Part shown: one piece after another, positions 1 through 41,149 of the stretch
Layout of the letters: each line of letters starts with the position of its first letter
Numbering within the stretch: the first letter of the stretch is position 1
UHGV virus genome: UHGV-0455966
Reading direction: 5' to 3' (one strand)
Length of the DNA: 41,149 bases
Source: a virus
The notes under the pieces: generated by a model
What the model saw: the letters and a program-made list of their open reading frames with translations, nothing else
The model's database searches: none
What the model was told of the DNA's origin: nothing
Made by a program: the position numbers and the translations under genes

Positions 1-1057
1 GGTCTTCAAAGTCAGCGATACGCTTCGCCATAATCAGATCGTCGGTAGTCTTGTTGCCAGTCCACAGCACCTTACTGTGTAGCCCCTGCCGCAGGTATAT
101 CACCGCGTCATCAACGCCTGAATATGCCGGGTCAACACCGATTATCACCGGAGCATGCGCCACCTGCGCAGCGGTTACCACCCGTTTCATTGCCTCATCA
201 GTAAGACCGGTAGGGATAAACTGCAATTCAGATGCATCAGGGAATATGCCGCGCACACGGATTTTAACGAAGTCGCTGTCTTCCCCGTAGTCATCAACCC
301 ATTTCTGCAACTGCTGTTTGTTAGTGCCTTCCACCGTCCGGCTGTCAATCTGCGCAGTTTTCCAGCGGTGTTTATATTTGCGGAAACATTCGCGGAAACG
401 CCCGGTGTTACGTGTAGGGTTTCCGAATGCCACCCAGATAATCTCAGTGTCTTCGTCCGTCAGCGCACCCTCTGCTACCTCCCACACCAGATCGGCAATG
501 TTGGATGCTTCGTCGAATACCACGATGATGCGTTTGCGCTCGTTGTGTAGTCCGGCGAATGCCTCAGTGTTGTGCTCAGACCAGGGGATTGCGTCAGCTC
601 GCCACCGCTTGTCGTGCCCAGGGTCATTGCTGTACATCGCGGTAGCGGTACAGGTAAACCAGTCTTTCGTGATAGCAAGGTTCGACCACTTGATAATTTC
701 CGGCCAGGTCTTCGTTCGTAGCTGGTTGTCGGTGTTGGCGGTCACCACGACCTTACAATCCTCGCAAGTGGACATGCCCCAGTTGATCAGCATTGAGATG
801 AATGCGGATTTACCAATACCGTGACCCGAAGCGCGTGCCAGCATAAGCGGCTGATAGCGCGTCTCTGGATTCTGCAGGTGATCACGTATCTCTCGGAACG
901 CATCAGCCTGCCACTGACGTGGACCGGTGGCATGTGCTAATTCAGTCCCCTCTTCCCCCCACGGGAACGCATAGAGGGCATAGCCAAGCGGATCGTGAGT
1001 GAACCCTGCAATATCCTCGATCAACTGCTCTTCAGGAGATAACGCTGTATCTGTCAC
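1..1057 (-). CDS. terL: terminase large subunit, N-terminal 352 codons (continues at 40737..41149)
   Basis: GTG start at 1057 overlapping terS stop (GTGA), RBS AGGATGG upstream; Walker A ARASGHGIGKS and Walker B VVFDEAS in translation; frame runs off position 1 leaving 1 nt. Confidence 0.85.
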   Translation of the reverse strand, partial: MTDTALSPEEQLIEDIAGFTHDPLGYALYAFPWGEEGTELAHATGPRQWQADAFREIRDHLQNPETRYQPLMLARASGHGIGKSAFISMLINWGMSTCEDCKVVVTANTDNQLRTKTWPEIIKWSNLAITKDWFTCTATAMYSNDPGHDKRWRADAIPWSEHNTEAFAGLHNERKRIIVVFDEASNIADLVWEVAEGALTDEDTEIIWVAFGNPTRNTGRFRECFRKYKHRWKTAQIDSRTVEGTNKQQLQKWVDDYGEDSDFVKIRVRGIFPDASELQFIPTGLTDEAMKRVVTAAQVAHAPVIIGVDPAYSGVDDAVIYLRQGLHSKVLWTGNKTTDDLIMAKRIADFED

Positions 1058-1650
1058 TGATTACCATCCTGACGTTCTTTGAGTCGCTTCCTGGCTGCCG
1101 CTATGCGATCAGCAATTGTCACATTCACATTAACATCCAGGCGTTCTTTGAATGCGTTGACGTCGACGTGCTTACCAATCAGTTCGAGGTTCTTCACCTT
1201 GTCAGGCCATTTAATTTTTTTGAGGATTGTCTCTATCGAATCCTCGTTCATGTTCATGATGGTCGATGACAGATCAAAGCCACTAAGCGTAGTGCGCCAG
1301 ATTTTCGGCCACTCACGGATTGGTTTAAGGCTCCCATCGTCGTTGAGGATATCGATCACGTCCATCTGGTCGATCTCCACCAGGCGCATGAGAACGTAAT
1401 CAGCACTGACGCGCATTCGTTTGTTGCGCTCCTCCATCAACTCGGCAATCCGTTTTTGAATGCGTTCATCGCGCATCATGACACTGGCTTTAACTGCCGC
1501 TGTATTTGGGGAGAATCCTGCGTTAATCGCTGCCTGAGTCTGGTTTTCAGGCGTTTTGATGTATGACTGGCAATAAGCCTCCTGCATTGCTGTGAGCGGC
1601 TTAAATTGCGTTGATTTGCGTTTATAGGTTTTAGGTTCAGCAGGCATCAT
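1054..1650 (-). CDS. terS: terminase small subunit
   Basis: Translation from MMPAEPKTYKRK...TAMQEAYCQSYIKTPENQTQAAINAGFSPNTAAVKA resembles Terminase_2-type small subunits; immediately upstream of terL. Track ORF start (1728) is probably an over-extension through a terminator and repeat. Confidence 0.7.
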   Translation of the reverse strand: MMPAEPKTYKRKSTQFKPLTAMQEAYCQSYIKTPENQTQAAINAGFSPNTAAVKASVMMRDERIQKRIAELMEERNKRMRVSADYVLMRLVEIDQMDVIDILNDDGSLKPIREWPKIWRTTLSGFDLSSTIMNMNEDSIETILKKIKWPDKVKNLELIGKHVDVNAFKERLDVNVNVTIADRIAAARKRLKERQDGNQ

Positions 1651-1654
1651 AACC

Positions 1655-1690
1655 ACCGTGGTAATAGTTACCGTTGTGGTAATAGTACCA
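1655..1690. repeat. tandem direct repeat GTGGTAATAGT(T)ACC x2 directly upstream of terS start
   Basis: Two 15-nt copies spaced 18 bp at 1658-1672 and 1676-1690, each containing GGTAA-N3-(T)TACC; lies between a minus-strand terminator and the terS ATG. Confidence 0.6.
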
Positions 1691-1691
1691 T

Positions 1692-1719
1692 GCAAAATAA
1701 AGCCGCCATAGTTGGCGGC
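1692..1719 (-). terminator. intrinsic terminator separating early/nin-like genes from terS
   Basis: Hairpin GCCGCC-atagtt-GGCGGC (1702-1719); on the minus strand followed by UUUAUUUU. Confidence 0.55.
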
Positions 1720-1768
1720 AGTATTCAAAACCCATCAAATTCATCATGCATAATCTACTCGTAACATG

Positions 1769-2110
1769 TCACACTATTAATTTCGTTTCATGCCAGCCTT
1801 TAGTCACCCAGCATTGCGAGTCACCATTACACGGGCATGAATTAACTGGAACTCTCTCGCCGCACTTACCGCAACGTTTTCTGCTGATCGATTTTATACG
1901 CCCGTGCACGCGTGCATCATCCTGGCGGATCAATAACGCTATATACTCACCAAATTCGTAAGGCGCACGCCCGGGGCGACGCGTGGCACAGTTACGCTCC
2001 AGCATTTCAATTTCCTGAGCATCAAGCACAATTTCCAGCTTACGCACACCAGATGCAGCTTGTCTGGCTCTCTGAGCGGCTTTGCGCTCTGCTGCTGATT
2101 TAGCCATCAA
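1769..2110 (-). CDS. hypothetical zinc-ribbon protein, possible late-gene regulator
   Basis: C-terminal CGKCGERVPVNSCPCNGDSQC cysteine cluster; sits immediately upstream of the terminator/terS, where lambdoid late regulators usually lie. Confidence 0.45.
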   Translation of the reverse strand: MMAKSAAERKAAQRARQAASGVRKLEIVLDAQEIEMLERNCATRRPGRAPYEFGEYIALLIRQDDARVHGRIKSISRKRCGKCGERVPVNSCPCNGDSQCWVTKGWHETKLIV

Positions 2111-2384
2111 TATTTACCTTTATCGCGAACACATTTACCGGTTTATCGCCGAAGTGTGGATGTGTGATTGTTTTTATTTCATATCCGTTATACGGGACGT
2201 CAATTCTGCGACTGAAGTCTTTGCGCTTCGGATATCCCTTTGTGATAATCAGGCGGTAATACTTACGGTTAACGAGGCGCTTATTCCAGTAGTCATTACA
2301 CAGGCGATACTCTTCCGTTTTCTCCCCGCGAATCATGGCATCGAAGTATTCACCTTTAACGGCAAGTTGCAGGTTAGCCATCAC
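2100..2384 (-). CDS. hypothetical protein (nin-region-like)
   Basis: 94-aa ORF in operon context, overlapping neighbours. Confidence 0.5.
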   Translation of the reverse strand: MMANLQLAVKGEYFDAMIRGEKTEEYRLCNDYWNKRLVNRKYYRLIITKGYPKRKDFSRRIDVPYNGYEIKTITHPHFGDKPVNVFAIKVNIDG

Positions 2385-2608
2385 TCATCATCCTCATCCC
2401 AATCATCGTCGTTATCGCCAACCGACCATAACAGTGGGTTGGTAACTTTGCTTATCTGGCTTGCATATCCGCTACGTCCAAGGCTTCTCAGTACGTTGTA
2501 TATTTCAAACATCTCAGTGCGTTCATCGCCAATGTCTAGCTGGCAGGCCAGTGCGTGACACTCTGAAGCGAGCGAGTCTAACTTTTGGAGGAATTCTGAT
2601 TTACTCAC
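2381..2608 (-). CDS. hypothetical small acidic protein
   Basis: GTG start at 2608 with GGAGG RBS, overlaps upstream stop; acidic tail DNDDDWDEDDE. Confidence 0.45.
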   Translation of the reverse strand: MSKSEFLQKLDSLASECHALACQLDIGDERTEMFEIYNVLRSLGRSGYASQISKVTNPLLWSVGDNDDDWDEDDE

Positions 2609-3447
2609 GGATTCACCTCCTGCGGCGGTTCTGGTAGCGGCATCCAGAACAAGGCGTTCCCTAACCACGATAAAGTGCCGTCGCTCAACTCCACGTATTC
2701 CCCTTGTACCTGTCCTGCCATATACTCGCCGTGCTTTGAATAAATTAAAATCCAATCATCTTGAGGGGGCATTCGCTCACTACAGCTTATCCAACCATCC
2801 GGAGTTACCGGAGAGTTGCCTGCCAGTCTACGCAAAACAGCCTTAACAGCCTCAATACGGTCATCATCGTAACTTTCCGCCGTATCTATGCGGTCGAGCA
2901 TGATGATTGCGTTATCAATATCAGGATTGCCGGTCCACTCATTACCGCGATTGGATTCGGCAGCCTGGTTGCCGCGTACTGGTTGATTGTCGGCTTTACC
3001 CAGTCTGTCGTCGCTGCATGAATGCCCTTCCAGCCAGGCCAATGCTTGTCGCATGAAATACGCAATATGTTTGCCGTGGTAATCGTCTTCATCGATGTGA
3101 AAAGCGATACTACGAATGTATTCAATTGCGTTTTCAATGGCCTCTAACGCTATCGGCGCTGGCGGAGTGGTATATAGTTTTCGACATTTGTATATCCAAC
3201 CGGCATGGTCAGGCGTGTCTGTAAAACGCAAATCGTCTTCGTAGCACTCACGACTACGTTCTTTCCATTCCGTCCACGGAACACCGCTATTCCAGGTGGG
3301 GCGAGTGCAGGACTGATACAGAACAGGCTCTGCTTCCAGTGATGCCAGCGCAATTCGTGCCAGTTCCATTTGTTCGCCACGGGTAAGCCCGTTATCAAGC
3401 GGATTTTTAATGAATAATTCGATACGTTCTTTGGTAATAGTGGTCAT
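2605..3447 (-). CDS. hypothetical protein with DUF551-like C-terminal domain
   Basis: C-terminal ...LSWLGNALFWMPLPEPP matches the WMPLPxPP signature recalled for DUF551 prophage proteins. Confidence 0.55.
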   Translation of the reverse strand: MTTITKERIELFIKNPLDNGLTRGEQMELARIALASLEAEPVLYQSCTRPTWNSGVPWTEWKERSRECYEDDLRFTDTPDHAGWIYKCRKLYTTPPAPIALEAIENAIEYIRSIAFHIDEDDYHGKHIAYFMRQALAWLEGHSCSDDRLGKADNQPVRGNQAAESNRGNEWTGNPDIDNAIIMLDRIDTAESYDDDRIEAVKAVLRRLAGNSPVTPDGWISCSERMPPQDDWILIYSKHGEYMAGQVQGEYVELSDGTLSWLGNALFWMPLPEPPQEVNP

Positions 3448-3653
3448 TTGTTAATCCTCAAAACTTTATGCCCGGGCGCAAAAGCACGTGTTTTGTCTTT
3501 ACTTATTCGCCACCCGTCTTTACGGGCCTCTTTTGCACAACCAGACCATGACGTACCGATATACTCACCGAAGTCTGGCACTGGATATACACCTTCCGTA
3601 CACTGGCGGCAGTCACAATAGAGATGCATGGTGTAACTTGCAGCGATAGCCAT
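3444..3653 (-). CDS. hypothetical Cys-rich small protein
   Basis: ATG at 3653 with AGGAGA RBS; MAIAASYTMHLYCDCRQCTEG... Confidence 0.5.
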   Translation of the reverse strand: MAIAASYTMHLYCDCRQCTEGVYPVPDFGEYIGTSWSGCAKEARKDGWRISKDKTRAFAPGHKVLRINK

Positions 3654-3654
3654 A

Positions 3655-4287
3655 TCACTCTCCTTTGATGCGAATGCCAGGGGCGCGTGGCACATTAACT
3701 TCCACGATGCGCACAGTTGGTTTGTACATCTCAATCGCAGTCAGCCAGTCAGCGCCAGTCATGCGCTTTTCTGCATCGCCATTAGTCCACTTAACCGGTA
3801 CACCAATAGCCTTCATCGCGATTTCTATTTCCCCGGCAATGGCGCTTTTTCCGCAACCAGTAAAACCAGATACAACGACCAGAACTTCACCTTTGGCTGG
3901 TTTTATTTCCCGCTCCTCCAGTTCAGCAATGCGCTTACTCCCATCCGAGATAACACCTTCGTAATACTCACGCTGCTCGTTGAGTTTTGATTTTGTCTCC
4001 TCAAGCTCAACTCTCAGCTTCCCAACCGTAAGCGCAATATCCTCGTTCTCCTGGTCGCGGGATTTGATGTATTGCTGGTTCCTTTCCCGTTCATCCAGTA
4101 GTGCCAGCACGGTTTCTGGTCCGGCCAGAAATTTGAAGGCGTTGAGCGCATCAATATCCACACCGTAATCTTTAAGTTCCTGTTCACTTAACAAATCATC
4201 ATCAGCTGGCAACATTAACAGGCGTTCCATTGCTGGAATTGCACGTTCCGCCGCCTCACGCAGTGCCTGGTAATTAATTTCGCTCAC
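3655..4287 (-). CDS. hypothetical coiled-coil protein with C-terminal P-loop motif
   Basis: Walker-A-like GFTGCGKS near C-terminus; N-terminal charged helical region. Confidence 0.5.
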   Translation of the reverse strand: MSEINYQALREAAERAIPAMERLLMLPADDDLLSEQELKDYGVDIDALNAFKFLAGPETVLALLDERERNQQYIKSRDQENEDIALTVGKLRVELEETKSKLNEQREYYEGVISDGSKRIAELEEREIKPAKGEVLVVVSGFTGCGKSAIAGEIEIAMKAIGVPVKWTNGDAEKRMTGADWLTAIEMYKPTVRIVEVNVPRAPGIRIKGE

Positions 4288-5045
4288 TGGTTGCCTCCTT
4301 TGCGAAGCTGGGCAGCAAAGTCAACTAACCACTCAGTCATTTCAACCTTCCCTACCAGGTCTGAACCAGGGTGCATACAGCAATCACTCTGCGCCGCTTT
4401 GAAATCCTTATACTCATATTCTTGGGCCACCAGATTTTTTGCAGCTTCTATAGCAGCATCCACGCCCCGCGCCCGCACTTCAGCCAGGAAGACGTCAGTG
4501 GACGGAGTTTGCACCGTGATGCTGTCACGCAGGATGAAGTACGCGTTAAGCATTCCGGTTTCAGGCATCTCCTCTGCATTAAATGCATCGATTGCAGCAT
4601 CCATTACAGGGCCAAGTGGTTGAGGGTGTGCGCTACGGATAGCATCACATTCAGCTATGATAGATTTGATTTTATCTACCAGGTCAGATGGTGACACGTC
4701 GTCAGCTGACCGATTAAACCCAAGTGCCTCCCGAACTGCGCACGACTCCGACATTCTTTGGTCTGCTTGCCCTGCTGACATTGAGTAGCGAGCATTCTCA
4801 GCAGCCAGAGCCGAAAACTTCTCGTGTGCCAACTTAACAGCCGCATCAGCCTGCTTAATTGACTCAATCGCTCTCTGGTGGTCTTCGGCCAGCGCATTAG
4901 CACGCACCAGTTGCACTTCCAGTTGCGTTGCCAAATCGCTGAGCAGCTTTGCCACATTACGCATATCAACGGCACCACATTCTGCTTTCAGTTCCGAAGC
5001 CATCTCATGCCCGGCGGCAACGAACCCTTTGATATTACTTTCCAT
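4284..5045 (-). CDS. hypothetical protein
   Basis: 253-aa ORF, same strand and coupled to neighbours. Confidence 0.5.
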   Translation of the reverse strand: MESNIKGFVAAGHEMASELKAECGAVDMRNVAKLLSDLATQLEVQLVRANALAEDHQRAIESIKQADAAVKLAHEKFSALAAENARYSMSAGQADQRMSESCAVREALGFNRSADDVSPSDLVDKIKSIIAECDAIRSAHPQPLGPVMDAAIDAFNAEEMPETGMLNAYFILRDSITVQTPSTDVFLAEVRARGVDAAIEAAKNLVAQEYEYKDFKAAQSDCCMHPGSDLVGKVEMTEWLVDFAAQLRKGGNQ

Positions 5046-5106
5046 CTTTACCCTCGCTTATCCACATAACTTATTGATTACATTGATAACTAAAAAGATC
5101 GTCGAT

Positions 5107-5451
5107 TCAGAACTCTTCGATGTTCCAGCCACCACCTGCTTTCTTTGGTTTAACCGTTACCCCGATGATTCGGAACGGATACTGATCTGCGGCGACTTTG
5201 GTTTTCACTCTGGCGTCGTCGGTCCAGAAACCTTTCACTTCGTGCAGTTCCATCTCGCCGGTGGCGAGCATCACAGCAAAATCGGGCGTATAGAACGTGT
5301 TGTCAGCTAACCGCAGCTTGATACCCTCGAATCGATACCAGGCGATTTCCCCTGCACGTTTACGCTGCTCAAGGTGCTGGCAATACGCAGATTCTGTTTT
5401 GTTCATCTGGCCTGTTTTGAGTCGACCAAGAGCCTGTATCTGTTTTCTCAT
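5107..5451 (-). CDS. DUF1064-like phage protein
   Basis: MRKQIQALGRLKTGQMNKTE...FEGIKLRLADNTFYTPDF recalled as DUF1064 pattern. Confidence 0.5.
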   Translation of the reverse strand: MRKQIQALGRLKTGQMNKTESAYCQHLEQRKRAGEIAWYRFEGIKLRLADNTFYTPDFAVMLATGEMELHEVKGFWTDDARVKTKVAADQYPFRIIGVTVKPKKAGGGWNIEEF

Positions 5452-5568
5452 GATTTACCTCTAAGGTAATTAAAAACCACATAAGACACGAAATCAATAG
5501 AGTTTAGAATATTTTGTTACCTGATAGGTAATTATTGAGACGTAAAAAAATGCGCTATCGCGCTGGTA

Positions 5569-6369
5569 TTACTTGATAAATCCTGCCACCTTTCCCCGCC
5601 TGTATTCCTCCATCAGCCACTGCGCCGGTGTTATTCCCCCAAGGGTGGCGGCGTTAGGCATGCACCCGAAACTTCGCCCTGGTGGATGGTAAACGTCTCT
5701 CCCTGTGTCCGGAGGCGTACTCATGGGTTCTGGCTTTGCCTGTATGCTGATCACCGGATCGGGTATCTGCTGTCCGGAAGCCACCTTTTTCGCCCAATCA
5801 TCGAGCAGCCTGCGCGCGTGTTTCTCAACCTCAATCTCGCTAAGCTGGCGCTGATACATTGCACGGCGGGTATCACATACGACCCAGTACATAACCGGAT
5901 GTCGCCACGGGAATCTTTCGGGACCACCAGGATATAAACTTTTTTCCTTGCTGTACCGGTGAAACTCCGCCATCACATCGTCAATGGTGACGCCAAGAAC
6001 CATCTTGCTGTCTTTACACCACTTGATGAATTGCCCTGGCGACGGCCAGAACGGAGACTCACTGGCGCGGGCGTGGCGCATACCAGCAGAAACCTGTTCA
6101 CGGGTTCGGATCCCCCCTTCGGCAAACGCAGCAATCCACTGCTGTTTTGCAGCAACTTCCTGCTCTGGCGTCTTCAGGTTGGTTACCACTGCCGCCGGAA
6201 ACAGTTGTTTCAGCTGTTTAAAAAGGGCATCAACAAGCCTCTCTGCTGACATGTTCACCACATTGTCATTGTTGACGTACTGATGCTCATAACCTGACAT
6301 GCGAGAAAGGGCTTCTCCGTCACGGTTTTGTATCGCAGTAAAAACGTTGTTCACAAGAAATCCTCCCAT
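5569..6369 (-). CDS. replication protein P-like (helicase loader)
   Basis: ...AAFAEGGIRTREQVSAGMRHARASESPFWPSPGQFIKWCKD aligns by eye with lambda P ...NGITTMEQVNAGMRVARRQNRPFLPSPGQFVAWCRE; start may be a later Met since it overlaps the O-like gene end. Confidence 0.7.
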   Translation of the reverse strand: MGGFLVNNVFTAIQNRDGEALSRMSGYEHQYVNNDNVVNMSAERLVDALFKQLKQLFPAAVVTNLKTPEQEVAAKQQWIAAFAEGGIRTREQVSAGMRHARASESPFWPSPGQFIKWCKDSKMVLGVTIDDVMAEFHRYSKEKSLYPGGPERFPWRHPVMYWVVCDTRRAMYQRQLSEIEVEKHARRLLDDWAKKVASGQQIPDPVISIQAKPEPMSTPPDTGRDVYHPPGRSFGCMPNAATLGGITPAQWLMEEYRRGKVAGFIK

Positions 6370-7166
6370 GCTTCAGGGCTGTTCCAGTGCGGAACGTTGT
6401 TATCAGGTAATGTTGATTGCTTCTGTCTGCTAATCTGCAGCCGCCTTGCCAGCTTCTGCTCCCACTGTGCCTGATGGTATGCCTTACCCTCAGCCATCCA
6501 GTAAATTCTGAACTCTGCAAGTTCCTGTGCCGTTGGCAGACTGTCCAGGTAGATCCCCTGCAATGAGCTTTTCCGAAGAAAGTCATCTGATGGCTGCCAT
6601 TGTTCATGCATGACAAATTTGCCTAATTGCCCTGGCCCACCAGGAGGAACAAAGTTATTCATCACGGCGTTGTTTGCGCCGGGGTCATGAGGCACAGAAT
6701 CCCCGCTTTTTGTCCTGCTCTCCCTCTCTTGGTTAAATGACTGGTTATATGACTGGTTCTGGATCCCGTTTTTGGGATCATTCAACATCCCGTTTTTGGG
6801 ATCATTCAACATCCCGTTTTTGGGTATATTCCCGTTTTCGGTAACATTACCGTTTTCGGGTCCATTACCCCCTTCCCGGTTGCCTTTAATGTTCCCGTTT
6901 TTGGTTATATTAAGAGAGAAAACCCGCACTCTTTTCGTCGCTCCCTTTCTCTCTCCGGTATCTGAAATAAGCCCCATTTTCATGAGCGATATAAGCCCGG
7001 CCTGCACGGTTTTTTTATTCAGGCAAGTGTCTTTAACGAGGCGTTCTATGCTGGGGTAGCAGAGGTTATATTCATCGGCTCTGTCAGCCATCGAGAGCAG
7101 TATGAGCTTTAATGACGAGCTACCTGGATCTGTCTCCCAGGCCCAATCTGTTGCATGTCTGCTCAT
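6351..7166 (-). CDS. replication initiator, O-like, with internal origin iterons
   Basis: N-terminal HTH-like region, Asn/Gly-rich repeat KNGMLNDPKNGMLNDPKNG encoded by DNA iterons, directly upstream of P-like gene. Confidence 0.65.
   Translation of the reverse strand: MSRHATDWAWETDPGSSSLKLILLSMADRADEYNLCYPSIERLVKDTCLNKKTVQAGLISLMKMGLISDTGERKGATKRVRVFSLNITKNGNIKGNREGGNGPENGNVTENGNIPKNGMLNDPKNGMLNDPKNGIQNQSYNQSFNQERESRTKSGDSVPHDPGANNAVMNNFVPPGGPGQLGKFVMHEQWQPSDDFLRKSSLQGIYLDSLPTAQELAEFRIYWMAEGKAYHQAQWEQKLARRLQISRQKQSTLPDNNVPHWNSPEAWEDFL
6763..6914. repeat. putative replication origin iterons inside the O-like gene
   Basis: About 6 copies of TCCCGTTTT(T)GG at roughly 20-24 bp spacing (two perfect 24-mers ATCCCGTTTTTGGGATCATTCAAC at 6763 and 6787), followed by AT-rich stretch. 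Confidence 0.65.
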
Positions 7167-7181
7167 GATTAATCTCCGCTA

Positions 7182-7382
7182 TCAGCTTGAATGTTGTGGG
7201 GAGGAATTAATCATGATCTGCTTAATCTCTGCCCTGATACGACGGTTTGATTCCATGGTGCACTCAACACAGTGTCCGTTGTAAACCCAGCGTTCACTGT
7301 CATGTCCGTGCTTACATGGTTTTCCGGTGTAGTAGCGTTTAAGTCCGCGCTTTGCGGCATCAATACGTGTAATGATTTCCAT
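7182..7382 (-). CDS. hypothetical small Cys/His-containing protein (cII-position gene)
   Basis: MEIITRIDAAKRGLKRYYTGKPCKHGHDSERWVYNGHCVEC...; sits between Cro-like gene and O-like gene. Confidence 0.45.
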   Translation of the reverse strand: MEIITRIDAAKRGLKRYYTGKPCKHGHDSERWVYNGHCVECTMESNRRIRAEIKQIMINSSPQHSS

Positions 7383-7483
7383 GGTAAGCCCTGTTATTAG
7401 TATTGGGATTACGGTCATTTTGTGCTGACACAAAAAAAAGATCAACCAGATTTGGTTTTTTATTACCTTTGAGGTACGAATAG

Positions 7484-7511
7484 ATATGAAAAGACCGCCG
7501 GGTGGCGGTCT
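7484..7511 (-). terminator. intrinsic terminator downstream of Cro-like gene (tR1-like position)
   Basis: 8-bp stem AGACCGCC/GGCGGTCT with GGGT loop; minus strand followed by UUUUC. Confidence 0.5.
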
Positions 7512-7532
7512 ACAGAGGGTTGTAGCTGGATA

Positions 7533-7763
7533 TCATGAGTAGAAGAAGTATGCCAGTTCTGCTTTTGAGCGCAGCCATTGTCTTGTTTTACAGGCTTTAA
7601 AAAGCCCATTCATCAATACTTTACCTGGCATTTTGCGCTTACCTGTTAAGTGAGTCTGGATATAGTGACTCGTCGTTCCGGCTTCCTGTGCGAAGGCTTC
7701 ACGCTCATCCGGAGTAAGTGCAAGCCAGTGCTTTTTGAAATCGAAATGTCCGTTATCGCTCAT
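7533..7763 (-). CDS. Cro-like HTH regulator
   Basis: HTH-like DEREAFAQEAGTTSHYIQTHLTGKRK; divergent from repressor; first gene of the operon leading to O/P. Confidence 0.6.
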   Translation of the reverse strand: MSDNGHFDFKKHWLALTPDEREAFAQEAGTTSHYIQTHLTGKRKMPGKVLMNGLFKACKTRQWLRSKAELAYFFYS

Positions 7764-7917
7764 AGCTATTGCCTGATATTTATTTCAGATAATAAATATT
7801 CACCCATAAGGTAACAAAAATCAAGGATAGTTACCTATGAGGTGCATTTACCTGTTGGGTAATATTGCTTTAAATTGAATCATCTACTGATTCATATATG
7901 AGGCGATTTTCCAGAAA
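7764..7917. promoter_or_regulatory. divergent immunity control region with operator-like palindromes
   Basis: TTACC-tgttg-GGTAA at 7848-7862 (perfect), TTACC-tatga-GGTGC at 7831-7845, extra half-sites; AT-rich promoter-like hexamers on both strands. Confidence 0.6.
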
Positions 7918-8502
7918 ATGAAAAGTATCCAGGACGTCCGCAGGCAAAATCTCAACGACTTGATCGACCGTGAATTCAATGGTGTTCAGACGCGGATGGC
8001 AGAAAAACTTGGAACTCAGGCAAATCTGGTAAACCGCTGGGCTCTTGGCAAGAAGGTTATCGGCGACCAGGTTGCACGAAAAATTGAAGCTGCCGCCAAT
8101 AAACCCCGTAACTGGCTTGATATTGATCGCTCGCTTTCTCAGGAGGGTTTTCAGCCTGTCGGCCCGAGTGATATAGGTCAGCTGGCGGCTCACAACCTGG
8201 AACGCTGGATGAGCGAAAGCCGCGACCTTTCAACGCAGGGAAAACTACACCGCGCATCCGGCGTCGCCCAGGTGACAATCAGCCGCCTGTTAAACAATGA
8301 GGTCAGCGTTTCCATTTCCACCCTGGAGAATGTTGCATCCGCATTCGGGCGTCACGGCTATGAATTACTGATTCACCCGCACGACCCTGCGACCATCAAC
8401 TATGATCGCTCGCGCTACGCATTGTTACCCGAAACCGAGAAAGCAAAGATCGAAAGTTACATTGAATTTGTCATCAACCAGAACGAAAAAAACAAACAAT
8501 AA
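7918..8502 (+). CDS. prophage repressor with two HTH domains, no S24 peptidase motif
   Basis: HTH 1 QTRMAEKLGTQANLVNRWALGKK, HTH 2 LHRASGVAQVTISRLLNNEVSVSISTLENVASAFG; no GDSM/Ser-Lys dyad region; divergent from Cro-like gene. Confidence 0.7.
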   Translation: MKSIQDVRRQNLNDLIDREFNGVQTRMAEKLGTQANLVNRWALGKKVIGDQVARKIEAAANKPRNWLDIDRSLSQEGFQPVGPSDIGQLAAHNLERWMSESRDLSTQGKLHRASGVAQVTISRLLNNEVSVSISTLENVASAFGRHGYELLIHPHDPATINYDRSRYALLPETEKAKIESYIEFVINQNEKNKQ

Positions 8503-8522
8503 AATCATATTTTTCAGTAAGT

Positions 8523-8548
8523 AAGCCGCCTTCTGGCGGCTTTTTTAT
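8523..8548 (+). terminator. intrinsic terminator after repressor gene
   Basis: GCCGCC-ttct-GGCGGC followed by TTTTTT. Confidence 0.7.
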
Positions 8549-8559
8549 TGCCTATTCGA

Positions 8560-8636
8560 TTACCTAATGGGTAATTTTTTTAACTCATATCTATTGACAT
8601 CAAACCAGATACGCATAATTATTACCTCAACGGTAA
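8560..8636 (+). promoter_or_regulatory. pL-like early-left promoter flanked by two operator palindromes
   Basis: TTGACA at 8594-8599; palindromes TTACC-taatg-GGTAA (8560-8574) and TTACC-tcaac-GGTAA (8622-8636). Confidence 0.55.
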
Positions 8637-8655
8637 CAGACCGAGGTAACAAGTT

Positions 8656-16410: not shown

Positions 16411-18596
16411 GAAACTTCCCCATTGGTTGAAAATATGGCTCCTCCAACGCCAAGTGTATTTCGTGTTGTGCTCAACCTCAGAGGGCTGGAGTCAGAATTA
16501 GAATATCCTGTAGCAGAAATAAAAGATCCTCCACTAATAGTCAACTGCGGAACATCGGCTATATCTGAATAAGTTCTGTCAGCAACAGTATTATTTATAG
16601 CCACATATGATCCAAAAAAACTTCTTATTGTTTGGTTTTTAACTTTACTTCCTTCAATGGTTATCCTACTACCACAGTCGGCAATAAATCCTGAATCTGC
16701 ATCCAGCGTTGCATTCATAAAAGAAGCTTCAGATCTCTCTACATCAATCCATCTAATATCTTTTGTGGGATTTGCACCAAATACATGACAAATATTAGAG
16801 TTAAACCTTACACCATCTTGGAGGTGCATTAATTTTTTTATATCTGTACCCCATAGCCTTGGAAAATTAACAGATGCTCCTGCATGGCAATCAAATCCCA
16901 GCTCAGCCCCTGAGATATCTACAGCCTTTCCTGAAATAACAGCACCAGTGTCTGCATTAACGGCTGTTCCACAATTGCGCATATCATTACCAGCAACATC
17001 AACGCAACCCGCACCATCAATACGCACACCAAGTGCACATCCATAAAAACCTTTTTCAATATTTGGTTCAAGGACTTTACCACTTGTTTCTGCATCACTT
17101 TCTTCAACGTCATGTCGTCTTGCATCAACATATGCTGTATGAATGCAGGTTAATCCACGATATGAGCAATGTATAGTTTTATGGTCGCGTATATTAACAT
17201 TTGAACCATCTCTTACATTCCATCCTATATAACAATAGCTTGCACTTGACCCCTGAAAATCTGCTTTAACATTATAAATACAATTAACTGACGCAACCGT
17301 ACTCTCTGTGCACCGTTCAAACTTGCTTACAGGCATTGATGCCTTGACATTATTTACCAGTTGCAGGGAAGAGTATCTGCTATAAGAAAAATCACATACG
17401 TAATATCCTTCTGGCATATATGCAGCAACACTTTCCTCATCAGGAGCACATCCGGTATGATATGCACTAATTTTTGCACCAAAACTACCATGAATTCCAA
17501 CGTAGAACTTTCGAGCACCTGAATACGGATAGAAATTAAGTTCAGCTTTTTGAGTTACAATAAATGCACAAACATCGCTATCATCTCTATTTTCTTCGAT
17601 CTGAATAGCAAATACAGGACTTTTTGCTGCATCGCAAATGTAAAATAAATACTTGTATTCGTAATACGTTCTAACGATTTTAGTAAACAAACGAGTGTCA
17701 GAGAAAACCACTGAGTCTTCTGATGTTATTTTAATCCAAGACAAATCAACACCTGAACTGAATTCAATTTGATAGTTGATAATATGCCCGGTCTTAATTC
17801 TTATTTCGCAGAAAGCATTACCACCATCCCACATAGGTCTCATTGACTGGGCTGCAATGATTGCATCTTTGAGTGTAGGGTAATCACCCCATTCGCCAAC
17901 AGTAATAACAAAAGTATAATATGAGTTAAAAACAGCGGCATTTTTGCCTTTGGATATCAACTCCTTAATCATAAAAATATTATCTTCGTAATCACAAGGA
18001 GAAATTATATCCCTCATTTTGCTTTGAAATGTTCGTTGTCTTGCCCCGCTTCCTGACGGTATAAACCAACCAAAACCACCAACAACCCCGGCGATTGCAG
18101 CATCGACATAATTACGCATTGAGCGATTATTTACAGCGTCCTGCTCAAATGATGGATCTGCAAGGTTAGAAATTTTGTTTTGCTTTGCATCGTAATATTT
18201 TGCAAGCAAAGATGGTTTCATCAATGCACGTCTGAACCACCCAAAACATTGCTGGATCAGCATCGTCAGGTAGTCAAAGGCATCTTCATGCACTTCGGGG
18301 AAAAATTTTCCCTGATTGCGAAGGTCTGTCTCCTGCACTACATCAAGCACACGATCTATCGTAATTCGCCATCCAGTAGCAAGCGGAGACGGAAGAACCA
18401 CAGAACCGCCACTATAAGTGCCCGCCCCAGTTACCGTATAACCGGTATCCAGAACCAATTCTGTTACGTTTCCGTTCAGGTCAGACACCTGAACAACCAG
18501 GTCTGATTTTCTGAAAACTCGAAAAGTATACGGAAACGATGTCGTAACGCCGTTACCGGTGTATTCGTTGTGGTCAACTTCGGTTGAGACCGTCAT
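16407..18596 (-). CDS. tail fibre / tailspike with T7 gp17-like N-terminal adaptor domain
   Basis: N-terminal ~110 aa resemble T7 gp17 N-terminus by eye; long AT-rich C-terminal region typical of exchangeable receptor-binding or enzymatic domains. Confidence 0.7.
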   Translation of the reverse strand: MTVSTEVDHNEYTGNGVTTSFPYTFRVFRKSDLVVQVSDLNGNVTELVLDTGYTVTGAGTYSGGSVVLPSPLATGWRITIDRVLDVVQETDLRNQGKFFPEVHEDAFDYLTMLIQQCFGWFRRALMKPSLLAKYYDAKQNKISNLADPSFEQDAVNNRSMRNYVDAAIAGVVGGFGWFIPSGSGARQRTFQSKMRDIISPCDYEDNIFMIKELISKGKNAAVFNSYYTFVITVGEWGDYPTLKDAIIAAQSMRPMWDGGNAFCEIRIKTGHIINYQIEFSSGVDLSWIKITSEDSVVFSDTRLFTKIVRTYYEYKYLFYICDAAKSPVFAIQIEENRDDSDVCAFIVTQKAELNFYPYSGARKFYVGIHGSFGAKISAYHTGCAPDEESVAAYMPEGYYVCDFSYSRYSSLQLVNNVKASMPVSKFERCTESTVASVNCIYNVKADFQGSSASYCYIGWNVRDGSNVNIRDHKTIHCSYRGLTCIHTAYVDARRHDVEESDAETSGKVLEPNIEKGFYGCALGVRIDGAGCVDVAGNDMRNCGTAVNADTGAVISGKAVDISGAELGFDCHAGASVNFPRLWGTDIKKLMHLQDGVRFNSNICHVFGANPTKDIRWIDVERSEASFMNATLDADSGFIADCGSRITIEGSKVKNQTIRSFFGSYVAINNTVADRTYSDIADVPQLTISGGSFISATGYSNSDSSPLRLSTTRNTLGVGGAIFSTNGEVS

Positions 18597-18700
18597 GTTA
18601 AATCTCCAGATAGTCGCAGCACCCGTTGCGCCGCATATCTGGTTATTCTATTACCTGGAAAACCACATATGGATAGAAAGGCTGTAAATACGAATAGATA

Positions 18701-18715
18701 TTACCTTTCAGGTAA
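18701..18715. promoter_or_regulatory. palindrome TTACC-tttca-GGTAA
   Basis: Perfect 15-mer, identical to the site at 39249-39263; AACCACATA box ~32 bp upstream. Confidence 0.6.
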
Positions 18716-18752
18716 TTTGCAAAACGTGCTGGATAGCAAACAAATTATTTGC

Positions 18753-18772
18753 TACTGTATAAATATACAGTT
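18753..18772 (+). promoter_or_regulatory. LexA (SOS) box over the -10 region of the small antirepressor-like gene
   Basis: TACTGTATAAATATACAGTT = CTGT-N8-ACAG, matching the E. coli LexA consensus TACTGTATATATATACAGTA at 18 of 20 positions; 20 bp upstream of ATG 18792. Confidence 0.7.
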
Positions 18773-18791
18773 ATTGCATGGAGAAGATAAG

Positions 18792-19049
18792 ATGCAGCAG
18801 TATCACTATCCACTGGAAGACGGATTTACCGAAAGGATTCACACGCCGGGAGGCGTCAGGTCACTGGTGGAGGGATCGCACTTGATGAAATTACTCCGGG
18901 ATCTCGATAAGGATGGATTTAATGTCGATGGCCCACTTGCCGAACTGACTGCACTGATTAACTACGTCACCAGCTCACAGATGTCTATGCAGGATCTGCA
19001 AACACATCTCGACTATTGTGCCGAACAATTACGAAAACAAACCCGGTAA
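18792..19049 (+). CDS. small antirepressor-like protein (SOS-controlled candidate)
   Basis: GGAGAAG RBS; C-terminal LMKLLRDLDKDGFNVDGPLAELTALINYV...LQTHLDY matches the C-terminus of the BRO-N antirepressor at 20435-21130. Confidence 0.55.
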   Translation: MQQYHYPLEDGFTERIHTPGGVRSLVEGSHLMKLLRDLDKDGFNVDGPLAELTALINYVTSSQMSMQDLQTHLDYCAEQLRKQTR

Positions 19050-19073
19050 ATTTAAAGGCCGCAAGAGCGGCCA

Positions 19074-19580
19074 TTAACAGTCGTAAAATTCCGGGTCCCA
19101 CAAACTTGCATCGCGCGGCATGGATTCTAAATTTTTCAGCCGCAAAATTCTGTCACACTCGACAAGAAGTTTTTGTTTTTGTTCGTCAATTTCTACTTTT
19201 TTGTGTGCTGGCTCATCCCAGTAATCCAGAAGAAACGCATGTCGCTCAGACGTTACAAGATAAATCACATACACATCACTGGTTGGTATTTTTTTATGCT
19301 TGTTGGTGGTCTTGTCTTTCTTCCCGGATGCCCAGTTTTTCCAGCATTGTTCCGTACCGCTCTCACCAAACTTGTCAGTATAGTTTCCGATGTTTACGTG
19401 AACGTGGCGTATGTGATATTCCAGCATCTCTTTCGGTGGATCCCGAAACAGAGTGTCCTTTCCGAAATCCTTATGATGACCGTAGCGCCAGTGATCTATG
19501 AACGCGTTTTTGATAGGTATTAGCTCAGGGTCCTTCCCAAAAATTCCAGGGTGAACCAACCCCTGGAATTTATTCAGCAT
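19074..19580 (-). CDS. hypothetical basic protein, toxin-like candidate
   Basis: His-rich HIRHVHVN motif and Lys-rich centre; second gene of a two-gene cassette overlapping the upstream gene by 11 nt. Confidence 0.45.
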   Translation of the reverse strand: MLNKFQGLVHPGIFGKDPELIPIKNAFIDHWRYGHHKDFGKDTLFRDPPKEMLEYHIRHVHVNIGNYTDKFGESGTEQCWKNWASGKKDKTTNKHKKIPTSDVYVIYLVTSERHAFLLDYWDEPAHKKVEIDEQKQKLLVECDRILRLKNLESMPRDASLWDPEFYDC

Positions 19581-19989
19581 CGTCGTAGAGCTCCTGAGCC
19601 ATATCTTCGGCAGTGCGTGCAAACATCCTGCGCGAGATTGCATGAGATTTCTCGACGGACATCTTTGGGACCTCATGCATAACATTTTTGGGAGTTGTGT
19701 AATAGCCTATTACAATTTTCACACCTGACTTATGATTAATATCAGCATAATATACTTCTTGTTCAGACGTTTCACGACGAACATAATCTGCCAGTTTTCC
19801 ACATTTAAATTCCCCTCCCTGATGTTTTAAAATCTCCTCAACTGCACTATTTTCAGTGAAATACCGAATAAGAAATTTCTGTCCAGACTCTTCAGCATGA
19901 GGTATAACAGTATTATTGGAAGCCCGAACAATGGCCTTACTCAATATTTCATGGTCTTTATTTTTTTCTGATTTCCTCAAATGCTGCAT
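19570..19989 (-). CDS. hypothetical protein, first gene of the cassette (antitoxin-like candidate)
   Basis: ATG at 19989 with GAGAG RBS; acidic C-terminal tail AEDMAQELYDDAE. Confidence 0.4.
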   Translation of the reverse strand: MQHLRKSEKNKDHEILSKAIVRASNNTVIPHAEESGQKFLIRYFTENSAVEEILKHQGGEFKCGKLADYVRRETSEQEVYYADINHKSGVKIVIGYYTTPKNVMHEVPKMSVEKSHAISRRMFARTAEDMAQELYDDAE

Positions 19990-20150
19990 TACTGTAGCTC
20001 TCTTCGTGTTCACGGGCACCCCCAACTACCTCTAGGGTAAACATTCTATCGAAAGTATACGCATACTGGCAAAAAAATAGGCAGGTATTTTCTGAAATGG
20101 GATCAATCAAACCACATAGGGTTGAAATAACGTGAGTTATGCATTTATTA

Positions 20151-20165
20151 TTACCTTTGCGGTAA
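20151..20165. promoter_or_regulatory. palindrome TTACC-tttgc-GGTAA
   Basis: Perfect 15-mer; AACCACATA box at 20110-20118. Confidence 0.6.
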
Positions 20166-20169
20166 ATTT

Positions 20170-20277
20170 ACATCGCACTCCTCTTGTGCCATAGTAATCG
20201 GGCACTGGAAAAATCCAGTGCCGGGATTGGCGTCCCGGATTACTAAAAGGCGCATTCACCGCGCAAGCGGTTTTTTT
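20170..20277 (+). ncRNA. candidate small structured RNA / structured leader upstream of antirepressor
   Basis: Y-shaped fold: outer stem AGTAATC/GATTACT (20193-20244) enclosing hairpins GGCACTGG/CCAGTGCC and GGGA/TCCC; then CCGC-gcaa-GCGG + T7 terminator (20257-20277). Confidence 0.35.
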
Positions 20278-20434
20278 ATGCGTATAGCACGGCCACATTC
20301 GTATTATGGTGGGCTGTGTGGGGGCACCGAAAGGTGCGCCGGGTCCTTTTAGCCGGTTACGCCAACCCTGCACAGTTCACCACCAACCGATTGGCGTCGG
20401 TAGTGGTGATTAACCAGACTAAAAGGTAACCACT

Positions 20435-21130
20435 ATGACAGCTACAAAAAGCACGTCCATTTTTTCTTTCGAATCCCAAGCCGATATACGGGTAATCGTC
20501 ATTAATGGTGAGCCATGGTTTATCGCTTCAGATGTTTGTCGGGCTATAGGCATAGCAAATCATCGAGATGCTGTTCGAAAACTTGATGATGATGAGAAGG
20601 GCGTCGCTTCAACCGACACCCCTGGCGGTGAGCAAGAATCGATCATCATCTCCGAGTCAGGCCTCTACACACTGATCCTCCGCTGCCGCGACGCAGTGAC
20701 ACCAGGCACTATCCCCTACCGCTTTCGTAAATGGGTTACAGGTGAGGTTCTTCCTCAGATCCGCCGCACCGGAAGTTACATTAAAAACTCGCTCCCGCAG
20801 GAAGAACGCATAAAGATGGTTGCCGACCAGGTAGCCAACGCCACAGCATCAGCAGTGATGCAGGCAATGAAGATAGAGAACAAAACCTACAGTGCCCCAC
20901 TGAAGCCCGGCTACCGCAGCCTGATTCATTCGCCGTCTGGTGTTCTCGGCCTGACGGAGAACTCACTGCTGATGAATCTGCTGAACCAGTTACAGGAAGA
21001 CGGGCACGACGTATCGGGCGCGGCGGCGGAGCTGACCACCATGTTCTGCTACATCGTCGGTGTGAGCAAATGCCTGCGTGATATCCAGACCCACGCGGAG
21101 TACATCAACGACAAGGCAGGGTTCTTCTGA
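20435..21130 (+). CDS. BRO-N-domain antirepressor
   Basis: N-terminal FESQADIRVIVINGEPWFIASDVCRAIGIANHRDAVRKL typical of Bro-N/Ant proteins; C-terminal domain shared with 18792-19049. Confidence 0.7.
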   Translation: MTATKSTSIFSFESQADIRVIVINGEPWFIASDVCRAIGIANHRDAVRKLDDDEKGVASTDTPGGEQESIIISESGLYTLILRCRDAVTPGTIPYRFRKWVTGEVLPQIRRTGSYIKNSLPQEERIKMVADQVANATASAVMQAMKIENKTYSAPLKPGYRSLIHSPSGVLGLTENSLLMNLLNQLQEDGHDVSGAAAELTTMFCYIVGVSKCLRDIQTHAEYINDKAGFF

Positions 21131-21201
21131 CGGGCGGCGGCACAGGGATGTGCCTTTAAATAATTCTGTACGATTGCAGACTGGGGGTGAATAGCGTACT
21201 A

Positions 21202-21216
21202 TTACCTTAAAGGTAA
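21202..21216. promoter_or_regulatory. palindrome TTACC-ttaaa-GGTAA
   Basis: Perfect 15-mer about 27 bp upstream of ATG 21243. Confidence 0.6.
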
Positions 21217-21242
21217 ACCATGTGTTTACATGAGGAGGAGAT

Positions 21243-21452
21243 ATGGGATTTTGGTTCGCTCGTACAAAAACGAGGGATAATGCACCCAGCCCTCAGGCAA
21301 AAAATGCAGAAGTTCCGGCGTCAGCGCAGGTTAACAAGCGTGGTGGTGTGTATATCTCATCACAGCAAATTTCTGAGCTTCCTGAGGTTAAGGAGATGCG
21401 TCGTCTCGCTGCTGCAATCGTTAAACAGGATCTTGCCACTGTAAGGAAATAG
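21243..21452 (+). CDS. hypothetical small protein, first gene of accessory operon
   Basis: GAGGAGGAG RBS; normal GC; TAG stop overlaps GTG start of next gene. Confidence 0.5.
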   Translation: MGFWFARTKTRDNAPSPQAKNAEVPASAQVNKRGGVYISSQQISELPEVKEMRRLAAAIVKQDLATVRK

Positions 21453-22315
21453 TGTTGTTAGCTCTTCTAATTATCCCCATTCTGGTTAGTGGTTATATTA
21501 TGATAACCGCTAACCAGTATCATTATTTCCGTTTATACCGACATGAAGGCCAGCTTCTTTATATGAAAGTTGCTGCATTAGGTACATATTGCCTTGTTGC
21601 TTCGGTAATAATTGCCGCATTTATAAAATATAAATATCCTGATTTTCACCTAGTTCACGATATGGTGGAAACTTTTAATGTAACGTCAAAACCAGAAACA
21701 GATAGAATTTACATGTGGCTACTTCTTCTGTCAGTCACATCAATTTGCTTCTCTTTGTGTTATGTATCTTTTGTTTGGCTAAAAGATCTTCTTTTAGGTT
21801 GTTTTTATAAACGTGATATTTATGACAAAATATCAGAGGCAATGAAAGCTAGGGTATTGCGAAAAACGTACTCCCAGGGTTCTTTAGATTTGCTATTGCT
21901 TGATGCAATCGAATCAGATCCTAAGAAACCAATGTTAATTACTTTATCATCAAATAAAGTATACGTTGGAATAATAAATGGTTCTGGTGAGCCAACGGAA
22001 AATCAAGGGCCACACCAACACATATCTTTTGTTCCTTTAATGTCAGGGTACAGAAACAAAGAAAATTTATCTGTTACATTTACAAACGCTTACCCAGGTG
22101 AAATCCAAATTAAGCGCAGTGCTGCGATAAAAGGGATAAGCAAAAAGAAAGTTCAAGGTCTAGAAATTATGGTATCTATAGACGAAATAAGTCATATATC
22201 ATGGTTTGACTTTGAAGTATATAAGGCAACAAATAACAAAGTAGAAACAAAGGGTCATGTTGTTAATGTGACCAAAAATGGTCGCAACATATACTACAGA
22301 AGTGGCAGAAAATAA
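21452..22315 (+). CDS. AT-rich membrane protein (3 N-terminal TM helices + soluble C-domain), unknown function
   Basis: GTG start with AAGGA RBS; hydrophobic segments LLALLIIPILVSGYIMI, VAALGTYCLVASVIIAAFI, MWLLLLSVTSICFSLCYVSFVWL; sharp drop in GC at gene start. Confidence 0.6.
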   Translation: MLLALLIIPILVSGYIMITANQYHYFRLYRHEGQLLYMKVAALGTYCLVASVIIAAFIKYKYPDFHLVHDMVETFNVTSKPETDRIYMWLLLLSVTSICFSLCYVSFVWLKDLLLGCFYKRDIYDKISEAMKARVLRKTYSQGSLDLLLLDAIESDPKKPMLITLSSNKVYVGIINGSGEPTENQGPHQHISFVPLMSGYRNKENLSVTFTNAYPGEIQIKRSAAIKGISKKKVQGLEIMVSIDEISHISWFDFEVYKATNNKVETKGHVVNVTKNGRNIYYRSGRK

Positions 22316-22331
22316 ATTTTACGCAGTTTAG

Positions 22332-22844
22332 GTGGCTTATATGGATAATACTATCTTAGGCGCATTGATAGGTGCAGTTATTGCTATAGTTTCCACTTAT
22401 ATAAATGCAGGACAAGGATACAAAAACAGCATAAGATTAGAGCGACAAAAAATATTAAGGGATAAACGCGAGCAATTATTTATAAATTGTATACTTACTA
22501 AAAAAGTCATAGATTCAAGCACAATTACCATTCTCAATTTCGTAAAAAATGCCAGATACCACTCTGATAGTAAATTTGACGTATCAAGAGCGAATCCGTT
22601 GCAAACGATGGAAATGCTAATAAACATATACCTTCCTGAGTATAAAAAAGACTTACAAGAACTCAATAATGCGTATCAAGAATTTCACAAATACTACTCT
22701 CAATATACATGTGCACATACCTTCAAAAATATGCCTGATAATGAGAAGTCGAGGTTTATTGAGGAGGCTGATTTTTATGCAAAAAAGATATATGGCAAAC
22801 TTAATGATATTAAGGACAAGATATCATTAAACTCAATAGTATAA
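22332..22844 (+). CDS. AT-rich single-pass membrane protein, unknown function
   Basis: N-terminal TM ILGALIGAVIAIVSTYI then helical soluble domain; 16 bp after upstream gene. Confidence 0.6.
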   Translation: MAYMDNTILGALIGAVIAIVSTYINAGQGYKNSIRLERQKILRDKREQLFINCILTKKVIDSSTITILNFVKNARYHSDSKFDVSRANPLQTMEMLINIYLPEYKKDLQELNNAYQEFHKYYSQYTCAHTFKNMPDNEKSRFIEEADFYAKKIYGKLNDIKDKISLNSIV

Positions 22845-22925
22845 CAGCGATACTGCTGCTGACGGCTCCCGCTGCGGTGGGCGTTCTGCGGATTCCCGCC
22901 CAGGCGGCGGTGGCATTCGTTAAAA

Positions 22926-22952
22926 ACAAGGCCGCGAAAGCGGCCTGTTTGA
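22926..22952 (-). terminator. intrinsic terminator between convergent accessory genes
   Basis: GGCCGC-gaaa-GCGGCC; minus strand followed by UUGUUUUUAA. Confidence 0.55.
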
Positions 22953-23804
22953 TCACTGTGCAGTTTTCGCTGATCGATTTTCAGCTCTAAATTCAAGAAC
23001 CGTTTCAATATTTCTTTCCTTCAGCATATCAATAACATTTTTATTCATTTGACTATCACTGGTTAATAACTGGTAAACGTTGCTTCTCTCTTTATCAGAG
23101 TTTTCTTTAACAGCTGCTTTGCATGCCAAATGCTTATTGAAATTTTCTACATCGCTAGTACAGGAATTTACGGCTGCTGATGAAATATCAGACGCTGAAG
23201 AAACACCATCATCCAAACGTTTTATAGCATTTTCTATACATGAGTTAAGGGAATAAACGACAACTGAGCGATACCCTTCAGACGCACACCATTCTAAATT
23301 TCTTGAAGGATCGAGTGGTTTTACTTCGCTGGATTGAATTAACTTGTCAAAAACTGACTTATATTCAATCTGTTTTTTATCTATAGCCCATACTTCAGTA
23401 GCTGATTTATAATTCCCCGTATGCCTATTAACATCAAATCCATGTTTTATAAGCAAATCTGCCCATGAAAGATTTATTGATTCATTGTTATGAGGCCATT
23501 TTCCTGTCAGAACCGCCCCCATAGACCCCATATATCCGCCATATGATGGTATAGCACCATGGCTCAGTAACTTCTCAGCAACCACAGGGCAATTAATTAC
23601 ATAAGAGGCGTAAAGCCCATTCCATAAAGCCCCTCTATAGTAATCGCCACGATTAGGTTCTTTTAAGTCGATAGCCTTTGATAATTGTTCACACGTTTTG
23701 CATGCATCAAAGTTATCCTTATTGCATTGCAATGAACTGGCAGCTGTAGGATTTACAGAGACTATTGAAAGCACTATGCCAAAAAACAAATTTATTTTTT
23801 TCAT
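22953..23804 (-). CDS. AT-rich secreted Cys-containing protein, unknown function
   Basis: Signal-peptide-like MKKINLFFGIVLSIVSVNPTAASS; multiple Cys; start 1 nt after stop of upstream virion gene. Confidence 0.6.
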   Translation of the reverse strand: MKKINLFFGIVLSIVSVNPTAASSLQCNKDNFDACKTCEQLSKAIDLKEPNRGDYYRGALWNGLYASYVINCPVVAEKLLSHGAIPSYGGYMGSMGAVLTGKWPHNNESINLSWADLLIKHGFDVNRHTGNYKSATEVWAIDKKQIEYKSVFDKLIQSSEVKPLDPSRNLEWCASEGYRSVVVYSLNSCIENAIKRLDDGVSSASDISSAAVNSCTSDVENFNKHLACKAAVKENSDKERSNVYQLLTSDSQMNKNVIDMLKERNIETVLEFRAENRSAKTAQ

Positions 23805-23805
23805 C

Positions 23806-26800
23806 CTATTTCATCTGCTCTTCAACTTTATTTAGTAACGGTGATATTGCCCACAGGTTCTGAAAAGGTAGCATTTTACGGACCGCGTGGGTTTGCTGGC
23901 TGTCAAATTCTCCGTTAAGTACACCATTCGCAACCGTCGCGGCATCACCGCCAAGATCAAAGGTAGGACCAAGTAAAGCACCAATAGCATTACGACTCTG
24001 AAACCTTGATACCGGAGGCGCACCAAACATCGCGCCAAGACCAAACCTACCGCCGCTTATGTTCTCAACGGTATTCAGCGGCTCAGAGAGCCAGCCAAGC
24101 ATTCCGCCCCGGTCGATCCCCTCTTTCACAAGGTTATTCCAGCTGTAGTCAATATCGCGACCGCTTAACTTCTGTTTCATCATATAGACCATTGAGCCAA
24201 GCGCAATCGTGCCAAGCGCACCAAGATAGAATGCAGCATCGCCCTGCTGGATACCAGATACCAGCACCCTGTTATGCTGTGCGAAGATAAACGTTTTGAA
24301 CTGCGTGATCATCTTCCAGCCTTCTTTACTAAAAAACAGCGGTGTATCACCTACGCCAGGCGTTACAATCACTGAGTCTACATCTTTCAGCACTGCAGAC
24401 TGGAAAATCTCTCTAGCGAAACGGTCATCCCACAGATGACTATGCCCGGTTAACAGCCCGTCCATATCCTCTCCGTGCTTCCCGAATTGCTCCCCGATTC
24501 GGCGCAGAACATCTTCATTGATGCCGACCTGTGCCATCTTCCGCATTTCACTTTTGGAGAGCGTGCCACCAGCAGAAACTTGGCGAGCCGCGTCAAGTAT
24601 CCTCGACTGCACTATCATCCCGGACCATGATTTAAGTGCGCTGTTCCACTGATTCATCAGCGTCCAGTTACCGAATTTCTGCGTCATCCAGTTCAGGCCT
24701 CGCTCAGCGGCGCTTCTCCGGCTATATGGGTCAGTAAGATCCGCTATAGCCTTTGTACGCGTAGACAGGACATAATCAAGCCCAACGGCCATTTCTCGCA
24801 AATCCCTGGTTGCAATTTTCACTGAGTCCATATTTTTAAGCATGCTTACCATTGGTCCGAGAGATTTTCTCAGGCCATGCTGCATCATCGGTCGCATCAG
24901 ATCAGTTGCAGCGGAGACAGTCATTCCACCAAGCAAACGGAGGAAGTTAATATTCCTAGCAACTCGCCCGGCACGAACAAAGAAACTGCGTGGATCTTGA
25001 GGTGCACCGTAAGTACCAAGCAGTCGATCACGCATAGCCGTAATATCCCTAATATCAGCCTCCCGTTGCTTCTCAAGAACTGCACGTCGTTTAGGCGTTT
25101 TAGCCTCTTTTATTAGCCGGGTATATTCCTCACTAACCTGACGGATTTGCTCCCCCATATCTTTACGGCCAAACTGCGCAGTCAGCTCAATTTCTGGTGC
25201 CACCTGCCGGAGATAACTTTCCATGATGTAGTTAACATCTGATTCAAGAAAATCTTCTATACGCTCATCAGGAATAAGCAGCGTTCTGCTTTTAGTGAAA
25301 CCAGCCCGACCAACGAGTCTCTCTGGGATAATATCGGCTGGTACAAGCCCGGAAGGTGCACCTATTATTTTATTCACGATCTCGTCAGCAGCGTCCTCTG
25401 CTTCCTCTCGGGATAGAGGCTCCATCTGCTTCAGTGCTCGTTCGCGGCTTGCATTCAGCCTTGTGGTTGAATTTGCCCGTTTTTGCAGTCGGCGAAGCTC
25501 AGAACGATATTTCCGTGGATTATCCAGCAACTCCATATGGCGCTGATAGACAGGAAGCTCACTCTTTGCCTGCGCTATATCATCAAGGCGTGTTTTAAGG
25601 TCAGAGCTTTCTTTCATCATTCTTGCCTGAAGTTTTTCTGATGAAGTCTCGGCCAACTCTTTTTCTATTCTTGTAAGACGCGCCTGTGTGTCAGTCTCCT
25701 GAGATATAAGCTTATTTCGTTTATCCAGTTCTTCCATGAGTAGAATTTTTTTACCAGACCATTTCTCCGCTTCAGCGATTTCACTAGCGAGAGCATCAGC
25801 GCGCGGTGCCGATTCCTCTGCAGTTTTTAGCAATGAATTTATCCTTTCAATTCGCTGACCTGCCTTGTCAGCACCTTTGGCACTAATCCCTTGTATCCAG
25901 TTGGCAATTCGCCCTCTGAATTCAGTGCGGTCGGAAAGTATCTTATCGAACTTATAAATGCGGGGAAGATAACTTTTCGCCGTCACGACATCGATATCCT
26001 CAGGAAGGATCCCCAGTTCCTGCATACGGGCTTTTGTGGTCTCGAAAATGGGGCGGATTCTGGCAGCTGCTTGTGAAACCTCAGGAATATCACTCTGATC
26101 ACCACGGCGCATAGCCATGCCAACAGCTTCATTGAAATCAATAAAGTTCATCCTCTTCACGCCGCGGGCGCTAACAGATTTGCTGTACTGCTGGTAAGCA
26201 TCACGAGTGGCTTCCATCTGCTTATAAAGCATGGCGTCGTATTGCTTAATCTTAGTCTCGACTGCCGTAAACGTAGCCAACCCCTCATCATTTTTGGCGA
26301 AGAAATAGTTATTTTCGGCAAGCTGCTGGTTAATCTGACGGGAGACAAGAGATGGTGATTGCGCCAAGCGGCCAGCAGGAGTGACACTCAACGTTTTGTT
26401 AGCAAGTCCAAGTCCAGCGAGCTGTTCCTGATCGAGTGTGGTATTGAAAACCTGAGCTGCACCAATGCTTTGAGGAGAATCCATACCTCGCAAATGATTA
26501 CCTACTGAGTTAACCACTGCCTCGCGCGCGCCAGGTCCAGCAAGTAGCTGTGCACCAGCACCAAGGATCCCACCAACGAGAGCATCAACAACAACGTTCG
26601 ATACGCTCTCCATCGGTGAGCGAGCTTCCTGAGTGGCCTGTAATGCGGCCTCTGAAGCAACACTGCCAGCAGCATTCGCCAGGGCAAAACGCCCGGCTGT
26701 TTCTGCAATACGACCGCCACGAACGACAGCGCCGAACGGAATAAACATAGAAATCGCATTGAATGGATCTGCTAATCTCATTGCTACAGAAGAGACTGTA

Positions 26801-27195
26801 CCAGCAAATCCCAAGCCTGAATTGTATTCCATGTCAGCTCTCTGCTGATCGATTCGATGTTTAATTGCCATTGTTTCTTCAGGCGAACCGGAGTTGATAA
26901 ACGAATCTGCAAAATCTTCATAGCCTTTAATATCTGCTGCATCGTTATCAAATGGGTTATATCCTTCAACCCTGTCAAACTGACTGAAAGGAGCACTGGC
27001 AATAAAGCTACCCAGCGTGTTATCTATACGAAATGCTGCTTGTCTAGACCTTTGAACGCGTTGATCACTGGTAAATGGGTTCACAGCAGAAAGCAAAGAA
27101 GGTGTTTCCATATAGAAATTACTGTCATCAGGTGCTGCTATTTGCTGAATATCCTCGCCAAGCAACTCTTTAGGATCCTGTTCATATATCGGCAT
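23806..27195 (-). CDS. large internal virion / ejection protein (T7 gp16-like position)
   Basis: 1129 aa, long coiled-coil regions, C-terminal hydrophobic segment; last large gene of virion module. Confidence 0.6.
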   Translation of the reverse strand: MPIYEQDPKELLGEDIQQIAAPDDSNFYMETPSLLSAVNPFTSDQRVQRSRQAAFRIDNTLGSFIASAPFSQFDRVEGYNPFDNDAADIKGYEDFADSFINSGSPEETMAIKHRIDQQRADMEYNSGLGFAGTVSSVAMRLADPFNAISMFIPFGAVVRGGRIAETAGRFALANAAGSVASEAALQATQEARSPMESVSNVVVDALVGGILGAGAQLLAGPGAREAVVNSVGNHLRGMDSPQSIGAAQVFNTTLDQEQLAGLGLANKTLSVTPAGRLAQSPSLVSRQINQQLAENNYFFAKNDEGLATFTAVETKIKQYDAMLYKQMEATRDAYQQYSKSVSARGVKRMNFIDFNEAVGMAMRRGDQSDIPEVSQAAARIRPIFETTKARMQELGILPEDIDVVTAKSYLPRIYKFDKILSDRTEFRGRIANWIQGISAKGADKAGQRIERINSLLKTAEESAPRADALASEIAEAEKWSGKKILLMEELDKRNKLISQETDTQARLTRIEKELAETSSEKLQARMMKESSDLKTRLDDIAQAKSELPVYQRHMELLDNPRKYRSELRRLQKRANSTTRLNASRERALKQMEPLSREEAEDAADEIVNKIIGAPSGLVPADIIPERLVGRAGFTKSRTLLIPDERIEDFLESDVNYIMESYLRQVAPEIELTAQFGRKDMGEQIRQVSEEYTRLIKEAKTPKRRAVLEKQREADIRDITAMRDRLLGTYGAPQDPRSFFVRAGRVARNINFLRLLGGMTVSAATDLMRPMMQHGLRKSLGPMVSMLKNMDSVKIATRDLREMAVGLDYVLSTRTKAIADLTDPYSRRSAAERGLNWMTQKFGNWTLMNQWNSALKSWSGMIVQSRILDAARQVSAGGTLSKSEMRKMAQVGINEDVLRRIGEQFGKHGEDMDGLLTGHSHLWDDRFAREIFQSAVLKDVDSVIVTPGVGDTPLFFSKEGWKMITQFKTFIFAQHNRVLVSGIQQGDAAFYLGALGTIALGSMVYMMKQKLSGRDIDYSWNNLVKEGIDRGGMLGWLSEPLNTVENISGGRFGLGAMFGAPPVSRFQSRNAIGALLGPTFDLGGDAATVANGVLNGEFDSQQTHAVRKMLPFQNLWAISPLLNKVEEQMK

Positions 27196-29942
27196 TATTT
27201 GCCCCCTGCGTATATATTGCTCGGAAGGTAATTGGCTGAACCATAACCGAATGGTTTGGTCAGATCTGGAGGAGTATATCCATCTTTATTGCTGAACTGC
27301 GGCAGCGGATTGCCTTCTCTCCGCACTCTAGCCTCATCAACACGTTGTTGCTGGAACTGAATGGTTTGCCTGTACATTGGAGATGTCAGCTGATCCGGCT
27401 TGAAACGAACAGGGAGACCATTTTCTCCAATATAATTTCTCGGTTCTATCGCTCCGTTTGCGTCAGGCTGTAAAACCATAACAGCATAACTCCTATCCCT
27501 TGCCGTAAGGCCATCAGAAACAAGTATTAAGTCCGTATCACTGCGAGGACCGCCAAAGGATTTTGATTTAAGCTCGCGTTTTTCCTGCTCCCACTGCCCC
27601 TGTATCCAGTTACCAGCACCATTATTTACTCCGTACAATGCCTCAGGTGCATACTTCATAACCTCTGCTTTGCCATTAACTGTAGAAACTCCCCAGGTGG
27701 TTCTGATCATGGCATTGGTCATTTTCTCAGCCTGTTCTGCATCGCCACCTGTCTGTACAAAGTTAGCATCGTAAATTGTCTGGTAATCTCGCTGATAGGC
27801 CGCATTTGATTTTCCTGGATCGGTAATATCCGGAGACCACGAACCAAAGGAAGTCAGACTGCTGGCGTTATTTTGTGCAGCAGTTGCCCTCGCCGCGACA
27901 TATTTTTTGTCTCGCATGGCAGTGGAAAGCATCTGTTTCATTCGGTCATCCTGTTGGAACACCTGGCTGTAAGCCATATCAACAGCCTTATCCTCCGGCA
28001 CGCCAGCGCGGGAATAATCGTAAACCTTGCCGTAAAATGCCATCGTACTTTTATCAAGTGTTGCCGCTGCCGCCGGATTATTATCGAATAACTGACCGTA
28101 GAATTTTGCCATCGGGACAACCAGCGCAGGATCTCTTGATGTTGCTCCACTGTTAAGCATTGTTTTAACCTGAGTTGGTATCATGCCGCTTTTAGTTGTG
28201 ACGGTGACCAGTGTATTGATGCTCTGCGGATCAGATATGGAAAACGAAGGCGCGATATCCTGCGCGAAATAACGGTCTACCGCTGCCTGATTGTTTTTGT
28301 CGTTCGGGTCCAGCGGGAAGTTATTTTGCATTGAAGACACGAACCTGTTTCTTCCCTGCTGAATCTCCCACTCCCTATCCATCTCTTTAAATTTGGCCTG
28401 CATTTTCTCCCAGCGTTGCTGGTTAGCTGCAAATCCAGGAGCGTTTGGATCCTGTGGACGTAAACGTTCAAGAATGTCTTGTCGTCCTTCTGGAGTGAGG
28501 TCTTTAGCGGCACCAATGACACCTCCATATTGTATCTGCGCCTGCATATCCTTCCACTTCATAGCGCCAATGCGCGGACCATTGGCCCGGATAAAATCGT
28601 CCTCAGAAGGTAACTTCTCAGGTTTCAATCCTTCATCAAGGGCTGAATATGCATCTTTAACTACGGTGCTAAGCTGGTCCGCATACTGCTGGCGGTACTG
28701 ATTTCTCAGCTCATTAGCCTGCCTCAATGCCTGTATTTGCATTTGAGGGCTCATAGCATCAAATGCCGCATTGCCCGTATAACGCTTAGGTGAATCAAGG
28801 TTAGTTAGACCAAGGGCTGCCGAGATACCAGTTTCAAGCTGTTCGGTGCTATAAGGCATACTGCCATTTTCGTGTTTAATAATCCCAGCACATAAAGCAG
28901 CTAGTGTCTTTGGGTTAGAGATATCAAGCTGATCATTCTCCCCAACACCAAGCTCACCACACAATGCCCTAATATAAGCATCAGTATTATTACCATCACT
29001 AGCCGGAGCATAGCGATTAACAATCTCGCTAACGGTGTCATAGCCTTGACGCTGGTAAGACAACATATTTTTACCCAACGCGCGGATTCCATGCTCAGGG
29101 GTAGCAAACGTTGCAAAACGTCCATCGCTACCGATCTGACCTTCCCACGGGTTAGATTTGCTCGCTTCAATATTACCAGGGTTATTATTACGTAAACCAC
29201 GAGCATCCAATGAATTACCATGTGATATTGCACGACTCACACCATCAAGATCCCCTGGCTCTCCATTAACCTGAAGAAACTCGTTGTATTTTTGAGCGAT
29301 ATTTCCTATCCATGCTTGCTGCCCCATTTGTTCCTTGAGCTGAGTTTTCTGCTGAACACGCCACTCATCAGGAAGCCCATGCGCATCAGCGTATTGATCA
29401 ATAGATTCAAATCGCTGCTTGGCTAAATCGACAAATGCTTGGTTATCGCTATATAGCCCCGCAGACTGAGTGACAGCCAATGCATTTCCTGACAAATACG
29501 TTTGATCTTGGAATTGCTGAAACTGCCCAACTTCATATCGACGTGCCTGATTGTAATAAGACTGCATAGACTGCTGGAGTTGAAAGGATAATTTATTCCT
29601 TTCCTCACTTTCAGGAATTGAGCCTAATAATGCCTGAGCCCTTTCCTGCATATTTTTCATAACAGCGTCACTCTGACCAAGAGCGTTTTTACCCTGTTTA
29701 GAAATCAGCCCACTTTCAGGGTTGTTAATCTGGTCATCTGCAAATTGGTTAAATTGCAGTAACGCCTCCTGGGCCATAGCAACATTCGCTTTCTGCCTGG
29801 CTTCACCATATGCCACCGCATACTGATCTGCGACATTCGCCAGCACCTGACCTGCTTGAGGAACATCGAAGATCTGAAAACCACCGGTTTGCACACCACG
29901 ACTTTGCACCTGGCGTCCGGATGTAGTAGGAACAACAGGCAT
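27195..29942 (-). CDS. internal virion protein with putative peptidoglycan-hydrolase domain (T7 gp15/16-like position)
   Basis: 915 aa; segment RGLRNNNPGNIEASKSNPWEGQIGSDGRFATFATPEHGIRALGKNMLSY resembles virion-associated muralytic domains by eye. Confidence 0.55.
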   Translation of the reverse strand: MPVVPTTSGRQVQSRGVQTGGFQIFDVPQAGQVLANVADQYAVAYGEARQKANVAMAQEALLQFNQFADDQINNPESGLISKQGKNALGQSDAVMKNMQERAQALLGSIPESEERNKLSFQLQQSMQSYYNQARRYEVGQFQQFQDQTYLSGNALAVTQSAGLYSDNQAFVDLAKQRFESIDQYADAHGLPDEWRVQQKTQLKEQMGQQAWIGNIAQKYNEFLQVNGEPGDLDGVSRAISHGNSLDARGLRNNNPGNIEASKSNPWEGQIGSDGRFATFATPEHGIRALGKNMLSYQRQGYDTVSEIVNRYAPASDGNNTDAYIRALCGELGVGENDQLDISNPKTLAALCAGIIKHENGSMPYSTEQLETGISAALGLTNLDSPKRYTGNAAFDAMSPQMQIQALRQANELRNQYRQQYADQLSTVVKDAYSALDEGLKPEKLPSEDDFIRANGPRIGAMKWKDMQAQIQYGGVIGAAKDLTPEGRQDILERLRPQDPNAPGFAANQQRWEKMQAKFKEMDREWEIQQGRNRFVSSMQNNFPLDPNDKNNQAAVDRYFAQDIAPSFSISDPQSINTLVTVTTKSGMIPTQVKTMLNSGATSRDPALVVPMAKFYGQLFDNNPAAAATLDKSTMAFYGKVYDYSRAGVPEDKAVDMAYSQVFQQDDRMKQMLSTAMRDKKYVAARATAAQNNASSLTSFGSWSPDITDPGKSNAAYQRDYQTIYDANFVQTGGDAEQAEKMTNAMIRTTWGVSTVNGKAEVMKYAPEALYGVNNGAGNWIQGQWEQEKRELKSKSFGGPRSDTDLILVSDGLTARDRSYAVMVLQPDANGAIEPRNYIGENGLPVRFKPDQLTSPMYRQTIQFQQQRVDEARVRREGNPLPQFSNKDGYTPPDLTKPFGYGSANYLPSNIYAGGK

Positions 29943-30517
29943 CAGTAACCTCCTATTTTGAATCGGGAGTCAGAATTCATAAAACCTGAGTTAGATAACA
30001 TTGGCGTCCCACCACTAGATGTACTTCCTTTAGAGAACGGACTCCACGTCCCACCAAACATCTGGTACGCACCGTATGCCTTCAGAGGCGCAGTGAGTAA
30101 AGTTGTTGCTGCTCCCACATTCCCCTGTTTACGGGCTGAACTGGCTTCTGCTTTATAGTTGGCAGCCTGAACCTGATAACCGTAAGCCTCGCGTTGCGCG
30201 TTATTCACCGTCGTCAGAGAATCAAGAGCGCCAAACTGGGCAGTGTCGCCAAATATATCCAGCGCGTTACCTGTAGATAAATCAGCGCCGGTAGCCCCCA
30301 TTGTCGCCGCCTGTGTACCAAGCCGCTGTCGGGTCTCTCTGCGCCGTTGCTCAGCTTCAGCGTTACCTCTGTTTATTGCATCATTTGCCTGAGCTGTGGC
30401 TATATCTGCGTTCGCTTCTGCAACCTTCGAGGCATACTTTCCCTGTTGGTACTGGGTGTATGCCTGAATGCCACTCATGGCGAGCATTGCGCCACCAGCA
30501 ATAACCGGATCGCACAT
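29942..30517 (-). CDS. internal virion protein (T7 gp14-like position)
   Basis: 191 aa Ala/Gly/Gln-rich protein between the gp13-like gene and the large internal proteins. Confidence 0.5.
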   Translation of the reverse strand: MCDPVIAGGAMLAMSGIQAYTQYQQGKYASKVAEANADIATAQANDAINRGNAEAEQRRRETRQRLGTQAATMGATGADLSTGNALDIFGDTAQFGALDSLTTVNNAQREAYGYQVQAANYKAEASSARKQGNVGAATTLLTAPLKAYGAYQMFGGTWSPFSKGSTSSGGTPMLSNSGFMNSDSRFKIGGY

Positions 30518-30981
30518 TATTTTCTCTCCATGTGAAATCTGTGGAAATTAAGACCAAGAGCACCATAAGGCGCGGCTTCTTCAAGCCTGAATCCAAGCCA
30601 GTGCAGCCATGCTTTGGCAACATGGTTTCGCTCGTCGACGTAGTTTTCCAGGCGCGGATAAACTGCCAGCATCTGCTGCAATACAGGGCGGCAGTGGCGC
30701 AGAAATGTCTTCTGATATTTTTCAATACGGCTGGTTCCTACCAGCCAGGGCGTACCATTGCCACCGATCATTGACGCCGGAGATACGCCAAACATGGTTA
30801 CCAGTTCTCCGTTCGCAAATCCTGACCAGGCCATAGTCGCAGTGCGAAGACCAACACGCAGCGCATCTTCGGTAGTCATCAGCGATACCGCATACAGTTC
30901 GTCAATATCAGCCTGACGAACATCCGGCAAAATCATCTGAAGATGCTCTTCGGTGGCGGGAATAATTTGAACATCGATCAT
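30517..30981 (-). CDS. virion assembly/internal protein (T7 gp13-like position)
   Basis: 154 aa; ATGA-coupled to tail tubular B gene. Confidence 0.45.
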   Translation of the reverse strand: MIDVQIIPATEEHLQMILPDVRQADIDELYAVSLMTTEDALRVGLRTATMAWSGFANGELVTMFGVSPASMIGGNGTPWLVGTSRIEKYQKTFLRHCRPVLQQMLAVYPRLENYVDERNHVAKAWLHWLGFRLEEAAPYGALGLNFHRFHMERK

Positions 30982-33452
30982 CAGAATCCCCCAACAGTAA
31001 GACGAGGAATAACGGCAAGAACAGACAGCGGCAACGGGTCAAGCTGACGGATTCTTACACGTCCGTTTTTGCCCCAGTTACTGTCCAGTTTCACTTCTAC
31101 TTTTCCGGTAGCGTCATCAACAGGATCATCGTAGAACTCGAATTCACGCTGTGGATATTCGTACCATTTACCGCCGGGCGTAGTCGCCCAGATGCCGCGG
31201 CTGGCATTCACAACCAGAGTAACGGATGGGATCACCTGTTTTTTGTCCAGCAGCGTTTCCTGTCCGTTAATGTTGATATCCAGTGTTTCGAATTCAGCAG
31301 TTATTGGCAGGCCGATGTGCACTACAGCCCCCGGTGATTCCAGCGTGACGGCACCTCCGGAAACTACTTTCTGTGGTTCCACGTTCGCATCAGAGAGGAT
31401 GTTTACGGTCTGACCTTCAAGATGAGACAAGCCGCCAAATGCCCGGCGCGCCATCTGCCAGTTCGTGGTGGCCACATTCCTGAGGGATGGCGGGACGTTC
31501 CTGTTAGCACGAACCACTACAGCGGTGTTGCTGGTTACAGAAATAATGTCGCAACGTAATTCTTTTGACACTTCATCGCCAGTATCAGGATCAGTTCCGG
31601 TATAAGGGAACTGTAGTTGCGCACCGACATCACTACTGGTGAAGTACGCACCACCAGAAATACTGATTGTATATTCCGCGCGGTAATCCCATTCGCCAGA
31701 ACCACCAGTGATGGTCATCGTTCTGTCAGACGTATTTCTTCCATCATAGCTAAGGCCAGAATCAACAAAGAAAGCATCTTCATCGCTGGTAAATAAACGG
31801 CTGGACAGTCGCTCGATGTATCTCACTGTTTGCCCGTTAACGGTTCGGTTAACGACGAAATACACCGCATCTTCATTTCCTTCGCTGATACTGCATGTGC
31901 TTTCATATTTTCCGGTACTGGATTGTGGTGCCCATGCAAAAACCTGCTGATCACGCAAATAGGTCATCACCAGTAATTTACCGTCATCACGAATGCAGAA
32001 GGCGCTGGAGTAAGGGACAATAGAGAAGCACCAGTCAACAATGCTGTGCTTCTGAAAAAGATGATTGGCAAGGATGGTCAGGTCGTTCCCCTGATAGCCG
32101 TCAACATCGAATGAGTAGGCCAGATCACGGACAACACTGCCTTTCTCCTGGACGAACAGAGCAATATTCGCCACGGCAATTGGTGGGACATTGCTCGAAC
32201 CATTTGATCCCTGAGAGCTGAATGCAAATGATGATGGAGTTAATACTTTGTTCTGGTCGCCGGTGATGACGTACTCACCTCCGGAAGTCAGTGCCACCAG
32301 CGAACCGACATCAATCAGGTGGCGGATCTCATTAACCTGACGCCCGGCATAGGTGTAGATAATTCTGTCGTCATCCTGCGTAGGATTGCTTTTGCCAAAA
32401 TCCTTATAATCCCCAGTACGGCTGGCCCAGATAGTCTGAGGGAACGCTGTCGATGCGGCGAAGTAAAGACGTTGTTGATAATAAACAACCGTGCCAGGAT
32501 AACCGTTAACACTGTTCCAGGCATATTTAGCCCATTTATAGCTGGCATTATCCTCGCCAACGACCTGCGAAGGGATATAGGAAATCACCTCAGCAGTTGC
32601 AGTAGTGCCATTTACAGCAGTTATACGGGCAATGCCAAAACCACTGTGCAGATACTCCCACTCAATGCCAGTATCATCATCACCGGATCCGCCCCAGCCA
32701 TCCCATGATGTGCCTTCTGTATGCGAAGGGCGCAAAGTGCCTGTTTTGCCTGCTGTAACGGCGCGATAGTAGTTACTGTCTGCACGGCGAATATCGCCAA
32801 TCGACGTACTCTTACTGGTTTCCCATACCGGCACAGAATCCACTGCAGGCTGTTCCAGATAGAACAATTTGCCTACCTGCTCCGCGCCAAAAATAGAGGC
32901 GCTTGCCGTTAACGTAATTGTCCCGGTGCTGGCGCTGGCATAAACCGTCACTGACTCATCAATATTGATATCTTCAAATGGCCCGTTCTTCGTTACCACA
33001 TCAACCAGTTGCCAGTTGTCATGCGCATAGCGGCGCAGCTCTTTCGGCGGGTATGCCGGGTGAACCAGCGTAAGCACGTCGGCGCTTTGCGTGAATTTAA
33101 TTCGGAACAGATCGGCTTCAGTATATGGCGTGGCAATTTCATAAATAACATTGCTGCTGTTCAGCACCAACGCACCATCTTTGATAACGCGCATGTACTG
33201 GTGTCCGAACTCCAGAGCATAAGTCTGAACCGTCGAGAATTGGAACGGGATCAGGCGGCATTTCCGATTTGGGTATTTGGCGGCACCGACAAAACGCGTA
33301 CCAGGTCGATTCTCAACGCCGCCATACTGCCGCACGATAAAGTTATCGCACTTGCGCAATGCTACCTGGTACTTCGCCATGTCAATACGCCCGTACAACG
33401 ACGGTCCAATCTCACCACCGGCAAAGCTGGGCTGGATCCAACTGATAGCCAT
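30981..33452 (-). CDS. tail tubular protein B (T7 gp12-like)
   Basis: 823 aa, size and position after tubular A; N-terminal MAISWIQPSFAGGEIGPSL resembles T7 gp12 start MALISQSIKNLKGGISQQPD. Confidence 0.65.
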   Translation of the reverse strand: MAISWIQPSFAGGEIGPSLYGRIDMAKYQVALRKCDNFIVRQYGGVENRPGTRFVGAAKYPNRKCRLIPFQFSTVQTYALEFGHQYMRVIKDGALVLNSSNVIYEIATPYTEADLFRIKFTQSADVLTLVHPAYPPKELRRYAHDNWQLVDVVTKNGPFEDINIDESVTVYASASTGTITLTASASIFGAEQVGKLFYLEQPAVDSVPVWETSKSTSIGDIRRADSNYYRAVTAGKTGTLRPSHTEGTSWDGWGGSGDDDTGIEWEYLHSGFGIARITAVNGTTATAEVISYIPSQVVGEDNASYKWAKYAWNSVNGYPGTVVYYQQRLYFAASTAFPQTIWASRTGDYKDFGKSNPTQDDDRIIYTYAGRQVNEIRHLIDVGSLVALTSGGEYVITGDQNKVLTPSSFAFSSQGSNGSSNVPPIAVANIALFVQEKGSVVRDLAYSFDVDGYQGNDLTILANHLFQKHSIVDWCFSIVPYSSAFCIRDDGKLLVMTYLRDQQVFAWAPQSSTGKYESTCSISEGNEDAVYFVVNRTVNGQTVRYIERLSSRLFTSDEDAFFVDSGLSYDGRNTSDRTMTITGGSGEWDYRAEYTISISGGAYFTSSDVGAQLQFPYTGTDPDTGDEVSKELRCDIISVTSNTAVVVRANRNVPPSLRNVATTNWQMARRAFGGLSHLEGQTVNILSDANVEPQKVVSGGAVTLESPGAVVHIGLPITAEFETLDININGQETLLDKKQVIPSVTLVVNASRGIWATTPGGKWYEYPQREFEFYDDPVDDATGKVEVKLDSNWGKNGRVRIRQLDPLPLSVLAVIPRLTVGGF

Positions 33453-34060
33453 CAGGACAACCTCGCAATGGTAAACTCATCAACCGGTGGCTGTGGTTCC
33501 TGTGATTCATTCTGGCTATGCGAGCCAGCACTAAGAATCACGCGATTGTACATATTGAGGGCAAACGTACCGAGGTCTGCATTCCCAGTCAGCGCCATGT
33601 TAATAGCTGCCGCAAGACGCCAGGCCAACGCCTCCATAAAAATGGCATCAAACATGTTCACATCTGTAACGCGAGAGACATACTTGAGCCATGCCTGAGG
33701 CTGGTCTGTGTAGATCAACTTTCCTGTTCCGTTGGTGTCTGCACCAACTTCGTACTGAACGCGCATTGCTGCTGTTGGATTGCGTACACCAGGAAGCATA
33801 ATTTCAGTAATGCGCAGACAATCTGACGGGTACTGGTACGCATATTCCCAGTCAGGCGGTGGATTGCTCGTATCTGCAAGCGCCACGCGTTTGGTAGCAA
33901 AGTTCCAGTCAAAATCAGAAAGAACAGCATCACGGCAGGCCTCAAAGTGCAGCGAACATTCACCCGCTTCCTTGCTGGCTTCCGTCAGGCTGTTAATACT
34001 GCGGCTGTTGCCAATATTGGACAGCGCACGATTACAGATCTCTACTACAGAGGCCATCAC
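33452..34060 (-). CDS. tail tubular protein A (T7 gp11-like)
   Basis: 202 aa; N-terminal ...VVEICNRALSNIGNSRSINSL... resembles T7 gp11 ...LSAVNDILASIGEPPVSTL... Confidence 0.6.
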   Translation of the reverse strand: MMASVVEICNRALSNIGNSRSINSLTEASKEAGECSLHFEACRDAVLSDFDWNFATKRVALADTSNPPPDWEYAYQYPSDCLRITEIMLPGVRNPTAAMRVQYEVGADTNGTGKLIYTDQPQAWLKYVSRVTDVNMFDAIFMEALAWRLAAAINMALTGNADLGTFALNMYNRVILSAGSHSQNESQEPQPPVDEFTIARLS

Positions 34061-34386
34061 TCACCTCCGTTACCGTACAGAGTTTCAGCCGCTGATTTTT
34101 CTACATCCCTGGAAACAGGAGCGATCGCCATATCAGTGATCTGCAGATCGGCGCTGCGATTAACACCATCGTCAGTTTCTCTGGCAGACAGGCCTCGAAT
34201 AACAGCCTTTGCAGTTATCATCACTTCTGTTCCGACGCCCTGAGGTTGCGCCTTCAGCTTATTCAATGTGTCGTTATTAAGAGTGATGCACAGCCCCCAC
34301 GGGTATTCATCGCGAGTTCTGGTTTCTCCGCTCTCATCCTGGTAGCTGTCAGTGCCGGTTTTGAGGTTTACGAGTTCCATATACAC
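34057..34386 (-). CDS. hypothetical virion-module protein
   Basis: 109-aa ORF between capsid and tubular A genes. Confidence 0.45.
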   Translation of the reverse strand: MYMELVNLKTGTDSYQDESGETRTRDEYPWGLCITLNNDTLNKLKAQPQGVGTEVMITAKAVIRGLSARETDDGVNRSADLQITDMAIAPVSRDVEKSAAETLYGNGGE

Positions 34387-34430
34387 TCCTGCAATAAAGG
34401 GGCCGAAGCCCCTTGTCGGATTCGCGAGGC

Positions 34431-34775
34431 TTACACGCCCAGTTCTTTACGCTTATCTGCGATCTTCTCGCGGAGCGTTTCGGCTTTAGCGTTATGGTGT
34501 GGCTTCTCGTTAAAGAGCAATTCGTACTCTTCACGGAGCTTATCCAGTTCACCATCATCTGACACATCGTTGATGATTTTGGTGCTGGTTGCTGCCATAG
34601 ACACCTTTCCTGCTACCTTTGCTTTTGCCTGTCTGGCTGCATCGTTAACAGGTTCCAGTGCGCTACCAGGCTCACCTTCGTATTCGATTTCTGCCCCCTC
34701 CGGCCACAGTGTGTTATGGATATGAGAGAGGCGCAGAACGCGGTATCTTGGTTTCTCACCTGACATCGATATCAC
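34431..34775 (-). CDS. hypothetical virion-module protein
   Basis: 114-aa ORF, charged/helical. Confidence 0.45.
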   Translation of the reverse strand: MISMSGEKPRYRVLRLSHIHNTLWPEGAEIEYEGEPGSALEPVNDAARQAKAKVAGKVSMAATSTKIINDVSDDGELDKLREEYELLFNEKPHHNAKAETLREKIADKRKELGV

Positions 34776-34776
34776 C

Positions 34777-35214
34777 TTAACCAGTTACTTTTGAGCGGAT
34801 CGGGTACGGCGTATTGGCATCAACATCCAGACTGATACCCGCAGTGAATTTGCCGGCCGTTAGTGGGCCAGTTGCGACGGAGTAGTTAACACGCAGATAT
34901 CGCTGAACACCGGCTGGCACCTTTGCAGAAACAACTCGCTTACCTGCTGTCAGGGTGGCCTTTGCCAACGCACCACTATCATAAATAGTGGTCCAAGAGC
35001 TGTTATTCTCACTCGTCTGCAACTGGATGTTTACAGTTGCCTCACCACTTGCCGTGGCGGCTTCGTTAACCAGCCCCCAAAACTCAAGCGGGTAACCCAC
35101 ACCGATATCGCGACGGTTTCCATCAATTGGACCGAGATCGATTACGTCAGTAGAAGCCGCGGTATCAGTTACCGCCTGTGCTTCGGAGAACATCAACAGT
35201 TTGTCGGTGATCAT
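34777..35214 (-). CDS. hypothetical virion protein (decoration or adaptor candidate)
   Basis: 145-aa ORF immediately after capsid gene. Confidence 0.45.
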   Translation of the reverse strand: MITDKLLMFSEAQAVTDTAASTDVIDLGPIDGNRRDIGVGYPLEFWGLVNEAATASGEATVNIQLQTSENNSSWTTIYDSGALAKATLTAGKRVVSAKVPAGVQRYLRVNYSVATGPLTAGKFTAGISLDVDANTPYPIRSKVTG

Positions 35215-35265
35215 CTTCTTTCTCCATTAGTGGGTCTGTTACGACCCACAGGTTAATAACAGGCG

Positions 35266-36258
35266 TTACACCACGCGGGCTTCTGTTTCCAGAAGCGCAT
35301 CAGTTTCACGGATTGGTACACCACGGAATGACGTCCACCACTCGCCTTCAGTCTCTTTTACGCTAATCGCCAGAGATGTTTTCTCCAGAGACTGCAGATC
35401 AAGAGCCTGGCCTACAGTGCGGTTCATGTAGAACACCGGGCGACCCATGCCACGGTTTGGAATGCGATGCAGTGCTTTAACCATCAACTTCGCAATATTT
35501 GCGGCAGAGGAAGGTTCTGAAAGATTGCTGACATCGATGTTTGCAATGCGAACAACATAACGCCAGTCACGCAGAGCAAGTCCGTTATCCCATTTGTAAT
35601 GGGTGCGATAGCCTTCGTACTTGCCGCCATTAGCATCTTCCAGTGTCACCTGGCCTTTATCTTCCATCTGGATGCCAGCCTTCTGCCCTTTCGGGAAGAT
35701 GCCATGCACGGTGTTTTCGCCCCACACTACTAACCAGATTGAGGTGTTATCTGTACCCGTGCCACCAGCATCAATGATGTTCTGAGCATTACCCGCAGAC
35801 AGGCTGGAATAGCGGGAGGACAGTCCCATAAACTGCTGAGGGTTAACGCTGGAATCACCATAAAACAGTGTCTGCGCCATCTGCTGATTCATCGCTTCAA
35901 TAAATGCGCGGTCTTCAGACAGGCGGAATTCGGCGGTATTACCGTTCAGATCAGCCAGTGACTTATCGACTTCAGCATAGGTTTCCAGCATTCCAACGGA
36001 ATCGGTGACCTGCACTGTGGTTGATTTGCTTGGCTGTACGCCATAGTTCAGCAAACGCCAGGTGGCTGAAGGTAAACCAGAACGAATGGTGGTTCGGTGT
36101 CCGGTAGGAAGGTTCCCTTCGACAAAAGGCATATCCTGAAGGATCGGGTTAGTTTGACCGAGAAGCTCGATAATCTTATCGACTTTCCCGTTTGGATCGA
36201 CGCGCTTACCCCAGTCAGCCAGCGTTAGCGCAGTTAAGCCTTTAACAGCCATTGTCAT
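35266..36258 (-). CDS. major capsid protein
   Basis: 330 aa, follows scaffold gene, strong codon bias; T7 gp10-like size and position. Confidence 0.7.
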   Translation of the reverse strand: MTMAVKGLTALTLADWGKRVDPNGKVDKIIELLGQTNPILQDMPFVEGNLPTGHRTTIRSGLPSATWRLLNYGVQPSKSTTVQVTDSVGMLETYAEVDKSLADLNGNTAEFRLSEDRAFIEAMNQQMAQTLFYGDSSVNPQQFMGLSSRYSSLSAGNAQNIIDAGGTGTDNTSIWLVVWGENTVHGIFPKGQKAGIQMEDKGQVTLEDANGGKYEGYRTHYKWDNGLALRDWRYVVRIANIDVSNLSEPSSAANIAKLMVKALHRIPNRGMGRPVFYMNRTVGQALDLQSLEKTSLAISVKETEGEWWTSFRGVPIRETDALLETEARVV

Positions 36259-36266
36259 TTCCTCTC

Positions 36267-36968
36267 TTATTTGCCATAGAGCACTTCGGCCGCACTACGC
36301 TGGCCTTCATTACCACCGGTGACCATGCCATCTTCAGACATCGCCTTTCCGATTTTCACGAACGTTTTGACCAGATCAGGGTGATTACCCAGTCCGGTGG
36401 TGTTCAGATATTCTTTGAGTTCAGGTGTCCCGAACTGGTCAAGCGCACGCTGTGCGGCGCTAAGGTTAGAAATCAACTTGTCGCCACCGATTTCTTTGTC
36501 AGCTTTTACATCAGCAGCCCACTGCTCGGTTGTTTTCTGCCAGGCTTCTGCCTGGCGCTGCTGCACACCTGCCAGAATCTTCGGATAAGCATCAACCAGC
36601 TTTTGCGCTTGCTCGTTGGTCAGGTTAAGTTCTCGCGCCACCGGCTCGAACTCCTTCAACGCTTCTGTATCCAGCTCTACGCCTTCGGCAGCCTGAAACT
36701 CGTACTTCTCAGGCGCACCCTCTGGTTTATCGCCGTCCTTTTTTTCATCCTGCTTATCGTTTTCAGGCTTTTTGTCATCAGCAGGTTTATCGCCATCAGC
36801 AACAGGTTGTGGCTTATCACCTTCCTGTTGTGATGGATCACCAACTGGAGCAGGGTTATCACCTGCAGGCGCTAACGGTTCTGACGCAGCCGGAGCTGCT
36901 CCACCATCGACTGGTTGCTCATTGCAAAGACGGCGATACAGCAAACGCTCAAATAAATTCATGATCAC
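36267..36968 (-). CDS. capsid scaffolding protein
   Basis: Highly acidic, Pro/Asp/Lys-rich, helical protein between portal and capsid genes. Confidence 0.6.
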   Translation of the reverse strand: MIMNLFERLLYRRLCNEQPVDGGAAPAASEPLAPAGDNPAPVGDPSQQEGDKPQPVADGDKPADDKKPENDKQDEKKDGDKPEGAPEKYEFQAAEGVELDTEALKEFEPVARELNLTNEQAQKLVDAYPKILAGVQQRQAEAWQKTTEQWAADVKADKEIGGDKLISNLSAAQRALDQFGTPELKEYLNTTGLGNHPDLVKTFVKIGKAMSEDGMVTGGNEGQRSAAEVLYGK

Positions 36969-37261
36969 TCCTGTTCACTGGCCTCTTTGGCCATCTTCAA
37001 ATACTGTTCAGGGCAATGCGCCATAACGCGCTGAAACAGTTCCAGCGCCAGATTGCGTTGCCCCTCATTAAATGCCATTGCCATAGCGTCCATCGGTGAG
37101 ATAGCGGAAAACACCCGGCCTTTCTCCAGCACAGACCAGACAACGCGACGCCCCTGTTCACTGCTCATGACAAAGCGAATGTCATCAATTTCACGCTGTG
37201 CCATGTCACGTTGCTTACTGGCGTTTTCTTCTTTCAGTTGATCATCTTCGTAATCTGTCAT
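36965..37261 (-). CDS. hypothetical small protein
   Basis: 98-aa ORF coupled between portal and scaffold genes. Confidence 0.4.
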   Translation of the reverse strand: MTDYEDDQLKEENASKQRDMAQREIDDIRFVMSSEQGRRVVWSVLEKGRVFSAISPMDAMAMAFNEGQRNLALELFQRVMAHCPEQYLKMAKEASEQE

Positions 37262-38937
37262 TGTGATTGCCCACCCTGACCACTAACTGCATTCGCCATA
37301 GCTGACAAAACACTCGGATCCGAAGTTTTAGCTTCGCTTAGCGTCTTGGCACCCTGTGCCGCCGCCATCCCCATCGCCATCATTTGTTGCTGCTGTTGTT
37401 GCTGTGCCCGTTGCTGGCGAGCCTGCTCAACCTGTTCCTGCGGAACAATGACGGTTGGAGACACTCCGGACATATCAGCGAATGCATCGATCGCCTGATC
37501 AACGTTGAGTTTGTCGAGAGCTTCTGGTTTCGCTTGCGCAAGTTGACCAATGAAGTTAACCGTGGACGCCAGACTGGACAGGCCGATAGACTTCTGCGCC
37601 TGAGCCATGACAGAAATGTATTCGACCTTCAGGGGCATACCTTCCATCGCGTCAGGCGGTGGCGGCAGCATGTTTTTACGCACCATCATCGAGAAAGCGC
37701 GGTCAATGAGAGGATTAAGACATTCGTCGTTCAGACGCTCCAGAACCGGCCCCAACATCAGAAGTTTTTCTTCTTTCATTTCGATCACCGCTTCAACAGG
37801 CATCGAGCGGGTATTGATGTTCTGCAACATCATGAACAGATCGACAAAGTAGGCGCTGTTAATGATTTGGCGGGTGTCCTGAATGTCTGCTACCAGATCT
37901 GCTGTACTGGGGTTAACCAGATAAGCAGGCCTGAAACCATCCTGACCAGTAATCTGATCGATATACGTGATGTCGCCAGGAAGAAGGGAGGCGCGCTGAT
38001 TCTTGAGGGAAGTCGGAGCAACCATCGGCGGATTGGTGGCTTTATCAATCAACTGCGACTTGCGCTTCTGGAGAAGCTGCAATGCCTTAACAGGTCCAAG
38101 CGCCAGCATACCCGGGCATGATGATCCATAAACATCTTCGCCGTTAACTTCCCAGCGCGGAGCCATAATTGGAAACTCATCGAATCCGGACTCACGCAAC
38201 AACTTGTCGTTATCGCCACCAACCTCGTAATAAACCGATTTGAATGGCTTGTTCTTGCTATCCAGCTTCGATGTATCGCGGTCAATGTTCGGGTAAACCG
38301 AATGCATCACTTCAATCCACTTCTCGTAGGTGCCGCTTTCCCACATGCTTTTTACGGATTCGCTGACGTTATTTAGCCCGAACTCCCGAACAAGCTGACG
38401 AACAGTCATAGAGAACTTGCGAAAACAGGTGTCCACACTGCCACGAGGTGAGTTAGCCAGGTAGTAACTGCCTATCGGGAATGGCATTGTGCGAATGATG
38501 TCCTCGTCATCCTCCAGCACCGCCATTGCACCAGTGCTGTATGTGCCGAGGCTTCCGTATAACTGCGGAAGAGACTGGTAGAGATTCGACTTATTGAACA
38601 TATCGTTCATGCGGTTCTGCACCGCCTCAAGCCACAACTTAACAGGGCCATAATCCATCATTTCAGGATCTGGCGTAGCCAGGCGAAACCACGGACGCGC
38701 GGGGCTTGTGATGCCTGACATCATGCCGCTGGCGAGAGTGCGCGCCGCCATAGTCCCGGTCGAATCAATAATGCGTGTATTGCGTCGATCGTTACGGTTG
38801 ACCTCAGAAGTAAGAAAGCGGGAACCACGCGGGTTGATGTAATCACTCAACTCGCGCCAGTGCGGCTCGAACGACTGACGCTCGCTTTCAAGTTGTGCGA
38901 ACTGTTTGTTCAATCGCTCTTTAGTTGTTTCCGCCAT
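37258..38937 (-). CDS. portal protein (T7 gp8-like head-tail connector)
   Basis: 559 aa; Gln/Ala/Met-rich C-terminal tail QQRAQQQQQQQMMAMGMAAAQGAK like T7 gp8 C-terminus; first large gene after terL. Confidence 0.7.
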   Translation of the reverse strand: MAETTKERLNKQFAQLESERQSFEPHWRELSDYINPRGSRFLTSEVNRNDRRNTRIIDSTGTMAARTLASGMMSGITSPARPWFRLATPDPEMMDYGPVKLWLEAVQNRMNDMFNKSNLYQSLPQLYGSLGTYSTGAMAVLEDDEDIIRTMPFPIGSYYLANSPRGSVDTCFRKFSMTVRQLVREFGLNNVSESVKSMWESGTYEKWIEVMHSVYPNIDRDTSKLDSKNKPFKSVYYEVGGDNDKLLRESGFDEFPIMAPRWEVNGEDVYGSSCPGMLALGPVKALQLLQKRKSQLIDKATNPPMVAPTSLKNQRASLLPGDITYIDQITGQDGFRPAYLVNPSTADLVADIQDTRQIINSAYFVDLFMMLQNINTRSMPVEAVIEMKEEKLLMLGPVLERLNDECLNPLIDRAFSMMVRKNMLPPPPDAMEGMPLKVEYISVMAQAQKSIGLSSLASTVNFIGQLAQAKPEALDKLNVDQAIDAFADMSGVSPTVIVPQEQVEQARQQRAQQQQQQQMMAMGMAAAQGAKTLSEAKTSDPSVLSAMANAVSGQGGQSQ

Positions 38938-38951
38938 TTCAATGACTCCGG

Positions 38952-39158
38952 TTACTGACCAAGCAGCGTTTTACCGCTGGTCTTAGCGGTTGATGTGTCG
39001 CCCTGAGAACCGGTAAGCAGCGTAGAACTACGACCAGCAGCAGCGCGACGGCGACGAGTTTCTTCGTCGCGGGCATCAACAACGGCGGCATCCTGCTCCT
39101 GTGGTGCTGCCTGAACTTCTGGTGTTGCAGGCACTGATGGTGAGCTACCCATGCACAT
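38952..39158 (-). CDS. hypothetical small protein upstream of portal
   Basis: GGAG RBS; Ala/Arg-rich 68 aa; overlapping ORF 38939-39178 in another frame judged less likely. Confidence 0.4.
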   Translation of the reverse strand: MCMGSSPSVPATPEVQAAPQEQDAAVVDARDEETRRRRAAAGRSSTLLTGSQGDTSTAKTSGKTLLGQ

Positions 39159-39197
39159 ATCAATGACTCCGTACGCAATTAAATTATTACCAATTTA

Positions 39198-39263
39198 ACC
39201 ACATATGATTTATTTATCGTAGATAGTTGACATTTAACGCACAAATTATTACCTTTCAGGTAA
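39198..39263 (+). promoter_or_regulatory. promoter-like module: AACCACATA box, TTGACA, palindrome TTACC-tttca-GGTAA
   Basis: AACCACATA 39198-39206, TTGACA 39227-39232, palindrome 39249-39263; upstream of structured region and tRNA. Confidence 0.5.
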
Positions 39264-39585
39264 CCAAAGAGTTCATTCCGGTTACTAACCTGACTGGCTT
39301 GTCGTTAAATTGAACAGGTGGAGTGAGCTTTTATTTTGAGCAGTACGGCGTATGGCACATGCGCCGATAGCGGTCTGGATACGTTTAAGGGGCACCCTCC
39401 CTTGCTCGGGCAAACGAACCAGGTAGCCGGAATGTGCAAGTCGAGCGGTTTTATTCCGCGCACGGGGATTCACCATCCCGGCGATTCGGTGTGACGCCTC
39501 GGAAGAGACGAGGGTACAACGATGAGAGCATTTATGGAGCCGCGACAAAGTGTGGTGCCTTAACAGGCTAAGTGCTCTCAGCGTT

Positions 39586-39662
39586 GTGGCATTAGCTCAG
39601 TTGGACAGAGCAACCGCCTTCTAAGCGGTTGGTCGCAGGTTCGAATCCTGCATGCCGCGCCA
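39586..39662 (+). tRNA. tRNA-Arg (anticodon UCU)
   Basis: Hand-folded cloverleaf: acceptor GTGGCAT/ATGCCGC, D-stem GCTC/GAGC, anticodon stem ACCGC/GCGGT with loop CUUCUAA, T-arm GCAGG-TTCGAAT-CCTGC, discriminator G, encoded CCA. Confidence 0.85.
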
Positions 39663-39705
39663 GAATCACGCCTAAGGACCGTGATGCCAGAAGTTCCAGG
39701 GGCTT

Positions 39706-39748
39706 GGCGGTGATGGTTTCCCTTGAAGGACTATCACCGCCCTTTTTA
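39706..39748 (+). terminator. hairpin plus T-run downstream of tRNA
   Basis: GGCGGTGAT ... ATCACCGCC then CTTTTT. Confidence 0.5.
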
Positions 39749-39825
39749 CAGCAGGACGCCATTGCGATGACTTCATGCTGTAAACCCGTACAGCCACGGA
39801 AGGCATAACTCATTGCTTCCAGTTC

Positions 39826-39849
39826 GCCCGGTTCGCCGGGCATTTTTTT
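39826..39849 (+). terminator. strong intrinsic terminator (UUCG tetraloop)
   Basis: GCCCGG-ttcg-CCGGGC followed by ATTTTTTT. Confidence 0.7.
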
Positions 39850-39865
39850 GCCTGATGACCACAAA

Positions 39866-39883
39866 TTACCTTAAAGGTATAAT
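39866..39883 (+). promoter_or_regulatory. imperfect palindrome TTACC-ttaaa-GGTAT overlapping a perfect TATAAT
   Basis: TATAAT at 39878-39883 ends 1 nt before ATG 39885. Confidence 0.45.
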
Positions 39884-39884
39884 C

Positions 39885-40733
39885 ATGAAAAACTTTAAGG
39901 TAATTAGTATGTTCGAATCGTTCAAAGAGCTGTTTTTATCTACTGCCAATACTGCCGTGCATCGAGCTAAAAACCCTGTGCTAGGTGCTTTTGTTATGTC
40001 CTGGTGCGCCTTCAACTGGAAATCACTTCTTTATCTATTTTTTAGCAAATCAAATATAATAGATAAAATTTCATACATCTCAGATAACAGCACATGGAAA
40101 ACTGTTATGTTTTATCCATGCTTATCTGTAATTACTATCTGCTGCCTATTACCATGGGTAAACAATATCATTAACGTATGGCAAGCAAAGCCTCTTGATA
40201 ATAATGACTCAATCGAAAATCACCGGAAGGCAAGAAAAATACAACGTGAAACACGGCTACAGAGATTGCTGGCTAAAAAAGACATTACTTACGAAAAAGT
40301 AAAAACAGGCGCTGAAAAAAACATTCAAGACATGAAAGAGGAAATAATTCTTTCAAAAGACAGAATGGGACAACTCACATCTGAATTGAAAGAGAGGGAG
40401 ACAGAACTGCGCGCAGCACAAGCTCGTATTTTAGAATTATCTAAGGTTATTCATGAAACAACATCTAAACTAGAAAATCTAGAAAAAGCCCACAAAAATT
40501 TAAAAAACGAATATGAGTCCTATAAGAAAAACATTCCTTTGGCAACAAATAATACAATTGCTAATGGGTTTGTAGGTCTAAAATCATTACAAGACCTTAA
40601 TGAGTCCGTAAAGAAACTTGGCGTTACTGGAATTAACAATCCAGAAATCAGTACATTATTGAATAATCCTCTAGTAAATATAAATGGTGGTTTAAATTCC
40701 ACCCATCAAAGAAAATCAAAAACACAAAAGTAA
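39885..40733 (+). CDS. AT-rich accessory protein: two N-terminal TM helices + long coiled coil, unknown function
   Basis: ATG 39885 with AAGG RBS (track start 39813 lies inside a terminator); opposite strand to flanking late genes; low GC. Confidence 0.6.
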   Translation: MKNFKVISMFESFKELFLSTANTAVHRAKNPVLGAFVMSWCAFNWKSLLYLFFSKSNIIDKISYISDNSTWKTVMFYPCLSVITICCLLPWVNNIINVWQAKPLDNNDSIENHRKARKIQRETRLQRLLAKKDITYEKVKTGAEKNIQDMKEEIILSKDRMGQLTSELKERETELRAAQARILELSKVIHETTSKLENLEKAHKNLKNEYESYKKNIPLATNNTIANGFVGLKSLQDLNESVKKLGVTGINNPEISTLLNNPLVNINGGLNSTHQRKSKTQK

Positions 40734-40736
40734 AAA

Positions 40737-41149
40737 TCATTCAAATGGGTCATAGTCTGTTATAGCCCTGCCCTGCTGCTGCCGTGGGTCATTAGTTTTC
40801 TTGGCTACCGGGAACGCAAACGTCAGCAGTAGCGCATCGCCTTTACCCGGCGAACGCCCAAGCCGCTCCTTGATATCTTCCTTCGGTTCGATAACGATTT
40901 TACCGTCCACTCGAACTTTGTACTCTGCCGCCGACAGGTCGTCTGCTGTTTCCTGGTCATCCAGCATGCCGCCCAGCCTCAGCCATGTCTTGCATGAATT
41001 GAACATCTCCCCACGCTTGTTGAGCATCTGCGGGTCAGTAGACGCGCCACCGAACGGAACAAGTTGCCATGTACGACCCCATCCGTCACCGATTGACTTC
41101 AGACCGGTTCCGTAACCGAAGTCGATGAACACCGCGTCAGCCTGATACT
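40737..41149 (-). CDS. terL: terminase large subunit, C-terminal part (continues from window start)
   Basis: Frame continuous with 1-1057: position 1 (C) plus 41149-41148 (AG) form codon CAG joining ...RIADFED to YQADAVFIDFGYGTG... Confidence 0.8.
   Translation of the reverse strand, partial: YQADAVFIDFGYGTGLKSIGDGWGRTWQLVPFGGASTDPQMLNKRGEMFNSCKTWLRLGGMLDDQETADDLSAAEYKVRVDGKIVIEPKEDIKERLGRSPGKGDALLLTFAFPVAKKTNDPRQQQGRAITDYDPFE

What the first reader, a model, noticed from the sequence alone, without database searches (positions are those of the whole stretch)
1..41149. Window is a circularly closed phage genome: terL spans the end/start junction in frame
The minus-strand terL ORF leaves one nucleotide (C) at position 1, and the last two window bases (AG) complete a CAG codon that continues into a C-terminal terminase segment ending at 40737. 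Combined length is about 487 aa with Walker A and B motifs in the N-part. So the window is a whole replicon (phage or excised prophage assembled as a circle), and no host junctions or att direct repeats should be expected at its edges.
Basis: seen in the sequence. Interest (0 to 1): 0.4.

Follow-up and report, generated by a model that had tools for sequence, protein, structure and literature searches.

The report
Complete phiV10-like phage genome, arbitrarily rotated
The window is one complete copy of a well-known kind of temperate E. coli phage (phiV10/epsilon15-like), written as a circle that happens to be opened inside its large-terminase gene; this is ordinary, and the real closure point is the 17-bp attachment-site core, not the terminase gene.

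Summary
On the minus strand, position 1 and the last two bases form a CAG codon (Q353). The joined ORF (1057..1 plus 41149..40737, GTG start) encodes a 489-aa large terminase with no stop, frameshift or indel. The same joined sequence is contiguous in phiV10, ZX5, EC.W1-9, E. coli prophages and 98 IMG/VR contigs.

The window is exactly one genome unit of a phiV10/epsilon15-like temperate podophage. It has no host DNA, no internal duplication, and one intact attP core (ATTGAGTGGGAATGATT, 13995-14011) 190 bp upstream of int.

The terL "junction" is only an arbitrary origin. The window is 100% identical to a linear ENA metagenome scaffold of 41,166 bp (41,149 + 17). That scaffold runs from att core to att core, and terL lies uninterrupted inside it. 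Trimming one core copy, rotating and reverse-complementing it gives the window.

The circle is therefore closed at att. This rebuilds the authentic attP, but it does not prove that a circular molecule was sequenced. The closest isolate genome (GPEC1186) carries this phage as a tandem double prophage at guaA.

Interest is low.

The parts
1..1057 (-). terL, N-terminal 352 codons plus the first base of codon 353. This part holds the ATPase domain (P-loop GHGIGKS, Walker B IIVVFDE) and the start of the nuclease domain (VIIGVDPAYSG).
   Evidence: (PHROG 2, E 4.7e-52, one stretch covering residues 21-478).
40737..41149 (-). terL, last two bases of codon 353, then 136 codons and the TGA stop (40737-40739).
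   Evidence: It is contiguous with part 1 in phiV10, GPEC1186 and the ENA scaffold.
1054..1728 (-). terS (small terminase). Its stop overlaps the terL GTG start.
   Evidence: Pfam Terminase_2, E 1.4e-29; PGAP annotation in GPEC1186.
13995..14011 (-). attP core ATTGAGTGGGAATGATT (the 3' end of guaA, including its stop codon). There is one copy, and it is the true closure point of the circle.
   Evidence: Derived from attL, attR and the tandem junction of GPEC1186. It is identical to the experimentally proven core of phiV10, epsilon15 and ZX5, which lies 190 bp 5' of int (PMC9782041). It forms the end of the ENA scaffold.
12554..13804 (-). Tyrosine integrase (P4-type, with an arm-binding domain).
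   Evidence: Pfam Arm-DNA-bind_3, Phage_int_M and Phage_integrase.
14099..15911 (-). Lysis cassette: two holin-like genes, a GH19 endolysin and a DUF2514/Rz-like spanin.
   Evidence: Annotation transferred from the 99.8-100% identical GPEC1186 prophage; Pfam labels.
16407..18596 (-). Tailspike / tail fibre (729 aa). The N-terminus is conserved. The AT-rich receptor-binding part is unlike that of phiV10.
   Evidence: PHROG 5662.
23806..34057 (-). Tail and internal-virion (ejection) protein block: connector-family protein, 823-aa tail protein, T7 gp14-like core protein, and 915-aa and 1129-aa proteins.
34057..38937 (-). Head module: portal (37258-38937), Bbp19, protease, major capsid protein (35266-36252), Bbp16 cement protein and gp10 staple protein.
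   Evidence: Pfam Head-tail_con E 4.9e-187 and GP7 E 2.1e-149.
5107..8502 (.). Immunity and replication region: CI-like repressor (7918-8502 +), cro-like gene (7533-7763 -), DnaT-like protein (6351-7166 -), lambda P-like protein (5569-6354 -) and DUF1064 (5107-5451 -).
8656..12550 (+). Early-left operon: PD-(D/E)XK exonuclease, RecT, AlpA-like HTH protein, PerC, MT-A70 methyltransferase and DUF1382.
1769..5045 (-). Late-early accessory genes (ASCH, DUF551, Ead/Ea22). This includes the segment 3367-4458, which differs from GPEC1186.
19074..21130 (.). Accessory and immI-like region: YafO-family toxin (19074-19580 -) with an upstream 147-aa ORF, isrK (20202-20277 +), C4 antisense RNA (20302-20387 +) and a BRO-N/Ant antirepressor (20435-21130 +).
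39586..40733 (+). tRNA-Arg(TCT) (39586-39662) and an AT-rich 282-aa coiled-coil moron (39885-40733) that is convergent with terL.

Best explanation
The window is the complete 41,149-bp genome of a phiV10/epsilon15-like temperate podophage of E. coli. It is presented as a circular permutation whose origin happens to fall inside the large-terminase gene.

**Shown.**
- Joining the window's ends restores an intact 489-aa TerL.
- The window holds every module of the phage and one intact attP.
- The window equals a linear 41,166-bp metagenome scaffold that runs from att core to att core, after one 17-bp core copy is removed and the sequence is rotated and reverse-complemented.
- The terL split is therefore a bookkeeping artefact, and the only real join is at the att core (13995-14011).

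**Inferred.**
- A contig that stops exactly at the outer edge of the core on both sides is what a de Bruijn graph gives when reads contain both the phage-core-phage junction and the host-core-phage hybrids (attL, attR).
- The phage-core-phage junction (attP) can come from excised circles, replicating concatemers, permuted virion DNA or a tandem prophage.
- The sample therefore probably held lysogens that were undergoing spontaneous induction.

**From established knowledge of the family.**
- Injected DNA circularises.
- Int recombines the 17-bp core with the 3' end of guaA.
- After induction, TerS/TerL (a distant relative of P1 PacB) cut concatemers and fill heads.
- The virions most likely carry circularly permuted, terminally redundant DNA, which is why these genomes have no fixed ends and are deposited with arbitrary origins.
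For: **Junction.**
- It is in frame and homologous across the join.
- The exact junction 40-mer lies inside 98 IMG/VR contigs.
- The bases either side are adjacent in phiV10, ZX5, TL-2011b, PAS61, phiv142-3, PH444 and GPEC1186.
- Deposited relatives each use a different origin. The ends of phiV10 map to window 1768|1769, and those of EC.W1-9 to 7345|7346. Both points are contiguous in the window.

**TerL identity.**
- PHROG 2, E 4.7e-52, spanning the junction.
- Thousands of full-length homologues of 489-494 aa named terminase.
- Foldseek of an AF2 model of a 97%-identical homologue returns only large terminases in its top 25: Sf6 gp2, T4 gp17, D6E, HSV and T7.
- terS (Pfam Terminase_2) lies immediately upstream.

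**Completeness.**
- The length equals one prophage period of GPEC1186 after allowing for the swapped segment.
- There are no repeats.
- The gene content matches phiV10 module by module.

**att.**
- The core was derived independently from attL, attR and the tandem junction. It is identical to the published, experimentally verified core and spacing.
- The attP region is contiguous in virion-derived phiV10 DNA (window 10584-14110).

**Source.**
- The ENA scaffold is 41,166 bp.
- There are 0 mismatches over 31,445 bp when the window is reverse-complemented, rotated to the core and given a second core copy.
- The scaffold end reads ...ATTGAGTGGGAATGATT.

**Packaging.**
- The relative Tyrion was shown by PCR to be terminally redundant and circularly permuted.
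- TerL has about 24% identity to P1 PacB.
Against: - The first 564 bases and bases 21408-30564 of the scaffold were not read. Their identity is inferred from register and total length.
- The pipeline that turned the scaffold into the window is unknown. An independent circular assembly of the same phage cannot be excluded.
- No reads are available, so the physical state in the sample (circle, concatemer, tandem or integrated) is inferred from contig boundaries only. That inference rests on assumptions about the assembler.
- The joined TerL has no Pfam, NCBIfam or PDB-sequence hit.
- The AF2 model is mediocre (pLDDT 61, C-terminal third below 50), so support for the nuclease domain is weaker than for the ATPase domain.
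- Headful packaging is transferred from a relative and was not tested for this phage.
Confidence: 0.9

Rival explanations
1. The window comes from a genuinely circular assembly. This could be an excised or replicating phage, or an extrachromosomal episome, recovered as a closed contig and independent of the core-to-core ENA scaffold. The assembler would then have placed the origin arbitrarily in terL.
For: Related phages do appear as closed circular 'plasmid' records in complete E. coli assemblies. pHL15EC-2 (41,027 bp) has its origin inside the portal gene. The window has no terminal overlap. ZX5 lysogens spontaneously release 10^7 PFU/ml.
Against: The only contig in the searched collections that carries the distinctive 280-aa ORF at full length is the linear scaffold of 41,149 + 17 bp. 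No contig of 41,149 bp turned up in the listed IMG/VR hits (80 of the 98 junction hits and all 23 unique-segment hits shown), and no phage or plasmid record covers 80% or more of the window. A pure circle would be broken at a random point with a k-mer overlap, not exactly at the att core.
Confidence: 0.07
2. The window is a one-period excerpt of a tandem (head-to-tail) prophage array. On this view its two terL pieces belong to two neighbouring copies.
For: The nearest isolate genome, E. coli GPEC1186, carries two 41,749-bp copies in tandem at guaA that differ at 2 positions. The interval 4410451-4452199 of that chromosome is collinear with the window as given.
Against: A window cut from a chromosome would not be exactly one period long to the base. 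The window differs from GPEC1186 by a 1,092/1,692-bp segment swap. It is identical to a single-unit scaffold bounded by att cores.
Confidence: 0.02
3. The phage existed in the sample only as a simple integrated prophage (attL...attR). The circle is then purely computational, made by merging the two att-core copies, and no attP junction was ever sequenced.
For: In nearly all isolate contigs that encode this exact integrase, int lies 192 bp downstream of guaA, i.e. the phage is integrated. A 17-bp terminal repeat equal to the att core is also the signature of prophage ends.
Against: With only attL, attR and attB in the reads, graph branching would leave k-17 host bases on the contig ends, or would drop the core altogether. 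The scaffold end that was read stops exactly at the last core base with no host base. This argument depends on assumptions about the assembler.
Confidence: 0.25

Closest known systems
Escherichia phage phiV10 (NC_007804.2; Uetakevirus phiV10) and close relatives vB_EcoP_ZX5, EC.W1-9, phiv142-3, PAS61 and TL-2011b
   Same: The gene order is the same from terS/terL through the head, tail, lysis, int, early and replication modules. Shared regions are 95-99% identical at nucleotide level. TerL is 97-99% identical. The 17-bp attP core, its 190-bp spacing from int, and integration at the guaA 3' end are all the same.
   Different: The genome is mosaic. About 15% of the window has no match in phiV10 or EC.W1-9 (gaps listed). 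The unmatched parts include the receptor-binding part of the tailspike, the AT-rich blocks 21156-22843 and 39899-40742, and Ea22/DUF551-region segments. There is no oac O-acetyltransferase where phiV10 has one. The record origin is in terL rather than upstream of terS.
Tandem prophage at guaA in E. coli GPEC1186 (NZ_CM142789.1, 4395838-4479335)
   Same: Identity is 99.8-100% over 40,057 of 41,149 bp. The tailspike, morons and integrase are the same. The junction between the two copies is identical to the window's attP.
   Different: It is integrated and duplicated. It carries 1,692 bp where the window has 1,092 bp (window 3367-4458).
ENA metagenome scaffold ERZ28600891 LIXU21-1_SAMN18386044_METAG-scaffold_151 (41,166 bp)
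   Same: It is identical (0 mismatches) over the 31,445 bp that could be fetched.
   Different: It is linear, on the opposite strand, starts and ends with the att core (17 bp longer), and has terL uninterrupted in its interior.
Salmonella phage epsilon15 and Enterobacter phage Tyrion
   Same: They share the virion architecture genes (GP7 capsid, Bbp16 cement, gp10 staple, portal), the integrase and att core (epsilon15), and a circularly permuted, terminally redundant genome (Tyrion, shown by PCR).
   Different: Nucleotide identity is only about 75-82%, and only in the structural genes. The hosts and accessory genes differ.
pHL15EC-2 / NZ_CP079768.1 'plasmids' (41,027 bp circular records)
   Same: These are phiV10-like phage genomes recovered as closed circles, with an arbitrary origin that splits a structural gene (the portal).
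   Different: They cover 58% of the first 25 kb of the window at 95.7% identity. They carry an acyltransferase and an SGNH tailspike. They are deposited as plasmids.

Membership tests
Large terminase subunit (TerL) of tailed phages | N-terminal ASCE ATPase with a P-loop (Walker A) and Walker B | tested here: met
   GHGIGKS (78-84) and IIVVFDE (177-183) are invariant in 23 aligned homologues. The ATPase part of the model has pLDDT 70-96, and the top fold hits are the terminases Sf6 gp2 and T4 gp17.
Large terminase subunit (TerL) of tailed phages | C-terminal RNase H-like nuclease domain with conserved acidic residues | tested here: inconclusive
   D309, D316, D357 and D362 are invariant. Fold hits to the Sf6 and E217 TerL nuclease domains are weak (E 3e-3 to 2e-2), and the model has pLDDT below 50 beyond residue 382.
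Large terminase subunit (TerL) of tailed phages | Match to curated terminase profile HMMs | tested here: inconclusive
   There is no Pfam, NCBIfam or PDB-sequence hit. PHROG 2 'terminase large subunit' matches at E 4.7e-52 over residues 21-478.
Large terminase subunit (TerL) of tailed phages | Encoded next to terS and upstream of the portal in the packaging/head module | tested here: met
   terS (Terminase_2) overlaps the terL start. The portal lies 1.8 kb downstream, after a moron and a tRNA.
Complete, circularly permuted phage genome | The ends join without loss or duplication, and the length equals one genome unit | tested here: met
   The bases either side of the junction are adjacent in seven related phage records and in the GPEC1186 chromosome. 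41,749 - 1,692 + 1,092 = 41,149. There are no terminal or internal repeats.
Complete, circularly permuted phage genome | Read-level support for closure (reads spanning the join) | not testable with these tools
   No reads are available. The source scaffold is linear with a 17-bp terminal repeat that is the att core.
phiV10/epsilon15-like temperate podophages (genus Uetakevirus) | Synteny and an epsilon15-type structural module | tested here: met
   (GP7, Head-tail_con, Bbp16, Bbp19, gp10-like, T7_gp14).
phiV10/epsilon15-like temperate podophages (genus Uetakevirus) | Integration through the core ATTGAGTGGGAATGATT at the 3' end of guaA by a P4-type integrase | tested here: met
   The core is at 13995-14011, 190 bp from int. 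attL and attR were seen in GPEC1186. This agrees with the literature.
phiV10/epsilon15-like temperate podophages (genus Uetakevirus) | At least 70% genome-wide nucleotide similarity to a genus member (ICTV genus criterion; stated from general knowledge) | tested here: inconclusive
   The best phage record is EC.W1-9, at about 53% of 25 kb and 93% of 16 kb covered at 96-98% identity. That gives about 67% overall. phiV10 scores lower. No formal VIRIDIC-type calculation was run.
Headful (pac) packaging | Virion DNA is terminally redundant and circularly permuted, and the terminase belongs to the pac type | not testable with these tools
   The only evidence is indirect. The relative Tyrion was shown to be permuted by PCR. 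TerL has about 24% identity to P1 PacB.
Integrated prophage with host flanks | Host sequence beyond attL and attR within the window | tested here: not met
   Both arms around the single core are phage DNA, identical to the inter-copy junction of the tandem array and to phiV10 attP.

The most novel reading that the evidence does not exclude
Phages of this group might routinely persist in a multicopy state rather than as simple single-copy prophages. That state could be a tandem array at guaA or a stably maintained circular episome. The split-terL circle would then reflect a real long-lived replicon. The hints are the GPEC1186 tandem, the 41-kb 'plasmid' records in two duck isolates, and the core-to-core metagenome contig.
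Probability: 0.05. Interest if true: 0.3.

Novelty: already known. Interest (0 to 1): 0.07.

Why it matters
This finding matters mainly for handling the window, not for biology.

- The window edges are artefactual. Gene callers on the linear sequence miss terL or report two fragments: the ORF listing shows only a 131-aa piece at 40737-41132.
- Any search for ends, att sites or host junctions should look at 13995-14011, not at the edges.
- A terminal repeat used to call a contig "circular" can simply be a prophage att core. A circular call made that way does not prove that a circular molecule existed.
- This abundant TerL family escapes Pfam and NCBIfam, and PGAP calls it "hypothetical protein" in GPEC1186.

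Tried and rejected
- **Profile and sequence searches on the joined TerL.** Pfam, NCBIfam and PDB-sequence searches found nothing.
- **Structure prediction.** A 97%-identical homologue was used instead, and it gave only a mediocre model.
- **Search for the source.** Two IMG/VR scans (the junction 40-mer and a 50-mer from the unique segment) found many relatives but no 41,149-bp contig among the hits listed. The phage and plasmid collections hold no record covering 80% or more.
- **Reading the rest of the ENA scaffold.** Look-ups through the integrase (twice) and the 915-aa protein failed to return the scaffold's first 564 bases or its middle 9.2 kb, because commoner contexts were listed instead.
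- **Literature.** The epsilon15 genome paper (Kropinski 2007) is not held. Searches for epsilon15 with 'headful' gave nothing specific. The sample accession is not mentioned in any held paper.
- **Defence-gene scan.** PADLOC on the accessory ORFs gave only weak coiled-coil matches.
- **Ideas rejected.** A chance in-frame join, a host-flanked prophage window, and a tandem-array excerpt as the origin of the window were all considered and rejected.

Full report
**1. The observation**

The window begins ggtcttcaaa and ends ...gcctgatact. Read on the minus strand across the end/start join, the sequence is TTT GAA GAC C|AG TAT CAG GCT GAC, which translates as FED-Q-YQAD.

Concatenating the window end to its start gives one stop-free frame of 490 codons. 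The gene starts at a GTG at 1057-1055, which overlaps the terS stop codon (GTGA). It runs to position 1, resumes at 41149, and stops at the TGA at 40739-40737. That is 1,470 nt, or 489 aa.

The P-loop (GHGIGKS, 78-84) and Walker B (IIVVFDE, 177-183) lie in the 1..1057 part.

**2. More than chance**

- The 40-mer centred on the junction occurs uninterrupted inside 98 IMG/VR contigs.
- Window 41149|1 maps to adjacent bases in phiV10 (1769|1768) and in the chromosome of E. coli GPEC1186 (4410451|4410450).
- Searches show the same adjacency in ZX5, phiv142-3, TL-2011b, PAS61 and PH444.
- The joined protein aligns without a gap across the junction to a 491-aa homologue at 97% identity.
- It aligns as a single tblastn piece covering at least 80% of its length in 146 phage records, most of them annotated as large terminase.

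**3. Is it a terminase?**

Pfam, NCBIfam and a sequence search of the PDB found nothing.

The other evidence is positive:

- PHROG 2 (terminase large subunit) matches at E 4.7e-52 in one stretch, residues 21-478, which spans the junction.
- The big protein database holds thousands of full-length relatives of 489-494 aa that NCBI names "terminase". None has a precomputed Pfam domain.
The model is mediocre: mean pLDDT is 61, the ATPase half is good and the C-terminal third is poor.
- Even so, the top 25 Foldseek hits in the PDB are all large terminases (Sf6 gp2, T4 gp17, D6E, herpesvirus, T7, PhiV-1). Separate, weaker hits go to TerL nuclease domains.
- terS (Pfam Terminase_2, E 1.4e-29) sits immediately upstream.

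I regard the TerL assignment as secure. The ATPase domain is shown. The nuclease domain is supported only by conserved acidic residues and weak fold hits.

**4. What the window is**

The window matches phiV10-like E. coli phages (genus Uetakevirus) at 95-99% identity in a mosaic pattern.

Every phiV10 module is present, in the same order:

- terS and terL
- portal, protease, GP7-type capsid, Bbp16 cement and gp10 staple
- tail and ejection proteins, and the tailspike
- holins, GH19 endolysin and spanin
- integrase
- methylase, PerC, AlpA, RecT and exonuclease
- CI- and Cro-like regulators
- DnaT-like and P-like replication proteins
- Ea22, DUF551 and ASCH genes

Deposited relatives each use a different origin. 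The ends of phiV10 fall at window 1768|1769 and those of EC.W1-9 at 7345|7346. Both points are contiguous in the window. All these records are circular permutations of one map.

**5. Exactly one unit, no host DNA**

The nearest sequence is a prophage in E. coli GPEC1186 (chicken isolate). It is 99.8-100% identical, except that window 3367-4458 (1,092 bp) is replaced there by 1,692 bp.

That chromosome carries two head-to-tail copies of 41,749 bp at the 3' end of guaA. The copies differ at 2 positions. The arithmetic 41,749 - 1,692 + 1,092 = 41,149 gives the window length to the base.

Aligning attL, attR, the inter-copy junction and the window gives the core ATTGAGTGGGAATGATT, which is the end of guaA including its stop codon. 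The window has one copy, at 13995-14011, with phage DNA on both sides. It is identical to the inter-copy junction.

The ZX5 paper reports this same 17-mer, 190 bp 5' of int, as the experimentally verified attP of ZX5, phiV10 and epsilon15 (PMC9782041). The window has the same 190-bp spacing.

The window has no terminal repeat of 10-400 bp and no internal direct repeat of 25 bp or more.

**6. Where the window comes from, and what that changes**

I looked up a distinctive 280-aa ORF (2605-3447). It led to an ENA metagenome scaffold, ERZ28600891 LIXU21-1_SAMN18386044_METAG-scaffold_151, of 41,166 bp. That is 41,149 + 17. A second look-up fetched its 3' end.

I then reverse-complemented the window, rotated it to start at the att core and appended a second core copy. 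The resulting 41,166-bp sequence is identical, with 0 mismatches, to both fetched stretches (records 565-21407 and 30565-41166; 31,445 bp in total). The scaffold ends ...CCGTAAATAATTGAGTGGGAATGATT.

That the scaffold starts at the first core base follows from register and total length. I could not read bases 1-564 or 21408-30564.

So the public contig is linear, bounded by the att core as a 17-bp direct repeat, and has terL intact in its interior. The window is that contig with one repeat copy removed, then rotated. The terL "junction" is an arbitrary origin. The only real join is at the att core.

That join reproduces the authentic attP, which is contiguous in virion-derived phiV10 DNA (window 10584-14110). 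The circle is therefore the correct genome map.

**7. Physical state (inference)**

A pure circle would be broken by an assembler at a random place with a k-mer overlap, not at the att core.

Lysogens plus non-lysogens alone (attL, attR, attB) would leave host bases on the contig ends, or would exclude the core. A contig that stops exactly at the outer edge of the core on both sides is expected when reads contain both phage-core-phage junctions and the host/phage hybrids.

The sample therefore most likely held lysogens together with excised, replicating, virion or tandem DNA. This fits the high spontaneous induction reported for ZX5. The argument depends on assumptions about the assembler, and only the reads can settle it.

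Related phages do turn up as closed 41-kb "plasmids" in complete assemblies, with an origin that splits the portal gene. In isolate contigs that encode this exact integrase, the usual state is integrated at guaA.

**8. Mechanism**

From established knowledge of this family and from the parts shown here, the life cycle runs as follows:

- The genome circularises after injection.
- The P4-type integrase (Arm-DNA-bind_3, Phage_int_M and Phage_integrase domains) recombines the 17-bp core with the guaA 3' end and regenerates the guaA stop.
- After induction, TerS/TerL package from concatemers.

Circular permutation with terminal redundancy was shown by PCR for the relative Tyrion (PMC5754475). TerL is distantly related to P1 PacB (about 24% identity). 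Headful packaging is therefore likely, but it was not tested for this phage.

**9. Verdict**

The interpretation (a whole phage genome in circular form, with no host or att repeats at the window's edges) is supported, with one correction. The terL continuity reflects rotation rather than closure. The att repeats bound the source contig and sit at 13995-14011.

This is an already known kind of element: a mosaic strain of a well-studied phage group. Interest is low. The practical value is to warn that the edges are artefactual, and that a "circular" call based on a short terminal repeat can be a prophage att core.

Noticed in passing
L003-L005 (NZ_CM142789.1, 4395838-4479335): E. coli GPEC1186 carries this phage as two head-to-tail copies of 41,749 bp at the 3' end of guaA. 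The copies differ at only 2 positions, and an attP-type junction lies between them. This is either a real tandem lysogen or a long-read assembly artefact caused by concatemeric phage DNA.
   Followed up: partly
L006 (NZ_CP079771.1 pHL15EC-2; also NZ_CP079768.1): Two duck E. coli assemblies list a 41,027-bp circular 'plasmid' that is a complete phiV10-like phage genome. Its record origin lies inside the portal gene, and that gene is annotated as frameshifted.
   Followed up: partly
Proteins P0004-P0025 and P0062 (relatives of window terL); Salmonella phage 65FD terL (H98): TerL relatives at about 95% identity are 812-814 aa long. They carry an insertion of about 321 aa with a LAGLIDADG_3 homing-endonuclease domain exactly after GHGIGK in the P-loop, which looks like an intein. 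The window's terL lacks it.
   Followed up: partly
window 1..1057 + 40737..41149: This very abundant TerL family is hit by no Pfam or NCBIfam model. PGAP labels it 'hypothetical protein' in GPEC1186 (WP_000132532.1).
   Followed up: yes
window 20202-21130 (+): Rfam finds isrK (20202-20277, 76.7 bits) and a C4 antisense RNA (20302-20387, 77.7 bits) directly upstream of the BRO-N/Ant antirepressor gene. This resembles a P1/P7 immI-type antisense control of an antirepressor.
   Followed up: no
window 19074-20013 (-): PGAP names a YafO-family type II toxin here (168 aa; PHROG 1651; no Pfam hit in my scan). It overlaps the end of an upstream 147-aa ORF of unknown function, which may be its antitoxin. 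The pair lies between the tailspike and the ant region.
   Followed up: no
window 39586-40733 (+): A tRNA-Arg(TCT) is followed by an AT-rich (about 38% GC) 282-aa coiled-coil ORF (PHROG 4780). The ORF has its own promoter-like site and is convergent with terL. phiV10 has a different gene at this spot, so this looks like a moron hot spot. PADLOC gives only weak SMC-like coiled-coil matches (LmuB, JetC).
   Followed up: partly
window 21243-22844 (+): A three-gene block of 34-37% GC (69, 287 and 167 aa; PHROGs 3630 and 36918) is absent from phiV10 and EC.W1-9 and has no known function. The last ORF has a sub-threshold resemblance to YtoQ / nucleoside 2-deoxyribosyltransferase-like proteins. It may be a superinfection-exclusion or defence cargo.
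   Followed up: partly
window 3367-4458: This is the only segment that differs from the GPEC1186 prophage: 1,092 bp here against 1,692 bp there. It lies in the Ead/Ea22-DUF551 accessory region, which also matches P1-like plasmids and other lambdoid prophages.
   Followed up: partly
window 16114-18060: No O-antigen acetyltransferase (oac) lies between the tailspike and the holins, where phiV10 has one. The C-terminal, AT-rich part of the 729-aa tailspike has no match in phiV10 or EC.W1-9. This points to a different O-antigen specificity and to no acetylation-type seroconversion.
   Followed up: no

What the first reader, a model, noticed from the sequence alone, without database searches (positions are those of the whole stretch)
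1655..2110. Terminator plus tandem repeat immediately upstream of terS, next to a zinc-ribbon small protein
On the minus strand a hairpin followed by a U-run (1692-1719) precedes two tandem copies of GTGGTAATAGT(T)ACC (1658-1690) that abut the terS start. The gene just upstream (1769-2110) ends in a Cys cluster (CGKCG...CPC...C). This is the position where lambdoid phages place the late regulator and its target site, but no lambda Q homologue is recognisable. The repeat could instead be a pac-type packaging signal.
Basis: partly seen in the sequence, partly recalled or inferred. Interest (0 to 1): 0.45.

Follow-up and report, generated by a model that had tools for sequence, protein, structure and literature searches.

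The report
Prophage repressor operators guarding terS
The "tandem repeat" in front of the small-terminase gene is a pair of binding sites for the phage's own lysogeny repressor, placed just after a transcription terminator; this is an ordinary arrangement already annotated in phage epsilon15, while the neighbouring Cys-rich protein is a separate DNA-binding protein that carries its own conserved palindrome.

Summary
The window holds a terminator (1719-1692, minus strand), two repeat copies (1690-1658) abutting terS (ATG 1650), and a 112-aa Cys-rich protein (2107-1769). The window is a circularly permuted phiV10/epsilon15-type (Uetakevirus) genome.

The repeat is not a Q-type target. It is two adjacent 15-bp inverted repeats, TTACC-N5-GGTAA (1682-1668 and 1664-1650). 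This motif occurs 16 times in the window against 0.6 expected, in regulatory gaps, including both sides of the repressor gene (7918-8502, a homologue of SPC32H Rep, PDB 5D50). Epsilon15's GenBank record already labels the equivalent terS site "repressor". The motif tracks Rep, not the 112-aa protein: 5-9 copies in loci that include a Rep homologue, and none in 55 loci that have only the small protein.

A conserved TGnTAnnAT (extended -10-like) element abuts the first operator. I therefore infer a Rep-repressed terS-terL promoter.

The 112-aa protein has a ribbon-helix-helix fold plus a Cys cluster, with no Q or Ogr/Delta match. Its gene carries a different 12-bp palindrome, GTGAC-N2-GTCAC, at its stop codon across many prophage types. 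Its function is unknown.

The main finding is ordinary. The protein-palindrome cassette is the only possibly new item.

The parts
1769..2107 (-). 112-aa protein, homologue of epsilon15 gp49, phiV10 p55 and N15 gp46. N-terminal basic helix plus ribbon-helix-helix core, C-terminal Cys cluster CxxC-x8-CxC-x5-C. Last gene of the early-right operon.
1761..1772 (.). 12-bp palindrome GTGACATGTTAC overlapping the stop codon of the 112-aa gene. It has one mismatch to the family consensus GTGAC-AT-GTCAC. Candidate binding site of the 112-aa protein.
   Evidence: Found in the window at one mismatch. A perfect copy lies within -15..+60 nt of the stop in 43 of 64 homologous loci, at offsets -3, +3, +5, +11 and +24. 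There are 34 further perfect copies in 1.18 Mb against 1.1 expected. Also present at the N15 gp46 stop and upstream of terS in a Vibrio phage.
1692..1719 (-). Rho-independent terminator ending the early-right operon: stem GCCGCC/GGCGGC, loop AACTAT, tail TTTATTTTG.
   Evidence: Terminator scan. Fold energy -14.5 kcal/mol. The structure is kept with a different stem sequence in Rahnella-type relatives and through G-U pairs in Buttiauxella. Annotated as a terminator in the phiV10 and epsilon15 records.
1682..1690 (-). TGGTACTAT, an extended -10-like element (TGnTAnnAT). Its last T is the first base of operator O1. Inferred promoter of the terS-terL operon.
   Evidence: In 18 of 19 aligned relatives TGnTAnnAT abuts the operator, with variation only at the non-critical positions (TACTAT, TAGTAT, TATGAT). 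In the 19th (Samsonia) the same motif lies 6 nt downstream of an operator. No transcript data are available.
1668..1682 (.). Operator O1, TTACC-ACAAC-GGTAA on the minus strand, with perfect arms.
   Evidence: Motif search. Equivalent to the epsilon15 protein_bind 'repressor' feature at 12..27. Conserved in all 19 relatives, with variable spacer and constant arms.
1650..1664 (.). Operator O2, TTACC-ACGGT-GGTTA on the minus strand, with one arm mismatch. It covers the terS Shine-Dalgarno sequence (GGTGG, 1657-1653) and the A of the ATG.
   Evidence: Motif search. An imperfect second site at the same position in Escherichia, Salmonella, Citrobacter and Klebsiella relatives. SPC32H OR also has operators 17 bp apart.
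1054..1650 (-). terS (small terminase, Terminase_2 family), first gene of the terS-terL unit. terL continues across the window ends.
   Evidence: Pfam PF03592 at E=1e-29. phrog_51. The window is circularly permuted relative to phiV10.
7918..8502 (+). Immunity repressor Rep (HTH, tetramerising type). Inferred binder of all TTACC-N5-GGTAA sites.
   Evidence: Match to PDB 5D50 (SPC32H Rep) at E=4e-42 over the full length. HTH_3 domain. Flanked by OR sites 7800-7862 and OL sites 8560-8636.
7800..7862 (.). OR region between rep and the cro-like gene (7533-7763). Sites at 7800-7814 and 7848-7862, plus a weaker middle site.
8560..8636 (.). OL region downstream of rep and upstream of the early-left operon. 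Sites at 8560-8574 and 8622-8636, the latter abutting a TTGACA-N17-AATTAT promoter-like sequence.
   Evidence: Syntenic with the epsilon15 and SPC32H OL sites.
5455..5531 (.). Two operator sites between the helicase-loader gene and the resolvase gene, inside the early-right operon.
   Evidence: Syntenic with the epsilon15 site 35906-35922 and the SPC32H sites 35972 and 36034.
39249..39263 (.). Operator site upstream of the portal/structural operon.
   Evidence: Syntenic with SPC32H site 3175-3189, upstream of gene 004 and the portal gene.
18701..18715 (.). Operator site between the tailspike gene and the antirepressor (ant) homologue.
   Evidence: Syntenic with SPC32H site 20013.
13847..13861 (.). 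Operator site (1 mismatch) just upstream of the integrase gene (12554-13804, minus strand).
   Evidence: Syntenic with SPC32H site 26960.

Best explanation
Window 1650-1719 is the early/late boundary module of a phiV10/epsilon15-type temperate podophage.

- A rho-independent terminator (1719-1692) ends the early-right operon after the 112-aa gene.
- Immediately downstream lies a conserved extended -10-like element, TGGTACTAT (1690-1682).
- Its last base begins the first of two adjacent 15-bp operators, TTACC-N5-GGTAA: O1 at 1682-1668 and O2 at 1664-1650.
- O2 covers the terS ribosome-binding site and the first base of the start codon.

The operators belong to a 16-site regulon of the phage's CI-type repressor Rep (7918-8502). 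In the lysogen, a Rep tetramer is expected to occupy O1 and O2. This would block initiation at the terS-terL promoter and any read-through. When Rep is inactivated by the antirepressor, the promoter is freed.

Shown here: the anatomy, the motif enrichment, the intergenic and syntenic placement of the sites, the association of the motif with Rep rather than with the 112-aa protein, and the conservation pattern.

Inferred: physical binding by Rep, promoter activity, and the repression itself.

The 112-aa protein is a separate ribbon-helix-helix/Cys-cluster DNA-binding protein. Its likely site is the palindrome GTGAC-N2-GTCAC at its own stop codon (1761-1772), not the repeat.
For: - TTACC-N5-GGTAA at one mismatch or fewer occurs 16 times in the window, against 0.60 expected and a maximum of 4 in 100 shuffles.
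- Nine of the 16 sites are strictly intergenic even under an over-called gene set that covers 94% of the sequence. The others fall in dubious ORFs.
- The sites flank the repressor gene at OR and OL.
- Epsilon15's record annotates five such sites, including the one at 12..27 before terS, as protein_bind 'repressor' with the same consensus.
- The window's repressor matches the crystallised SPC32H Rep at E=4e-42.
- SPC32H has 18 sites. All 10 perfect ones are intergenic and lie at syntenic positions: terS, portal operon, ant/tailspike, lysis, int, OL x3, OR x3, replication/resolvase x2.
- Across 68 genomic loci with a homologue of the 112-aa protein, the motif occurs 5-9 times in each locus that includes a Rep homologue. 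It occurs twice in two terS-bearing loci that are cut off before the immunity region, and 0 times in all 55 other loci.
- The element stays directly upstream of terS even where morons are inserted between the 112-aa gene and terS.
- In the alignment of 19 relatives, the arms are constant, the spacers vary, TGnTAnnAT is conserved, and the terminator structure is kept with different stems.
- In-frame stops in relatives show that the region is not translated.
- There is no Rfam match.
Against: - No binding or transcript data could be consulted. The two SPC32H Rep papers are not held in the library, and the epsilon15 'repressor' features may themselves be predictions.
- There is no recognisable -35 element; that position falls in the terminator stem. 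The promoter rests on a conserved -10-like motif only.
- A promoter controlled only by Rep would give no obvious early/late timing. An unidentified activator, or read-through, may therefore contribute.
- All Uetakeviruses found carry a Rep homologue. No heteroimmune relative was available to test whether the terS site co-varies with repressor specificity.
- A cro-like protein could bind the same sites.
Confidence: 0.78

Rival explanations
1. Q-like late control. The 112-aa protein is the late regulator. It acts at this boundary so that transcription passes the terminator at 1719-1692 into terS, for example by binding its palindrome at 1761-1772 and modifying RNA polymerase. The repeat would be part of its target.
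For: - The gene is always the last early-right gene before terS in Uetakeviruses.
- The protein is DNA-binding in type, with an RHH fold.
- Its palindrome lies 40-60 nt upstream of the terminator.
- A second palindrome follows the terL terminator in relatives.
- In a Vibrio phage the palindrome lies just before terS.
- No Q, Ogr or Mor homologue was found among the early genes.
- The C-terminal half shows weak similarity to the RNA-polymerase-binding TraR family.
Against: - The repeat has the Rep-operator consensus and never accompanies the protein outside Rep-bearing phages.
- Homologues occur in N15, which has its own Q and late promoter; in P2-like phages; in lambdoid nin regions before NinB; and next to integrases.
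- There is no conserved promoter between the palindrome and the terminator, and the distance varies from about 20 nt to more than 600 nt where morons are inserted.
- Some relatives lack the terminator altogether (L011, L016, BUCT554).
- There is no Pfam match to Q or Ogr/Delta in 57 members.
- The acidic N-terminal tip of TraR has no counterpart.
Confidence: 0.1
2. Packaging signal. The repeats are a pac-type recognition site for TerS, located just upstream of terS.
For: The position next to terS is conserved. TerS proteins of the Terminase_2 family are known to bind repeated sites near their own gene (SPP1 pacL/pacR; this is my own knowledge and was not checked here). Public records of these phages start at or near this point, though this is probably by convention.
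Against: - The motif is not unique to this place. It occurs 16 times in the window and 18 times in SPC32H, at promoter-type positions including OR and OL.
- Record start points differ between phages: the gene's stop codon in phiV10, after the terminator in epsilon15, and other positions elsewhere. That argues for arbitrary linearisation.
- No data on virion ends were found.
Confidence: 0.06
3. RNA-level control. In the mRNA the palindromic units fold into hairpins that hide the terS Shine-Dalgarno sequence and set the translation level.
For: In the predicted fold of 1790-1630, CCAC pairs with GUGG of the SD, around a GGUAA/UUACC hairpin. The z-score is -3.67, although the terminator contributes most of the energy. 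Leader folds are -8 to -9 kcal/mol in the window and in epsilon15.
Against: - Rahnella-type relatives have a single operator, a -2.2 kcal/mol leader and no SD pairing.
- The conserved positions are the operator arms, which are found all over the genome in non-leader contexts.
- There is no Rfam family.
- No covariation test is possible, because the arms are fixed for another reason.
Confidence: 0.05
4. The repeat is coding. terS starts at TTG 1728, as annotated for phiV10, and the repeat encodes GTITTTVTITTV.
For: An open frame runs from 1728 in this window. The phiV10 RefSeq record annotates terS in this way.
Against: - That ORF would run through the terminator.
- Six relatives have in-frame stops 2-13 codons before the conserved ATG.
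- Epsilon15 and SPC32H annotate the ATG.
- The Terminase_2 match starts after the ATG.
Confidence: 0.01

Closest known systems
Epsilon15 'repressor' binding sites and the SPC32H Rep/Ant switch (Uetakevirus immunity system)
   Same: The operator consensus is the same (ATTACC-N5-GGTAAT) and the site lies at the same position before terS. It is annotated in NC_004775.2 at 12..27. The repressor is homologous to PDB 5D50, and an ant homologue is present.
   Different: - In this window the second operator is better formed, which makes the pair look like a tandem direct repeat.
- The epsilon15 record lists only 5 sites, whereas 16-18 are detectable here and in SPC32H.
- Binding at the terS site has not, to my knowledge, been shown experimentally.
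Dispersed-operator repressors: P1 C1 operators and mycobacteriophage L5 gp71 stoperators (my own knowledge)
   Same: One immunity repressor has many sites spread over the genome, including in front of or inside late units. Silencing of the prophage therefore does not rest on OR and OL alone.
   Different: Here the sites are symmetric 15-bp palindromes in intergenic promoter regions. P1 and L5 sites are asymmetric, and L5 stoperators act within transcribed regions in one orientation. The proteins are not related.
Lambda Q / PR' / qut / tR' late antitermination module
   Same: The gene order is the same: last early-right gene, short gap, intrinsic terminator, late genes.
   Different: There is no Q homologue and no conserved promoter or pause element upstream of the terminator. 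The repeated element lies downstream of the terminator and is a repressor operator. The upstream protein also occurs in a phage that has Q (N15).
Ribbon-helix-helix regulators (Arc, Mnt, CopG, MetJ, MatP)
   Different: - It carries an extra C-terminal long helix and Cys cluster.
- Its site has a 2-bp spacer, not 3-bp.
- Profile-profile comparison with MatP gives a probability of 0.7%.
- The site sits at the 3' end of the gene rather than at a promoter.
DksA/TraR-type zinc-finger proteins (F plasmid TraR, E. coli YbiI; phage-encoded TraR-like proteins)
   Same: Residues 48-105 (long helix, then CxxCG..(I/L)P......G...C) align with TraR and YbiI. These are the top three hits of a PDB-wide profile search at E=0.02-0.03. 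hhalign gives a probability of 81%.
   Different: The fourth Cys is not at the canonical position and the acidic N-terminal tip is absent. There is no Pfam PF01258 match in any of 57 members, and fold searches do not recover TraR. The hhalign value is biased, because the targets were picked from the top hits.

Membership tests
Uetakevirus Rep operator (CI-type repressor binding site) | A 15-bp inverted repeat with the same arms as the sites flanking the repressor gene (OR and OL). | tested here: met
   O1 has perfect TTACC/GGTAA arms and O2 has one mismatch. The same arms occur at 7800, 7848, 8560 and 8622, next to rep.
Uetakevirus Rep operator (CI-type repressor binding site) | The motif is over-represented, intergenic and syntenic among related phages. 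| tested here: met
   16 sites against 0.6 expected. Intergenic placement. Syntenic with SPC32H and epsilon15.
Uetakevirus Rep operator (CI-type repressor binding site) | The motif co-occurs with the cognate repressor gene. | tested here: met
   5-9 sites in every locus that includes a Rep homologue, and 0 in 55 loci without Rep or terS. Rep homologues are found only in Uetakevirus records.
Uetakevirus Rep operator (CI-type repressor binding site) | Physical binding by Rep and repression of the adjacent promoter. | not testable with these tools
   This needs EMSA, footprinting or ChIP, plus reporters. The SPC32H papers are not held in the library.
Rho-independent terminator | A GC-rich stem-loop followed by a U tract, conserved as a structure. 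| tested here: met
   7-bp stem with 6 GC pairs plus TTTATTTTG. Fold energies of -13 to -16 kcal/mol in four sequence variants, including a different stem in Rahnella-type relatives.
Sigma-70 extended -10 promoter | A TGnTATAAT-like element with conserved T-12, A-11 and T-7. | tested here: met
   TGGTACTAT in the window. TGnTAnnAT abuts the operator in 18 of 19 relatives and is present in the 19th.
Sigma-70 extended -10 promoter | A mapped transcription start about 7 nt downstream. | not testable with these tools
   No transcript data are available.
Lambda Q-type antitermination module | A protein homologous to a Q family. | tested here: not met
   No Pfam or NCBIfam Q match for the 112-aa protein or for 56 relatives. 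No Q-like PHROG among the early genes.
Lambda Q-type antitermination module | A constitutive promoter with a Q-binding and pause element upstream of the terminator. | tested here: not met
   Only a 9/12 promoter-like match (1772-1743) in this window. The stretch is not conserved in sequence or length, and is interrupted by morons in relatives.
Ogr/Delta zinc-finger late activators | An Ogr_Delta domain with a Cys4 finger of spacing CX2C-X22-CX4C (spacing from my own knowledge). | tested here: not met
   No Pfam hit at E<=1 in 57 members. The spacing here is CX2C-X8-CXC-X5-C.
Ribbon-helix-helix (CopG/Arc/MetJ) superfamily, for the 112-aa protein | A strand-helix-helix core. | tested here: met
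MatP/matS system | Homology to MatP and a 13-bp site GTGACRNYGTCAC. | tested here: not met
   hhalign probability 0.7%. The site here is 12 bp with a 2-bp spacer.
DksA/TraR C4 zinc-finger family | The zf-dskA_traR domain with four Cys residues. | tested here: inconclusive
   PDB profile search gives E=0.02-0.03 for TraR and YbiI. hhalign gives 81%. There is no Pfam hit, only C79, C82 and C99 are conserved, and fold searches do not find TraR.
pac site of headful-packaging phages | A single recognition or cleavage site bound by TerS, defining the first virion end. | not testable with these tools
   No end-mapping data were found. The motif itself is not unique to this locus.

The most novel reading that the evidence does not exclude
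The 112-aa protein family (epsilon15 gp49, phiV10 p55, N15 gp46) may be an undescribed class of phage DNA-binding protein.

- It combines a ribbon-helix-helix domain with a TraR-like helix and zinc finger.
- It would recognise a 12-bp palindrome, GTGAC-N2-GTCAC, that travels with the gene.
- In Uetakeviruses this palindrome brackets the terS-terL cassette next to both terminators.
- In lambdoid prophages it also sits inside the cII/YdaT-like early gene.

The protein could act as a transcriptional boundary or read-through switch, by roadblock or by contact with RNA polymerase. That would time or insulate terminase expression and feed back on the early operon.
Probability: 0.2. Interest if true: 0.6.

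Novelty: new member of a known kind. Interest (0 to 1): 0.3.

Why it matters
For the finding as given, it matters little. It is a standard repressor-operator and terminator boundary that was already annotated in epsilon15.

It does correct two things:
- the phiV10-type terS annotation, which starts too far upstream;
- the impression that these phages hide a Q-like system at this position.

It also shows that in this phage group every late transcription unit carries its own Rep operator. These units are terS-terL and the portal/structural, tailspike/ant and (in SPC32H) lysis units. Prophage silencing of late genes is therefore likely direct, rather than relayed through a late regulator. This raises a testable question: what sets late timing after induction?

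The by-product is a widespread RHH/Cys-cluster protein whose gene carries its own palindrome. It would give a handle on an uncharacterised accessory gene that is common in enterobacterial prophages.

Tried and rejected
- **Q, Ogr/Delta and other late-regulator families.** No Pfam, NCBIfam or PHROG support.
- **Fold searches.** Foldseek against PDB and BFVD gave only an RHH protein and a fragment of the same family. The afdb50 library was not available.
- **Rfam.** No match on 1400-2300.
- **Literature.** The SPC32H Rep papers (PMC3807360, PMC4983836) and the epsilon15 genome paper are not held. The ZX5 and PAS61 papers say nothing about this region or about packaging. The palindrome sequence does not appear in the library.
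- **Locus search with the divergent alignment A1.** It failed. The closer alignment A2 worked.
- **Reverse test of the palindrome in viral contigs.** 41 of 128 14-mer hits lie at the 3' end of a homologue of the 112-aa protein. The remaining hits cannot be interpreted, because several hundred chance hits are expected in a collection of that size (my estimate).
- **The repeat as a motif of its own.** GGTANCTATTACCAC and CTATTACCAC do not recur elsewhere in the window. Only the inverted-repeat reading reveals the dispersed family.
- **A heteroimmune Uetakevirus to test co-variation.** None exists in the collections searched.
Full report
**What the window is.** The 41,149-bp window is a circularly permuted complete genome of a phiV10/epsilon15-type temperate podophage (genus Uetakevirus). 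phiV10 positions 1-1768 align to window 1768-1, and phiV10 1769-2111 align to window 41149-40807. Region 1400-2400 is 95-97% identical to E. coli O157 typing phages 9 and 10, PAS61 and phiV10. The genes relevant to the finding lie on the minus strand.

**Checking the observation.**
- A 7-bp GC-rich stem (GCCGCC/GGCGGC) with the tail TTTATTTTG lies at 1719-1692. It folds at -14.5 kcal/mol.
- An 11-nt exact direct repeat occurs at 1658-1668 and 1676-1686, with 18-nt spacing.
- terS begins at ATG 1650, behind GGTGG. The Terminase_2 match starts at residue 19.
- The upstream ORF ends in CGKCG...CPC...C.

Two corrections are needed. The upstream gene starts at ATG 2107 and encodes 112 aa, like its homologues. 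The long TTG-start terS ORF annotated in phiV10 is not real: six relatives have in-frame stops 2-13 codons before the conserved ATG, and that ORF would run through the terminator.

**What the repeat really is.** Each "copy" is itself palindromic (GGTA...TACC). Read as inverted repeats, the segment contains two adjacent 15-bp sites, TTACC-N5-GGTAA. O1 lies at 1682-1668 with perfect arms. O2 lies at 1664-1650 with one mismatch and covers the Shine-Dalgarno sequence and the A of the ATG.

The epsilon15 GenBank record annotates the equivalent site (12..27, just before terS) as protein_bind "repressor, lysogeny". It does the same for four other sites next to the repressor gene and in the early-right operon, all reading ATTACC-N5-GGTAAT.

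In the window the motif (one mismatch or fewer) occurs 16 times, against 0.60 expected and a maximum of 4 in 100 shuffles. The sites lie in the following places:
- between the repressor gene (7918-8502) and the cro-like gene (7800, 7848, plus a weaker middle site);
- downstream of the repressor, before the early-left operon (8560, 8622);
- between the helicase-loader and resolvase genes (5455, 5517);
- before the integrase gene (13847);
- between the tailspike and the antirepressor homologue (18701);
- before the portal operon (39249);
- in a few other gaps.

The repressor matches the crystallised SPC32H Rep (PDB 5D50) at E=4e-42 over its full length. SPC32H itself has 18 sites. All 10 perfect ones are intergenic and lie at syntenic positions, including terS, the portal operon, ant/tailspike, the lysis operon, int, OL (3), OR (3) and the replication/resolvase gap.

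**Which protein owns the motif?** I fetched 69 genomic loci that encode relatives of the 112-aa protein; 68 could be scored. In each locus that includes a Rep homologue the motif occurs 5-9 times. It occurs twice in two terS-bearing loci that are cut off before the immunity region. In all 55 loci that have the small protein but neither Rep nor this terS, it occurs zero times. Rep homologues are confined to Uetakevirus records (36 phage records, 42-100% identity). The motif therefore tracks Rep, not the small protein.

In relatives where a moron is inserted between the small-protein gene and terS (L010, L011, L016, L017, L057), the operator element remains directly upstream of terS.

**Anatomy and likely mechanism.** An anchored alignment of 19 phages and prophages from Escherichia, Salmonella, Citrobacter, Klebsiella, Enterobacter, Kluyvera, Buttiauxella, Rahnella and others shows four things.
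- The terminator is kept as a structure with different stems (AACCGCC/GGCGGTT in the Rahnella type, G-U pairs in Buttiauxella; -13 to -16 kcal/mol). It is lost only where a UmuD-like moron abuts the element.
- A TGnTAnnAT element (TACTAT, TAGTAT or TATGAT) is present in 18 of 19. Its last T is the first base of O1. The Samsonia locus has the same motif 6 nt after an operator.
- O1 has constant arms and variable spacers.
- O2 is imperfect and overlaps the SD and ATG in the enteric clade. Rahnella-type loci have one operator, with the SD (GGAGG) inside its spacer.

This pattern fits an extended -10 promoter for terS-terL, with operators spanning roughly -7 to +26. A Rep tetramer that engages two palindromes at once would block both initiation and read-through. 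(Tetramer binding is cited in PMC9638917. The details of the SPC32H work are from my own memory, because those papers are not held.) SPC32H OR also has two operators 17 bp apart. Promoter activity and Rep binding here are inferences; no transcript or binding data could be examined.

**The 112-aa protein.** It belongs to phrog_536, which is labelled "transcriptional regulator". It has no Pfam or NCBIfam family, and only 152 clusters in a 1.8-billion-protein library.

A family profile gives TraR (twice) and YbiI as its best PDB hits (E=0.02-0.03) over residues 49-110. hhalign against those two segments gives 81%, but that figure is biased by the way the targets were chosen. Pfam and the fold searches do not confirm it. 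There is no similarity to Q or Ogr/Delta.

The family is not tied to late operons. N15 gp46 lies mid-operon in a phage that has its own Q and late promoter. In P2-like Yersinia phages the gene follows gpA. In lambdoid prophages it precedes NinB-like genes or sits next to xis/int.

**A second motif, found on the way.** A 12-bp palindrome, GTGAC-N2-GTCAC (mostly GTGACATGTCAC), overlaps or closely follows the stop codon of this gene.
- It is perfect in 43 of 64 loci within -15..+60 nt of the stop, at offsets -3, +3, +5, +11 and +24. Chance is about 7e-5 per locus.
- There are 34 further perfect copies in 1.18 Mb, against 1.1 expected.
- It is present at the N15 gp46 stop, and just before terS in a Vibrio phage.
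- In Uetakevirus loci a second copy follows the terL terminator, and SPC32H has a third next to ant.
- In several lambdoid loci a copy lies inside a cII/YdaT-like early gene.
- In this window the copy at 1761-1772 has one mismatch, and no copy after terL was found at one mismatch or fewer.
- In a scan of viral contigs, 41 of 128 occurrences of the 14-mer lie at the 3' end of a homologue.

The half-sites equal those of the MatP site matS (GTGACRNYGTCAC; PMC6907758), but the spacer differs and profile comparison with MatP is negative. The palindrome is not mentioned in the paper library. I infer, with moderate confidence, that it is this protein's binding site. What binding achieves is unknown; possibilities are a boundary or roadblock, regulation of the next unit, or feedback on the early operon.

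**Rival readings.**
- *Q-like control by the small protein.* This keeps some appeal because of gene order, the palindrome-terminator proximity and the absence of any recognised late regulator. A PerC-like activator exists at 11417-11716. But the repeat is not the small protein's target, no conserved promoter precedes the terminator, and the family's wider contexts argue against a dedicated late role.
- *A pac site.* This cannot be excluded without end mapping, but the motif is dispersed and explained otherwise.
- *An SD-masking RNA structure.* This is possible in the enteric clade but absent in Rahnella-type relatives.
- *A coding reading.* This is excluded.

**Verdict.** The finding is real but ordinary: a terminator followed by a pair of immunity-repressor operators, and probably a Rep-controlled promoter, in front of terS. 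It is already annotated for epsilon15. The only potentially new item is the cassette formed by the RHH/Cys-cluster protein and its own palindrome, which deserves a simple binding test.

Noticed in passing
window 1761-1772; L009 (SPC32H) 2145, 19634, 38629; L010-L019 about 2.2-3.2 kb downstream of the 112-aa gene: A 12-bp palindrome, GTGACATGTCAC, marks the stop codon of the 112-aa gene. In relatives it also follows the terL terminator, so that it brackets terS-terL. SPC32H has a third copy next to ant. This window has only the first copy, with one mismatch.
   Followed up: partly
L025, L034, L040, L048, L054, L056, L065, L066 (4-7 kb upstream of the 112-aa gene): In lambdoid-type prophages a perfect GTGACATGTCAC lies inside a cII/YdaT-like gene of about 150 aa, just after the cro-like gene. 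It is encoded as (R/C)DMS(H/Q) and is conserved across Providencia, Morganella, Xenorhabdus and Yersinia.
   Followed up: no
L010, L017 and L011, L016, L080 (BUCT554), between the palindrome and terS: Morons with perfect LexA boxes (TACTGT-N8-ACAGTA) in their promoters are inserted at this boundary. One type is UmuD-like, the other an unknown 85-aa protein. Where the UmuD-like moron is present, the terminator is missing.
   Followed up: no
window 6773-6816 (+), inside gene 6351-7166 (-): Two tandem 24-bp copies (TGGGATCATTCAACATCCCGTTTT) lie inside the replication-initiator gene, matching the protein repeat NGMLNDPK. They are probably origin iterons.
   Followed up: no
window 18701-18790: A Rep operator lies upstream of the antirepressor homologue (18789-19049, +). 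It is followed by a TACTGTAT sequence that looks like the start of a LexA box, consistent with dual Rep/LexA control of ant.
   Followed up: no
window 7800-7862: The OR region has three sites at 24-bp spacing. The middle one (GCACC-N5-GGTAA) is weaker. SPC32H OR has three sites at 17- and 30-bp spacing.
   Followed up: partly
window 11417-11716 (+): A PerC-family transcriptional activator homologue (epsilon15 gp31 type) is encoded in the early-left operon. It is the only other candidate positive regulator found.
   Followed up: no
L002 (phiV10 NC_007804.2) 41-715: The RefSeq terS of phiV10 is annotated from a TTG that lies upstream of the terminator and operators. The start is probably wrong by 26 codons.
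   Followed up: yes
window 1 and 41149: The window ends join inside terL, so the sequence is a complete, circularly permuted phage genome. The segment after terL (about 39850-40806) differs from phiV10 and holds a 306-aa ORF of unknown function (phrog_4780).
   Followed up: partly

What the first reader, a model, noticed from the sequence alone, without database searches (positions are those of the whole stretch)
5455..39880. Dispersed 15-bp palindrome TTACC-N5-GGTAA at intergenic sites across the genome
Nine perfect copies (5455, 5517, 7848, 8560, 8622, 18701, 20151, 21202, 39249) and four one-mismatch copies (7463, 7831, 13847, 39866) were found by eye. All are intergenic: the repressor/cro region, the early-left promoter, upstream of int, upstream of both antirepressor-like genes, upstream of the accessory membrane operon, upstream of the tRNA and the AT-rich gene, and between the P-like and DUF1064 genes. 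A 10-nt-specified palindrome should occur about 0.04 times by chance in 41 kb. Several copies are preceded by an AACCACATA box (5475, 18661, 20110, 39198). This looks like one regulator, possibly the dual-HTH repressor, controlling core immunity promoters and accessory genes together.
Basis: seen in the sequence. Interest (0 to 1): 0.6.

Follow-up and report, generated by a model that had tools for sequence, protein, structure and literature searches.

The report
Repressor operators of an epsilon15-like phage
The repeated TTACC-N5-GGTAA palindrome is real and far beyond chance, but it is the binding site already predicted for the lysogeny repressor of epsilon15/phiV10-type phages, placed at nearly every promoter of the genome, so it rediscovers an annotated feature.

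Summary
The window has 10 perfect TTACC-N5-GGTAA copies against 0.02 expected, and 16 at one mismatch or fewer against 0.6. A weight-matrix scan gives 15 strong and 3 weak sites. All but one weak site lie in the 6.8% of the genome that is non-coding.

The window is a complete, circularly permuted Uetakevirus genome of the epsilon15/phiV10 type. Its repressor is 100% identical to that of phiV10. The epsilon15 GenBank record already annotates ATTACC-N5-GGTAAT as "repressor / lysogeny" binding sites scattered over its genome. The motif is the top 5+5 palindrome in four genomes given an unbiased census. It occurs 8-11 times at matching positions in six relatives and not at all in lambda.

The palindrome arms and the promoter hexamers are invariant across the genus, while site centres and flanks drift. 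An independent test links the site to the repressor's N-terminal domain. Pseudomonas phages that share only that domain carry TTACC-N4-GGTAA on both sides of their cI gene: 57 sites in 20 loci against 0.1 expected.

The most likely mechanism is that the repressor, a tetramer in the solved homologue, occludes about 11 promoters, including those of accessory cassettes. Operator pairs 62 bp apart bracket two of these promoters. Relief would come from LexA-controlled antirepressors.

Novelty: already known. Interest: low. A conserved co-oriented TATGTGGTT box remains unexplained.

The parts
1650..1664 (.). Weak operator-like site (TAACCACCGTGGTAA), 18 bp from the 1668 site. Read on the minus strand it ends 2 nt before the probable TerS start codon (ATG at 1647).
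   Evidence: One mismatch. Weight-matrix score 9.8 bits. Conserved as TTACCACGGTGGTTA in TL-2011b and as the related TTACCCTGGTGGTTA in Tyrion.
1668..1682 (.). Operator upstream of terS, at the start of the packaging and late genes.
   Evidence: Perfect copy. Matching sites occur in phiV10 (87), epsilon15 (12, annotated as repressor-binding), SPC32H (12) and Tyrion (67).
5455..5469 (.). Promoter-proximal operator of the promoter between the P-like and DUF1064 genes. On the minus strand the -10 hexamer TTTAAT ends on its first T. Its right arm supplies the GAGGT ribosome-binding sequence 3 nt before the ATG.
   Evidence: TTGATT-17-TTTAAT.
5517..5531 (.). Upstream operator of the same promoter, exactly 62 bp from the 5455 site.
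   Evidence: The 62-bp pair is conserved in all six genomes compared.
7463..7477 (.). Imperfect operator after the cro-like terminator and upstream of the p42 and replication genes.
   Evidence: One mismatch, 19.1 bits. Imperfect counterparts in Tyrion (35365) and BUCT711 (6032).
7800..7814 (.). Operator in the region between the cro-like and rep genes. It lies in the spacer of the predicted leftward promoter TTGTTA-17-TATTAT.
7831..7845 (.). Degenerate middle operator of the same region (two mismatches), 17 bp from the 7848 site. Its counterpart is a perfect copy in BUCT711, epsilon15 and SPC32H.
   Evidence: (13.3 bits).
7848..7862 (.). Operator nearest the rep gene. The sequence GGTAATAT is invariant across the six genomes.
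8560..8574 (.). Upstream operator of the early-left promoter, centred about -62.
8622..8636 (.). Promoter-proximal operator of the early-left promoter. The promoter TTGACA-17-AATTAT ends on its first T, so the site covers the transcription start.
13847..13861 (.). Conserved imperfect operator about 50 nt upstream of int, between int and the attP core (13995-14011).
   Evidence: Counterparts in Tyrion (28568), BUCT711 (12620) and TL-2011b (135).
18701..18715 (.). Single operator in the divergent region between the tailspike gene (minus strand) and the small antirepressor gene (plus strand).
   Evidence: The matching site in epsilon15 (19895) is annotated as repressor-binding.
20026..20040 (.). 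Operator 2 nt downstream of the predicted leftward promoter TTGCCA-18-TAGAAT, which drives the accessory genes phrog_9503 and phrog_1651.
20151..20165 (.). Operator abutting the promoter TTGAAA-18-TATTAT of the Bro-N/Ant-fusion antirepressor gene. It is 125 bp from the 20026 site.
   Evidence: Same site in phiV10 (20497).
21202..21216 (.). Operator 3 nt before the ATG of the first gene of a three-gene accessory cassette (21220-22844). It is preceded by TACTAT.
   Evidence: TL-2011b carries different cargo at this slot and also has an operator there (33333).
39249..39263 (.). Shared operator in the divergent region between the head operon (p06, minus strand) and the tRNA-Arg/accessory unit (plus strand). 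It lies 16 nt downstream of an invariant TTGACA.
   Evidence: The matching site in epsilon15 (2931) is annotated as repressor-binding.
39866..39880 (.). Imperfect operator 4 nt before the ATG of the AT-rich accessory gene (39885-40733). It overlaps the predicted promoter ATGACC-17-TATAAT.
39889..39903 (.). Weak site with a good right half only, 23 bp from the 39866 site and inside the first codons of the accessory gene.
   Evidence: 11.6 bits.
7918..8502 (+). Repressor gene (Rep, 194 aa). The N-terminal HTH domain carries the invariant recognition helix NLVNRW. The C-terminal domain is HTH_3-like and, in the SPC32H homologue, forms the tetramer and binds the antirepressor.
   Evidence: Literature: PMC9782041, PMC9638917.
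7533..7763 (-). Cro-like gene (76 aa), divergent from rep. It is a candidate second user of the same operators.
   Evidence: The stretch AGTTSHYIQ is invariant; no Pfam family was found.
18792..19049 (+). Small antirepressor gene, homologous to the gene annotated ant in SPC32H (phiV10 p24, epsilon15 gp19).
18755..18770 (.). LexA box (CTGTATAAATATACAG) 22 nt upstream of the small antirepressor's start codon.
20435..21130 (+). Bro-N protein with a C-terminal Ant-like domain; a second antirepressor candidate.
   Evidence: the p24 query also matches 20888-21103 at 44% identity; phrog_450 at residues 148-229.
5475..5483 (-). TATGTGGTT box (read on the minus strand), lying between the two DUF1064-promoter operators.
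18661..18669 (-). TATGTGGTT box 31 nt downstream of operator 18701, in the orientation of the tailspike gene.
   Evidence: Same box in phiV10 (20923).
20110..20118 (-). TATGTGGTT box 32 nt downstream of operator 20151, in the orientation of the leftward accessory genes.
39197..39205 (-). TATGTGGTT box upstream of the head operon. It sits inside a 28-bp block (ATATGTGGTTAAATTGGTAATAATTTAA) that is invariant in six genomes.

Best explanation
The palindromes are the operators of the phage's lysogeny repressor Rep (7918-8499). The extended consensus is ATTACCT-N3-AGGTAAT.

Each TTACC half-site is most likely read by one N-terminal HTH domain of Rep, whose recognition helix is NLVNRW. In the solved homologue Rep is a tetramer, so it offers two DNA-binding pairs. 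These could occupy two operators at once. The two operators may be adjacent, 17-18 bp apart as in the cro/rep region and at terS. Or they may be 62 bp apart, about six helical turns, as at the early-left and DUF1064 promoters, where they bracket the -35 and -10 hexamers.

The promoter-proximal operator starts on the last base of the -10 hexamer and covers the transcription start. Bound Rep would therefore block RNA polymerase. Operators sit at about 11 transcription units: the cro/rep region, early-left, p42/replication, DUF1064, terS, the head operon with the tRNA unit, tailspike with ant, Bro-N-ant, int, and three accessory cassettes. Rep would thus silence essentially the whole genome directly, rather than only the top of a cascade.

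Induction is inferred to run from DNA damage to LexA release, then expression of the small antirepressor, then disassembly of Rep. Both antirepressor genes also carry an operator, which would make the switch self-reinforcing.

Shown here by computation: the enrichment, the restriction to non-coding DNA, the conservation of position and of the arms, the overlap with promoter hexamers, and the co-occurrence of the half-site with the Rep N-terminal domain. Taken from papers: repressor function, the tetramer, and antirepression. Inferred: which protein contacts which site, DNA looping, and the direction of regulation at each promoter.
For: Enrichment: 10 perfect copies against 0.02 expected, and 16 against 0.6 at one mismatch or fewer.

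Specificity: this is the top 5+5 palindrome in an unbiased census of the window, phiV10, epsilon15 and SPC32H. Relatives carry 8-11 perfect copies, mostly at matching positions. Lambda has none.

Location: 17 of 18 sites are in the 6.8% non-coding DNA.

Conservation: the arms and the -35/-10 hexamers are invariant while centres and flanks diverge.

Prior annotation: the epsilon15 GenBank record labels seven of these sites 'protein_bind, repressor, lysogeny'.

The protein: Rep is 100% identical to the phiV10 and ZX5 repressors and homologous to SPC32H Rep (5D50, E = 4e-42). Overexpressed ZX5 repressor abolishes lytic transcripts. SPC32H Rep binds palindromic sites as a tetramer, as summarised in PMC9638917.

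Recognition helix: NLVNRW is invariant although the repressors are only 43-78% identical overall.

Cross-family test: Pseudomonas-type CI proteins share only the N-terminal domain and have an S24 peptidase C-terminal domain. Their loci lack a Cro-like homologue. They have TTACC-N4-GGTAA on both sides of cI: 57 sites in 20 loci against 0.1 expected, with no N5 copies.

Promoter overlap: TTGACA-17-AATTAT, TTGATT-17-TTTAAT and TTGAAA-18-TATTAT each end on the operator's first T.

Induction: a LexA box lies upstream of ant.
Against: No binding experiment could be run, and the primary papers were not held, so operator biochemistry rests on secondary descriptions. The missing papers are Kropinski 2007, Kim & Ryu 2013 and Kim et al. 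2016.

The Cro-like protein is equally conserved across the genus. Within Uetakevirus, co-conservation therefore cannot separate Rep from Cro.

Several single sites lack a convincing sigma-70 promoter next to them, namely 13847, 7463 and 18701. Repression by occlusion is not evident there.

A 62-bp loop is very tight and is only inferred from helical phasing.

No relative with an altered recognition helix and an altered half-site was found, so a true covariation test of specificity is missing.
Confidence: 0.85

Rival explanations
1. The sites are used mainly or also by the Cro-like protein (7533-7763) as the lytic-phase repressor, as lambda Cro shares the operators of CI.
For: The gene is divergent from rep across three operators. 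Its HTH-like stretch AGTTSHYIQ is invariant across the genus, in step with the invariant half-site.
Against: The Pseudomonas-type loci carry the same half-site flanking cI but have no Cro-like homologue. The motif therefore tracks the Rep N-terminal domain. Shared use by both proteins is not excluded and is compatible with the main explanation.
Confidence: 0.35
2. A host transcription factor binds the sites. One candidate is the antitoxin MqsA, whose palindrome is AACCT-N3-AGGTT.
For: Eight sites contain ACCT-N3-AGGT (sequences). The MqsA motif is quoted in the abstract of PMC4894380. The phage motif is conserved in phages of E. coli, Salmonella, Klebsiella and Enterobacter.
Against: The conserved outer bases are TTACC, not AACC. 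About half the strong sites lack the T/A at positions 6 and 10. The half-site follows the repressor's N-terminal domain into Pseudomonas phages. Rep's N-terminal domain and MqsA's HTH domain show no detectable sequence similarity.
Confidence: 0.04
3. The palindrome acts in RNA, as a small hairpin that hides the ribosome-binding site or marks a processing or termination point.
For: At least four sites end 2-4 nt before a start codon, and their right arm (AGGT or GAGGT) can serve as the ribosome-binding sequence. All copies can fold into a hairpin.
Against: The hairpins are weak, at -3.5 to -5.8 kcal/mol. The arm sequence itself is conserved, and every deviation is one-sided with none compensated. 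That is the signature of protein-DNA recognition. Upstream partners at about -62 and sites in divergent regions would not be transcribed in a useful sense. With the -10 hexamer ending on the first T, the left arm is not in the local transcript.
Confidence: 0.03
4. The repeats reflect chance or base composition.
For: None.
Against: 0 of 100 shuffles reach the observed counts. Lambda has none. The sites are conserved at matching positions in diverged genomes.
Confidence: 0

Closest known systems
   Same: Same genus, same core ATTACC-N5-GGTAAT, and the same dispersed positions: upstream of terS, gp3, the tailspike, the early-left region and the gene after the replication genes. Epsilon15 also has the same 62-bp and 17-bp spacings.
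   Different: The window's repressor is only 42-43% identical to that of epsilon15. The window favours T at position 6. It has extra operators at accessory cassettes that epsilon15 lacks. The phiV10 reference record, the closest annotated relative, carries no operator annotation.
SPC32H Rep-Ant-LexA switch (PDB 5D50/5D4Z; Kim & Ryu 2013; Kim et al. 2016)
   Same: Homologous Rep along its full length (E = 4e-42). Homologous small Ant. A LexA box precedes ant. SPC32H carries 10 perfect copies of the same palindrome.
   Different: The window has a second antirepressor in which Bro-N is fused to an Ant-like domain, with its own operator-controlled promoter. The operator sequences used in the SPC32H biochemistry could not be checked, because the papers are not held.
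Dispersed operators of the phage P1 C1 repressor
   Same: One immunity repressor with many operators spread over the genome, controlling many operons directly. P1 has 22 dispersed sites (PMC8546580). In both systems the repressor is inactivated by protein antirepressors rather than by cleavage.
   Different: P1 operators are asymmetric 17-mers (ATTGCTCTAATAAATTT). Whether the P1 and Rep proteins are related was not tested here.
Stoperators of cluster A mycobacteriophages (L5 gp71 type)
   Same: Numerous repressor sites distributed across the genome in short non-coding gaps (abstract of PMC9283540).
   Different: Stoperators are asymmetric, are bound by a monomer, and stop elongating polymerase. 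The sites here are palindromic and sit mostly at promoters.
Lambda-type OL/OR operators
   Same: Clusters of palindromic sites on both sides of the repressor gene that overlap divergent promoters.
   Different: Lambda operators are confined to the immunity region. Here about two thirds of the sites lie elsewhere. No S24 peptidase domain was found in Rep, and in the SPC32H homologue the repressor is inactivated by an antirepressor.

Membership tests
Uetakevirus (epsilon15-type) Rep operators | Sequence ATTACC-N5-GGTAAT as annotated in epsilon15 | tested here: met
   The seven annotated epsilon15 sites all read (A)TTACC-N5-GGTAAT. The window has 10 perfect copies and 5 strong imperfect ones.
Uetakevirus (epsilon15-type) Rep operators | Matching positions at terS, head operon, tailspike/ant, early-left, cro/rep, post-replication promoter and int | tested here: met
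Uetakevirus (epsilon15-type) Rep operators | A cognate Rep homologue encoded next to the central operator cluster | tested here: met
Uetakevirus (epsilon15-type) Rep operators | Physical binding by Rep and repression of the adjacent promoter | not testable with these tools
   Only indirect support: overexpression of the ZX5 repressor and a secondary description of SPC32H Rep binding palindromes.
Lambda-type immunity operators | Multiple palindromic sites flanking the repressor gene and overlapping divergent early promoters | tested here: met
   Sites 7800, 7831 and 7848 on one side and 8560 and 8622 on the other.
Lambda-type immunity operators | Operators restricted to the immunity region | tested here: not met
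   13 of 18 sites lie outside 7400-8700.
Dispersed-operator regulons (P1 C1; L5 stoperators) | Many repressor sites spread genome-wide | tested here: met
   About 11 clusters over 41 kb.
Dispersed-operator regulons (P1 C1; L5 stoperators) | Asymmetric site with orientation-dependent action | tested here: not met
   The site is a palindrome.
MqsA-type palindrome | AACCT-N3-AGGTT bound by an MqsA-like HTH | tested here: not met
   The core ACCT-N3-AGGT occurs in 8 sites, but the flank is TACC rather than AACC. Rep's N-terminal domain shows no similarity to the MqsA HTH.
RNA hairpin element | A stable stem maintained by compensatory changes | tested here: not met
   Stability of -3.5 to -5.8 kcal/mol. 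All arm deviations are one-sided.

The most novel reading that the evidence does not exclude
The operator may be one half of a genus-wide two-part promoter module: operator, then 31-43 nt, then a co-oriented TATGTGGTT box. The module marks the post-replication, head, tailspike, lysis (in epsilon15) and some accessory transcription units. The box would be the site of an unidentified phage or host factor. On this reading the lytic programme is wired by two cis-codes, with Rep as a direct genome-wide silencer and the box factor as a positive signal. This would replace a lambda-style cascade. Accessory cassettes would be plugged into that wiring as lytic-phase genes rather than lysogenic-conversion genes.
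Probability: 0.3. Interest if true: 0.45.

Novelty: already known. Interest (0 to 1): 0.2.

Why it matters
The finding matters mainly for annotation. phiV10-type records, including the reference NC_007804.2, carry no operator features, and the operators also help to fix gene starts and spurious ORFs.

The biology has some interest beyond that.

- **Direct control of every operon.** One repressor appears to control nearly every operon directly, including variable accessory cassettes. Those cassettes would then be silent in the lysogen and active in lytic growth, which is the opposite of classical morons.
- **A frozen recognition code.** The half-site and the recognition helix are unchanged across repressors that are only 42-43% identical and across four host genera. 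This suggests that DNA specificity is locked by the many operators. Divergence would then be pushed into the C-terminal domain that binds the antirepressor. Cross-immunity between these phages is a testable prediction.
- **A parts list.** The compact unit of promoter, operator and ribosome-binding site, together with the 62-bp phasing, gives a defined set of parts for testing the unusual tetramer model proposed for SPC32H Rep.

Tried and rejected
1. **Primary papers.** I tried to read Kropinski 2007 (PMC2698709), Kim & Ryu 2013 (PMC3807360) and Kim et al. 2016 (PMC4983836). None is held. Prior knowledge therefore rests on the GenBank feature table and on secondary descriptions.

2. **MqsA lead.** I recalled that MqsA binds ACCT-N3-AGGT and that its recognition helix has an N-x3-R pattern like Rep's NLVNR. 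The recalled MqsA sequence was checked against PDB entries 2KZ8 and 3GN5. BLASTP of Rep's N-terminal domain against the MqsA HTH found nothing, and a PDB sequence search with the N-terminal domain found only 5D50. The idea is kept only as a low-probability cross-talk.

3. **First scan for related loci.** The first scan with the N-terminal-domain alignment returned only copies 100% identical to the query. Putting the Pseudomonas sequence first gave the informative set.

4. **Covariation test.** No relative with a changed recognition helix was recovered, partly because one scan pattern was the helix itself. This test is still missing.

5. **The TATGTGGTT box.** I compared it by eye with the -10 and extended -10 consensus, a T4 MotA-type -30 box, sigma-54, the DnaA box (8 of 9 at one copy but 6 of 9 at another) and CRP. 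Spacing to candidate -10 hexamers is inconsistent (0, 7 and 10 nt), so none fits. NCBIfam and Pfam give no family for the candidate regulator p55.

6. **Defence annotation.** A PADLOC scan of the accessory proteins gave only weak matches for one protein and nothing for the other six.

7. **Literature search.** One search using 'Uetakevirus' returned nothing relevant.

Full report
**1. The observation**

An exact scan finds 10 copies of TTACC-N5-GGTAA where 0.02 are expected. At one mismatch or fewer there are 16 where 0.60 are expected, and none of 100 dinucleotide-preserving shuffles reaches that number.

One-mismatch copies at 1650, 7800 and 20026 were missed.

A symmetrised 19-bp weight matrix gives the consensus (A/T)ATTACCT-N3-AGGTAAT(T/A). 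It separates 15 sites at 16.4-25.4 bits from a background of 9 bits or less. Three weaker sites fall in between: 7831, 39889 and 1650.

In an unbiased census of every 5+5 palindrome with 0-12 nt spacers, this one ranks first in the window.

**2. What the window is**

The window is a circularly permuted, complete genome of an epsilon15/phiV10-type podovirus (genus Uetakevirus).

- A 7-kb stretch (5000-12000) is 98% identical to phiv142-3 and PAS61 and 97% identical to phiV10.
- TerL is split across the two ends of the window.
- The attP core is intact at 13995-14011.

With the phiV10 gene map transferred by tblastn, 6.8% of the genome is non-coding. That fraction holds 17 of the 18 sites. The TerS sites count as non-coding only with the shorter TerS start, which epsilon15, SPC32H and Tyrion annotate.

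**3. It is already annotated in the type phage**

The epsilon15 GenBank record AY150271.2 carries seven features labelled "protein_bind / repressor / lysogeny". They lie upstream of terS, gp3 and the tailspike, three in the early-left region, and one upstream of gene 43. Read out, all seven are (A)TTACC-N5-GGTAAT.

Perfect copies in relatives:

| Genome | Perfect copies |
|---|---|
| epsilon15 | 11 |
| SPC32H | 10 |
| Tyrion | 9 |
| BUCT711 | 9 |
| TL-2011b | 9 |
| phiV10 | 8 |
| lambda (control) | 0 (one single-mismatch copy, as expected by chance) |

The phiV10 reference record has no such features.

**4. Footprinting across genomes**

I aligned four regulatory regions from six genomes whose repressors are 43-78% identical to the window's (phiV10's is identical). 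The regions are the early-left region, the cro/rep region, the post-replication promoter and the head-operon promoter.

The invariant columns are the TTACC and GGTAA arms and the promoter hexamers, for example TTGACA and ATTAT. The five central bases and the flanks vary.

Spacing is also conserved. The operator pairs at the early-left and post-replication promoters are 62 bp apart in every genome (63 bp at one pair in BUCT711). Adjacent pairs sit 17-18 bp apart in the cro/rep region (in BUCT711, epsilon15 and SPC32H as two perfect copies) and at terS.

**5. Which protein binds**

The ORF at 7918-8499 is 100% identical to the repressors of phiV10 and of vB_EcoP_ZX5. Overexpressing the ZX5 protein eliminated free phage and cut holin and endolysin transcripts by 99.97-99.99% (PMC9782041).

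The protein matches SPC32H Rep (PDB 5D50) along its whole length, with E = 4e-42. According to PMC9638917, that repressor binds palindromic sites as a tetramer. Its DNA-binding pairs come from different dimers, and a tetrameric antirepressor takes it apart. PMC9986798 describes its tetramerisation domain.

Across the genus the recognition-helix stretch NLVNRW is invariant while the rest of the protein diverges. The Cro-like protein is conserved too, so conservation within the genus cannot separate the two.

A comparison outside the genus can. Pseudomonas phage PseuP_224 and 20 IMG/VR loci encode a CI whose N-terminal domain is homologous to Rep's (helix SANYISRC). Its C-terminal domain is an S24 peptidase, shown for PseuP_224. 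These loci have no Cro-like homologue.

They carry TTACC-N4-GGTAA on both sides of cI. In nearly all the loci the upstream copies lie at fixed distances of 34 and 73 bp from the start codon. In all there are 57 copies against 0.1 expected, and no N5 copy. The Uetakevirus genomes have only N5 copies.

The half-site therefore travels with the Rep N-terminal domain, and only the spacing changes between lineages. This is the strongest computational evidence here that Rep reads the site. It also argues against a host factor.

**6. How it most likely works**

Three operators start exactly on the last T of a good -10 hexamer:

| Promoter | Hexamers | Operator |
|---|---|---|
| Early-left | TTGACA-17-AATTAT | 8622 |
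| DUF1064 | TTGATT-17-TTTAAT | 5455 |
| Bro-N antirepressor | TTGAAA-18-TATTAT | 20151 |

Sources.

- The terS and orf74 operators follow TACTAT.
- The 20026 operator follows TAGAAT by 2 nt.
- The 39249 operator lies 16 nt after an invariant TTGACA, so it overlaps that promoter's -10 position.

A bound repressor would thus cover the transcription start or the -10 hexamer.

At 5455, 21202, 39866 and 1650 the site ends 2-4 nt before the start codon. The right arm (AGGT or GAGGT) then doubles as the ribosome-binding sequence. Promoter, operator and ribosome-binding site are packed into about 40 bp.

The partner operator 62 bp upstream is centred near -62, on the same face of the helix. It would fit the second DNA-binding pair of a tetramer. 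This looping is inferred, not shown.

A LexA box (18755-18770) precedes the small antirepressor gene, which is homologous to the gene annotated ant in SPC32H. My recollection of the Kim & Ryu 2013 abstract is that LexA controls ant in SPC32H; only the paper's title could be confirmed here.

A second antirepressor candidate is a Bro-N protein with an Ant-like C-terminal domain. It has its own operator-controlled promoter.

**7. Accessory genes**

Operators precede three accessory units:

- the leftward pair phrog_9503 and phrog_1651;
- the three-gene cassette at 21220-22844;
- the tRNA-Arg unit together with the AT-rich gene at 39885-40733.

The accessory region is highly mosaic among relatives. 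TL-2011b nevertheless has an operator in front of different cargo, a YafO-type module, at the same slot. If Rep represses here, these cassettes are lytic-phase genes rather than lysogen-expressed ones. This is an inference.

**8. Rivals**

- **RNA hairpin.** The stems are weak, at -3.5 to -5.8 kcal/mol. Every deviation in an arm is one-sided, and none is compensated.
- **MqsA.** Its palindrome AACCT-N3-AGGTT shares the ACCT-N3-AGGT core with 8 sites. The conserved outer bases differ, and Rep's N-terminal domain shows no similarity to MqsA.
- **Chance.** Excluded.

**9. Comparison and verdict**

In function the system resembles the dispersed operators of P1 C1, which has 22 sites but asymmetric ones (PMC8546580). 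It also resembles mycobacteriophage stoperators, which are asymmetric, monomer-bound and block elongation (PMC9283540). As a family member, it is simply the epsilon15-type Rep operator set.

The finding is real, its interpretation is supported, and it is already known as a prediction. What this analysis adds:

- the full site list for a phiV10-type genome;
- the strict 62-bp phasing;
- the overlap of the -10 hexamer, the operator and the ribosome-binding site;
- the link between the N-terminal domain and the half-site across phage families;
- the unexplained TATGTGGTT box.

Noticed in passing
window 5475-5483, 18661-18669, 20110-20118, 39197-39205 (minus strand); L001 3310, 20923, 35118; L002 2990, 24753; L004 4027, 21440; L005 34518: There are four perfect copies of a TATGTGGTT box, all oriented with early-right and late transcription. 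Each lies 31-43 nt downstream of an operator. Upstream of the head operon the box sits in a 28-bp block (ATATGTGGTTAAATTGGTAATAATTTAA) that is invariant in six genomes. Its spacing to candidate -10 hexamers is inconsistent, and no known consensus fits.
   Followed up: partly
window 5455/5517 and 8560/8622; matching pairs in L001-L005 and L167: The operator pairs that bracket two promoters are exactly 62 bp apart centre to centre in every genome examined (63 bp once in BUCT711). This suggests cooperative binding on one face of the helix by the tetrameric repressor.
   Followed up: partly
window 7918-8499; L002-L005: The operator half-site and the recognition helix NLVNRW are identical across repressors that are only 43-78% identical and across phages of four host genera. 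Most of the divergence is in the C-terminal domain that binds the antirepressor. Cross-immunity across the genus would be worth testing.
   Followed up: partly
L006 10906, 10932, 11768, 11807; L087-L106 about 2428, 2467 and 3330: Pseudomonas siphovirus CI repressors combine the same N-terminal domain with an S24 peptidase domain (shown for PseuP_224). They use TTACC-N4-GGTAA (spacer 4, not 5) on both sides of cI.
   Followed up: yes
window 18755-18770: A consensus LexA box (CTGTATAAATATACAG) lies 22 nt upstream of the small antirepressor gene at 18792-19049.
   Followed up: partly
window 20435-21130: The Bro-N protein carries a C-terminal domain of the same PHROG family (phrog_450) as the small antirepressor. 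The genome therefore encodes two Ant-type proteins. Only the small one has a LexA box.
   Followed up: partly
window 39586-39662 (plus strand) against 39595-39843 (minus strand): tRNA-Arg(TCT) lies on the strand opposite the ORF that phiV10 annotates as p04 and overlaps it. That ORF is probably spurious. The tRNA appears to be driven by the operator-controlled TTGACA promoter near 39227.
   Followed up: partly
window 1647-1728: phiV10's TerS start (the TTG at 1728 in window coordinates) would put two operators inside the gene. The ATG at 1647, 2 nt after the second operator, matches the TerS starts annotated in epsilon15, SPC32H and Tyrion.
   Followed up: partly
window 6730-6869: Three adjoining tandem arrays lie inside the replication-initiator gene: 12 bp x 2.4, a perfect 24 bp x 2.6, and 18 bp x 3.1. 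They look like origin iterons, as in lambda's O gene.
   Followed up: no
window sites 5455, 5517, 7463, 13847, 18701, 21202, 39249, 39866: Eight operators contain ACCT-N3-AGGT, the core of the palindrome bound by the E. coli antitoxin MqsA (AACCT-N3-AGGTT; PMC4894380). No protein similarity was found between Rep's N-terminal domain and MqsA.
   Followed up: partly
window 39885-40733: An AT-rich accessory gene (about 38% GC over 40001-41000) behind its own operator encodes a 282-aa protein of phrog_4780. It has only weak matches to LmuB, DruC and PD-Lambda-1 defence models, with E of 1e-4 to 3e-4.
   Followed up: no
window 1-1057 and 40737-41149; 13995-14011: The window is a circular permutation of a whole phage genome. 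TerL is split across the ends, and the C-terminal part of phiV10 TerL matches the window's far end at only 93% identity. The attP core ATTGAGTGGGAATGATT is intact.
   Followed up: no

What the first reader, a model, noticed from the sequence alone, without database searches (positions are those of the whole stretch)
7463..8636. Immunity region: repressor without an autocleavage domain, plus a tR1-like terminator
The repressor (7918-8502) has two HTH domains and no recognisable S24 peptidase signature (no GDSM-like serine motif), so RecA-stimulated self-cleavage is unlikely. Induction would then need an antirepressor, and two antirepressor-like genes are present elsewhere. A hairpin plus U-run follows the Cro-like gene, suggesting antitermination, but no N-like Arg-rich protein is evident.
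Basis: partly seen in the sequence, partly recalled or inferred. Interest (0 to 1): 0.5.

Follow-up and report, generated by a model that had tools for sequence, protein, structure and literature searches.

The report
Known non-cleavable phage repressor with antirepressor
This is the immunity region of a phiV10/epsilon15-type E. coli phage, whose repressor is switched off by a small SOS-controlled antirepressor rather than by self-cleavage; that mechanism has already been solved in the related phage SPC32H, so the finding is correct but ordinary.

Summary
ORF 7918-8502 encodes a 194-aa all-helical repressor with two HTH_3-like regions and no Peptidase_S24. A Cro-like gene (7533-7763, minus strand) is followed by a hairpin with a short U-run (7511-7492).

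The system is already known. The window is a phiV10-like Uetakevirus. Its repressor is 100% identical to phiV10 p40 and to phage ZX5 ORF21. It is a full-length homologue of Salmonella phage SPC32H Rep (PDB 5D50/5D4Z).

Both suspected antirepressor genes are real:
- The product of 18792-19049 is 88% identical to SPC32H Ant, which was co-crystallised with Rep. It sits behind an 18/20 LexA box.
- The product of 20435-21130 is a Bro-N protein 100% identical to ZX5 ORF4, which was tested experimentally. Its C-terminus is an Ant-like domain, and a P1-type C4 antisense RNA lies just upstream.

The antitermination idea is not supported. I found no N- or Q-like protein and no nut-like site near the early promoters. 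The putative Rep operator (TTACC-N5-GGTAA) occurs 16 times across the genome. One copy sits just after each early terminator. A promoter-like pair of hexamers conserved in seven relatives follows the cro hairpin.

Verdict: correct on the repressor, already known, low interest.

The parts
7918..8502 (+). rep: SPC32H-type non-cleavable prophage repressor, 194 aa. It has an N-terminal HTH DNA-binding domain, a second HTH_3-like domain and a C-terminal tetramerisation/Ant-binding element.
   Evidence: 5D50_A, E 4e-42, residues 1-190; 100% identical to phiV10 p40 and ZX5 ORF21; 43% to SPC32H Rep.
7533..7763 (-). Cro-like small regulator, 76 aa, first gene of the rightward (minus-strand) early operon.
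   Evidence: PHROG 35, E 5.6e-13; 77% identical to the SPC32H gene at the same position. No Pfam or PDB match.
7492..7511 (-). Hairpin plus short U-run after the Cro-like gene. Probably a leaky intrinsic terminator.
   Evidence: -15.1 kcal/mol, z -4.7. Annotated as a terminator in phiV10. The stem is kept in seven phages, but the U-run is missing in SPC32H and epsilon15.
7463..7477 (.). Rep operator-like palindrome (TTACCTTTGAGGTAC, one mismatch), 11 nt after the U-run of the cro hairpin and 17 bp upstream of the -35 of the next promoter.
   Evidence: Conserved in phiV10, ZX5 and Tyrion; degenerate in SPC32H, epsilon15 and BUCT554.
7417..7457 (-). Candidate promoter of the replication operon. 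It reads TTGATC (7445-7440), 17 bp spacer, CAAAAT (7422-7417). The palindrome AACCA-N4-TGGTT (7444-7457) overlaps the -35.
   Evidence: TGGTTGATC and AAAAT are invariant in seven Uetakeviruses while the spacer varies..
7800..7862 (.). OR: three operator-like sites between cro and rep, at 7800-7814, 7831-7845 (two mismatches) and 7848-7862. PR is TTGTTA (7817-7812), 17 bp, TATTAT (7794-7789), and wraps around the first site.
   Evidence: sites conserved in six phages.
8523..8542 (+). Intrinsic terminator after rep. It isolates rep transcription from the PL operon.
   Evidence: -21.1 kcal/mol, z -5.1. Annotated in phiV10.
8560..8636 (+). PL cassette: operator 8560-8574, -35 TTGACA 8594-8599, -10 AATTAT 8617-8622, operator 8622-8636. 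The two operator starts are exactly 62 bp apart.
   Evidence: promoter and both operators conserved in five phages.
18792..19049 (+). ant: small (85 aa) antirepressor, orthologue of SPC32H Ant.
   Evidence: 5D50_E, E 4e-47; 88% identical to SPC32H Ant and 98% to phiV10 p24.
18753..18772 (.). LexA box TACTGTATAAATATACAGTT, matching 18 of 20 consensus positions. It overlaps the likely ant promoter.
   Evidence: exact CTGT-N8-ACAG at 18755-18770. CTGT and ACAG invariant in five phages.
18701..18715 (.). Rep operator in the intergenic region between the tailspike gene and ant.
   Evidence: The equivalent site is annotated 'protein_bind repressor' in epsilon15.
20122..20165 (+). Promoter of the second antirepressor operon: TTGAAA, 18 bp, TATTAT. 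Rep operator 20151-20165 starts at the last base of the -10.
20202..20277 (+). isrK-like RNA element. It carries the upstream pair of C4 target sequences and ends in a terminator.
   Evidence: RF01394, 76.7 bits against a gathering score of 50..
20302..20387 (+). C4 antisense RNA of the P1/P7 immI type. Its segment CCTTTTAG (b') is complementary to the Shine-Dalgarno region of the next gene.
   Evidence: RF01695, 77.7 bits against a gathering score of 45; two targets for each of a' and b', with b2 at 20419-20426.
20435..21130 (+). Second antirepressor, 231 aa: an N-terminal Bro-N domain fused to a C-terminal Ant-like domain.
   Evidence: Bro-N, E 2.3e-21; 42% identity over 74 aa to Ant. PHROG 130 and 450; 100% identical to ZX5 ORF4. 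ORF4 tested by overexpression.

Best explanation
This is the immunity region of a phiV10-like Uetakevirus (epsilon15-type podophage).

Repression. Rep (7918-8502) is an SPC32H-type repressor with an N-terminal HTH domain that binds DNA. The rest of the protein is a second HTH-like domain and a C-terminal tetramerisation element. Rep most likely recognises the 15-bp palindrome TTACC-N5-GGTAA. Three copies lie between rep and cro, and two flank PL exactly 62 bp apart. About ten more are spread over the genome, in front of nearly every transcription unit, so one protein gates the whole lytic programme directly.

Induction. Rep has no protease domain and is not cleaved. DNA damage removes LexA from the box in front of ant (18792-19049). 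The 85-aa Ant then binds Rep and takes it off the DNA. A second protein (20435-21130) carries the same Ant-like domain fused to Bro-N. It is kept silent by a Rep operator at its promoter and by a P1-type C4 antisense RNA that covers its ribosome-binding site.

Terminator. The hairpin after the Cro-like gene closes the short cro transcript as a leaky terminator. The replication genes downstream are probably served by read-through plus their own conserved weak promoter. No N-type antitermination is needed.

Shown here:
- the homologies;
- absence of an S24 domain or fold;
- the LexA box, the operator distribution and the C4 complementarities;
- conservation of the hairpin and the promoter-like hexamers.

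From the literature on relatives: Rep-Ant binding, the tetramer model and the overexpression phenotypes.

Inferred: that Rep binds each listed site, how efficient the terminator is, and that the downstream promoter is active.
For: Identity of the phage and its proteins.
- The region is 98-99% identical in DNA to phiV10, PAS61 and ZX5.
- Rep is a full-length match to the SPC32H repressor 5D50_A (E 4e-42), and its C-terminal part matches 5D4Z. The same entries are the top fold matches.
- Rep is 100% identical to phiV10 p40 and ZX5 ORF21.

No self-cleavage.
- No Peptidase_S24. The model is all-helical.
- None of 86 homologue clusters has an S24 domain on record.

Antirepressors.
- Ant matches 5D50_E (E 4e-47; 88% identical).
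- The LexA box is conserved.
- ZX5 is inducible by mitomycin C. Its identical repressor blocks lytic growth and its identical Bro-N protein lowers lysogeny.
- Published summaries describe the Rep tetramer and its disassembly by the Ant tetramer.
- The Ant-like domain in the Bro-N protein. C4 and isrK RNAs and their targets.

Operators.
- 10 perfect and 6 one-mismatch sites, against 0.02 and 1.1 in shuffles. The same motif sits at equivalent places in five genomes.
- Such sites are annotated as repressor-binding in the epsilon15 RefSeq record.
- Four of the five best sigma-70-like hits in the window have an operator at or just after the -10.

Against antitermination. For a separate promoter after the hairpin.
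Against: - No binding, cleavage or transcript data exist for this exact genome.
- The two primary SPC32H papers could not be read here. What I say about LexA control and the lack of cleavage in SPC32H rests on my memory of their abstracts, the PDB entries and citing papers.
- Rep shares only 43% identity with SPC32H Rep (39% in the C-terminal part), so the details of the Ant interface may differ.
- The promoter after the cro hairpin has a poor -10 (CAAAAT) and lacks an operator over its start site. It may be weak or need an activator.
- The operator near ant is centred about 57 bp upstream of the likely ant start, so it may serve the divergent tailspike gene instead.
Confidence: 0.85

Rival explanations
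1. Lambda-type induction: the repressor carries a cryptic LexA/CI-like protease and cleaves itself on activated RecA.
For: Only the general precedent of lambda and P22. ZX5 is inducible by mitomycin C, which fits either mechanism.
Against: - No Peptidase_S24 at E<=1.
- No Ala-Gly site or G-D/E-S-M motif in the sequence.
- The AlphaFold2 model is all-helical.
- Fold matches are Rep of SPC32H and other HTH proteins; no S24-domain structure among the 50 matches listed.
- A homologue has been crystallised full-length in complex with its antirepressor.
Confidence: 0.02
2. The cro hairpin is an efficient terminator, and an unrecognised phage antiterminator is needed to reach the replication genes. 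That factor could be a protein, such as the 113-aa regulator at 1769-2110, or an RNA like HK022 put.
For: - A hairpin with a U-run sits between cro and the replication genes.
- Terminators also precede the DUF1064 gene and terS.
- A promoter-like site followed by a terminator lies between the regulator gene 1769-2110 and terS, a layout that recalls lambda PR'-tR'.
Against: - No N, Q or other antiterminator family among the 19 candidate early and regulatory products scanned.
- No boxA near PL or PR.
- No Rfam element in 7000-9400.
- The leaders of PL and PR are about 27 nt, too short for a put-like RNA.
- The U-run is only four U, and it is absent in SPC32H and epsilon15 although gene order is the same.
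- Conserved promoter-like hexamers follow the hairpin.
Confidence: 0.12
3. Repressor-assisted termination. Rep bound 10-12 nt after the U-run stalls RNA polymerase over a weak terminator. The terminators are then tight in the lysogen and leaky after Rep is removed, in the manner of a 'stoperator'.
For: The spacing is regular. An operator starts 10-12 nt after the U-run at four early terminators: after cro, rep, the P-like gene and the regulator gene before terS. A fifth lies 16 nt after its U-run at 39826-39841. The site after cro has no partner operator over a start point.
Against: - Compact genome layout explains the same spacing. Each operator is also the upstream member of a promoter cassette, as at PL and at 5455/5517, where pairs are exactly 62 bp apart in every phage that has them.
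- The operator after cro is degenerate in SPC32H, epsilon15 and BUCT554.
- No transcript data are available.
Confidence: 0.12
4. The Bro-N/Ant-domain protein (20435-21130), not the small Ant, is the main inducer in this phage. The small gene would be redundant.
For: The identical ZX5 ORF4 lowered prophage titre from 10^9 to 10^6 when overexpressed. It carries an Ant-like C-terminal domain.
Against: - It has no LexA box. Its promoter carries a Rep operator, and its ribosome-binding site is covered by C4 RNA, so it cannot respond first to DNA damage.
- SPC32H and epsilon15 lack this module altogether. SPC32H is SOS-inducible through the small Ant (my memory of Kim & Ryu 2013).
- The small ant gene has the conserved LexA box.
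Confidence: 0.15

Closest known systems
Rep-Ant lytic switch of Salmonella phage SPC32H (Kim & Ryu 2013, J Virol 87:11775; Kim et al. 2016, PNAS 113:E2480; PDB 5D50, 5D4Z)
   Same: - Same genus and the same gene order: rep, divergent cro, ant between the virion genes and the tailspike gene.
- Rep is homologous over its full length, and Ant is 88% identical.
- Same LexA box position.
- Same operator half-sites at equivalent places.
   Different: - Rep is only 43% identical (52% in the N-terminal domain, 39% in the C-terminal part).
- This phage adds a second, Bro-N-fused Ant-like protein with a C4/isrK RNA module, which SPC32H lacks.
- The hairpins after cro and rep have U-runs here but not in SPC32H.
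Escherichia phages phiV10 (DQ126339) and vB_EcoP_ZX5 (MW722083; PMC9782041)
   Same: - Immunity-region DNA is 98-99% identical.
- Rep is 100% identical to both, and the Bro-N protein is 100% identical to ZX5 ORF4.
- Both terminators are already annotated in phiV10.
- The repressor and the Bro-N antirepressor were tested by overexpression in ZX5.
   Different: - The window carries extra genes: two minus-strand genes at 19074-19989 and a winged-helix gene at 9107-9313.
- The ZX5 record annotates the small ant homologue only as hypothetical and overlays the C4 region with a small 'ash family' ORF. I did not find C4 or the small ant discussed in the sections of the paper I read.
LexA-controlled antirepressors of Gifsy prophages, coliphage 186 (Tum) and N15 (AntC) (PMC3121763)
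   Same: Same logic: a repressor that is not cleaved, and an antirepressor gene outside the immunity region under direct LexA control.
   Different: No sequence relationship to those proteins was tested or seen. The Gifsy repressors are small (136 aa) and resemble the N-terminal domain of CI, whereas Rep here has a second HTH-like domain and a tetramerisation element.
Phage P1/P7 immunity: C1 repressor with dispersed operators, and immI (c4 antisense RNA, icd, ant)
   Same: - One repressor with many operators scattered over the genome.
- An antirepressor gene preceded by a C4 RNA (RF01695). The RNA's two recognition segments each have an upstream and a downstream target, and the downstream one covers the ribosome-binding site.
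   Different: - Operators here are symmetric 15-mers, whereas P1 C1 operators are asymmetric 17-mers (my knowledge).
- No icd-like gene was identified.
- Rep is unrelated to C1 as far as tested. The phage is an integrating podophage, not a plasmid prophage.
Lambda immunity region (cI, cro, N/nut, tR1)
   Same: Divergent repressor and cro genes around a three-site OR. A PL with operators, a terminator after the repressor unit, and a transcription stop between cro and the replication genes.
   Different: No S24 domain, no N, no nut sites. Lambda tR1 is Rho-dependent, whereas this is a hairpin plus U-run. Each downstream unit has its own operator-gated promoter.

Membership tests
SPC32H-type Rep/Ant switch (Uetakevirus) | Repressor homologous to SPC32H Rep over its whole length | tested here: met
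   5D50_A, E 4e-42, residues 1-190; top Foldseek hits are 5D50 and 5D4Z; 43% identity.
SPC32H-type Rep/Ant switch (Uetakevirus) | Small antirepressor homologous to SPC32H Ant, encoded outside the immunity region | tested here: met
   5D50_E, E 4e-47; 88% identity. The gene lies next to the tailspike gene, as in SPC32H.
SPC32H-type Rep/Ant switch (Uetakevirus) | LexA box overlapping the ant promoter | tested here: met
   CTGTATAAATATACAG at 18755-18770, and 18/20 over the 20-mer consensus; conserved in SPC32H, epsilon15, phiV10 and ZX5.
SPC32H-type Rep/Ant switch (Uetakevirus) | Rep is not cleaved on SOS induction; Ant binds Rep and releases it from DNA | not testable with these tools
   Supported only indirectly: no S24 domain or fold, literature on the homologue and on the identical ZX5 proteins.
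SPC32H-type Rep/Ant switch (Uetakevirus) | Shared palindromic operators in OR and PL | tested here: met
   TTACC-N5-GGTAA at equivalent positions in all genomes compared. Annotated as repressor-binding sites in epsilon15.
LexA/CI-type self-cleaving repressors (Peptidase S24) | C-terminal S24 domain with a Ser/Lys dyad and an Ala-Gly (or Cys-Gly) cleavage site | tested here: not met
   no PF00717 at E<=1; no beta structure; no S24-domain structure among the 50 matches listed; the only invariant Ser in the family alignment is Ser3, at the N-terminus. No Ala-Gly in the sequence.
Lambda N/nut processive antitermination | Arg-rich N-like protein encoded at the start of the PL operon | tested here: not met
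   The first PL gene products (50, 104 and 68 aa) match only unknown-function PHROG families or a winged-helix domain. No antiterminator family in the early-right genes.
Lambda N/nut processive antitermination | nut sites (boxA plus boxB) downstream of PL and of cro | tested here: not met
   the three boxA-like matches in the window (16398, 34511, 38915) are all far from PL and PR; no RNA family in 7000-9400.
P1/P7 immI module (c4 RNA controlling ant) | C4 antisense RNA upstream of the antirepressor gene | tested here: met
   RF01695 at 20302-20387, 77.7 bits against a gathering score of 45.
P1/P7 immI module (c4 RNA controlling ant) | Two recognition segments of C4, each complementary to an upstream and a downstream target, the latter at the ribosome-binding site | tested here: met
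   ACGCCAA pairs with 20227-33 and 20391-97. CCTTTTAG pairs with 20243-50 and 20419-26, the latter 9 nt before the ATG at 20435.
P1/P7 immI module (c4 RNA controlling ant) | An icd-like small gene translationally coupled to ant | not tested
   No such ORF was looked for in detail. ZX5 annotates a small 'ash family' ORF over the C4 region.

The most novel reading that the evidence does not exclude
In phiV10-type phages the lytic programme may need no early-gene antitermination.
- Each early transcription unit would start with its own Rep-gated promoter placed right after the previous unit's terminator. That would be a P1-like dispersed-operator regulon laid out in a lambda-like gene order.
- Rep bound 10-12 nt after each U-run might also tighten those terminators in the lysogen.
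- Induction would be driven by two paralogous Ant-domain proteins with different gates: LexA for the small one, and Rep plus a C4 antisense RNA for the Bro-N fusion. That arrangement would give a self-reinforcing switch.
- A second conserved palindrome (CCA-N4-TGG) overlaps the -35 of two of these promoters and would be the site of an as yet unassigned regulator.
Probability: 0.35. Interest if true: 0.35.

Novelty: already known. Interest (0 to 1): 0.12.

Why it matters
It matters little as a discovery. The Rep-Ant mechanism, with a non-cleavable tetrameric repressor taken apart by a LexA-controlled antirepressor, has been solved in a relative. The very same repressor and Bro-N protein have been tested in phage ZX5.

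The practical value is for annotation. In phiV10-like genomes the small gene next to the tailspike gene should be called ant. The 'hypothetical' region before the Bro-N gene is a C4/isrK RNA module. The TTACC-N5-GGTAA sites mark the promoters that Rep likely controls.

phiV10 derivatives are used as O157:H7 reporter phages (my knowledge). Knowing which elements hold lysogeny (rep, ant, the LexA box, the second Ant-like gene) is useful for engineering strictly lytic or non-inducible variants.

The open points are the role of the terminator-operator pairs and of the second palindrome. These are modest questions about transcription that can be tested directly.

Tried and rejected
- Operator spacing: my first search used a 6-bp spacer (TTACC-N6-GGTAA) and found only chance hits. 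The correct spacer is 5 bp.
- Cryptic protease: Pfam at E<=1, an AlphaFold2 model and Foldseek against the PDB all came back negative.
- Antiterminator search: Pfam and PHROG scans of 19 candidate early and regulatory products, a boxA pattern search and a permissive Rfam scan of 7000-9400. Nothing was found. The sub-threshold Rfam hits only reflect the rep terminator.
- Cro-like protein: no Pfam family above noise and no PDB sequence match.
- An inverted repeat in the rep leader (TGAATCA-N5-TGATTCA, about 7876-7894): rejected as a conserved element. Its arms decay without compensation in Tyrion and BUCT554, and it is absent in SPC32H and epsilon15.
- Two operator-like sites at 1650 and 1668: these first looked like a coding-sequence artefact inside the long terS ORF. 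In SPC32H and epsilon15 the equivalent sites lie upstream of a shorter terS, so they are probably real and the true terS start is the ATG just after them.
- PADLOC scan of the unknown genes around the antirepressor module: no hits.
- Primary papers: the two SPC32H papers and the epsilon15 genome paper are not in the held library. Statements about them are marked as coming from memory or from citing papers.
I repeated it without them.
Full report
**What the window is.** The region 7000-9300 is 98-99% identical in DNA to Escherichia phages phiV10, PAS61, ZX5 and several others of the genus Uetakevirus (epsilon15-like podophages). Gene order matches phiV10 throughout. The terminase large-subunit gene appears to run across both ends of the window, so the window looks like a circularly permuted whole phage genome.

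**Check of the observation.**
- ORF 7918-8502 (+) encodes 194 aa. Pfam finds HTH_3 with two stretches, the best at residues 106-147, and a YdaS/HTH-type match at 21-61. There is no Peptidase_S24 even at E<=1.
- The divergent ORF 7533-7763 (-) encodes a 76-aa protein. It has no Pfam family but matches PHROG 35 'transcriptional repressor'.
- After it comes a hairpin at 7511-7492 (-) with 8 pairs, 6 of them GC, and the tail TTTCATATCT. It folds at -15.1 kcal/mol, z = -4.7 against shuffles.
- A stronger terminator follows the repressor gene at 8523-8542 (-21.1 kcal/mol, z = -5.1).
- Both terminators and the 'two helix-turn-helix motifs' of the repressor are already written into the phiV10 GenBank record.

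**What the repressor is.**
- A search of solved structures gives a full-length match (residues 1-190, E 4e-42) to chain A of 5D50, the 'Repressor' of the Rep-Ant complex from Salmonella phage SPC32H. The C-terminal half also matches 5D4Z.
- An AlphaFold2 model built on 23 homologues is all-helical (mean pLDDT 74.5, no strands). Its best PDB fold matches are those same entries, followed by ordinary XRE/HTH proteins. No S24-domain structure is among the 50 matches listed.
- The protein is 100% identical to phiV10 p40 and ZX5 ORF21. It is 43% identical to SPC32H Rep (52% in residues 1-75, 39% in 88-190).
- None of the 86 homologue clusters in Enterobacteriaceae has an S24 domain on record.
- Papers that cite the structure describe Rep as a dimer/tetramer that binds DNA as a tetramer, with DNA-binding domain pairs contributed by different dimers. 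They describe Ant as a tetramer that binds two Rep dimers. The C-terminal tetramerisation element also contacts Ant.
By homology, though, the C-terminal part of the protein is where oligomerisation and Ant binding reside, and it is not shown to bind DNA.

**The two antirepressor genes.**
- The 85-aa product of 18792-19049 matches chain E of 5D50 ('Anti-repressor protein', E 4e-47) and is 88% identical to SPC32H Ant.
- Directly upstream is TACTGTATAAATATACAGTT (18753-18772). It matches 18 of 20 positions of the LexA box consensus and contains an exact CTGT-N8-ACAG. The CTGT and ACAG arms are invariant in phiV10, ZX5, SPC32H and epsilon15.
- From my memory of the abstract of Kim & Ryu 2013 (the paper is not held): SPC32H Rep is not cleaved in the SOS response, Ant is repressed by LexA, and a point mutation in that LexA box makes the phage lytic.
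- The second gene, 20435-21130, has an N-terminal Bro-N domain. Its C-terminal 74 residues are 42% identical to Ant (E 8e-16), and both proteins hit PHROG 450.
- This second protein is 100% identical to ZX5 ORF4. In ZX5, overexpressing the repressor abolished free phage and cut lysis-gene transcripts by 99.9%. Overexpressing ORF4 lowered prophage titre from 10^9 to 10^6. Mitomycin C raised free phage from 10^7 to 10^9.
It is also already published for near-identical or homologous phages.

**Control of the second antirepressor.**
- Rfam places an isrK-like RNA at 20202-20277 and a C4 antisense RNA at 20302-20387, both well above gathering score.
- Two C4 segments, ACGCCAA and CCTTTTAG, are each complementary to one upstream target (20227-33 and 20243-50) and one downstream target (20391-97 and 20419-26). 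The last of these covers the Shine-Dalgarno region 9 nt before the ATG.
- This is the layout of the P1/P7 immI region (my knowledge of Citron & Schuster 1990).
- The operon's promoter (TTGAAA, 18 bp, TATTAT at 20122-20151) has an operator starting at its last base.
- SPC32H and epsilon15 lack this module.

**Operators.**
TTACC-N5-GGTAA occurs 10 times perfectly and 6 times with one mismatch in the window. Shuffled sequence gives 0.02 and 1.1.
- In the immunity region the sites are 7463, 7800, 7831 (two mismatches), 7848, 8560 and 8622.
- PL (TTGACA, 17 bp, AATTAT at 8594-8622) lies between two sites exactly 62 bp apart.
- The same cassette, with the same 62-bp spacing, follows the P-like replication gene at 5455/5517. 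The spacing recurs in phiV10, ZX5, SPC32H and epsilon15.
- Other sites lie before int, between ant and the tailspike gene, before the structural operon, before terS and before several accessory genes.
- Four of the five best sigma-70-like matches in the whole window have an operator at or just after the -10.
- The epsilon15 RefSeq record already annotates seven such sites as 'protein_bind: repressor'. The dispersed operators are therefore not new either. That Rep binds them here is an inference.

**The terminator and the antitermination idea.**
- I scanned 19 candidate products of the early and regulatory regions. None is an N- or Q-like protein or any other antiterminator family.
- The only three boxA-like strings are far from the early promoters. 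No Rfam element lies in 7000-9400.
- The PL and PR leaders are about 27 nt, which leaves no room for a put-like RNA.
- In an alignment of seven Uetakeviruses the hairpin stem is kept, with one position pair changing on both sides (A-U to G-C) and one wobble change. The U-run is present only in the phiV10/Enterobacter group and absent in SPC32H and epsilon15.
- Eleven nucleotides after the U-run comes an operator (7477-7463). Next is a palindrome AACCA-N4-TGGTT (7457-7444) that overlaps TTGATC, followed 17 bp later by CAAAAT. TGGTTGATC and AAAAT are invariant in all seven phages while the spacer varies.
- The next unit has the same order: small hairpin plus seven T, operator, TTGATT, 17 bp, TTTAAT, operator, Shine-Dalgarno, ATG.
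- The simplest reading is that the early-right region is cut into units. Each unit is closed by a terminator and reopened by its own Rep-gated promoter, and the cro hairpin acts as a leaky stop.
- Lambda tR1 is Rho-dependent, so 'tR1-like' applies to position only.
- Two alternatives stay open at low probability: an unrecognised antiterminator, and termination enhanced by Rep bound 10-12 nt after each U-run (a regular spacing at four early terminators). Transcript mapping would settle this.

**Comparison and verdict.**
- The system is a member of the SPC32H-type Rep/Ant switch. The repressor, the antirepressor, the LexA box and the operators all pass the tests that could be run here. Only the biochemistry could not be tested.
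- It works like the LexA-controlled antirepressor systems of Gifsy prophages, phage 186 and N15, but no sequence relationship to them was tested.
- It shares with P1 the dispersed-operator design and the C4-controlled antirepressor.
- It is not a lambda-type S24 repressor, and no lambda-type N/nut system was detected.
- The finding is real, and its main interpretation is right, but it is already known. The antitermination part is not supported.
- What remains mildly open: the role of the terminator-operator pairs, the unassigned CCA-N4-TGG palindrome, and the division of labour between the two Ant-domain proteins.

Noticed in passing
window 1650-1682, 5455-5531, 13847-13861, 18701-18715, 20026-20040, 20151-20165, 21202-21216, 39249-39263, 39866-39880: The repressor's 15-bp palindrome TTACC-N5-GGTAA is spread over the whole genome, in front of most transcription units. 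It sits at equivalent places in phiV10, ZX5, SPC32H and epsilon15. Pairs at PL and after the P-like gene are exactly 62 bp apart.
   Followed up: yes
window 7444-7457, 15970-15983, 20110-20123 (partial copies at 5475, 18661, 39197): A second conserved palindrome, AACC-N6-GGTT with core CCA-N4-TGG, occurs 3 times against 0.4 expected. It overlaps the -35 of the promoter after the cro hairpin and of the C4/antirepressor promoter. The protein that binds it is unknown.
   Followed up: partly
window 1702-1719, 5552-5563, 7492-7511, 8523-8542, 39826-39841: Terminator hairpins of the early units are each followed by a Rep operator that starts 10-16 nt after the U-run. This could be compact layout or repressor-assisted termination.
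   Followed up: partly
window 20202-20387: isrK-like RNA and C4 antisense RNA (Rfam, above gathering score) lie upstream of the Bro-N antirepressor gene, with P1-style duplicated target sequences. ZX5 annotates a small 'ash family' ORF over this stretch.
   Followed up: yes
window 19074-19989 (minus strand): Two genes of unknown function (one matches PHROG 9503; no Pfam or PADLOC hit) lie between ant and the C4 module and are absent from phiV10. They have a strong promoter (TTGCCA, 18 bp, TAGAAT) followed by a Rep operator at 20026-20040.
   Followed up: partly
window 6730-6869: Tandem repeats lie inside the replication-initiator gene 6351-7166: 24 bp x 2.6 at 100% identity, 18 bp x 3.1, and 12 bp x 2.4. 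They look like origin iterons, as in the lambda O gene.
   Followed up: no
window 39586-39662: tRNA-Arg (anticodon TCT), as in SPC32H. Rep operators lie at 39249 and 39866 on either side of it.
   Followed up: no
window 39885-40733 (+): A 282-aa protein whose sequence, judged by eye, has hydrophobic stretches and a long charged, possibly coiled-coil region. The -10 of its promoter (ATGACC, 17 bp, TATAAT) overlaps a Rep operator. It differs from the phiV10 gene at this position.
   Followed up: no
window 9107-9313 (+): A small winged-helix (MarR/HTH_24-like) gene in the PL operon that phiV10 lacks. Homology to phiV10 stops at about 9114.
   Followed up: no
window 1640-1790 (minus strand): The order here is: 113-aa regulator gene (1769-2110), a promoter-like site, a terminator, two tandem operators, then an ATG for terS. 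The layout recalls lambda PR'-tR'. The long terS ORF (start 1728) probably begins at the ATG after the operators, as annotated in SPC32H and epsilon15.
   Followed up: partly

What the first reader, a model, noticed from the sequence alone, without database searches (positions are those of the whole stretch)
18701..19049. LexA-box-controlled small gene sharing a C-terminal domain with the BRO-N antirepressor
A near-consensus SOS box TACTGTATAAATATACAGTT (18753-18772) overlaps a TATAAAT -10-like element 20 bp upstream of an 85-aa ORF. Its C-terminus aligns with the C-terminus of the 231-aa Bro-N protein at 20435-21130 (L.M.LL..L..DG..V.G..AEL......Y.......L.D.QTH..Y). With a repressor that lacks an autocleavage domain, this fits SOS-triggered induction through a host-LexA-controlled antirepressor.
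Basis: partly seen in the sequence, partly recalled or inferred. Interest (0 to 1): 0.6.

Follow-up and report, generated by a model that had tools for sequence, protein, structure and literature searches.

The report
SOS-controlled phage antirepressor gene (ant)
This is the E. coli-phage copy of a switch already worked out in Salmonella phage SPC32H: DNA damage removes the host protein LexA from a small phage gene, and that gene's product then disables the phage repressor and wakes the dormant phage.

Summary

- **Setting.** The window is an epsilon15/phiV10-like (Uetakevirus) E. coli phage genome.
- **LexA box.** TACTGTATAAATATACAGTT (18753-18772) is the only site in 41 kb within 3 mismatches of the 20-mer LexA consensus (0 of 100 shuffles).
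- **The gene.** The box lies 19 nt upstream of an 85-aa ORF (18792-19049). That ORF is 88% identical to Ant of Salmonella phage SPC32H (PDB 5D50 chain E, E=4e-47).
- **Published mutation.** SPC32N differs from SPC32H by a C-to-A change in this same box. As I recall the 2013 abstract, that mutation makes ant constitutive.
- **Conservation.** The box is kept at a fixed distance in all 17 ant loci examined.
- **Repressor.** It is at 7918-8502: full-length homologue of SPC32H Rep (42% identity), HTH domains only, no S24 autocleavage domain.
- **Bro-N protein.** The 231-aa protein (20435-21130) does carry an Ant-like C-terminal domain (42% identity, E=8e-16). It is 100% identical to the overexpression-tested anti-repressor of phage vB_EcoP_ZX5.

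New context:
- The Bro-N gene has no LexA box. An isrK/C4 antisense-RNA leader precedes it.
- A conserved palindrome, ATTACC-N5-GGTAAT, lies upstream of both genes and is probably the Rep operator.

Novelty: already known. Interest: low.

The parts
18700..18716 (.). Perfect inverted repeat ATTACCTTTCAGGTAAT, a probable Rep operator, lying between the divergent tailspike and ant genes
   Evidence: The motif ATTACC-N5-GGTAAT (up to 2 mismatches) occurs 17 times in the window against 1.47 expected, 0 of 100 shuffles. It lies 73-76 nt from the ant ATG in 17 of 17 loci, with a variable N5 spacer. The orthologous site in epsilon15 is annotated 'protein_bind: repressor, lysogeny'. Copies flank rep on both sides in SPC32H, epsilon15 and the window.
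18727..18736 (+). Conserved block TGCTGGATAG. It contains TGGATA (18730-18735), the best -35 candidate for the ant promoter, 17 nt upstream of TACTGT (18753-18758)
   Evidence: The block is largely conserved across the 9 aligned phages. The promoter assignment is my inference and was not called by the consensus scan.
18753..18772 (.). LexA (SOS) box TACTGTATAAATATACAGTT
   Evidence: The box sits at the orthologous position in 17 of 17 loci; TGT and ATACAG are invariant while spacer positions 7-12 vary. The SPC32N mutation lies in the orthologous box.
18758..18764 (+).
   Evidence: Present but not conserved in SPC32H, epsilon15 or phiV10.
18780..18783 (+). Shine-Dalgarno sequence GGAG, 8 nt before the ATG
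   Evidence: GGAG is present in 16 of 17 loci; L015 has GGAA.
18792..19049 (+). ant: the 85-aa antirepressor
   Evidence: 88% identical to SPC32H Ant. PDB 5D50_E E=4.1e-47. PHROG 450 E=9e-48. The longer 126-aa reading from ATG 18669 is not conserved: most loci have a stop 6 codons upstream.
19057..19072 (.). GC hairpin GGCCGCAAGAGCGGCC between the convergent ant and YafO-like genes. A T-run follows it only on the minus strand
   Evidence: epsilon15 annotates a rho-independent terminator at the equivalent place.
7918..8502 (+). rep: the 194-aa non-cleavable repressor, the presumed target of Ant
   Evidence: 42% identical over its full length to SPC32H Rep. PDB 5D50_A E=4e-42. Pfam finds HTH_3 and related families only, no S24. 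100% identical to the repressors of phiV10 and ZX5.
20150..20166 (.). Rep-operator-like repeat ATTACCTTTGCGGTAAA. It overlaps one promoter-like site (TTGAAA-18-TATTAT, 20122-20151) and abuts another (TTTACA-17-CATAGT, 20167-20195) upstream of isrK
20202..20277 (+). IsrK-type sRNA / leader RNA
   Evidence: Rfam RF01394, 76.7 bits against a gathering score of 50.
20302..20387 (+). C4-type antisense RNA
   Evidence: Rfam RF01695, 77.7 bits against a gathering score of 45.
20419..20431 (+). CTAAAAGGTAACC in the translation-initiation region of the Bro-N gene. It is complementary to CCTTTTAG (20345-20352) and GGTTAC (20355-20360) in C4
   Evidence: Duplex energy is -36.1 kcal/mol against -20.9 +/- 3.8 for 500 shuffled targets, with none reaching the observed value.
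20435..21130 (+). Second antirepressor: Bro-N domain (residues 17-107) fused to an Ant-like C-terminal domain (about residues 148-231)
   Evidence: Pfam Bro-N E=2.3e-21. C-terminal domain 42% identical to Ant. 231/231 identical to ZX5 ORF4, whose overexpression lowered lysogeny about 1000-fold (PMC9782041).

Best explanation
The locus is the SOS-sensing arm of the lysis-lysogeny switch of a Uetakevirus (epsilon15/phiV10-type) E. coli phage, orthologous to the ant-rep system of Salmonella phage SPC32H.

Proposed mechanism:
1. In a lysogen, host LexA binds the box at 18753-18772. The box overlaps the ant promoter / transcription-start region, so ant stays silent.
2. The phage repressor Rep (7918-8502) has no autocleavage domain and holds the lytic genes off.
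3. DNA damage activates RecA, LexA cleaves itself, and ant is transcribed.
4. The 85-aa Ant binds Rep, breaks up the DNA-binding Rep tetramer, and lytic growth starts.

Shown here: sequence orthology of Ant and Rep, the position and conservation of the box, and the absence of an S24 domain.

Inferred by homology: LexA binding, Ant-Rep binding, and the resulting induction.

More tentative inferences:
- A conserved palindrome 37 nt upstream of the box (18700-18716) is probably a Rep operator.
- A paralogous Bro-N::Ant-like antirepressor 1.4 kb downstream responds to different inputs: an isrK/C4 RNA leader and a Rep-operator-like site.
For: - Ant homology: 88% identity to the gene annotated ant in SPC32H and SPC32N. 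phmmer to PDB 5D50 chain E 'Anti-repressor protein' gives E=4.1e-47.
- Rep homology: PDB 5D50 chain A 'Repressor' E=4e-42, covering residues 1-190. No S24 domain.
- LexA box: unique in the window. It lies 17-23 nt (mostly 19) upstream of the ATG in 17 of 17 loci from 9 phages and 8 enterobacterial species. Half-sites are invariant and the spacer varies.
- SPC32H and SPC32N differ at two positions in 1049 nt; one is C-to-A in the CAG of this box.
- Same gene order as SPC32H: the tailspike gene is divergent from ant.
- Ant and Rep occur in essentially the same set of about 35 phage records.
- Literature: LexA-dependent Ant synthesis (PMC7380047). The Ant tetramer binds two Rep dimers and breaks the Rep tetramer (PMC9638917; bioRxiv 10.1101/2025.11.27.690993).
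Against: - No experiment exists on this phage's small ant. The closest studied E. coli relative, ZX5, has 100% identical Ant, Rep and Bro-N proteins, but only the Bro-N protein was tested.
- Rep is only 42% identical to SPC32H Rep while Ant is 88% identical. Retention of the Ant-Rep interface is assumed, not shown.
- The promoter could not be located with confidence.
- The two primary SPC32H papers (Kim & Ryu 2013; Kim et al. 2016) were not available to read. Details of their results rest on secondary citations and my own recollection.
Confidence: 0.9

Rival explanations
1. The Bro-N::Ant-like protein (20435-21130), not the small Ant, is the antirepressor that matters for induction in the E. 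coli phages. The small gene would be accessory or redundant.
For: The identical protein of ZX5 (231/231) lowered lysogen numbers about 1000-fold and reduced repressor transcript by 75% when overexpressed (PMC9782041). It carries the same Ant-like domain.
Against: - It has no LexA box. The nearest core-like site, 20314-20329, has a mismatch and a GC-rich spacer and lies inside the C4 RNA.
- It is absent from SPC32H, SPN1S and epsilon15.
- It is frameshifted in phiV10.
- The small ant with its box is present in every locus.
- The two roles are not mutually exclusive.
Confidence: 0.1
2. The small Ant acts mainly in trans on repressors of other co-resident prophages, or on a Rep of another immunity type, rather than on this phage's own Rep.
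For: Ant is far more conserved (88%) than Rep (42%) between the E. coli and Salmonella groups. Trans-acting antirepressors are documented for the Gifsy and Fels-2 prophages (PMC7380047).
Against: Ant and this Rep family co-occur one-to-one in the phage collection. The Ant-like domain was found only in records that also carry Rep. Cross-reaction would add to, not replace, action on the cognate Rep.
Confidence: 0.07
3. The palindrome is a chance LexA-like sequence, or it controls the divergent tailspike gene rather than the small ORF.
For: The loose core pattern CTGT-N8-ACAG is not enriched in the window. The box lies in a 195-nt region shared by two divergent genes.
Against: - The 20-mer match is unique, with none in 100 shuffles.
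- Its distance to the ant ATG is fixed in 17 of 17 loci.
- It lies about 157 nt from the tailspike start codon.
- The SPC32N mutation in the same box is, as I recall the 2013 abstract, the one reported to derepress ant.
Confidence: 0.02
4. The real product is the longer 126-aa ORF starting at ATG 18669, which would read through the palindromes.
For: The frame is open from 18669. Automatic gene calls of 126-127 aa are common in public data, for example one cluster with 833 members.
Against: - The upstream frame is closed 0-13 codons before the ATG in 13 of 17 loci.
- Upstream conservation is in blocks (palindromes), not codon-like.
- GGAG precedes ATG 18792.
- The annotated and crystallised SPC32H protein is 86 aa.
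Confidence: 0.01

Closest known systems
Ant-Rep-LexA switch of Salmonella phage SPC32H/SPN1S (Kim & Ryu 2013, J Virol 87:11775; Kim et al. 2016, PNAS 113:E2480; PDB 5D50, 5D4Z)
   Same: - Same genus (Uetakevirus).
- Ant 88% identical and the same length.
- LexA box at the same distance from the start codon.
- Same tailspike-ant divergent arrangement.
- Homologous two-domain Rep without an S24 domain.
- Same upstream ATTACC-N5-GGTAAT palindrome.
   Different: - Rep is only 42% identical, so it represents a different Rep group.
- The box spacer differs (ATAAATAT versus ATGTTTAT).
- This phage also has a YafO-like cassette and an isrK/C4/Bro-N::Ant-like module downstream of ant. SPC32H lacks both.
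Anti-repressor ORF4 of E. coli phage vB_EcoP_ZX5 (PMC9782041)
   Same: ZX5 has 100% identical Bro-N protein, small Ant and Rep. It has the same isrK/C4 leader.
   Different: That study tested only the Bro-N protein. It did not mention the small ant (annotated hypothetical), the RNA leader or LexA: the search found no occurrence of the term 'LexA' in that paper, and none of the 'SOS' passages shown concerned ant. ZX5 lacks the YafO-like insert between ant and isrK.
Tum of coliphage 186, the Gifsy antirepressors (GfoA, GfhA) and N15 AntC: other LexA-controlled antirepressors of non-cleavable repressors
   Same: Same logic: a LexA box on the promoter of a small antirepressor gene, whose product inactivates the repressor by binding (PMC7380047; my own knowledge for N15).
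   Different: No sequence relation was detected. Pfam finds no DinI/Tum-type or other family in the 85-aa protein. From my memory of its abstract, the 2013 paper described Ant as structurally distinct from those antirepressors.
Phage P1/P7 immI (c4 antisense RNA - icd - ant) and Gifsy-1 isrK-orf45-anrP (PMC4825925)
   Same: This comparison concerns the neighbouring Bro-N gene.
- A C4-family RNA and an IsrK-family RNA lie in the leader of an antirepressor gene.
- The C4 loop is complementary to that gene's ribosome-binding region.
- A 44-aa ORF (20218-20352) overlaps the RNAs, like orf45 in Gifsy-1.
   Different: - The effector domain is the Uetakevirus Ant-like domain rather than a P1 Ant.
- There is no icd.
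- A Rep-operator-like site sits at the promoter.
- This module does not apply to the small LexA-controlled ant itself.
Phage P22 immI (ant, arc, mnt, sar), next to the tailspike gene
   Same: An antirepressor locus placed beside the tailspike gene of a short-tailed temperate phage (from my own knowledge of the P22 map).
   Different: P22 ant is controlled by Mnt, Arc and sar RNA, not by LexA. P22 c2 repressor is RecA-cleavable. No KilAC/ANT domain is present here.

Membership tests
SPC32H-type Ant (Uetakevirus LexA-controlled antirepressor) | Sequence homology to SPC32H Ant over the full length, as a stand-alone protein of about 86 aa | tested here: met
   88% identity over residues 2-84. PDB 5D50_E E=4.1e-47. 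85 aa.
SPC32H-type Ant (Uetakevirus LexA-controlled antirepressor) | LexA box overlapping the ant promoter, at the position mutated in SPC32N | tested here: met
   The box at 18753-18772 aligns column for column with the SPC32H box. The SPC32N C-to-A change falls in it. It is conserved in 17 of 17 loci. The promoter itself was not mapped.
SPC32H-type Ant (Uetakevirus LexA-controlled antirepressor) | Cognate Rep: a two-domain HTH repressor without a RecA-dependent autocleavage domain | tested here: met
   Rep at 7918-8502. PDB 5D50_A E=4e-42 over residues 1-190. Pfam HTH families only.
SPC32H-type Ant (Uetakevirus LexA-controlled antirepressor) | Same genomic place: divergent from the tailspike gene in an epsilon15-like genome | tested here: met
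   Synteny with SPC32H, and with phiV10 and epsilon15.
SPC32H-type Ant (Uetakevirus LexA-controlled antirepressor) | LexA binds the box, and ant is induced by DNA damage in a LexA-cleavage-dependent way | not testable with these tools
   Needs EMSA or footprinting, and reporter assays in lexA+ and lexA(Ind-) hosts.
SPC32H-type Ant (Uetakevirus LexA-controlled antirepressor) | Ant binds Rep and releases it from operator DNA | not testable with these tools
   Only homology is available. Rep is 42% identical to the crystallised partner.
Tum / DinI-related antirepressors (coliphage 186, Fels-2) | Recognisable DinI-like or Tum-family sequence | tested here: not met
   Pfam scan of the 85-aa protein at E up to 1 returned only a sub-threshold DUF724 hit. 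NCBIfam returned nothing. No direct comparison with the Tum sequence was made.
P22-type Ant / KilAC (Pfam ANT) antirepressors | KilAC/ANT C-terminal domain | tested here: not met
   The only Pfam match for the 231-aa protein is Bro-N, and there is none above threshold for the 85-aa protein.
P1 immI / Gifsy-1 isrK-anrP type RNA-controlled antirepressor module (applies to the Bro-N gene only) | C4-family antisense RNA, with IsrK, in the leader of the antirepressor gene | tested here: met
   Rfam C4 77.7 bits and isrK 76.7 bits, both above gathering scores. The same pair precedes the Bro-N::Ant-like gene in phiV10, ZX5 and 5 genome loci.
P1 immI / Gifsy-1 isrK-anrP type RNA-controlled antirepressor module (applies to the Bro-N gene only) | Antisense RNA complementary to the ribosome-binding region of the downstream gene | tested here: met
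   CCTTTTAG/GGTTAC in C4 pair with CTAAAAGGTAACC at 20419-20431. The duplex is more stable than all 500 shuffled targets. Regulation itself was not tested.

The most novel reading that the evidence does not exclude
The phage carries two antirepressors built on one Rep-binding (Ant) domain, each wired to a different input.
- The stand-alone Ant reads host DNA damage through LexA.
- The Bro-N::Ant-like fusion is gated by an isrK/C4 antisense-RNA leader and a Rep-operator-like site.

Both promoter regions have an ATTACC-N5-GGTAAT palindrome, the probable Rep operator. If Rep binds there, the first Ant molecules would relieve Rep control of both genes and lock in induction through positive feedback.

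This tandem ant - isrK - C4 - broN::ant arrangement recurs in E. coli, Citrobacter, Klebsiella, Erwinia, Superficieibacter and Scandinavium prophages. My literature searches found no description of it.
Probability: 0.45. Interest if true: 0.4.

Novelty: already known. Interest (0 to 1): 0.2.

Why it matters
It matters mainly for annotation.

- **Annotation gap.** The locus is present in 531 of 5426 complete E. coli genomes. The records examined label the gene 'hypothetical protein', and automatic gene calls often give it as a 126-aa artefact. Its function can be transferred with confidence from SPC32H.
- **Practical consequence.** These prophages should be inducible by SOS-triggering antibiotics without repressor cleavage.
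- **What remains open.** The modest scientific interest lies in the context. A second, RNA-gated antirepressor shares the same effector domain, and probable Rep operators sit at both genes. That would make a two-input induction circuit, which has not been tested.

Tried and rejected
- **Primary papers.** I could not read Kim & Ryu 2013 by DOI or PMC id, Kim et al. 2016, or the epsilon15 genome paper; none is held. I used GenBank annotations, PDB matches and secondary citations instead.
- **Promoter scan.** The consensus scan found no sigma-70-like site at the LexA box. My -35/-10 proposal (TGGATA-17-TACTGT) rests on conservation alone.
- **Other LexA sites.** Two other perfect CTGT-N8-ACAG cores (35236, 39778) have GC-rich spacers and poor flanks, and are within chance expectation. 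I rejected them as LexA sites.
- **LexA control of the Bro-N gene.** The only core-like site upstream (20314-20329) lies inside the C4 RNA and has a mismatch. Rejected.
- **Accessory genes.** Pfam, NCBIfam and PADLOC found no family for the accessory genes around the locus.
- **Protein database searches.** They were limited by word matching. The search with Ant returned only close stand-alone homologues. The search with the Bro-N C-terminal domain returned 22 mostly short or partial proteins. I could not survey the full range of architectures carrying the Ant-like domain.
- **Structure prediction.** Not run. The 88% identity to a solved structure made it unnecessary.

Full report
**What the window is**

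The 41,149-bp window is an epsilon15/phiV10-like short-tailed temperate phage genome (genus Uetakevirus) of E. coli.
- The 500 bp around the finding match 16 phage records at 95-100% identity: phiV10, TL-2011b, vB_EcoP_ZX5, phiv142-3 and others.
- SPC32H proteins map along the whole window in conserved order.
- Integrase (12563-13804), the attP region and the lysis genes are contiguous, and the window begins inside the large terminase gene. It is therefore the phage form rather than an integrated prophage with host flanks.

**Checking the observation**

- TACTGTATAAATATACAGTT lies at 18753-18772.
- It matches the 20-mer LexA consensus at 18 of 20 positions. It is the only site in the window within 3 mismatches, with none in 100 shuffles.
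- The looser core CTGT-N8-ACAG with one mismatch is not enriched (20 found, 14.3 expected). The case rests on the full site and on conservation.
- The ATG at 18792 follows the box by 19 nt and is preceded by GGAG. The ORF ends at 19049 and encodes 85 aa.
- The alignment with the 231-aa Bro-N protein is real: 42% identity over 74 ungapped residues, E=8e-16. It covers nearly all of the small protein. PHROG 450 matches both proteins.
- TATAAAT is present at 18758-18764 but is not conserved in relatives.

**What the small gene is**

- A translated search of 50,697 phage records found the small protein in 35 records, all epsilon15-like phages of Escherichia, Salmonella, Enterobacter and Klebsiella.
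- In SPC32H and SPC32N the matching gene (88% identity) is annotated 'ant: anti-repressor protein'.
- The protein matches PDB 5D50 chain E, 'Anti-repressor protein', at E=4.1e-47.
- The neighbourhood is the same as in SPC32H: ant is divergent from the tailspike gene across a ~195-nt intergenic region.

Aligning that region shows the SPC32H box TACTGTATGTTTATACAGT in the same columns as the window's box. SPC32N differs from SPC32H at only two positions in the 1049 nt examined. One is C-to-A in the CAG half-site of this box. As I recall the abstract of Kim & Ryu (2013), the two phages differ by two nucleotides, and a single change in the LexA site makes Ant constitutive. I could not read that paper. 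Papers I could read say the following:
- Ant is made after LexA self-cleavage and inhibits the repressor by protein contact (PMC7380047).

**Conservation of the control region**

I compared 17 ant loci: 9 phages and 8 representative genomes of Citrobacter, Erwinia, Superficieibacter, Pseudocitrobacter, Scandinavium, Klebsiella and Buttiauxella.
- Every locus has a LexA-type box 17-23 nt (mostly 19) upstream of the ATG.
- Among 13 distinct box sequences, TGT and ATACAG are invariant while spacer positions 7-12 vary. This is the pattern expected of a protein-binding palindrome under selection.
- The Klebsiella-type and Superficieibacter boxes have ATGT in place of CTGT, which may weaken them.
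- The longer 126-aa reading frame from ATG 18669 is closed by a stop 0-13 codons upstream in 13 of 17 loci, so it is a gene-calling artefact.

**The repressor**

- SPC32H Rep matches the window at 7918-8487 (42% identity, full length). The ORF is 7918-8502, 194 aa, divergent from a Cro-like gene.
- It matches PDB 5D50 chain A 'Repressor' at E=4e-42.
- Pfam finds only HTH-type families and no S24 peptidase domain.
- It is 100% identical to the repressors of phiV10 and ZX5.
- Ant and Rep occur in essentially the same set of phage records.
- Ant is much better conserved than Rep between the E. coli and Salmonella groups (88% versus 42%). This leaves open whether Ant recognises a conserved Rep surface and can act across Rep types.

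**How it most likely works**

In the lysogen, LexA sits on the box, which overlaps the ant promoter or start site. Rep, which cannot cleave itself, keeps the lytic genes off. DNA damage leads to LexA self-cleavage and ant transcription. Ant then binds Rep and releases it from DNA.
- Shown here: orthology of both proteins, position and conservation of the box, and absence of a cleavage domain.
- Taken over from SPC32H by homology: LexA binding, the Ant-Rep contact and induction.

I could not place the promoter firmly. The consensus scan finds none. The best conserved candidate is TGGATA (18730-18735), 17 nt, TACTGT (18753-18758), which puts the -10 in the left half of the box.

*A probable Rep operator.*
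- The finding's left edge contains a perfect palindrome, ATTACCTTTCAGGTAAT (18700-18716).
- The motif ATTACC-N5-GGTAAT occurs 17 times in the window against 1.5 expected.
- It lies 73-76 nt from the ant ATG in all 17 loci, with a variable spacer.
- It flanks rep on both sides in the window, SPC32H and epsilon15.
- The epsilon15 record annotates it as a repressor-binding site.
- It is therefore probably the Rep operator. Its position between the ant and tailspike genes suggests Rep also acts on one or both of these promoters.

*The Bro-N gene is RNA-controlled, not LexA-controlled.*
- Rfam finds an IsrK RNA (20202-20277) and a C4 antisense RNA (20302-20387) directly upstream of it, both well above gathering scores.
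- The C4 loop is complementary to CTAAAAGGTAACC, just before the Bro-N start codon.
- This is the arrangement known from phage P1 immI (my own knowledge) and from Gifsy-1 isrK-orf45-anrP (PMC4825925).
- A Rep-operator-like site (20150-20166) sits at the promoter-like sequences upstream.

*How widespread the Bro-N module is.*
- The same isrK-C4-Bro-N::Ant-like module follows ant in phiV10, ZX5 and five of the eight genome loci.
- In the window, a YafO-like cassette has been inserted between ant and this module.
- The RNA leader is shared with more than 100 Stx phages.
- The Ant-like C-terminal domain is confined to phage records that also carry Rep. This fits a specificity domain matched to the repressor.

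*Experimental support for the Bro-N protein.*
- It is 231/231 identical to ORF4 of ZX5.
- Overexpressing ORF4 lowered lysogen numbers about 1000-fold (PMC9782041).
- The passages of that paper that I read do not mention the small ant or the RNA leader, and a term search found no occurrence of 'LexA' in it.

**Comparison with known systems, and verdict**

- The locus meets every sequence-testable criterion for the SPC32H Ant family. The biochemical criteria cannot be tested here.
- It works like coliphage 186 Tum and the Gifsy antirepressors. No sequence similarity to them was detected: Pfam found no DinI/Tum-type family, and I made no direct comparison with the Tum sequence.
Novelty: already known. 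Interest: low.
- The residual interest is the apparent two-input design: two antirepressors sharing one effector domain, under LexA and under isrK/C4 respectively, each with a probable Rep operator. I did not find this described.
- There is also an annotation gap. The locus occurs in 531 of 5426 complete E. coli genomes, labelled 'hypothetical protein' in the records examined.

Noticed in passing
window 1649, 1667, 5454, 5516, 7462, 7847, 8559, 8621, 13846, 18700, 20025, 20150, 21201, 39248, 39865 (17-bp sites): The palindrome ATTACC-N5-GGTAAT is dispersed through the genome: 17 sites with up to 2 mismatches against 1.5 expected. It sits in front of most transcription units and on both sides of rep. 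The same motif occupies the same places in SPC32H and epsilon15, where GenBank calls it a repressor site. This suggests one repressor directly controls many operons, late ones included, as C1 does in phage P1.
   Followed up: partly
window 20202-20277 and 20302-20387 (+): IsrK and C4 antisense RNA genes form the leader of the Bro-N antirepressor gene. C4 is complementary to that gene's ribosome-binding region (20419-20431) and to CTAAAAGG inside IsrK (20243-20250). A 44-aa ORF (20218-20352) overlaps them, like orf45 of Gifsy-1. In ZX5 this stretch is annotated as an 'ash family protein' CDS, probably a mis-call of the RNA region.
   Followed up: partly
window 19074-20025 (-): A two-gene cassette has been inserted between ant and the isrK/C4 module and is absent from ZX5, SPC32H and epsilon15. 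RefSeq labels the distal gene 'type II toxin-antitoxin system YafO family toxin' in APEC O18 and TL-2011b, yet Pfam, NCBIfam and PADLOC gave no hit in my scans. It has a strong promoter-like site (TTGCCA-18-TAGAAT, 20072-20043) followed by a Rep-operator-like site (20025-20041).
   Followed up: partly
window 21243-23804: Four accessory ORFs (69, 287, 170 and 283 aa) lie between the Bro-N gene and the large virion-protein gene. None matches a family in NCBIfam or PADLOC. Relatives carry different content at this place, so it looks like a variable cargo (moron) region. A Rep-operator-like site at 21201-21217 precedes it.
   Followed up: partly
L003 (phiV10) 3571-4250 versus window 20435-21130: In phiV10 and the O157 typing phages 9 and 10, the Bro-N antirepressor gene is broken inside the Ant-like domain. 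It is annotated as a 194-aa protein plus a 29-aa ORF, and matches in two pieces. These phages therefore probably rely on the small Ant alone.
   Followed up: partly
L008, L009, L010, L019 (Klebsiella) and L016 (Superficieibacter), about 18 nt upstream of ant: The LexA box in these loci has ATGT instead of CTGT in the left half-site. That is a change at a position normally essential for LexA binding, comparable in kind to the SPC32N mutation. These prophages may have leakier ant expression and higher spontaneous induction.
   Followed up: no
window 18792-19049 versus 7918-8502: The antirepressor is much more conserved than its presumed target between the E. coli and Salmonella phage groups: Ant 88% identity against Rep 42% (54% in residues 1-70, 28-43% elsewhere). 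This hints that Ant binds a conserved Rep surface and may cross-induce phages carrying diverged Reps.
   Followed up: partly
window 18669-19049 (+): Public gene calls often give this gene as a 126-127 aa protein starting at ATG 18669; one such cluster has 833 member sequences. That extension reads through the palindromes and is closed by stop codons in most relatives, so it is an annotation artefact.
   Followed up: yes
window 18597-19075: The ant locus is present in 531 of 5426 complete E. coli genomes at 90% identity or more in almost all. The gene is annotated 'hypothetical protein' in the records listed.
   Followed up: partly
window 39586-39662 (+): A tRNA-Arg (anticodon TCT) gene lies next to the portal/terminase region. 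SPC32H also carries a tRNA-Arg gene in its terminase-portal region.
   Followed up: no
P0121: One partial E. coli protein joins the Ant-like C-terminal domain (96% identical to the window's Bro-N C-terminus) to an AntA (PF08346) domain. Stand-alone forms of about 95 aa of the Bro-N-type domain also exist in Raoultella and Klebsiella. The domain therefore seems to be shuffled among different N-terminal partners.
   Followed up: no

What the first reader, a model, noticed from the sequence alone, without database searches (positions are those of the whole stretch)
19074..19989. Two-gene cassette between tail fibre and antirepressor: toxin-antitoxin-like or abortive-infection candidate
Two overlapping minus-strand genes with their own upstream region carrying a TTACC-N5-GGTAA site. 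The downstream product is basic with a His-rich motif (HIRHVHVN) and, by recollection only, resembles YafO-type ribosome-dependent mRNA interferase toxins. The upstream product ends in an acidic tail typical of antitoxins. The family assignment is unverified.
Basis: inference. Interest (0 to 1): 0.5.

Follow-up and report, generated by a model that had tools for sequence, protein, structure and literature searches.

The report
Prophage YafO-type toxin with novel antitoxin
This is a 1.1-kb insert in an E. coli phiV10-like prophage that most likely encodes a YafO-family RNA-cutting toxin and a previously unclassified antidote protein; it is an ordinary kind of system, but the antidote is built in an unusual modular way and its promoter carries the phage's own operator motif.

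Summary
The two overlapping minus-strand genes are real and conserved. They are always adjacent in the 42 related loci I parsed.

- **Antidote (probably 19570-20013, GTG start, 147 aa).** It has no known family and is not YafN-like.
  - Its last 36 residues (a predicted helix with an acidic end) co-vary with the toxin subgroup.
  - Its N-terminal ~110 residues are only 26-31% identical between cassettes whose toxins are 93-99% identical, so this part looks like a swapped module.
- **The TTACC-N5-GGTAA site is not the cassette's own.** It occurs 16 times in the window (0.6 expected) and 14 times in phiV10, which lacks the cassette. It looks like the phage's dispersed operator.
  - A second, 9/10 copy lies just after the -10 of the cassette's own promoter.

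Toxicity, neutralisation and any anti-phage role are untested. Verdict: a new variant of a known kind, of moderate interest.

The parts
19050..20150 (-). Limits of the inserted cassette (terminator, T, A, promoter). It replaces about 45 bp of phiV10.
   Evidence: In the alignment with phiV10, identity stops after the TAA at 19047-19049 and resumes at the TTACC palindrome. Only 58 of the 999 E. coli genomes that match any part of the 18600-20450 query cover at least 80% of it.
19074..19580 (-). Gene T: a 168-aa divergent YafO-family (RelE/HigB-fold) toxin, a presumed mRNA endoribonuclease.
19570..20013 (-). Gene A: a 147-aa presumed antitoxin of an unclassified family (phrog_9503).
   Evidence: Homologues have ATG where the window has GTG 20013. 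There is no Pfam or PDB relative and no similarity to YafN.
19573..19680 (-). Last 36 codons of A (MHEVPKMSVEKSHAISRRMFARTAEDMAQELYDDAE): the presumed toxin-neutralising helix with an acidic end.
   Evidence: This stretch is nearly invariant in 25 clusters while the rest of A varies. The motif changes with the toxin subgroup in 42 loci. It is the only part of the A model with pLDDT 63-76, and it is helical. In TL-2011b the 59-aa partner is little more than this motif.
19650..19990 (-). Hypervariable, swapped segment of gene A (N-terminal and central part of the protein).
   Evidence: DNA identity to L015, L017, L018 and L020 is 30-64% here. In L015 and L017 it is at least 94% in the bins immediately on both sides; in L018 and L020 the flanks are mostly 74-96%. 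Protein identity is 26-31% in the N-terminal part, against 89-100% in the C-terminal 36 aa and 93-99% in T.
19541..19571 (-). Perfect 11-bp hairpin with a 9-nt loop. It starts inside A's stop codon, 9 nt after T's ATG. It probably couples or limits T expression.
   Evidence: z about -3.3. In 9 sequences 90.9% of cells are paired, 2 pairs show compensatory changes, and the covariation score is reached by 1 of 500 shuffles. It is absent in the Klebsiella and Serratia subgroups.
20043..20072 (-). Candidate sigma-70 promoter of the A-T operon (TTGCCA, 18 nt, TAGAAT).
   Evidence: It matches 10 of 12 consensus positions and is the best hit in the region. It is conserved in L015, L017, L018 and L020.
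20026..20040 (.). A 9/10 copy of the phage operator motif (TTACCctagaGGTAg on the minus strand). It lies 2 nt after the -10 of the A-T promoter.
   Evidence: It is conserved in L011, L017, L018 and L020. It has the same '-10 then operator' layout as other sites.
20151..20165 (.). It is a backbone operator at the plus-strand c4/isrK/ant promoter (TTGAAA, 18 nt, TATTAT, 20122-20151).
   Evidence: It is present in phiV10, which has no cassette. The arms are invariant while the spacer varies between phages.
19057..19072 (-). GC-rich hairpin directly after T's stop codon: a terminator-like end of the cassette.
   Evidence: Six G-C pairs, a 4-nt loop and the tail TTTAAATTT. Extended inverted repeat at 19052-19077.

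Best explanation
The region is a self-contained insert ('moron') in a phiV10/epsilon15-like (Uetakevirus) prophage. It most likely encodes a type II toxin-antitoxin pair.

**Toxin.** T is an enlarged, divergent member of the YafO family with a RelE/HigB-type fold. By homology it should stop growth by cutting mRNA.

**Antitoxin.** A is made first from the same transcript. I infer that it neutralises T through its conserved C-terminal helix and acidic end.
- A's N-terminal two thirds is an exchangeable module of unknown role.
- This module does not look like the usual operator-binding domain. It differs almost completely between cassettes whose promoter DNA is more than 94% identical.

**Control of expression.**
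- The operon has its own sigma-70-like promoter.
- Directly after the -10 lies a copy of the palindrome found at the phage's early and immunity promoters. I therefore infer that transcription is set by a phage regulator, probably the 194-aa HTH repressor, rather than by antitoxin autoregulation.
- The 11-nt gene overlap and a hairpin at the junction should tie T synthesis to A synthesis.

**Shown here:** gene structure, conservation, homology, fold, mosaic pattern and motif statistics.

**Inferred:** toxicity, neutralisation, which protein binds the palindrome, and the biological role (defence against other phages or prophage retention).
For: **Toxin homology**
- PF13957 is hit by 11 of 15 close relatives and 31 of 52 wider relatives.
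- hhalign of the family against canonical YafO gives 98.9%, E 1.8e-17, over 122 columns.
- The residues shared with YafO are invariant.

**Pair structure**
- In 42 of 42 loci the upstream ORF overlaps T or lies within 5 nt of it. Its C-terminal motif tracks the toxin subgroup.
- A minimal 59-aa partner exists in TL-2011b.
- Only the C-terminal helix of A is confidently modelled.

**Insert status**
- The cassette is absent from phiV10 at the same site.

**Regulation**
- Promoter.
- The operator motif occurs 16 times against 0.6 expected, and flanks the divergent HTH genes.
- The same layout, with the operator directly after the -10, recurs at several other sites.
- Operator copies lie upstream of A in diverged cassettes.
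- The mosaic pattern has conserved promoter DNA.
- The junction hairpin shows compensatory changes.

**Biochemistry of YafO**
- PMC2814082 and PMC8546651.
Against: - The window's own T gives no Pfam or NCBIfam hit even at E 1. BLASTP against K-12 YafO aligns only 54 residues.
- The close-family profile alone reaches only 63.6% hhalign probability.
- Foldseek finds nothing significant in the PDB or BFVD.
- No solved YafO structure exists to compare with.
- A has no detectable DNA-binding or known antitoxin domain, and its model is poor (pLDDT 49).
- The similarity I saw by eye between A's C-terminus and YafN's failed both statistical tests.
- There is no PADLOC hit.
- Nothing here shows toxicity, binding, transcription, or which protein binds the palindrome.
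- If the binder is the lysogeny repressor, the pair may be largely silent in the lysogen. That sits badly with a simple defence role.
Confidence: 0.78

Rival explanations
1. It is a phage-sensing abortive-infection system. The variable N-terminal module of A recognises a protein of an invading phage, or is destroyed on infection. That frees T, which then shuts down translation before the invader completes its cycle. The module is swapped because invaders escape recognition.
For: - The N-terminal module is 26-31% identical next to near-identical DNA, which points to exchange rather than drift.
- The same N-terminal types are combined with different C-terminal motifs.
- The cassette sits in a variable cargo slot of a prophage.
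Against: - There is no PADLOC match, no experiment, and no paper found on this family.
- The operator copy at the promoter suggests repression in the lysogen.
- The N-terminal part is predicted with low confidence and may simply be weakly constrained.
Confidence: 0.3
2. It is a lytic-cycle device rather than a lysogen function. The pair is repressed in the lysogen by the phage repressor and switched on with the early genes after induction or infection. T then degrades host mRNA in a dosed way, with A as the brake.
For: - The operator copy lies directly after the -10 of the A-T promoter. Sites at early promoters beside the repressor, replication and ant genes have the same layout.
- Operator copies lie upstream of A in diverged cassettes.
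- The cassette is carried by an isolated phage, EC.W1-9.
Against: - The site has one mismatch. The binder and the direction of its effect are unknown.
- Most phiV10-like phages do without the cassette.
- A toxin made together with an excess of its antidote would give little shut-off.
Confidence: 0.2
3. It is a retention (addiction) module. Cells that lose the prophage, or that receive a damaged copy, lose the unstable A and are stopped by the stable T.
For: - Type II architecture with the antitoxin gene first, gene overlap and a coupling hairpin.
- The P1-like features of this phage's immunity region (c4 RNA, dispersed operators) recall P1, which carries phd-doc (and general knowledge).
Against: - An integrated prophage is lost rarely, so the benefit would be small.
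- Truncated T copies exist in databases (P0012-P0014).
- There are no data on the half-life of A.
Confidence: 0.2
4. It is not a working toxin pair. T is a YafO-like fold that has lost activity or acts on something else, and A is an unrelated small phage protein that happens to be co-transcribed.
For: - There is no direct family hit for the window's proteins.
- T carries a ~30-residue insert and a ~20-residue tail that YafO lacks.
- A has no known fold.
Against: - The residues shared with YafO are invariant across 52 sequences.
- The strict pairing, and the co-variation of A's C-terminus with T, are hard to explain without physical interaction.
Confidence: 0.07

Closest known systems
YafN-YafO of E. 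coli K-12 (type II toxin-antitoxin; Pfam PF13957 YafO_toxin with a Phd/YefM-type antitoxin)
   Same: - The toxin is homologous over its full length.
- It shares the FG(K/R)D, H-x-H, T-S-D, Y and H positions.
- The antitoxin gene comes first and overlaps or abuts the toxin gene.
   Different: - T is 168 aa against 132 aa. It has a ~30-residue insert after the H-x-H strand and a ~20-residue C-terminal tail.
- Pairwise identity is about 18%.
- The partner is not YafN or Phd-like.
- The pair sits in a prophage cargo slot, not in the dinB SOS operon.
HigB2/RelE-type ribosome-dependent mRNA endonucleases (RelE/ParE, BECR fold)
   Different: - Sequence identity is 8-17%.
- Foldseek does not reach significance.
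- Gene order is antitoxin first, unlike higBA.
TL-2011b gp45/gp44 and other phage-borne members of phrog_1651
   Same: - The same enlarged YafO-like toxin type: 31% identity, E 9e-23.
- The same C-terminal partner motif ending in E.
- The same kind of phage, near the ant gene.
   Different: - It lies in the other variable slot, downstream of ant.
- The partner is only 59 aa, without the large N-terminal module.
P1-type immunity (C1 repressor with many dispersed operators; immI with c4 RNA and ant)
   Same: - A palindromic operator-like motif is spread over the genome at promoters.
- c4 antisense RNA, its a1/b1 targets and an antirepressor lie next to the cassette.
   Different: - The motif is different, and the regulator is a two-HTH XRE-type protein.
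- I know of no P1 toxin pair reported to be under C1 control (own knowledge).
- Binding has not been tested here.

Membership tests
YafO toxin family (Pfam PF13957) | The protein itself matches the PF13957 model. | tested here: not met
   The window's T gives no Pfam hit at E up to 1, or up to 10 when scanned as part of an alignment. It gives no NCBIfam hit either.
YafO toxin family (Pfam PF13957) | Homology to canonical YafO, shown through relatives or profiles over the whole domain. | tested here: met
   11 of 15 close relatives and 31 of 52 wider relatives hit PF13957. hhalign of the family (without YafO) against a YafO alignment gives 98.9%, E 1.8e-17, covering columns 4-132 of 134. The close family alone gives 63.6%.
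YafO toxin family (Pfam PF13957) | Conserved positions shared with YafO: F, FG(K/R)D, H-x-H, TSD, Y and H. | tested here: met
   F27, G40, H61, Y107 and H126 are invariant, and D42 is nearly so, in 52 sequences including K-12 YafO. The aligned motifs are shown.
YafO toxin family (Pfam PF13957) | Inhibits translation by cleaving mRNA. | not testable with these tools
   Known for K-12 YafO (PMC2814082). Its ribosome dependence is questioned in PMC8546651.
YafN-YafO system | The partner is a YafN (Phd/YefM-type) antitoxin. | tested here: not met
   BLASTP gives E 1.9. An HMM of the A C-terminus does not find YafN. hhalign gives probability 0.1%. No A-family member hits PF02604, whereas the YafN homologues do.
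Type II toxin-antitoxin module | Two small adjacent co-directional genes in one operon, conserved as a pair. | tested here: met
   The overlap is 11 nt. The pair is kept in 42 of 42 loci, with 11- or 14-nt overlaps in 41 loci and a 5-nt gap in L048. A promoter and a terminator-like site bracket the pair.
Type II toxin-antitoxin module | The antitoxin has a DNA-binding domain and autoregulates the operon. | tested here: inconclusive
   No DNA-binding domain was found and the model is poor. The N-terminal module varies while the promoter DNA stays more than 94% identical, which argues against a matched operator-binding domain.
Type II toxin-antitoxin module | The toxin is toxic and is neutralised by direct binding of the antitoxin. 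| not testable with these tools
   There is only indirect support: the C-terminal motif of A co-varies with the T subgroup.
Known anti-phage defence systems (PADLOC-DB 2.0) | A match to a model of a described defence protein. | tested here: not met
   There are no hits for T, A or the neighbouring unknown ORFs at E up to 1.

The most novel reading that the evidence does not exclude
The pair is a defence system built in a new way. A minimal C-terminal peptide holds a YafO-type RNase in check. An exchangeable N-terminal module of the antidote acts as the sensor that decides which invading phages trigger it. The whole unit is wired to the resident phage's own repressor, so it is coordinated with the prophage's immunity state.
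Probability: 0.15. Interest if true: 0.7.

Novelty: new variant of a known kind. Interest (0 to 1): 0.42.

Why it matters
- YafO is one of the least understood RelE-type toxins. It has no solved structure, and whether it needs the ribosome is disputed.
- This phage-borne branch is small: 71 representatives among 1.84 billion proteins. It gives a second, well-separated set of sequences that fixes which residues are essential.
- It also shows that a YafO-type toxin can be held by a partner unrelated to YafN.
- The antidote's layout is a short toxin-specific tail plus a swappable front. Together with a promoter that appears to answer to the phage repressor, this offers a simple model for asking what triggers prophage toxin pairs.
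- The practical gain is modest: a better name for a 'hypothetical protein' present in about 1% of complete E. coli genomes.

Tried and rejected
1. **Direct family scans.** Scans of T and A against Pfam, NCBIfam and PADLOC gave nothing. Only PHROGs families of unknown function matched.
2. **Foldseek of the T model.** Searches against the PDB and BFVD gave no significant match. The afdb50 library was not available.
3. **Structure of A.** The model was too poor (pLDDT 49) to search with. Profile searches against the PDB and Pfam were empty.
4. **A's C-terminus versus YafN.** I thought A's C-terminus resembled YafN's (…DDDFNDFKE against …ELYDDAE or …EEEFDVFE). An HMM search and hhalign against five YafN homologues did not support this, so I dropped it as a claim.
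5. **The palindrome as the antitoxin's operator.** Rejected, because the motif is genome-wide and is present in phiV10, which lacks A.
6. **Species-representative genomes.** The scan gave only one further locus, in Serratia.
7. **Literature.** Searches found no paper on this phage-borne family.

Full report
**What is there.**
- The window is a phiV10/epsilon15-like (Uetakevirus) prophage of E. coli.
- Region 18600-20450 is 100% identical to the chromosomes of E. coli IHE3034 and APEC O18, and 95% identical to phage EC.W1-9.
- Two minus-strand ORFs are present as described. T is 19074-19580 (168 aa). A ends at 19570. Its stop codon overlaps T's start (ATGctgaaTAA, 11 nt).
- Both ORFs match PHROG families of unknown function (phrog_1651, E 2e-46; phrog_9503, E 3.5e-88).
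- Neither ORF matches Pfam, NCBIfam or PADLOC on its own.
- RefSeq names the identical T protein (WP_000932553.1) 'type II toxin-antitoxin system YafO family toxin' and calls A hypothetical. I could not reproduce that name with single-sequence scans, so I tested it independently.

**The cassette is an insert.**
- phiV10 has the same flanks but lacks the two genes. About 1.1 kb (roughly 19050-20150) replaces about 45 bp between the stop of the small plus-strand ORF (18792-19049) and the TTACC palindrome.
- 999 of 5,426 complete E. coli genomes match part of the query. Only 58 cover at least 80% of it.
- Only one of 50,697 phage records covers at least 80% of it.
- Other phages carry different content in this slot. 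TL-2011b has a second YafO-like pair in the next slot, downstream of ant.

**The toxin.**
- The family is small: 14 clusters at 90% identity, and 71 representatives with E up to 0.001 among 1.84 billion proteins.
- PF13957 YafO_toxin is hit by 11 of 15 close relatives (best E 1.6e-5) and by 31 of 52 of the wider family.
- BLASTP of T against K-12 YafO aligns only 54 residues.
- The close-family profile against a canonical YafO alignment gives 63.6%.
- The wider family was collected only with the window's family profile and does not include YafO. It gives 98.9%, E 1.8e-17, over 122 columns that span YafO residues 4-132.
F27, G40, H61, Y107 and H126 are invariant in 52 sequences including YafO.
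- T differs from YafO by an insert of about 30 residues and a tail of about 20 residues.
- The AF2 model is good (pLDDT 84.4, pTM 0.82).
- Foldseek found nothing significant, and no YafO structure exists.
- YafO inhibits translation by mRNA cleavage (PMC2814082). Its ribosome dependence has been questioned (PMC8546651).
- T is near neutral (pI 6.8), not basic.

**The partner.**
- A probably starts at GTG 20013. Four homologues have ATG at that position, and RefSeq nt.
- A has no Pfam or PDB relative and no similarity to YafN.
- Its model is poor (pLDDT 49), except for a C-terminal helix at residues 120-146.
- In 25 clusters the last ~36 residues are almost invariant while the rest varies.
- In the 42 loci I parsed (38 IMG/VR contigs, three Klebsiella-type loci L005-L007 and one Serratia locus), T is always preceded by an ORF that overlaps it or ends within 5 nt of it. 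The C-terminal motif of that ORF changes with the toxin subgroup: …KMSVEKSHAISRRMF…ELYDDAE, …KMSFTEACALSRELS…ASFDGPE, or …KLSSAESKEISFRQL…EEFDVFE.
- In TL-2011b the partner is only 59 aa and consists of little more than this motif.
- I infer that the C-terminal helix and acidic end form the neutralising element.

**A swapped module inside A.**
- Compared with cassettes whose T is 93-99% identical and whose A tail is 89-100% identical, the N-terminal ~110 residues of A are only 26-31% identical.
- At the DNA level, identity drops to 30-64% between about 19650 and 19990. In L015 and L017 it is at least 94% immediately on both sides, including the promoter. In L018 and L020 the flanks are mostly 74-96%.
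- One N-terminal type occurs with different C-terminal motifs in different lineages.
- This pattern indicates exchange of a module, not drift.
- Because the promoter DNA stays the same while the module changes, the module is unlikely to be a matched operator-binding domain.

**Regulatory signals.**
- The best promoter candidate for the operon is TTGCCA, 18 nt, TAGAAT (20072-20043). It is conserved in relatives.
phiV10, which has no cassette, has 14 at matching places.
- Pairs of sites flank the divergent HTH genes 7533-7763 and 7918-8502. At several sites a -10-like hexamer lies directly before the palindrome.
- A second copy with one mismatch (20026-20040) lies 2 nt after the -10 of the A-T promoter. 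It is conserved in L011, L017, L018 and L020.
- Diverged cassettes in Klebsiella- and Serratia-type phages also have a copy shortly upstream of A.
- I infer that a phage regulator, probably the repressor, controls the cassette. Binding was not tested.

**Junction hairpin.**
- A perfect 11-bp stem (19541-19571) starts in A's stop codon, 9 nt after T's ATG.
- Across nine sequences 90.9% of cells pair. Two pairs show compensatory changes, and only 1 of 500 shuffles reaches the observed covariation score.
- The hairpin is confined to the E. coli-type subgroup.
- It probably couples T translation to A translation, or attenuates transcription before T.
- A GC-rich hairpin follows T's stop codon.

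**Verdict.**
- It is a toxin-antitoxin pair of a known kind, with a divergent toxin branch, an unclassified modular partner and probable control by the phage.
- Toxicity, neutralisation, regulation and role all need experiments.

Noticed in passing
window 1650, 1668, 5455, 5517, 7463, 7800, 7848, 8560, 8622, 13847, 18701, 20026, 20151, 21202, 39249, 39866: TTACC-N5-GGTAA (up to 1 mismatch) occurs 16 times against 0.6 expected. Several copies lie directly after a -10-like hexamer. Pairs of copies flank the divergent HTH genes 7533-7763(-) and 7918-8502(+). It looks like a dispersed operator of the phage repressor, in the manner of P1. phiV10 has 14 copies at matching places.
   Followed up: partly
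window 20189-20387 (+): Rfam finds three matches upstream of the Bro-N antirepressor gene: c4-a1b1 targets (20189-20241; 41.7 bits, below the family's gathering score of 46.7), isrK (20202-20277) and c4 antisense RNA (20302-20387). Together they form a P1/P7-type immI region in a podovirus. Part of it is about 80% identical to DNA in many Stx phages.
   Followed up: partly
window 21452-22315 (+) and 22332-22844 (+): Two unknown ORFs (287 and 170 aa) with hydrophobic N-terminal stretches lie downstream of ant, behind another operator copy (21202). They have no confident Pfam hit (only a sub-threshold hit for the 170-aa ORF) and no PADLOC hit. This is a second variable slot. IHE3034 has other genes here, and TL-2011b has a YafO-like pair.
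   Followed up: partly
L054 1574-2273 (phage TL-2011b gp45/gp44): A second phage-borne YafO-like pair. The toxin is 181 aa, 31% identical to T (E 9e-23). The partner is only 59 aa and carries the same kind of C-terminal motif.
   Followed up: yes
proteins P0075 (1649 aa), P0090 (3067 aa), P0102 (723 aa), P0110 (2207 aa): Very long proteins match the T-family profile in 6-10 separate stretches each. They appear to contain tandem repeats of a YafO-like segment. Their origin and meaning are unknown.
   Followed up: no
window 18792-19049 (+) and 20435-21130 (+): The small ORF next to the cassette (homologous to phiV10 p24, which its record notes as similar to epsilon15p19) shares the phrog_450 domain with the C-terminal part of the antirepressor. 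It is like a free-standing copy of the Ant C-terminal domain.
   Followed up: no
window 16407-18596 (-): The flanks are 100% identical to IHE3034, but the tail-fibre gene differs. It is 729 aa here, against a 1039-aa endosialidase in IHE3034 and other types in phiV10 and EC.W1-9. This is receptor-binding module exchange next to the cassette.
   Followed up: no
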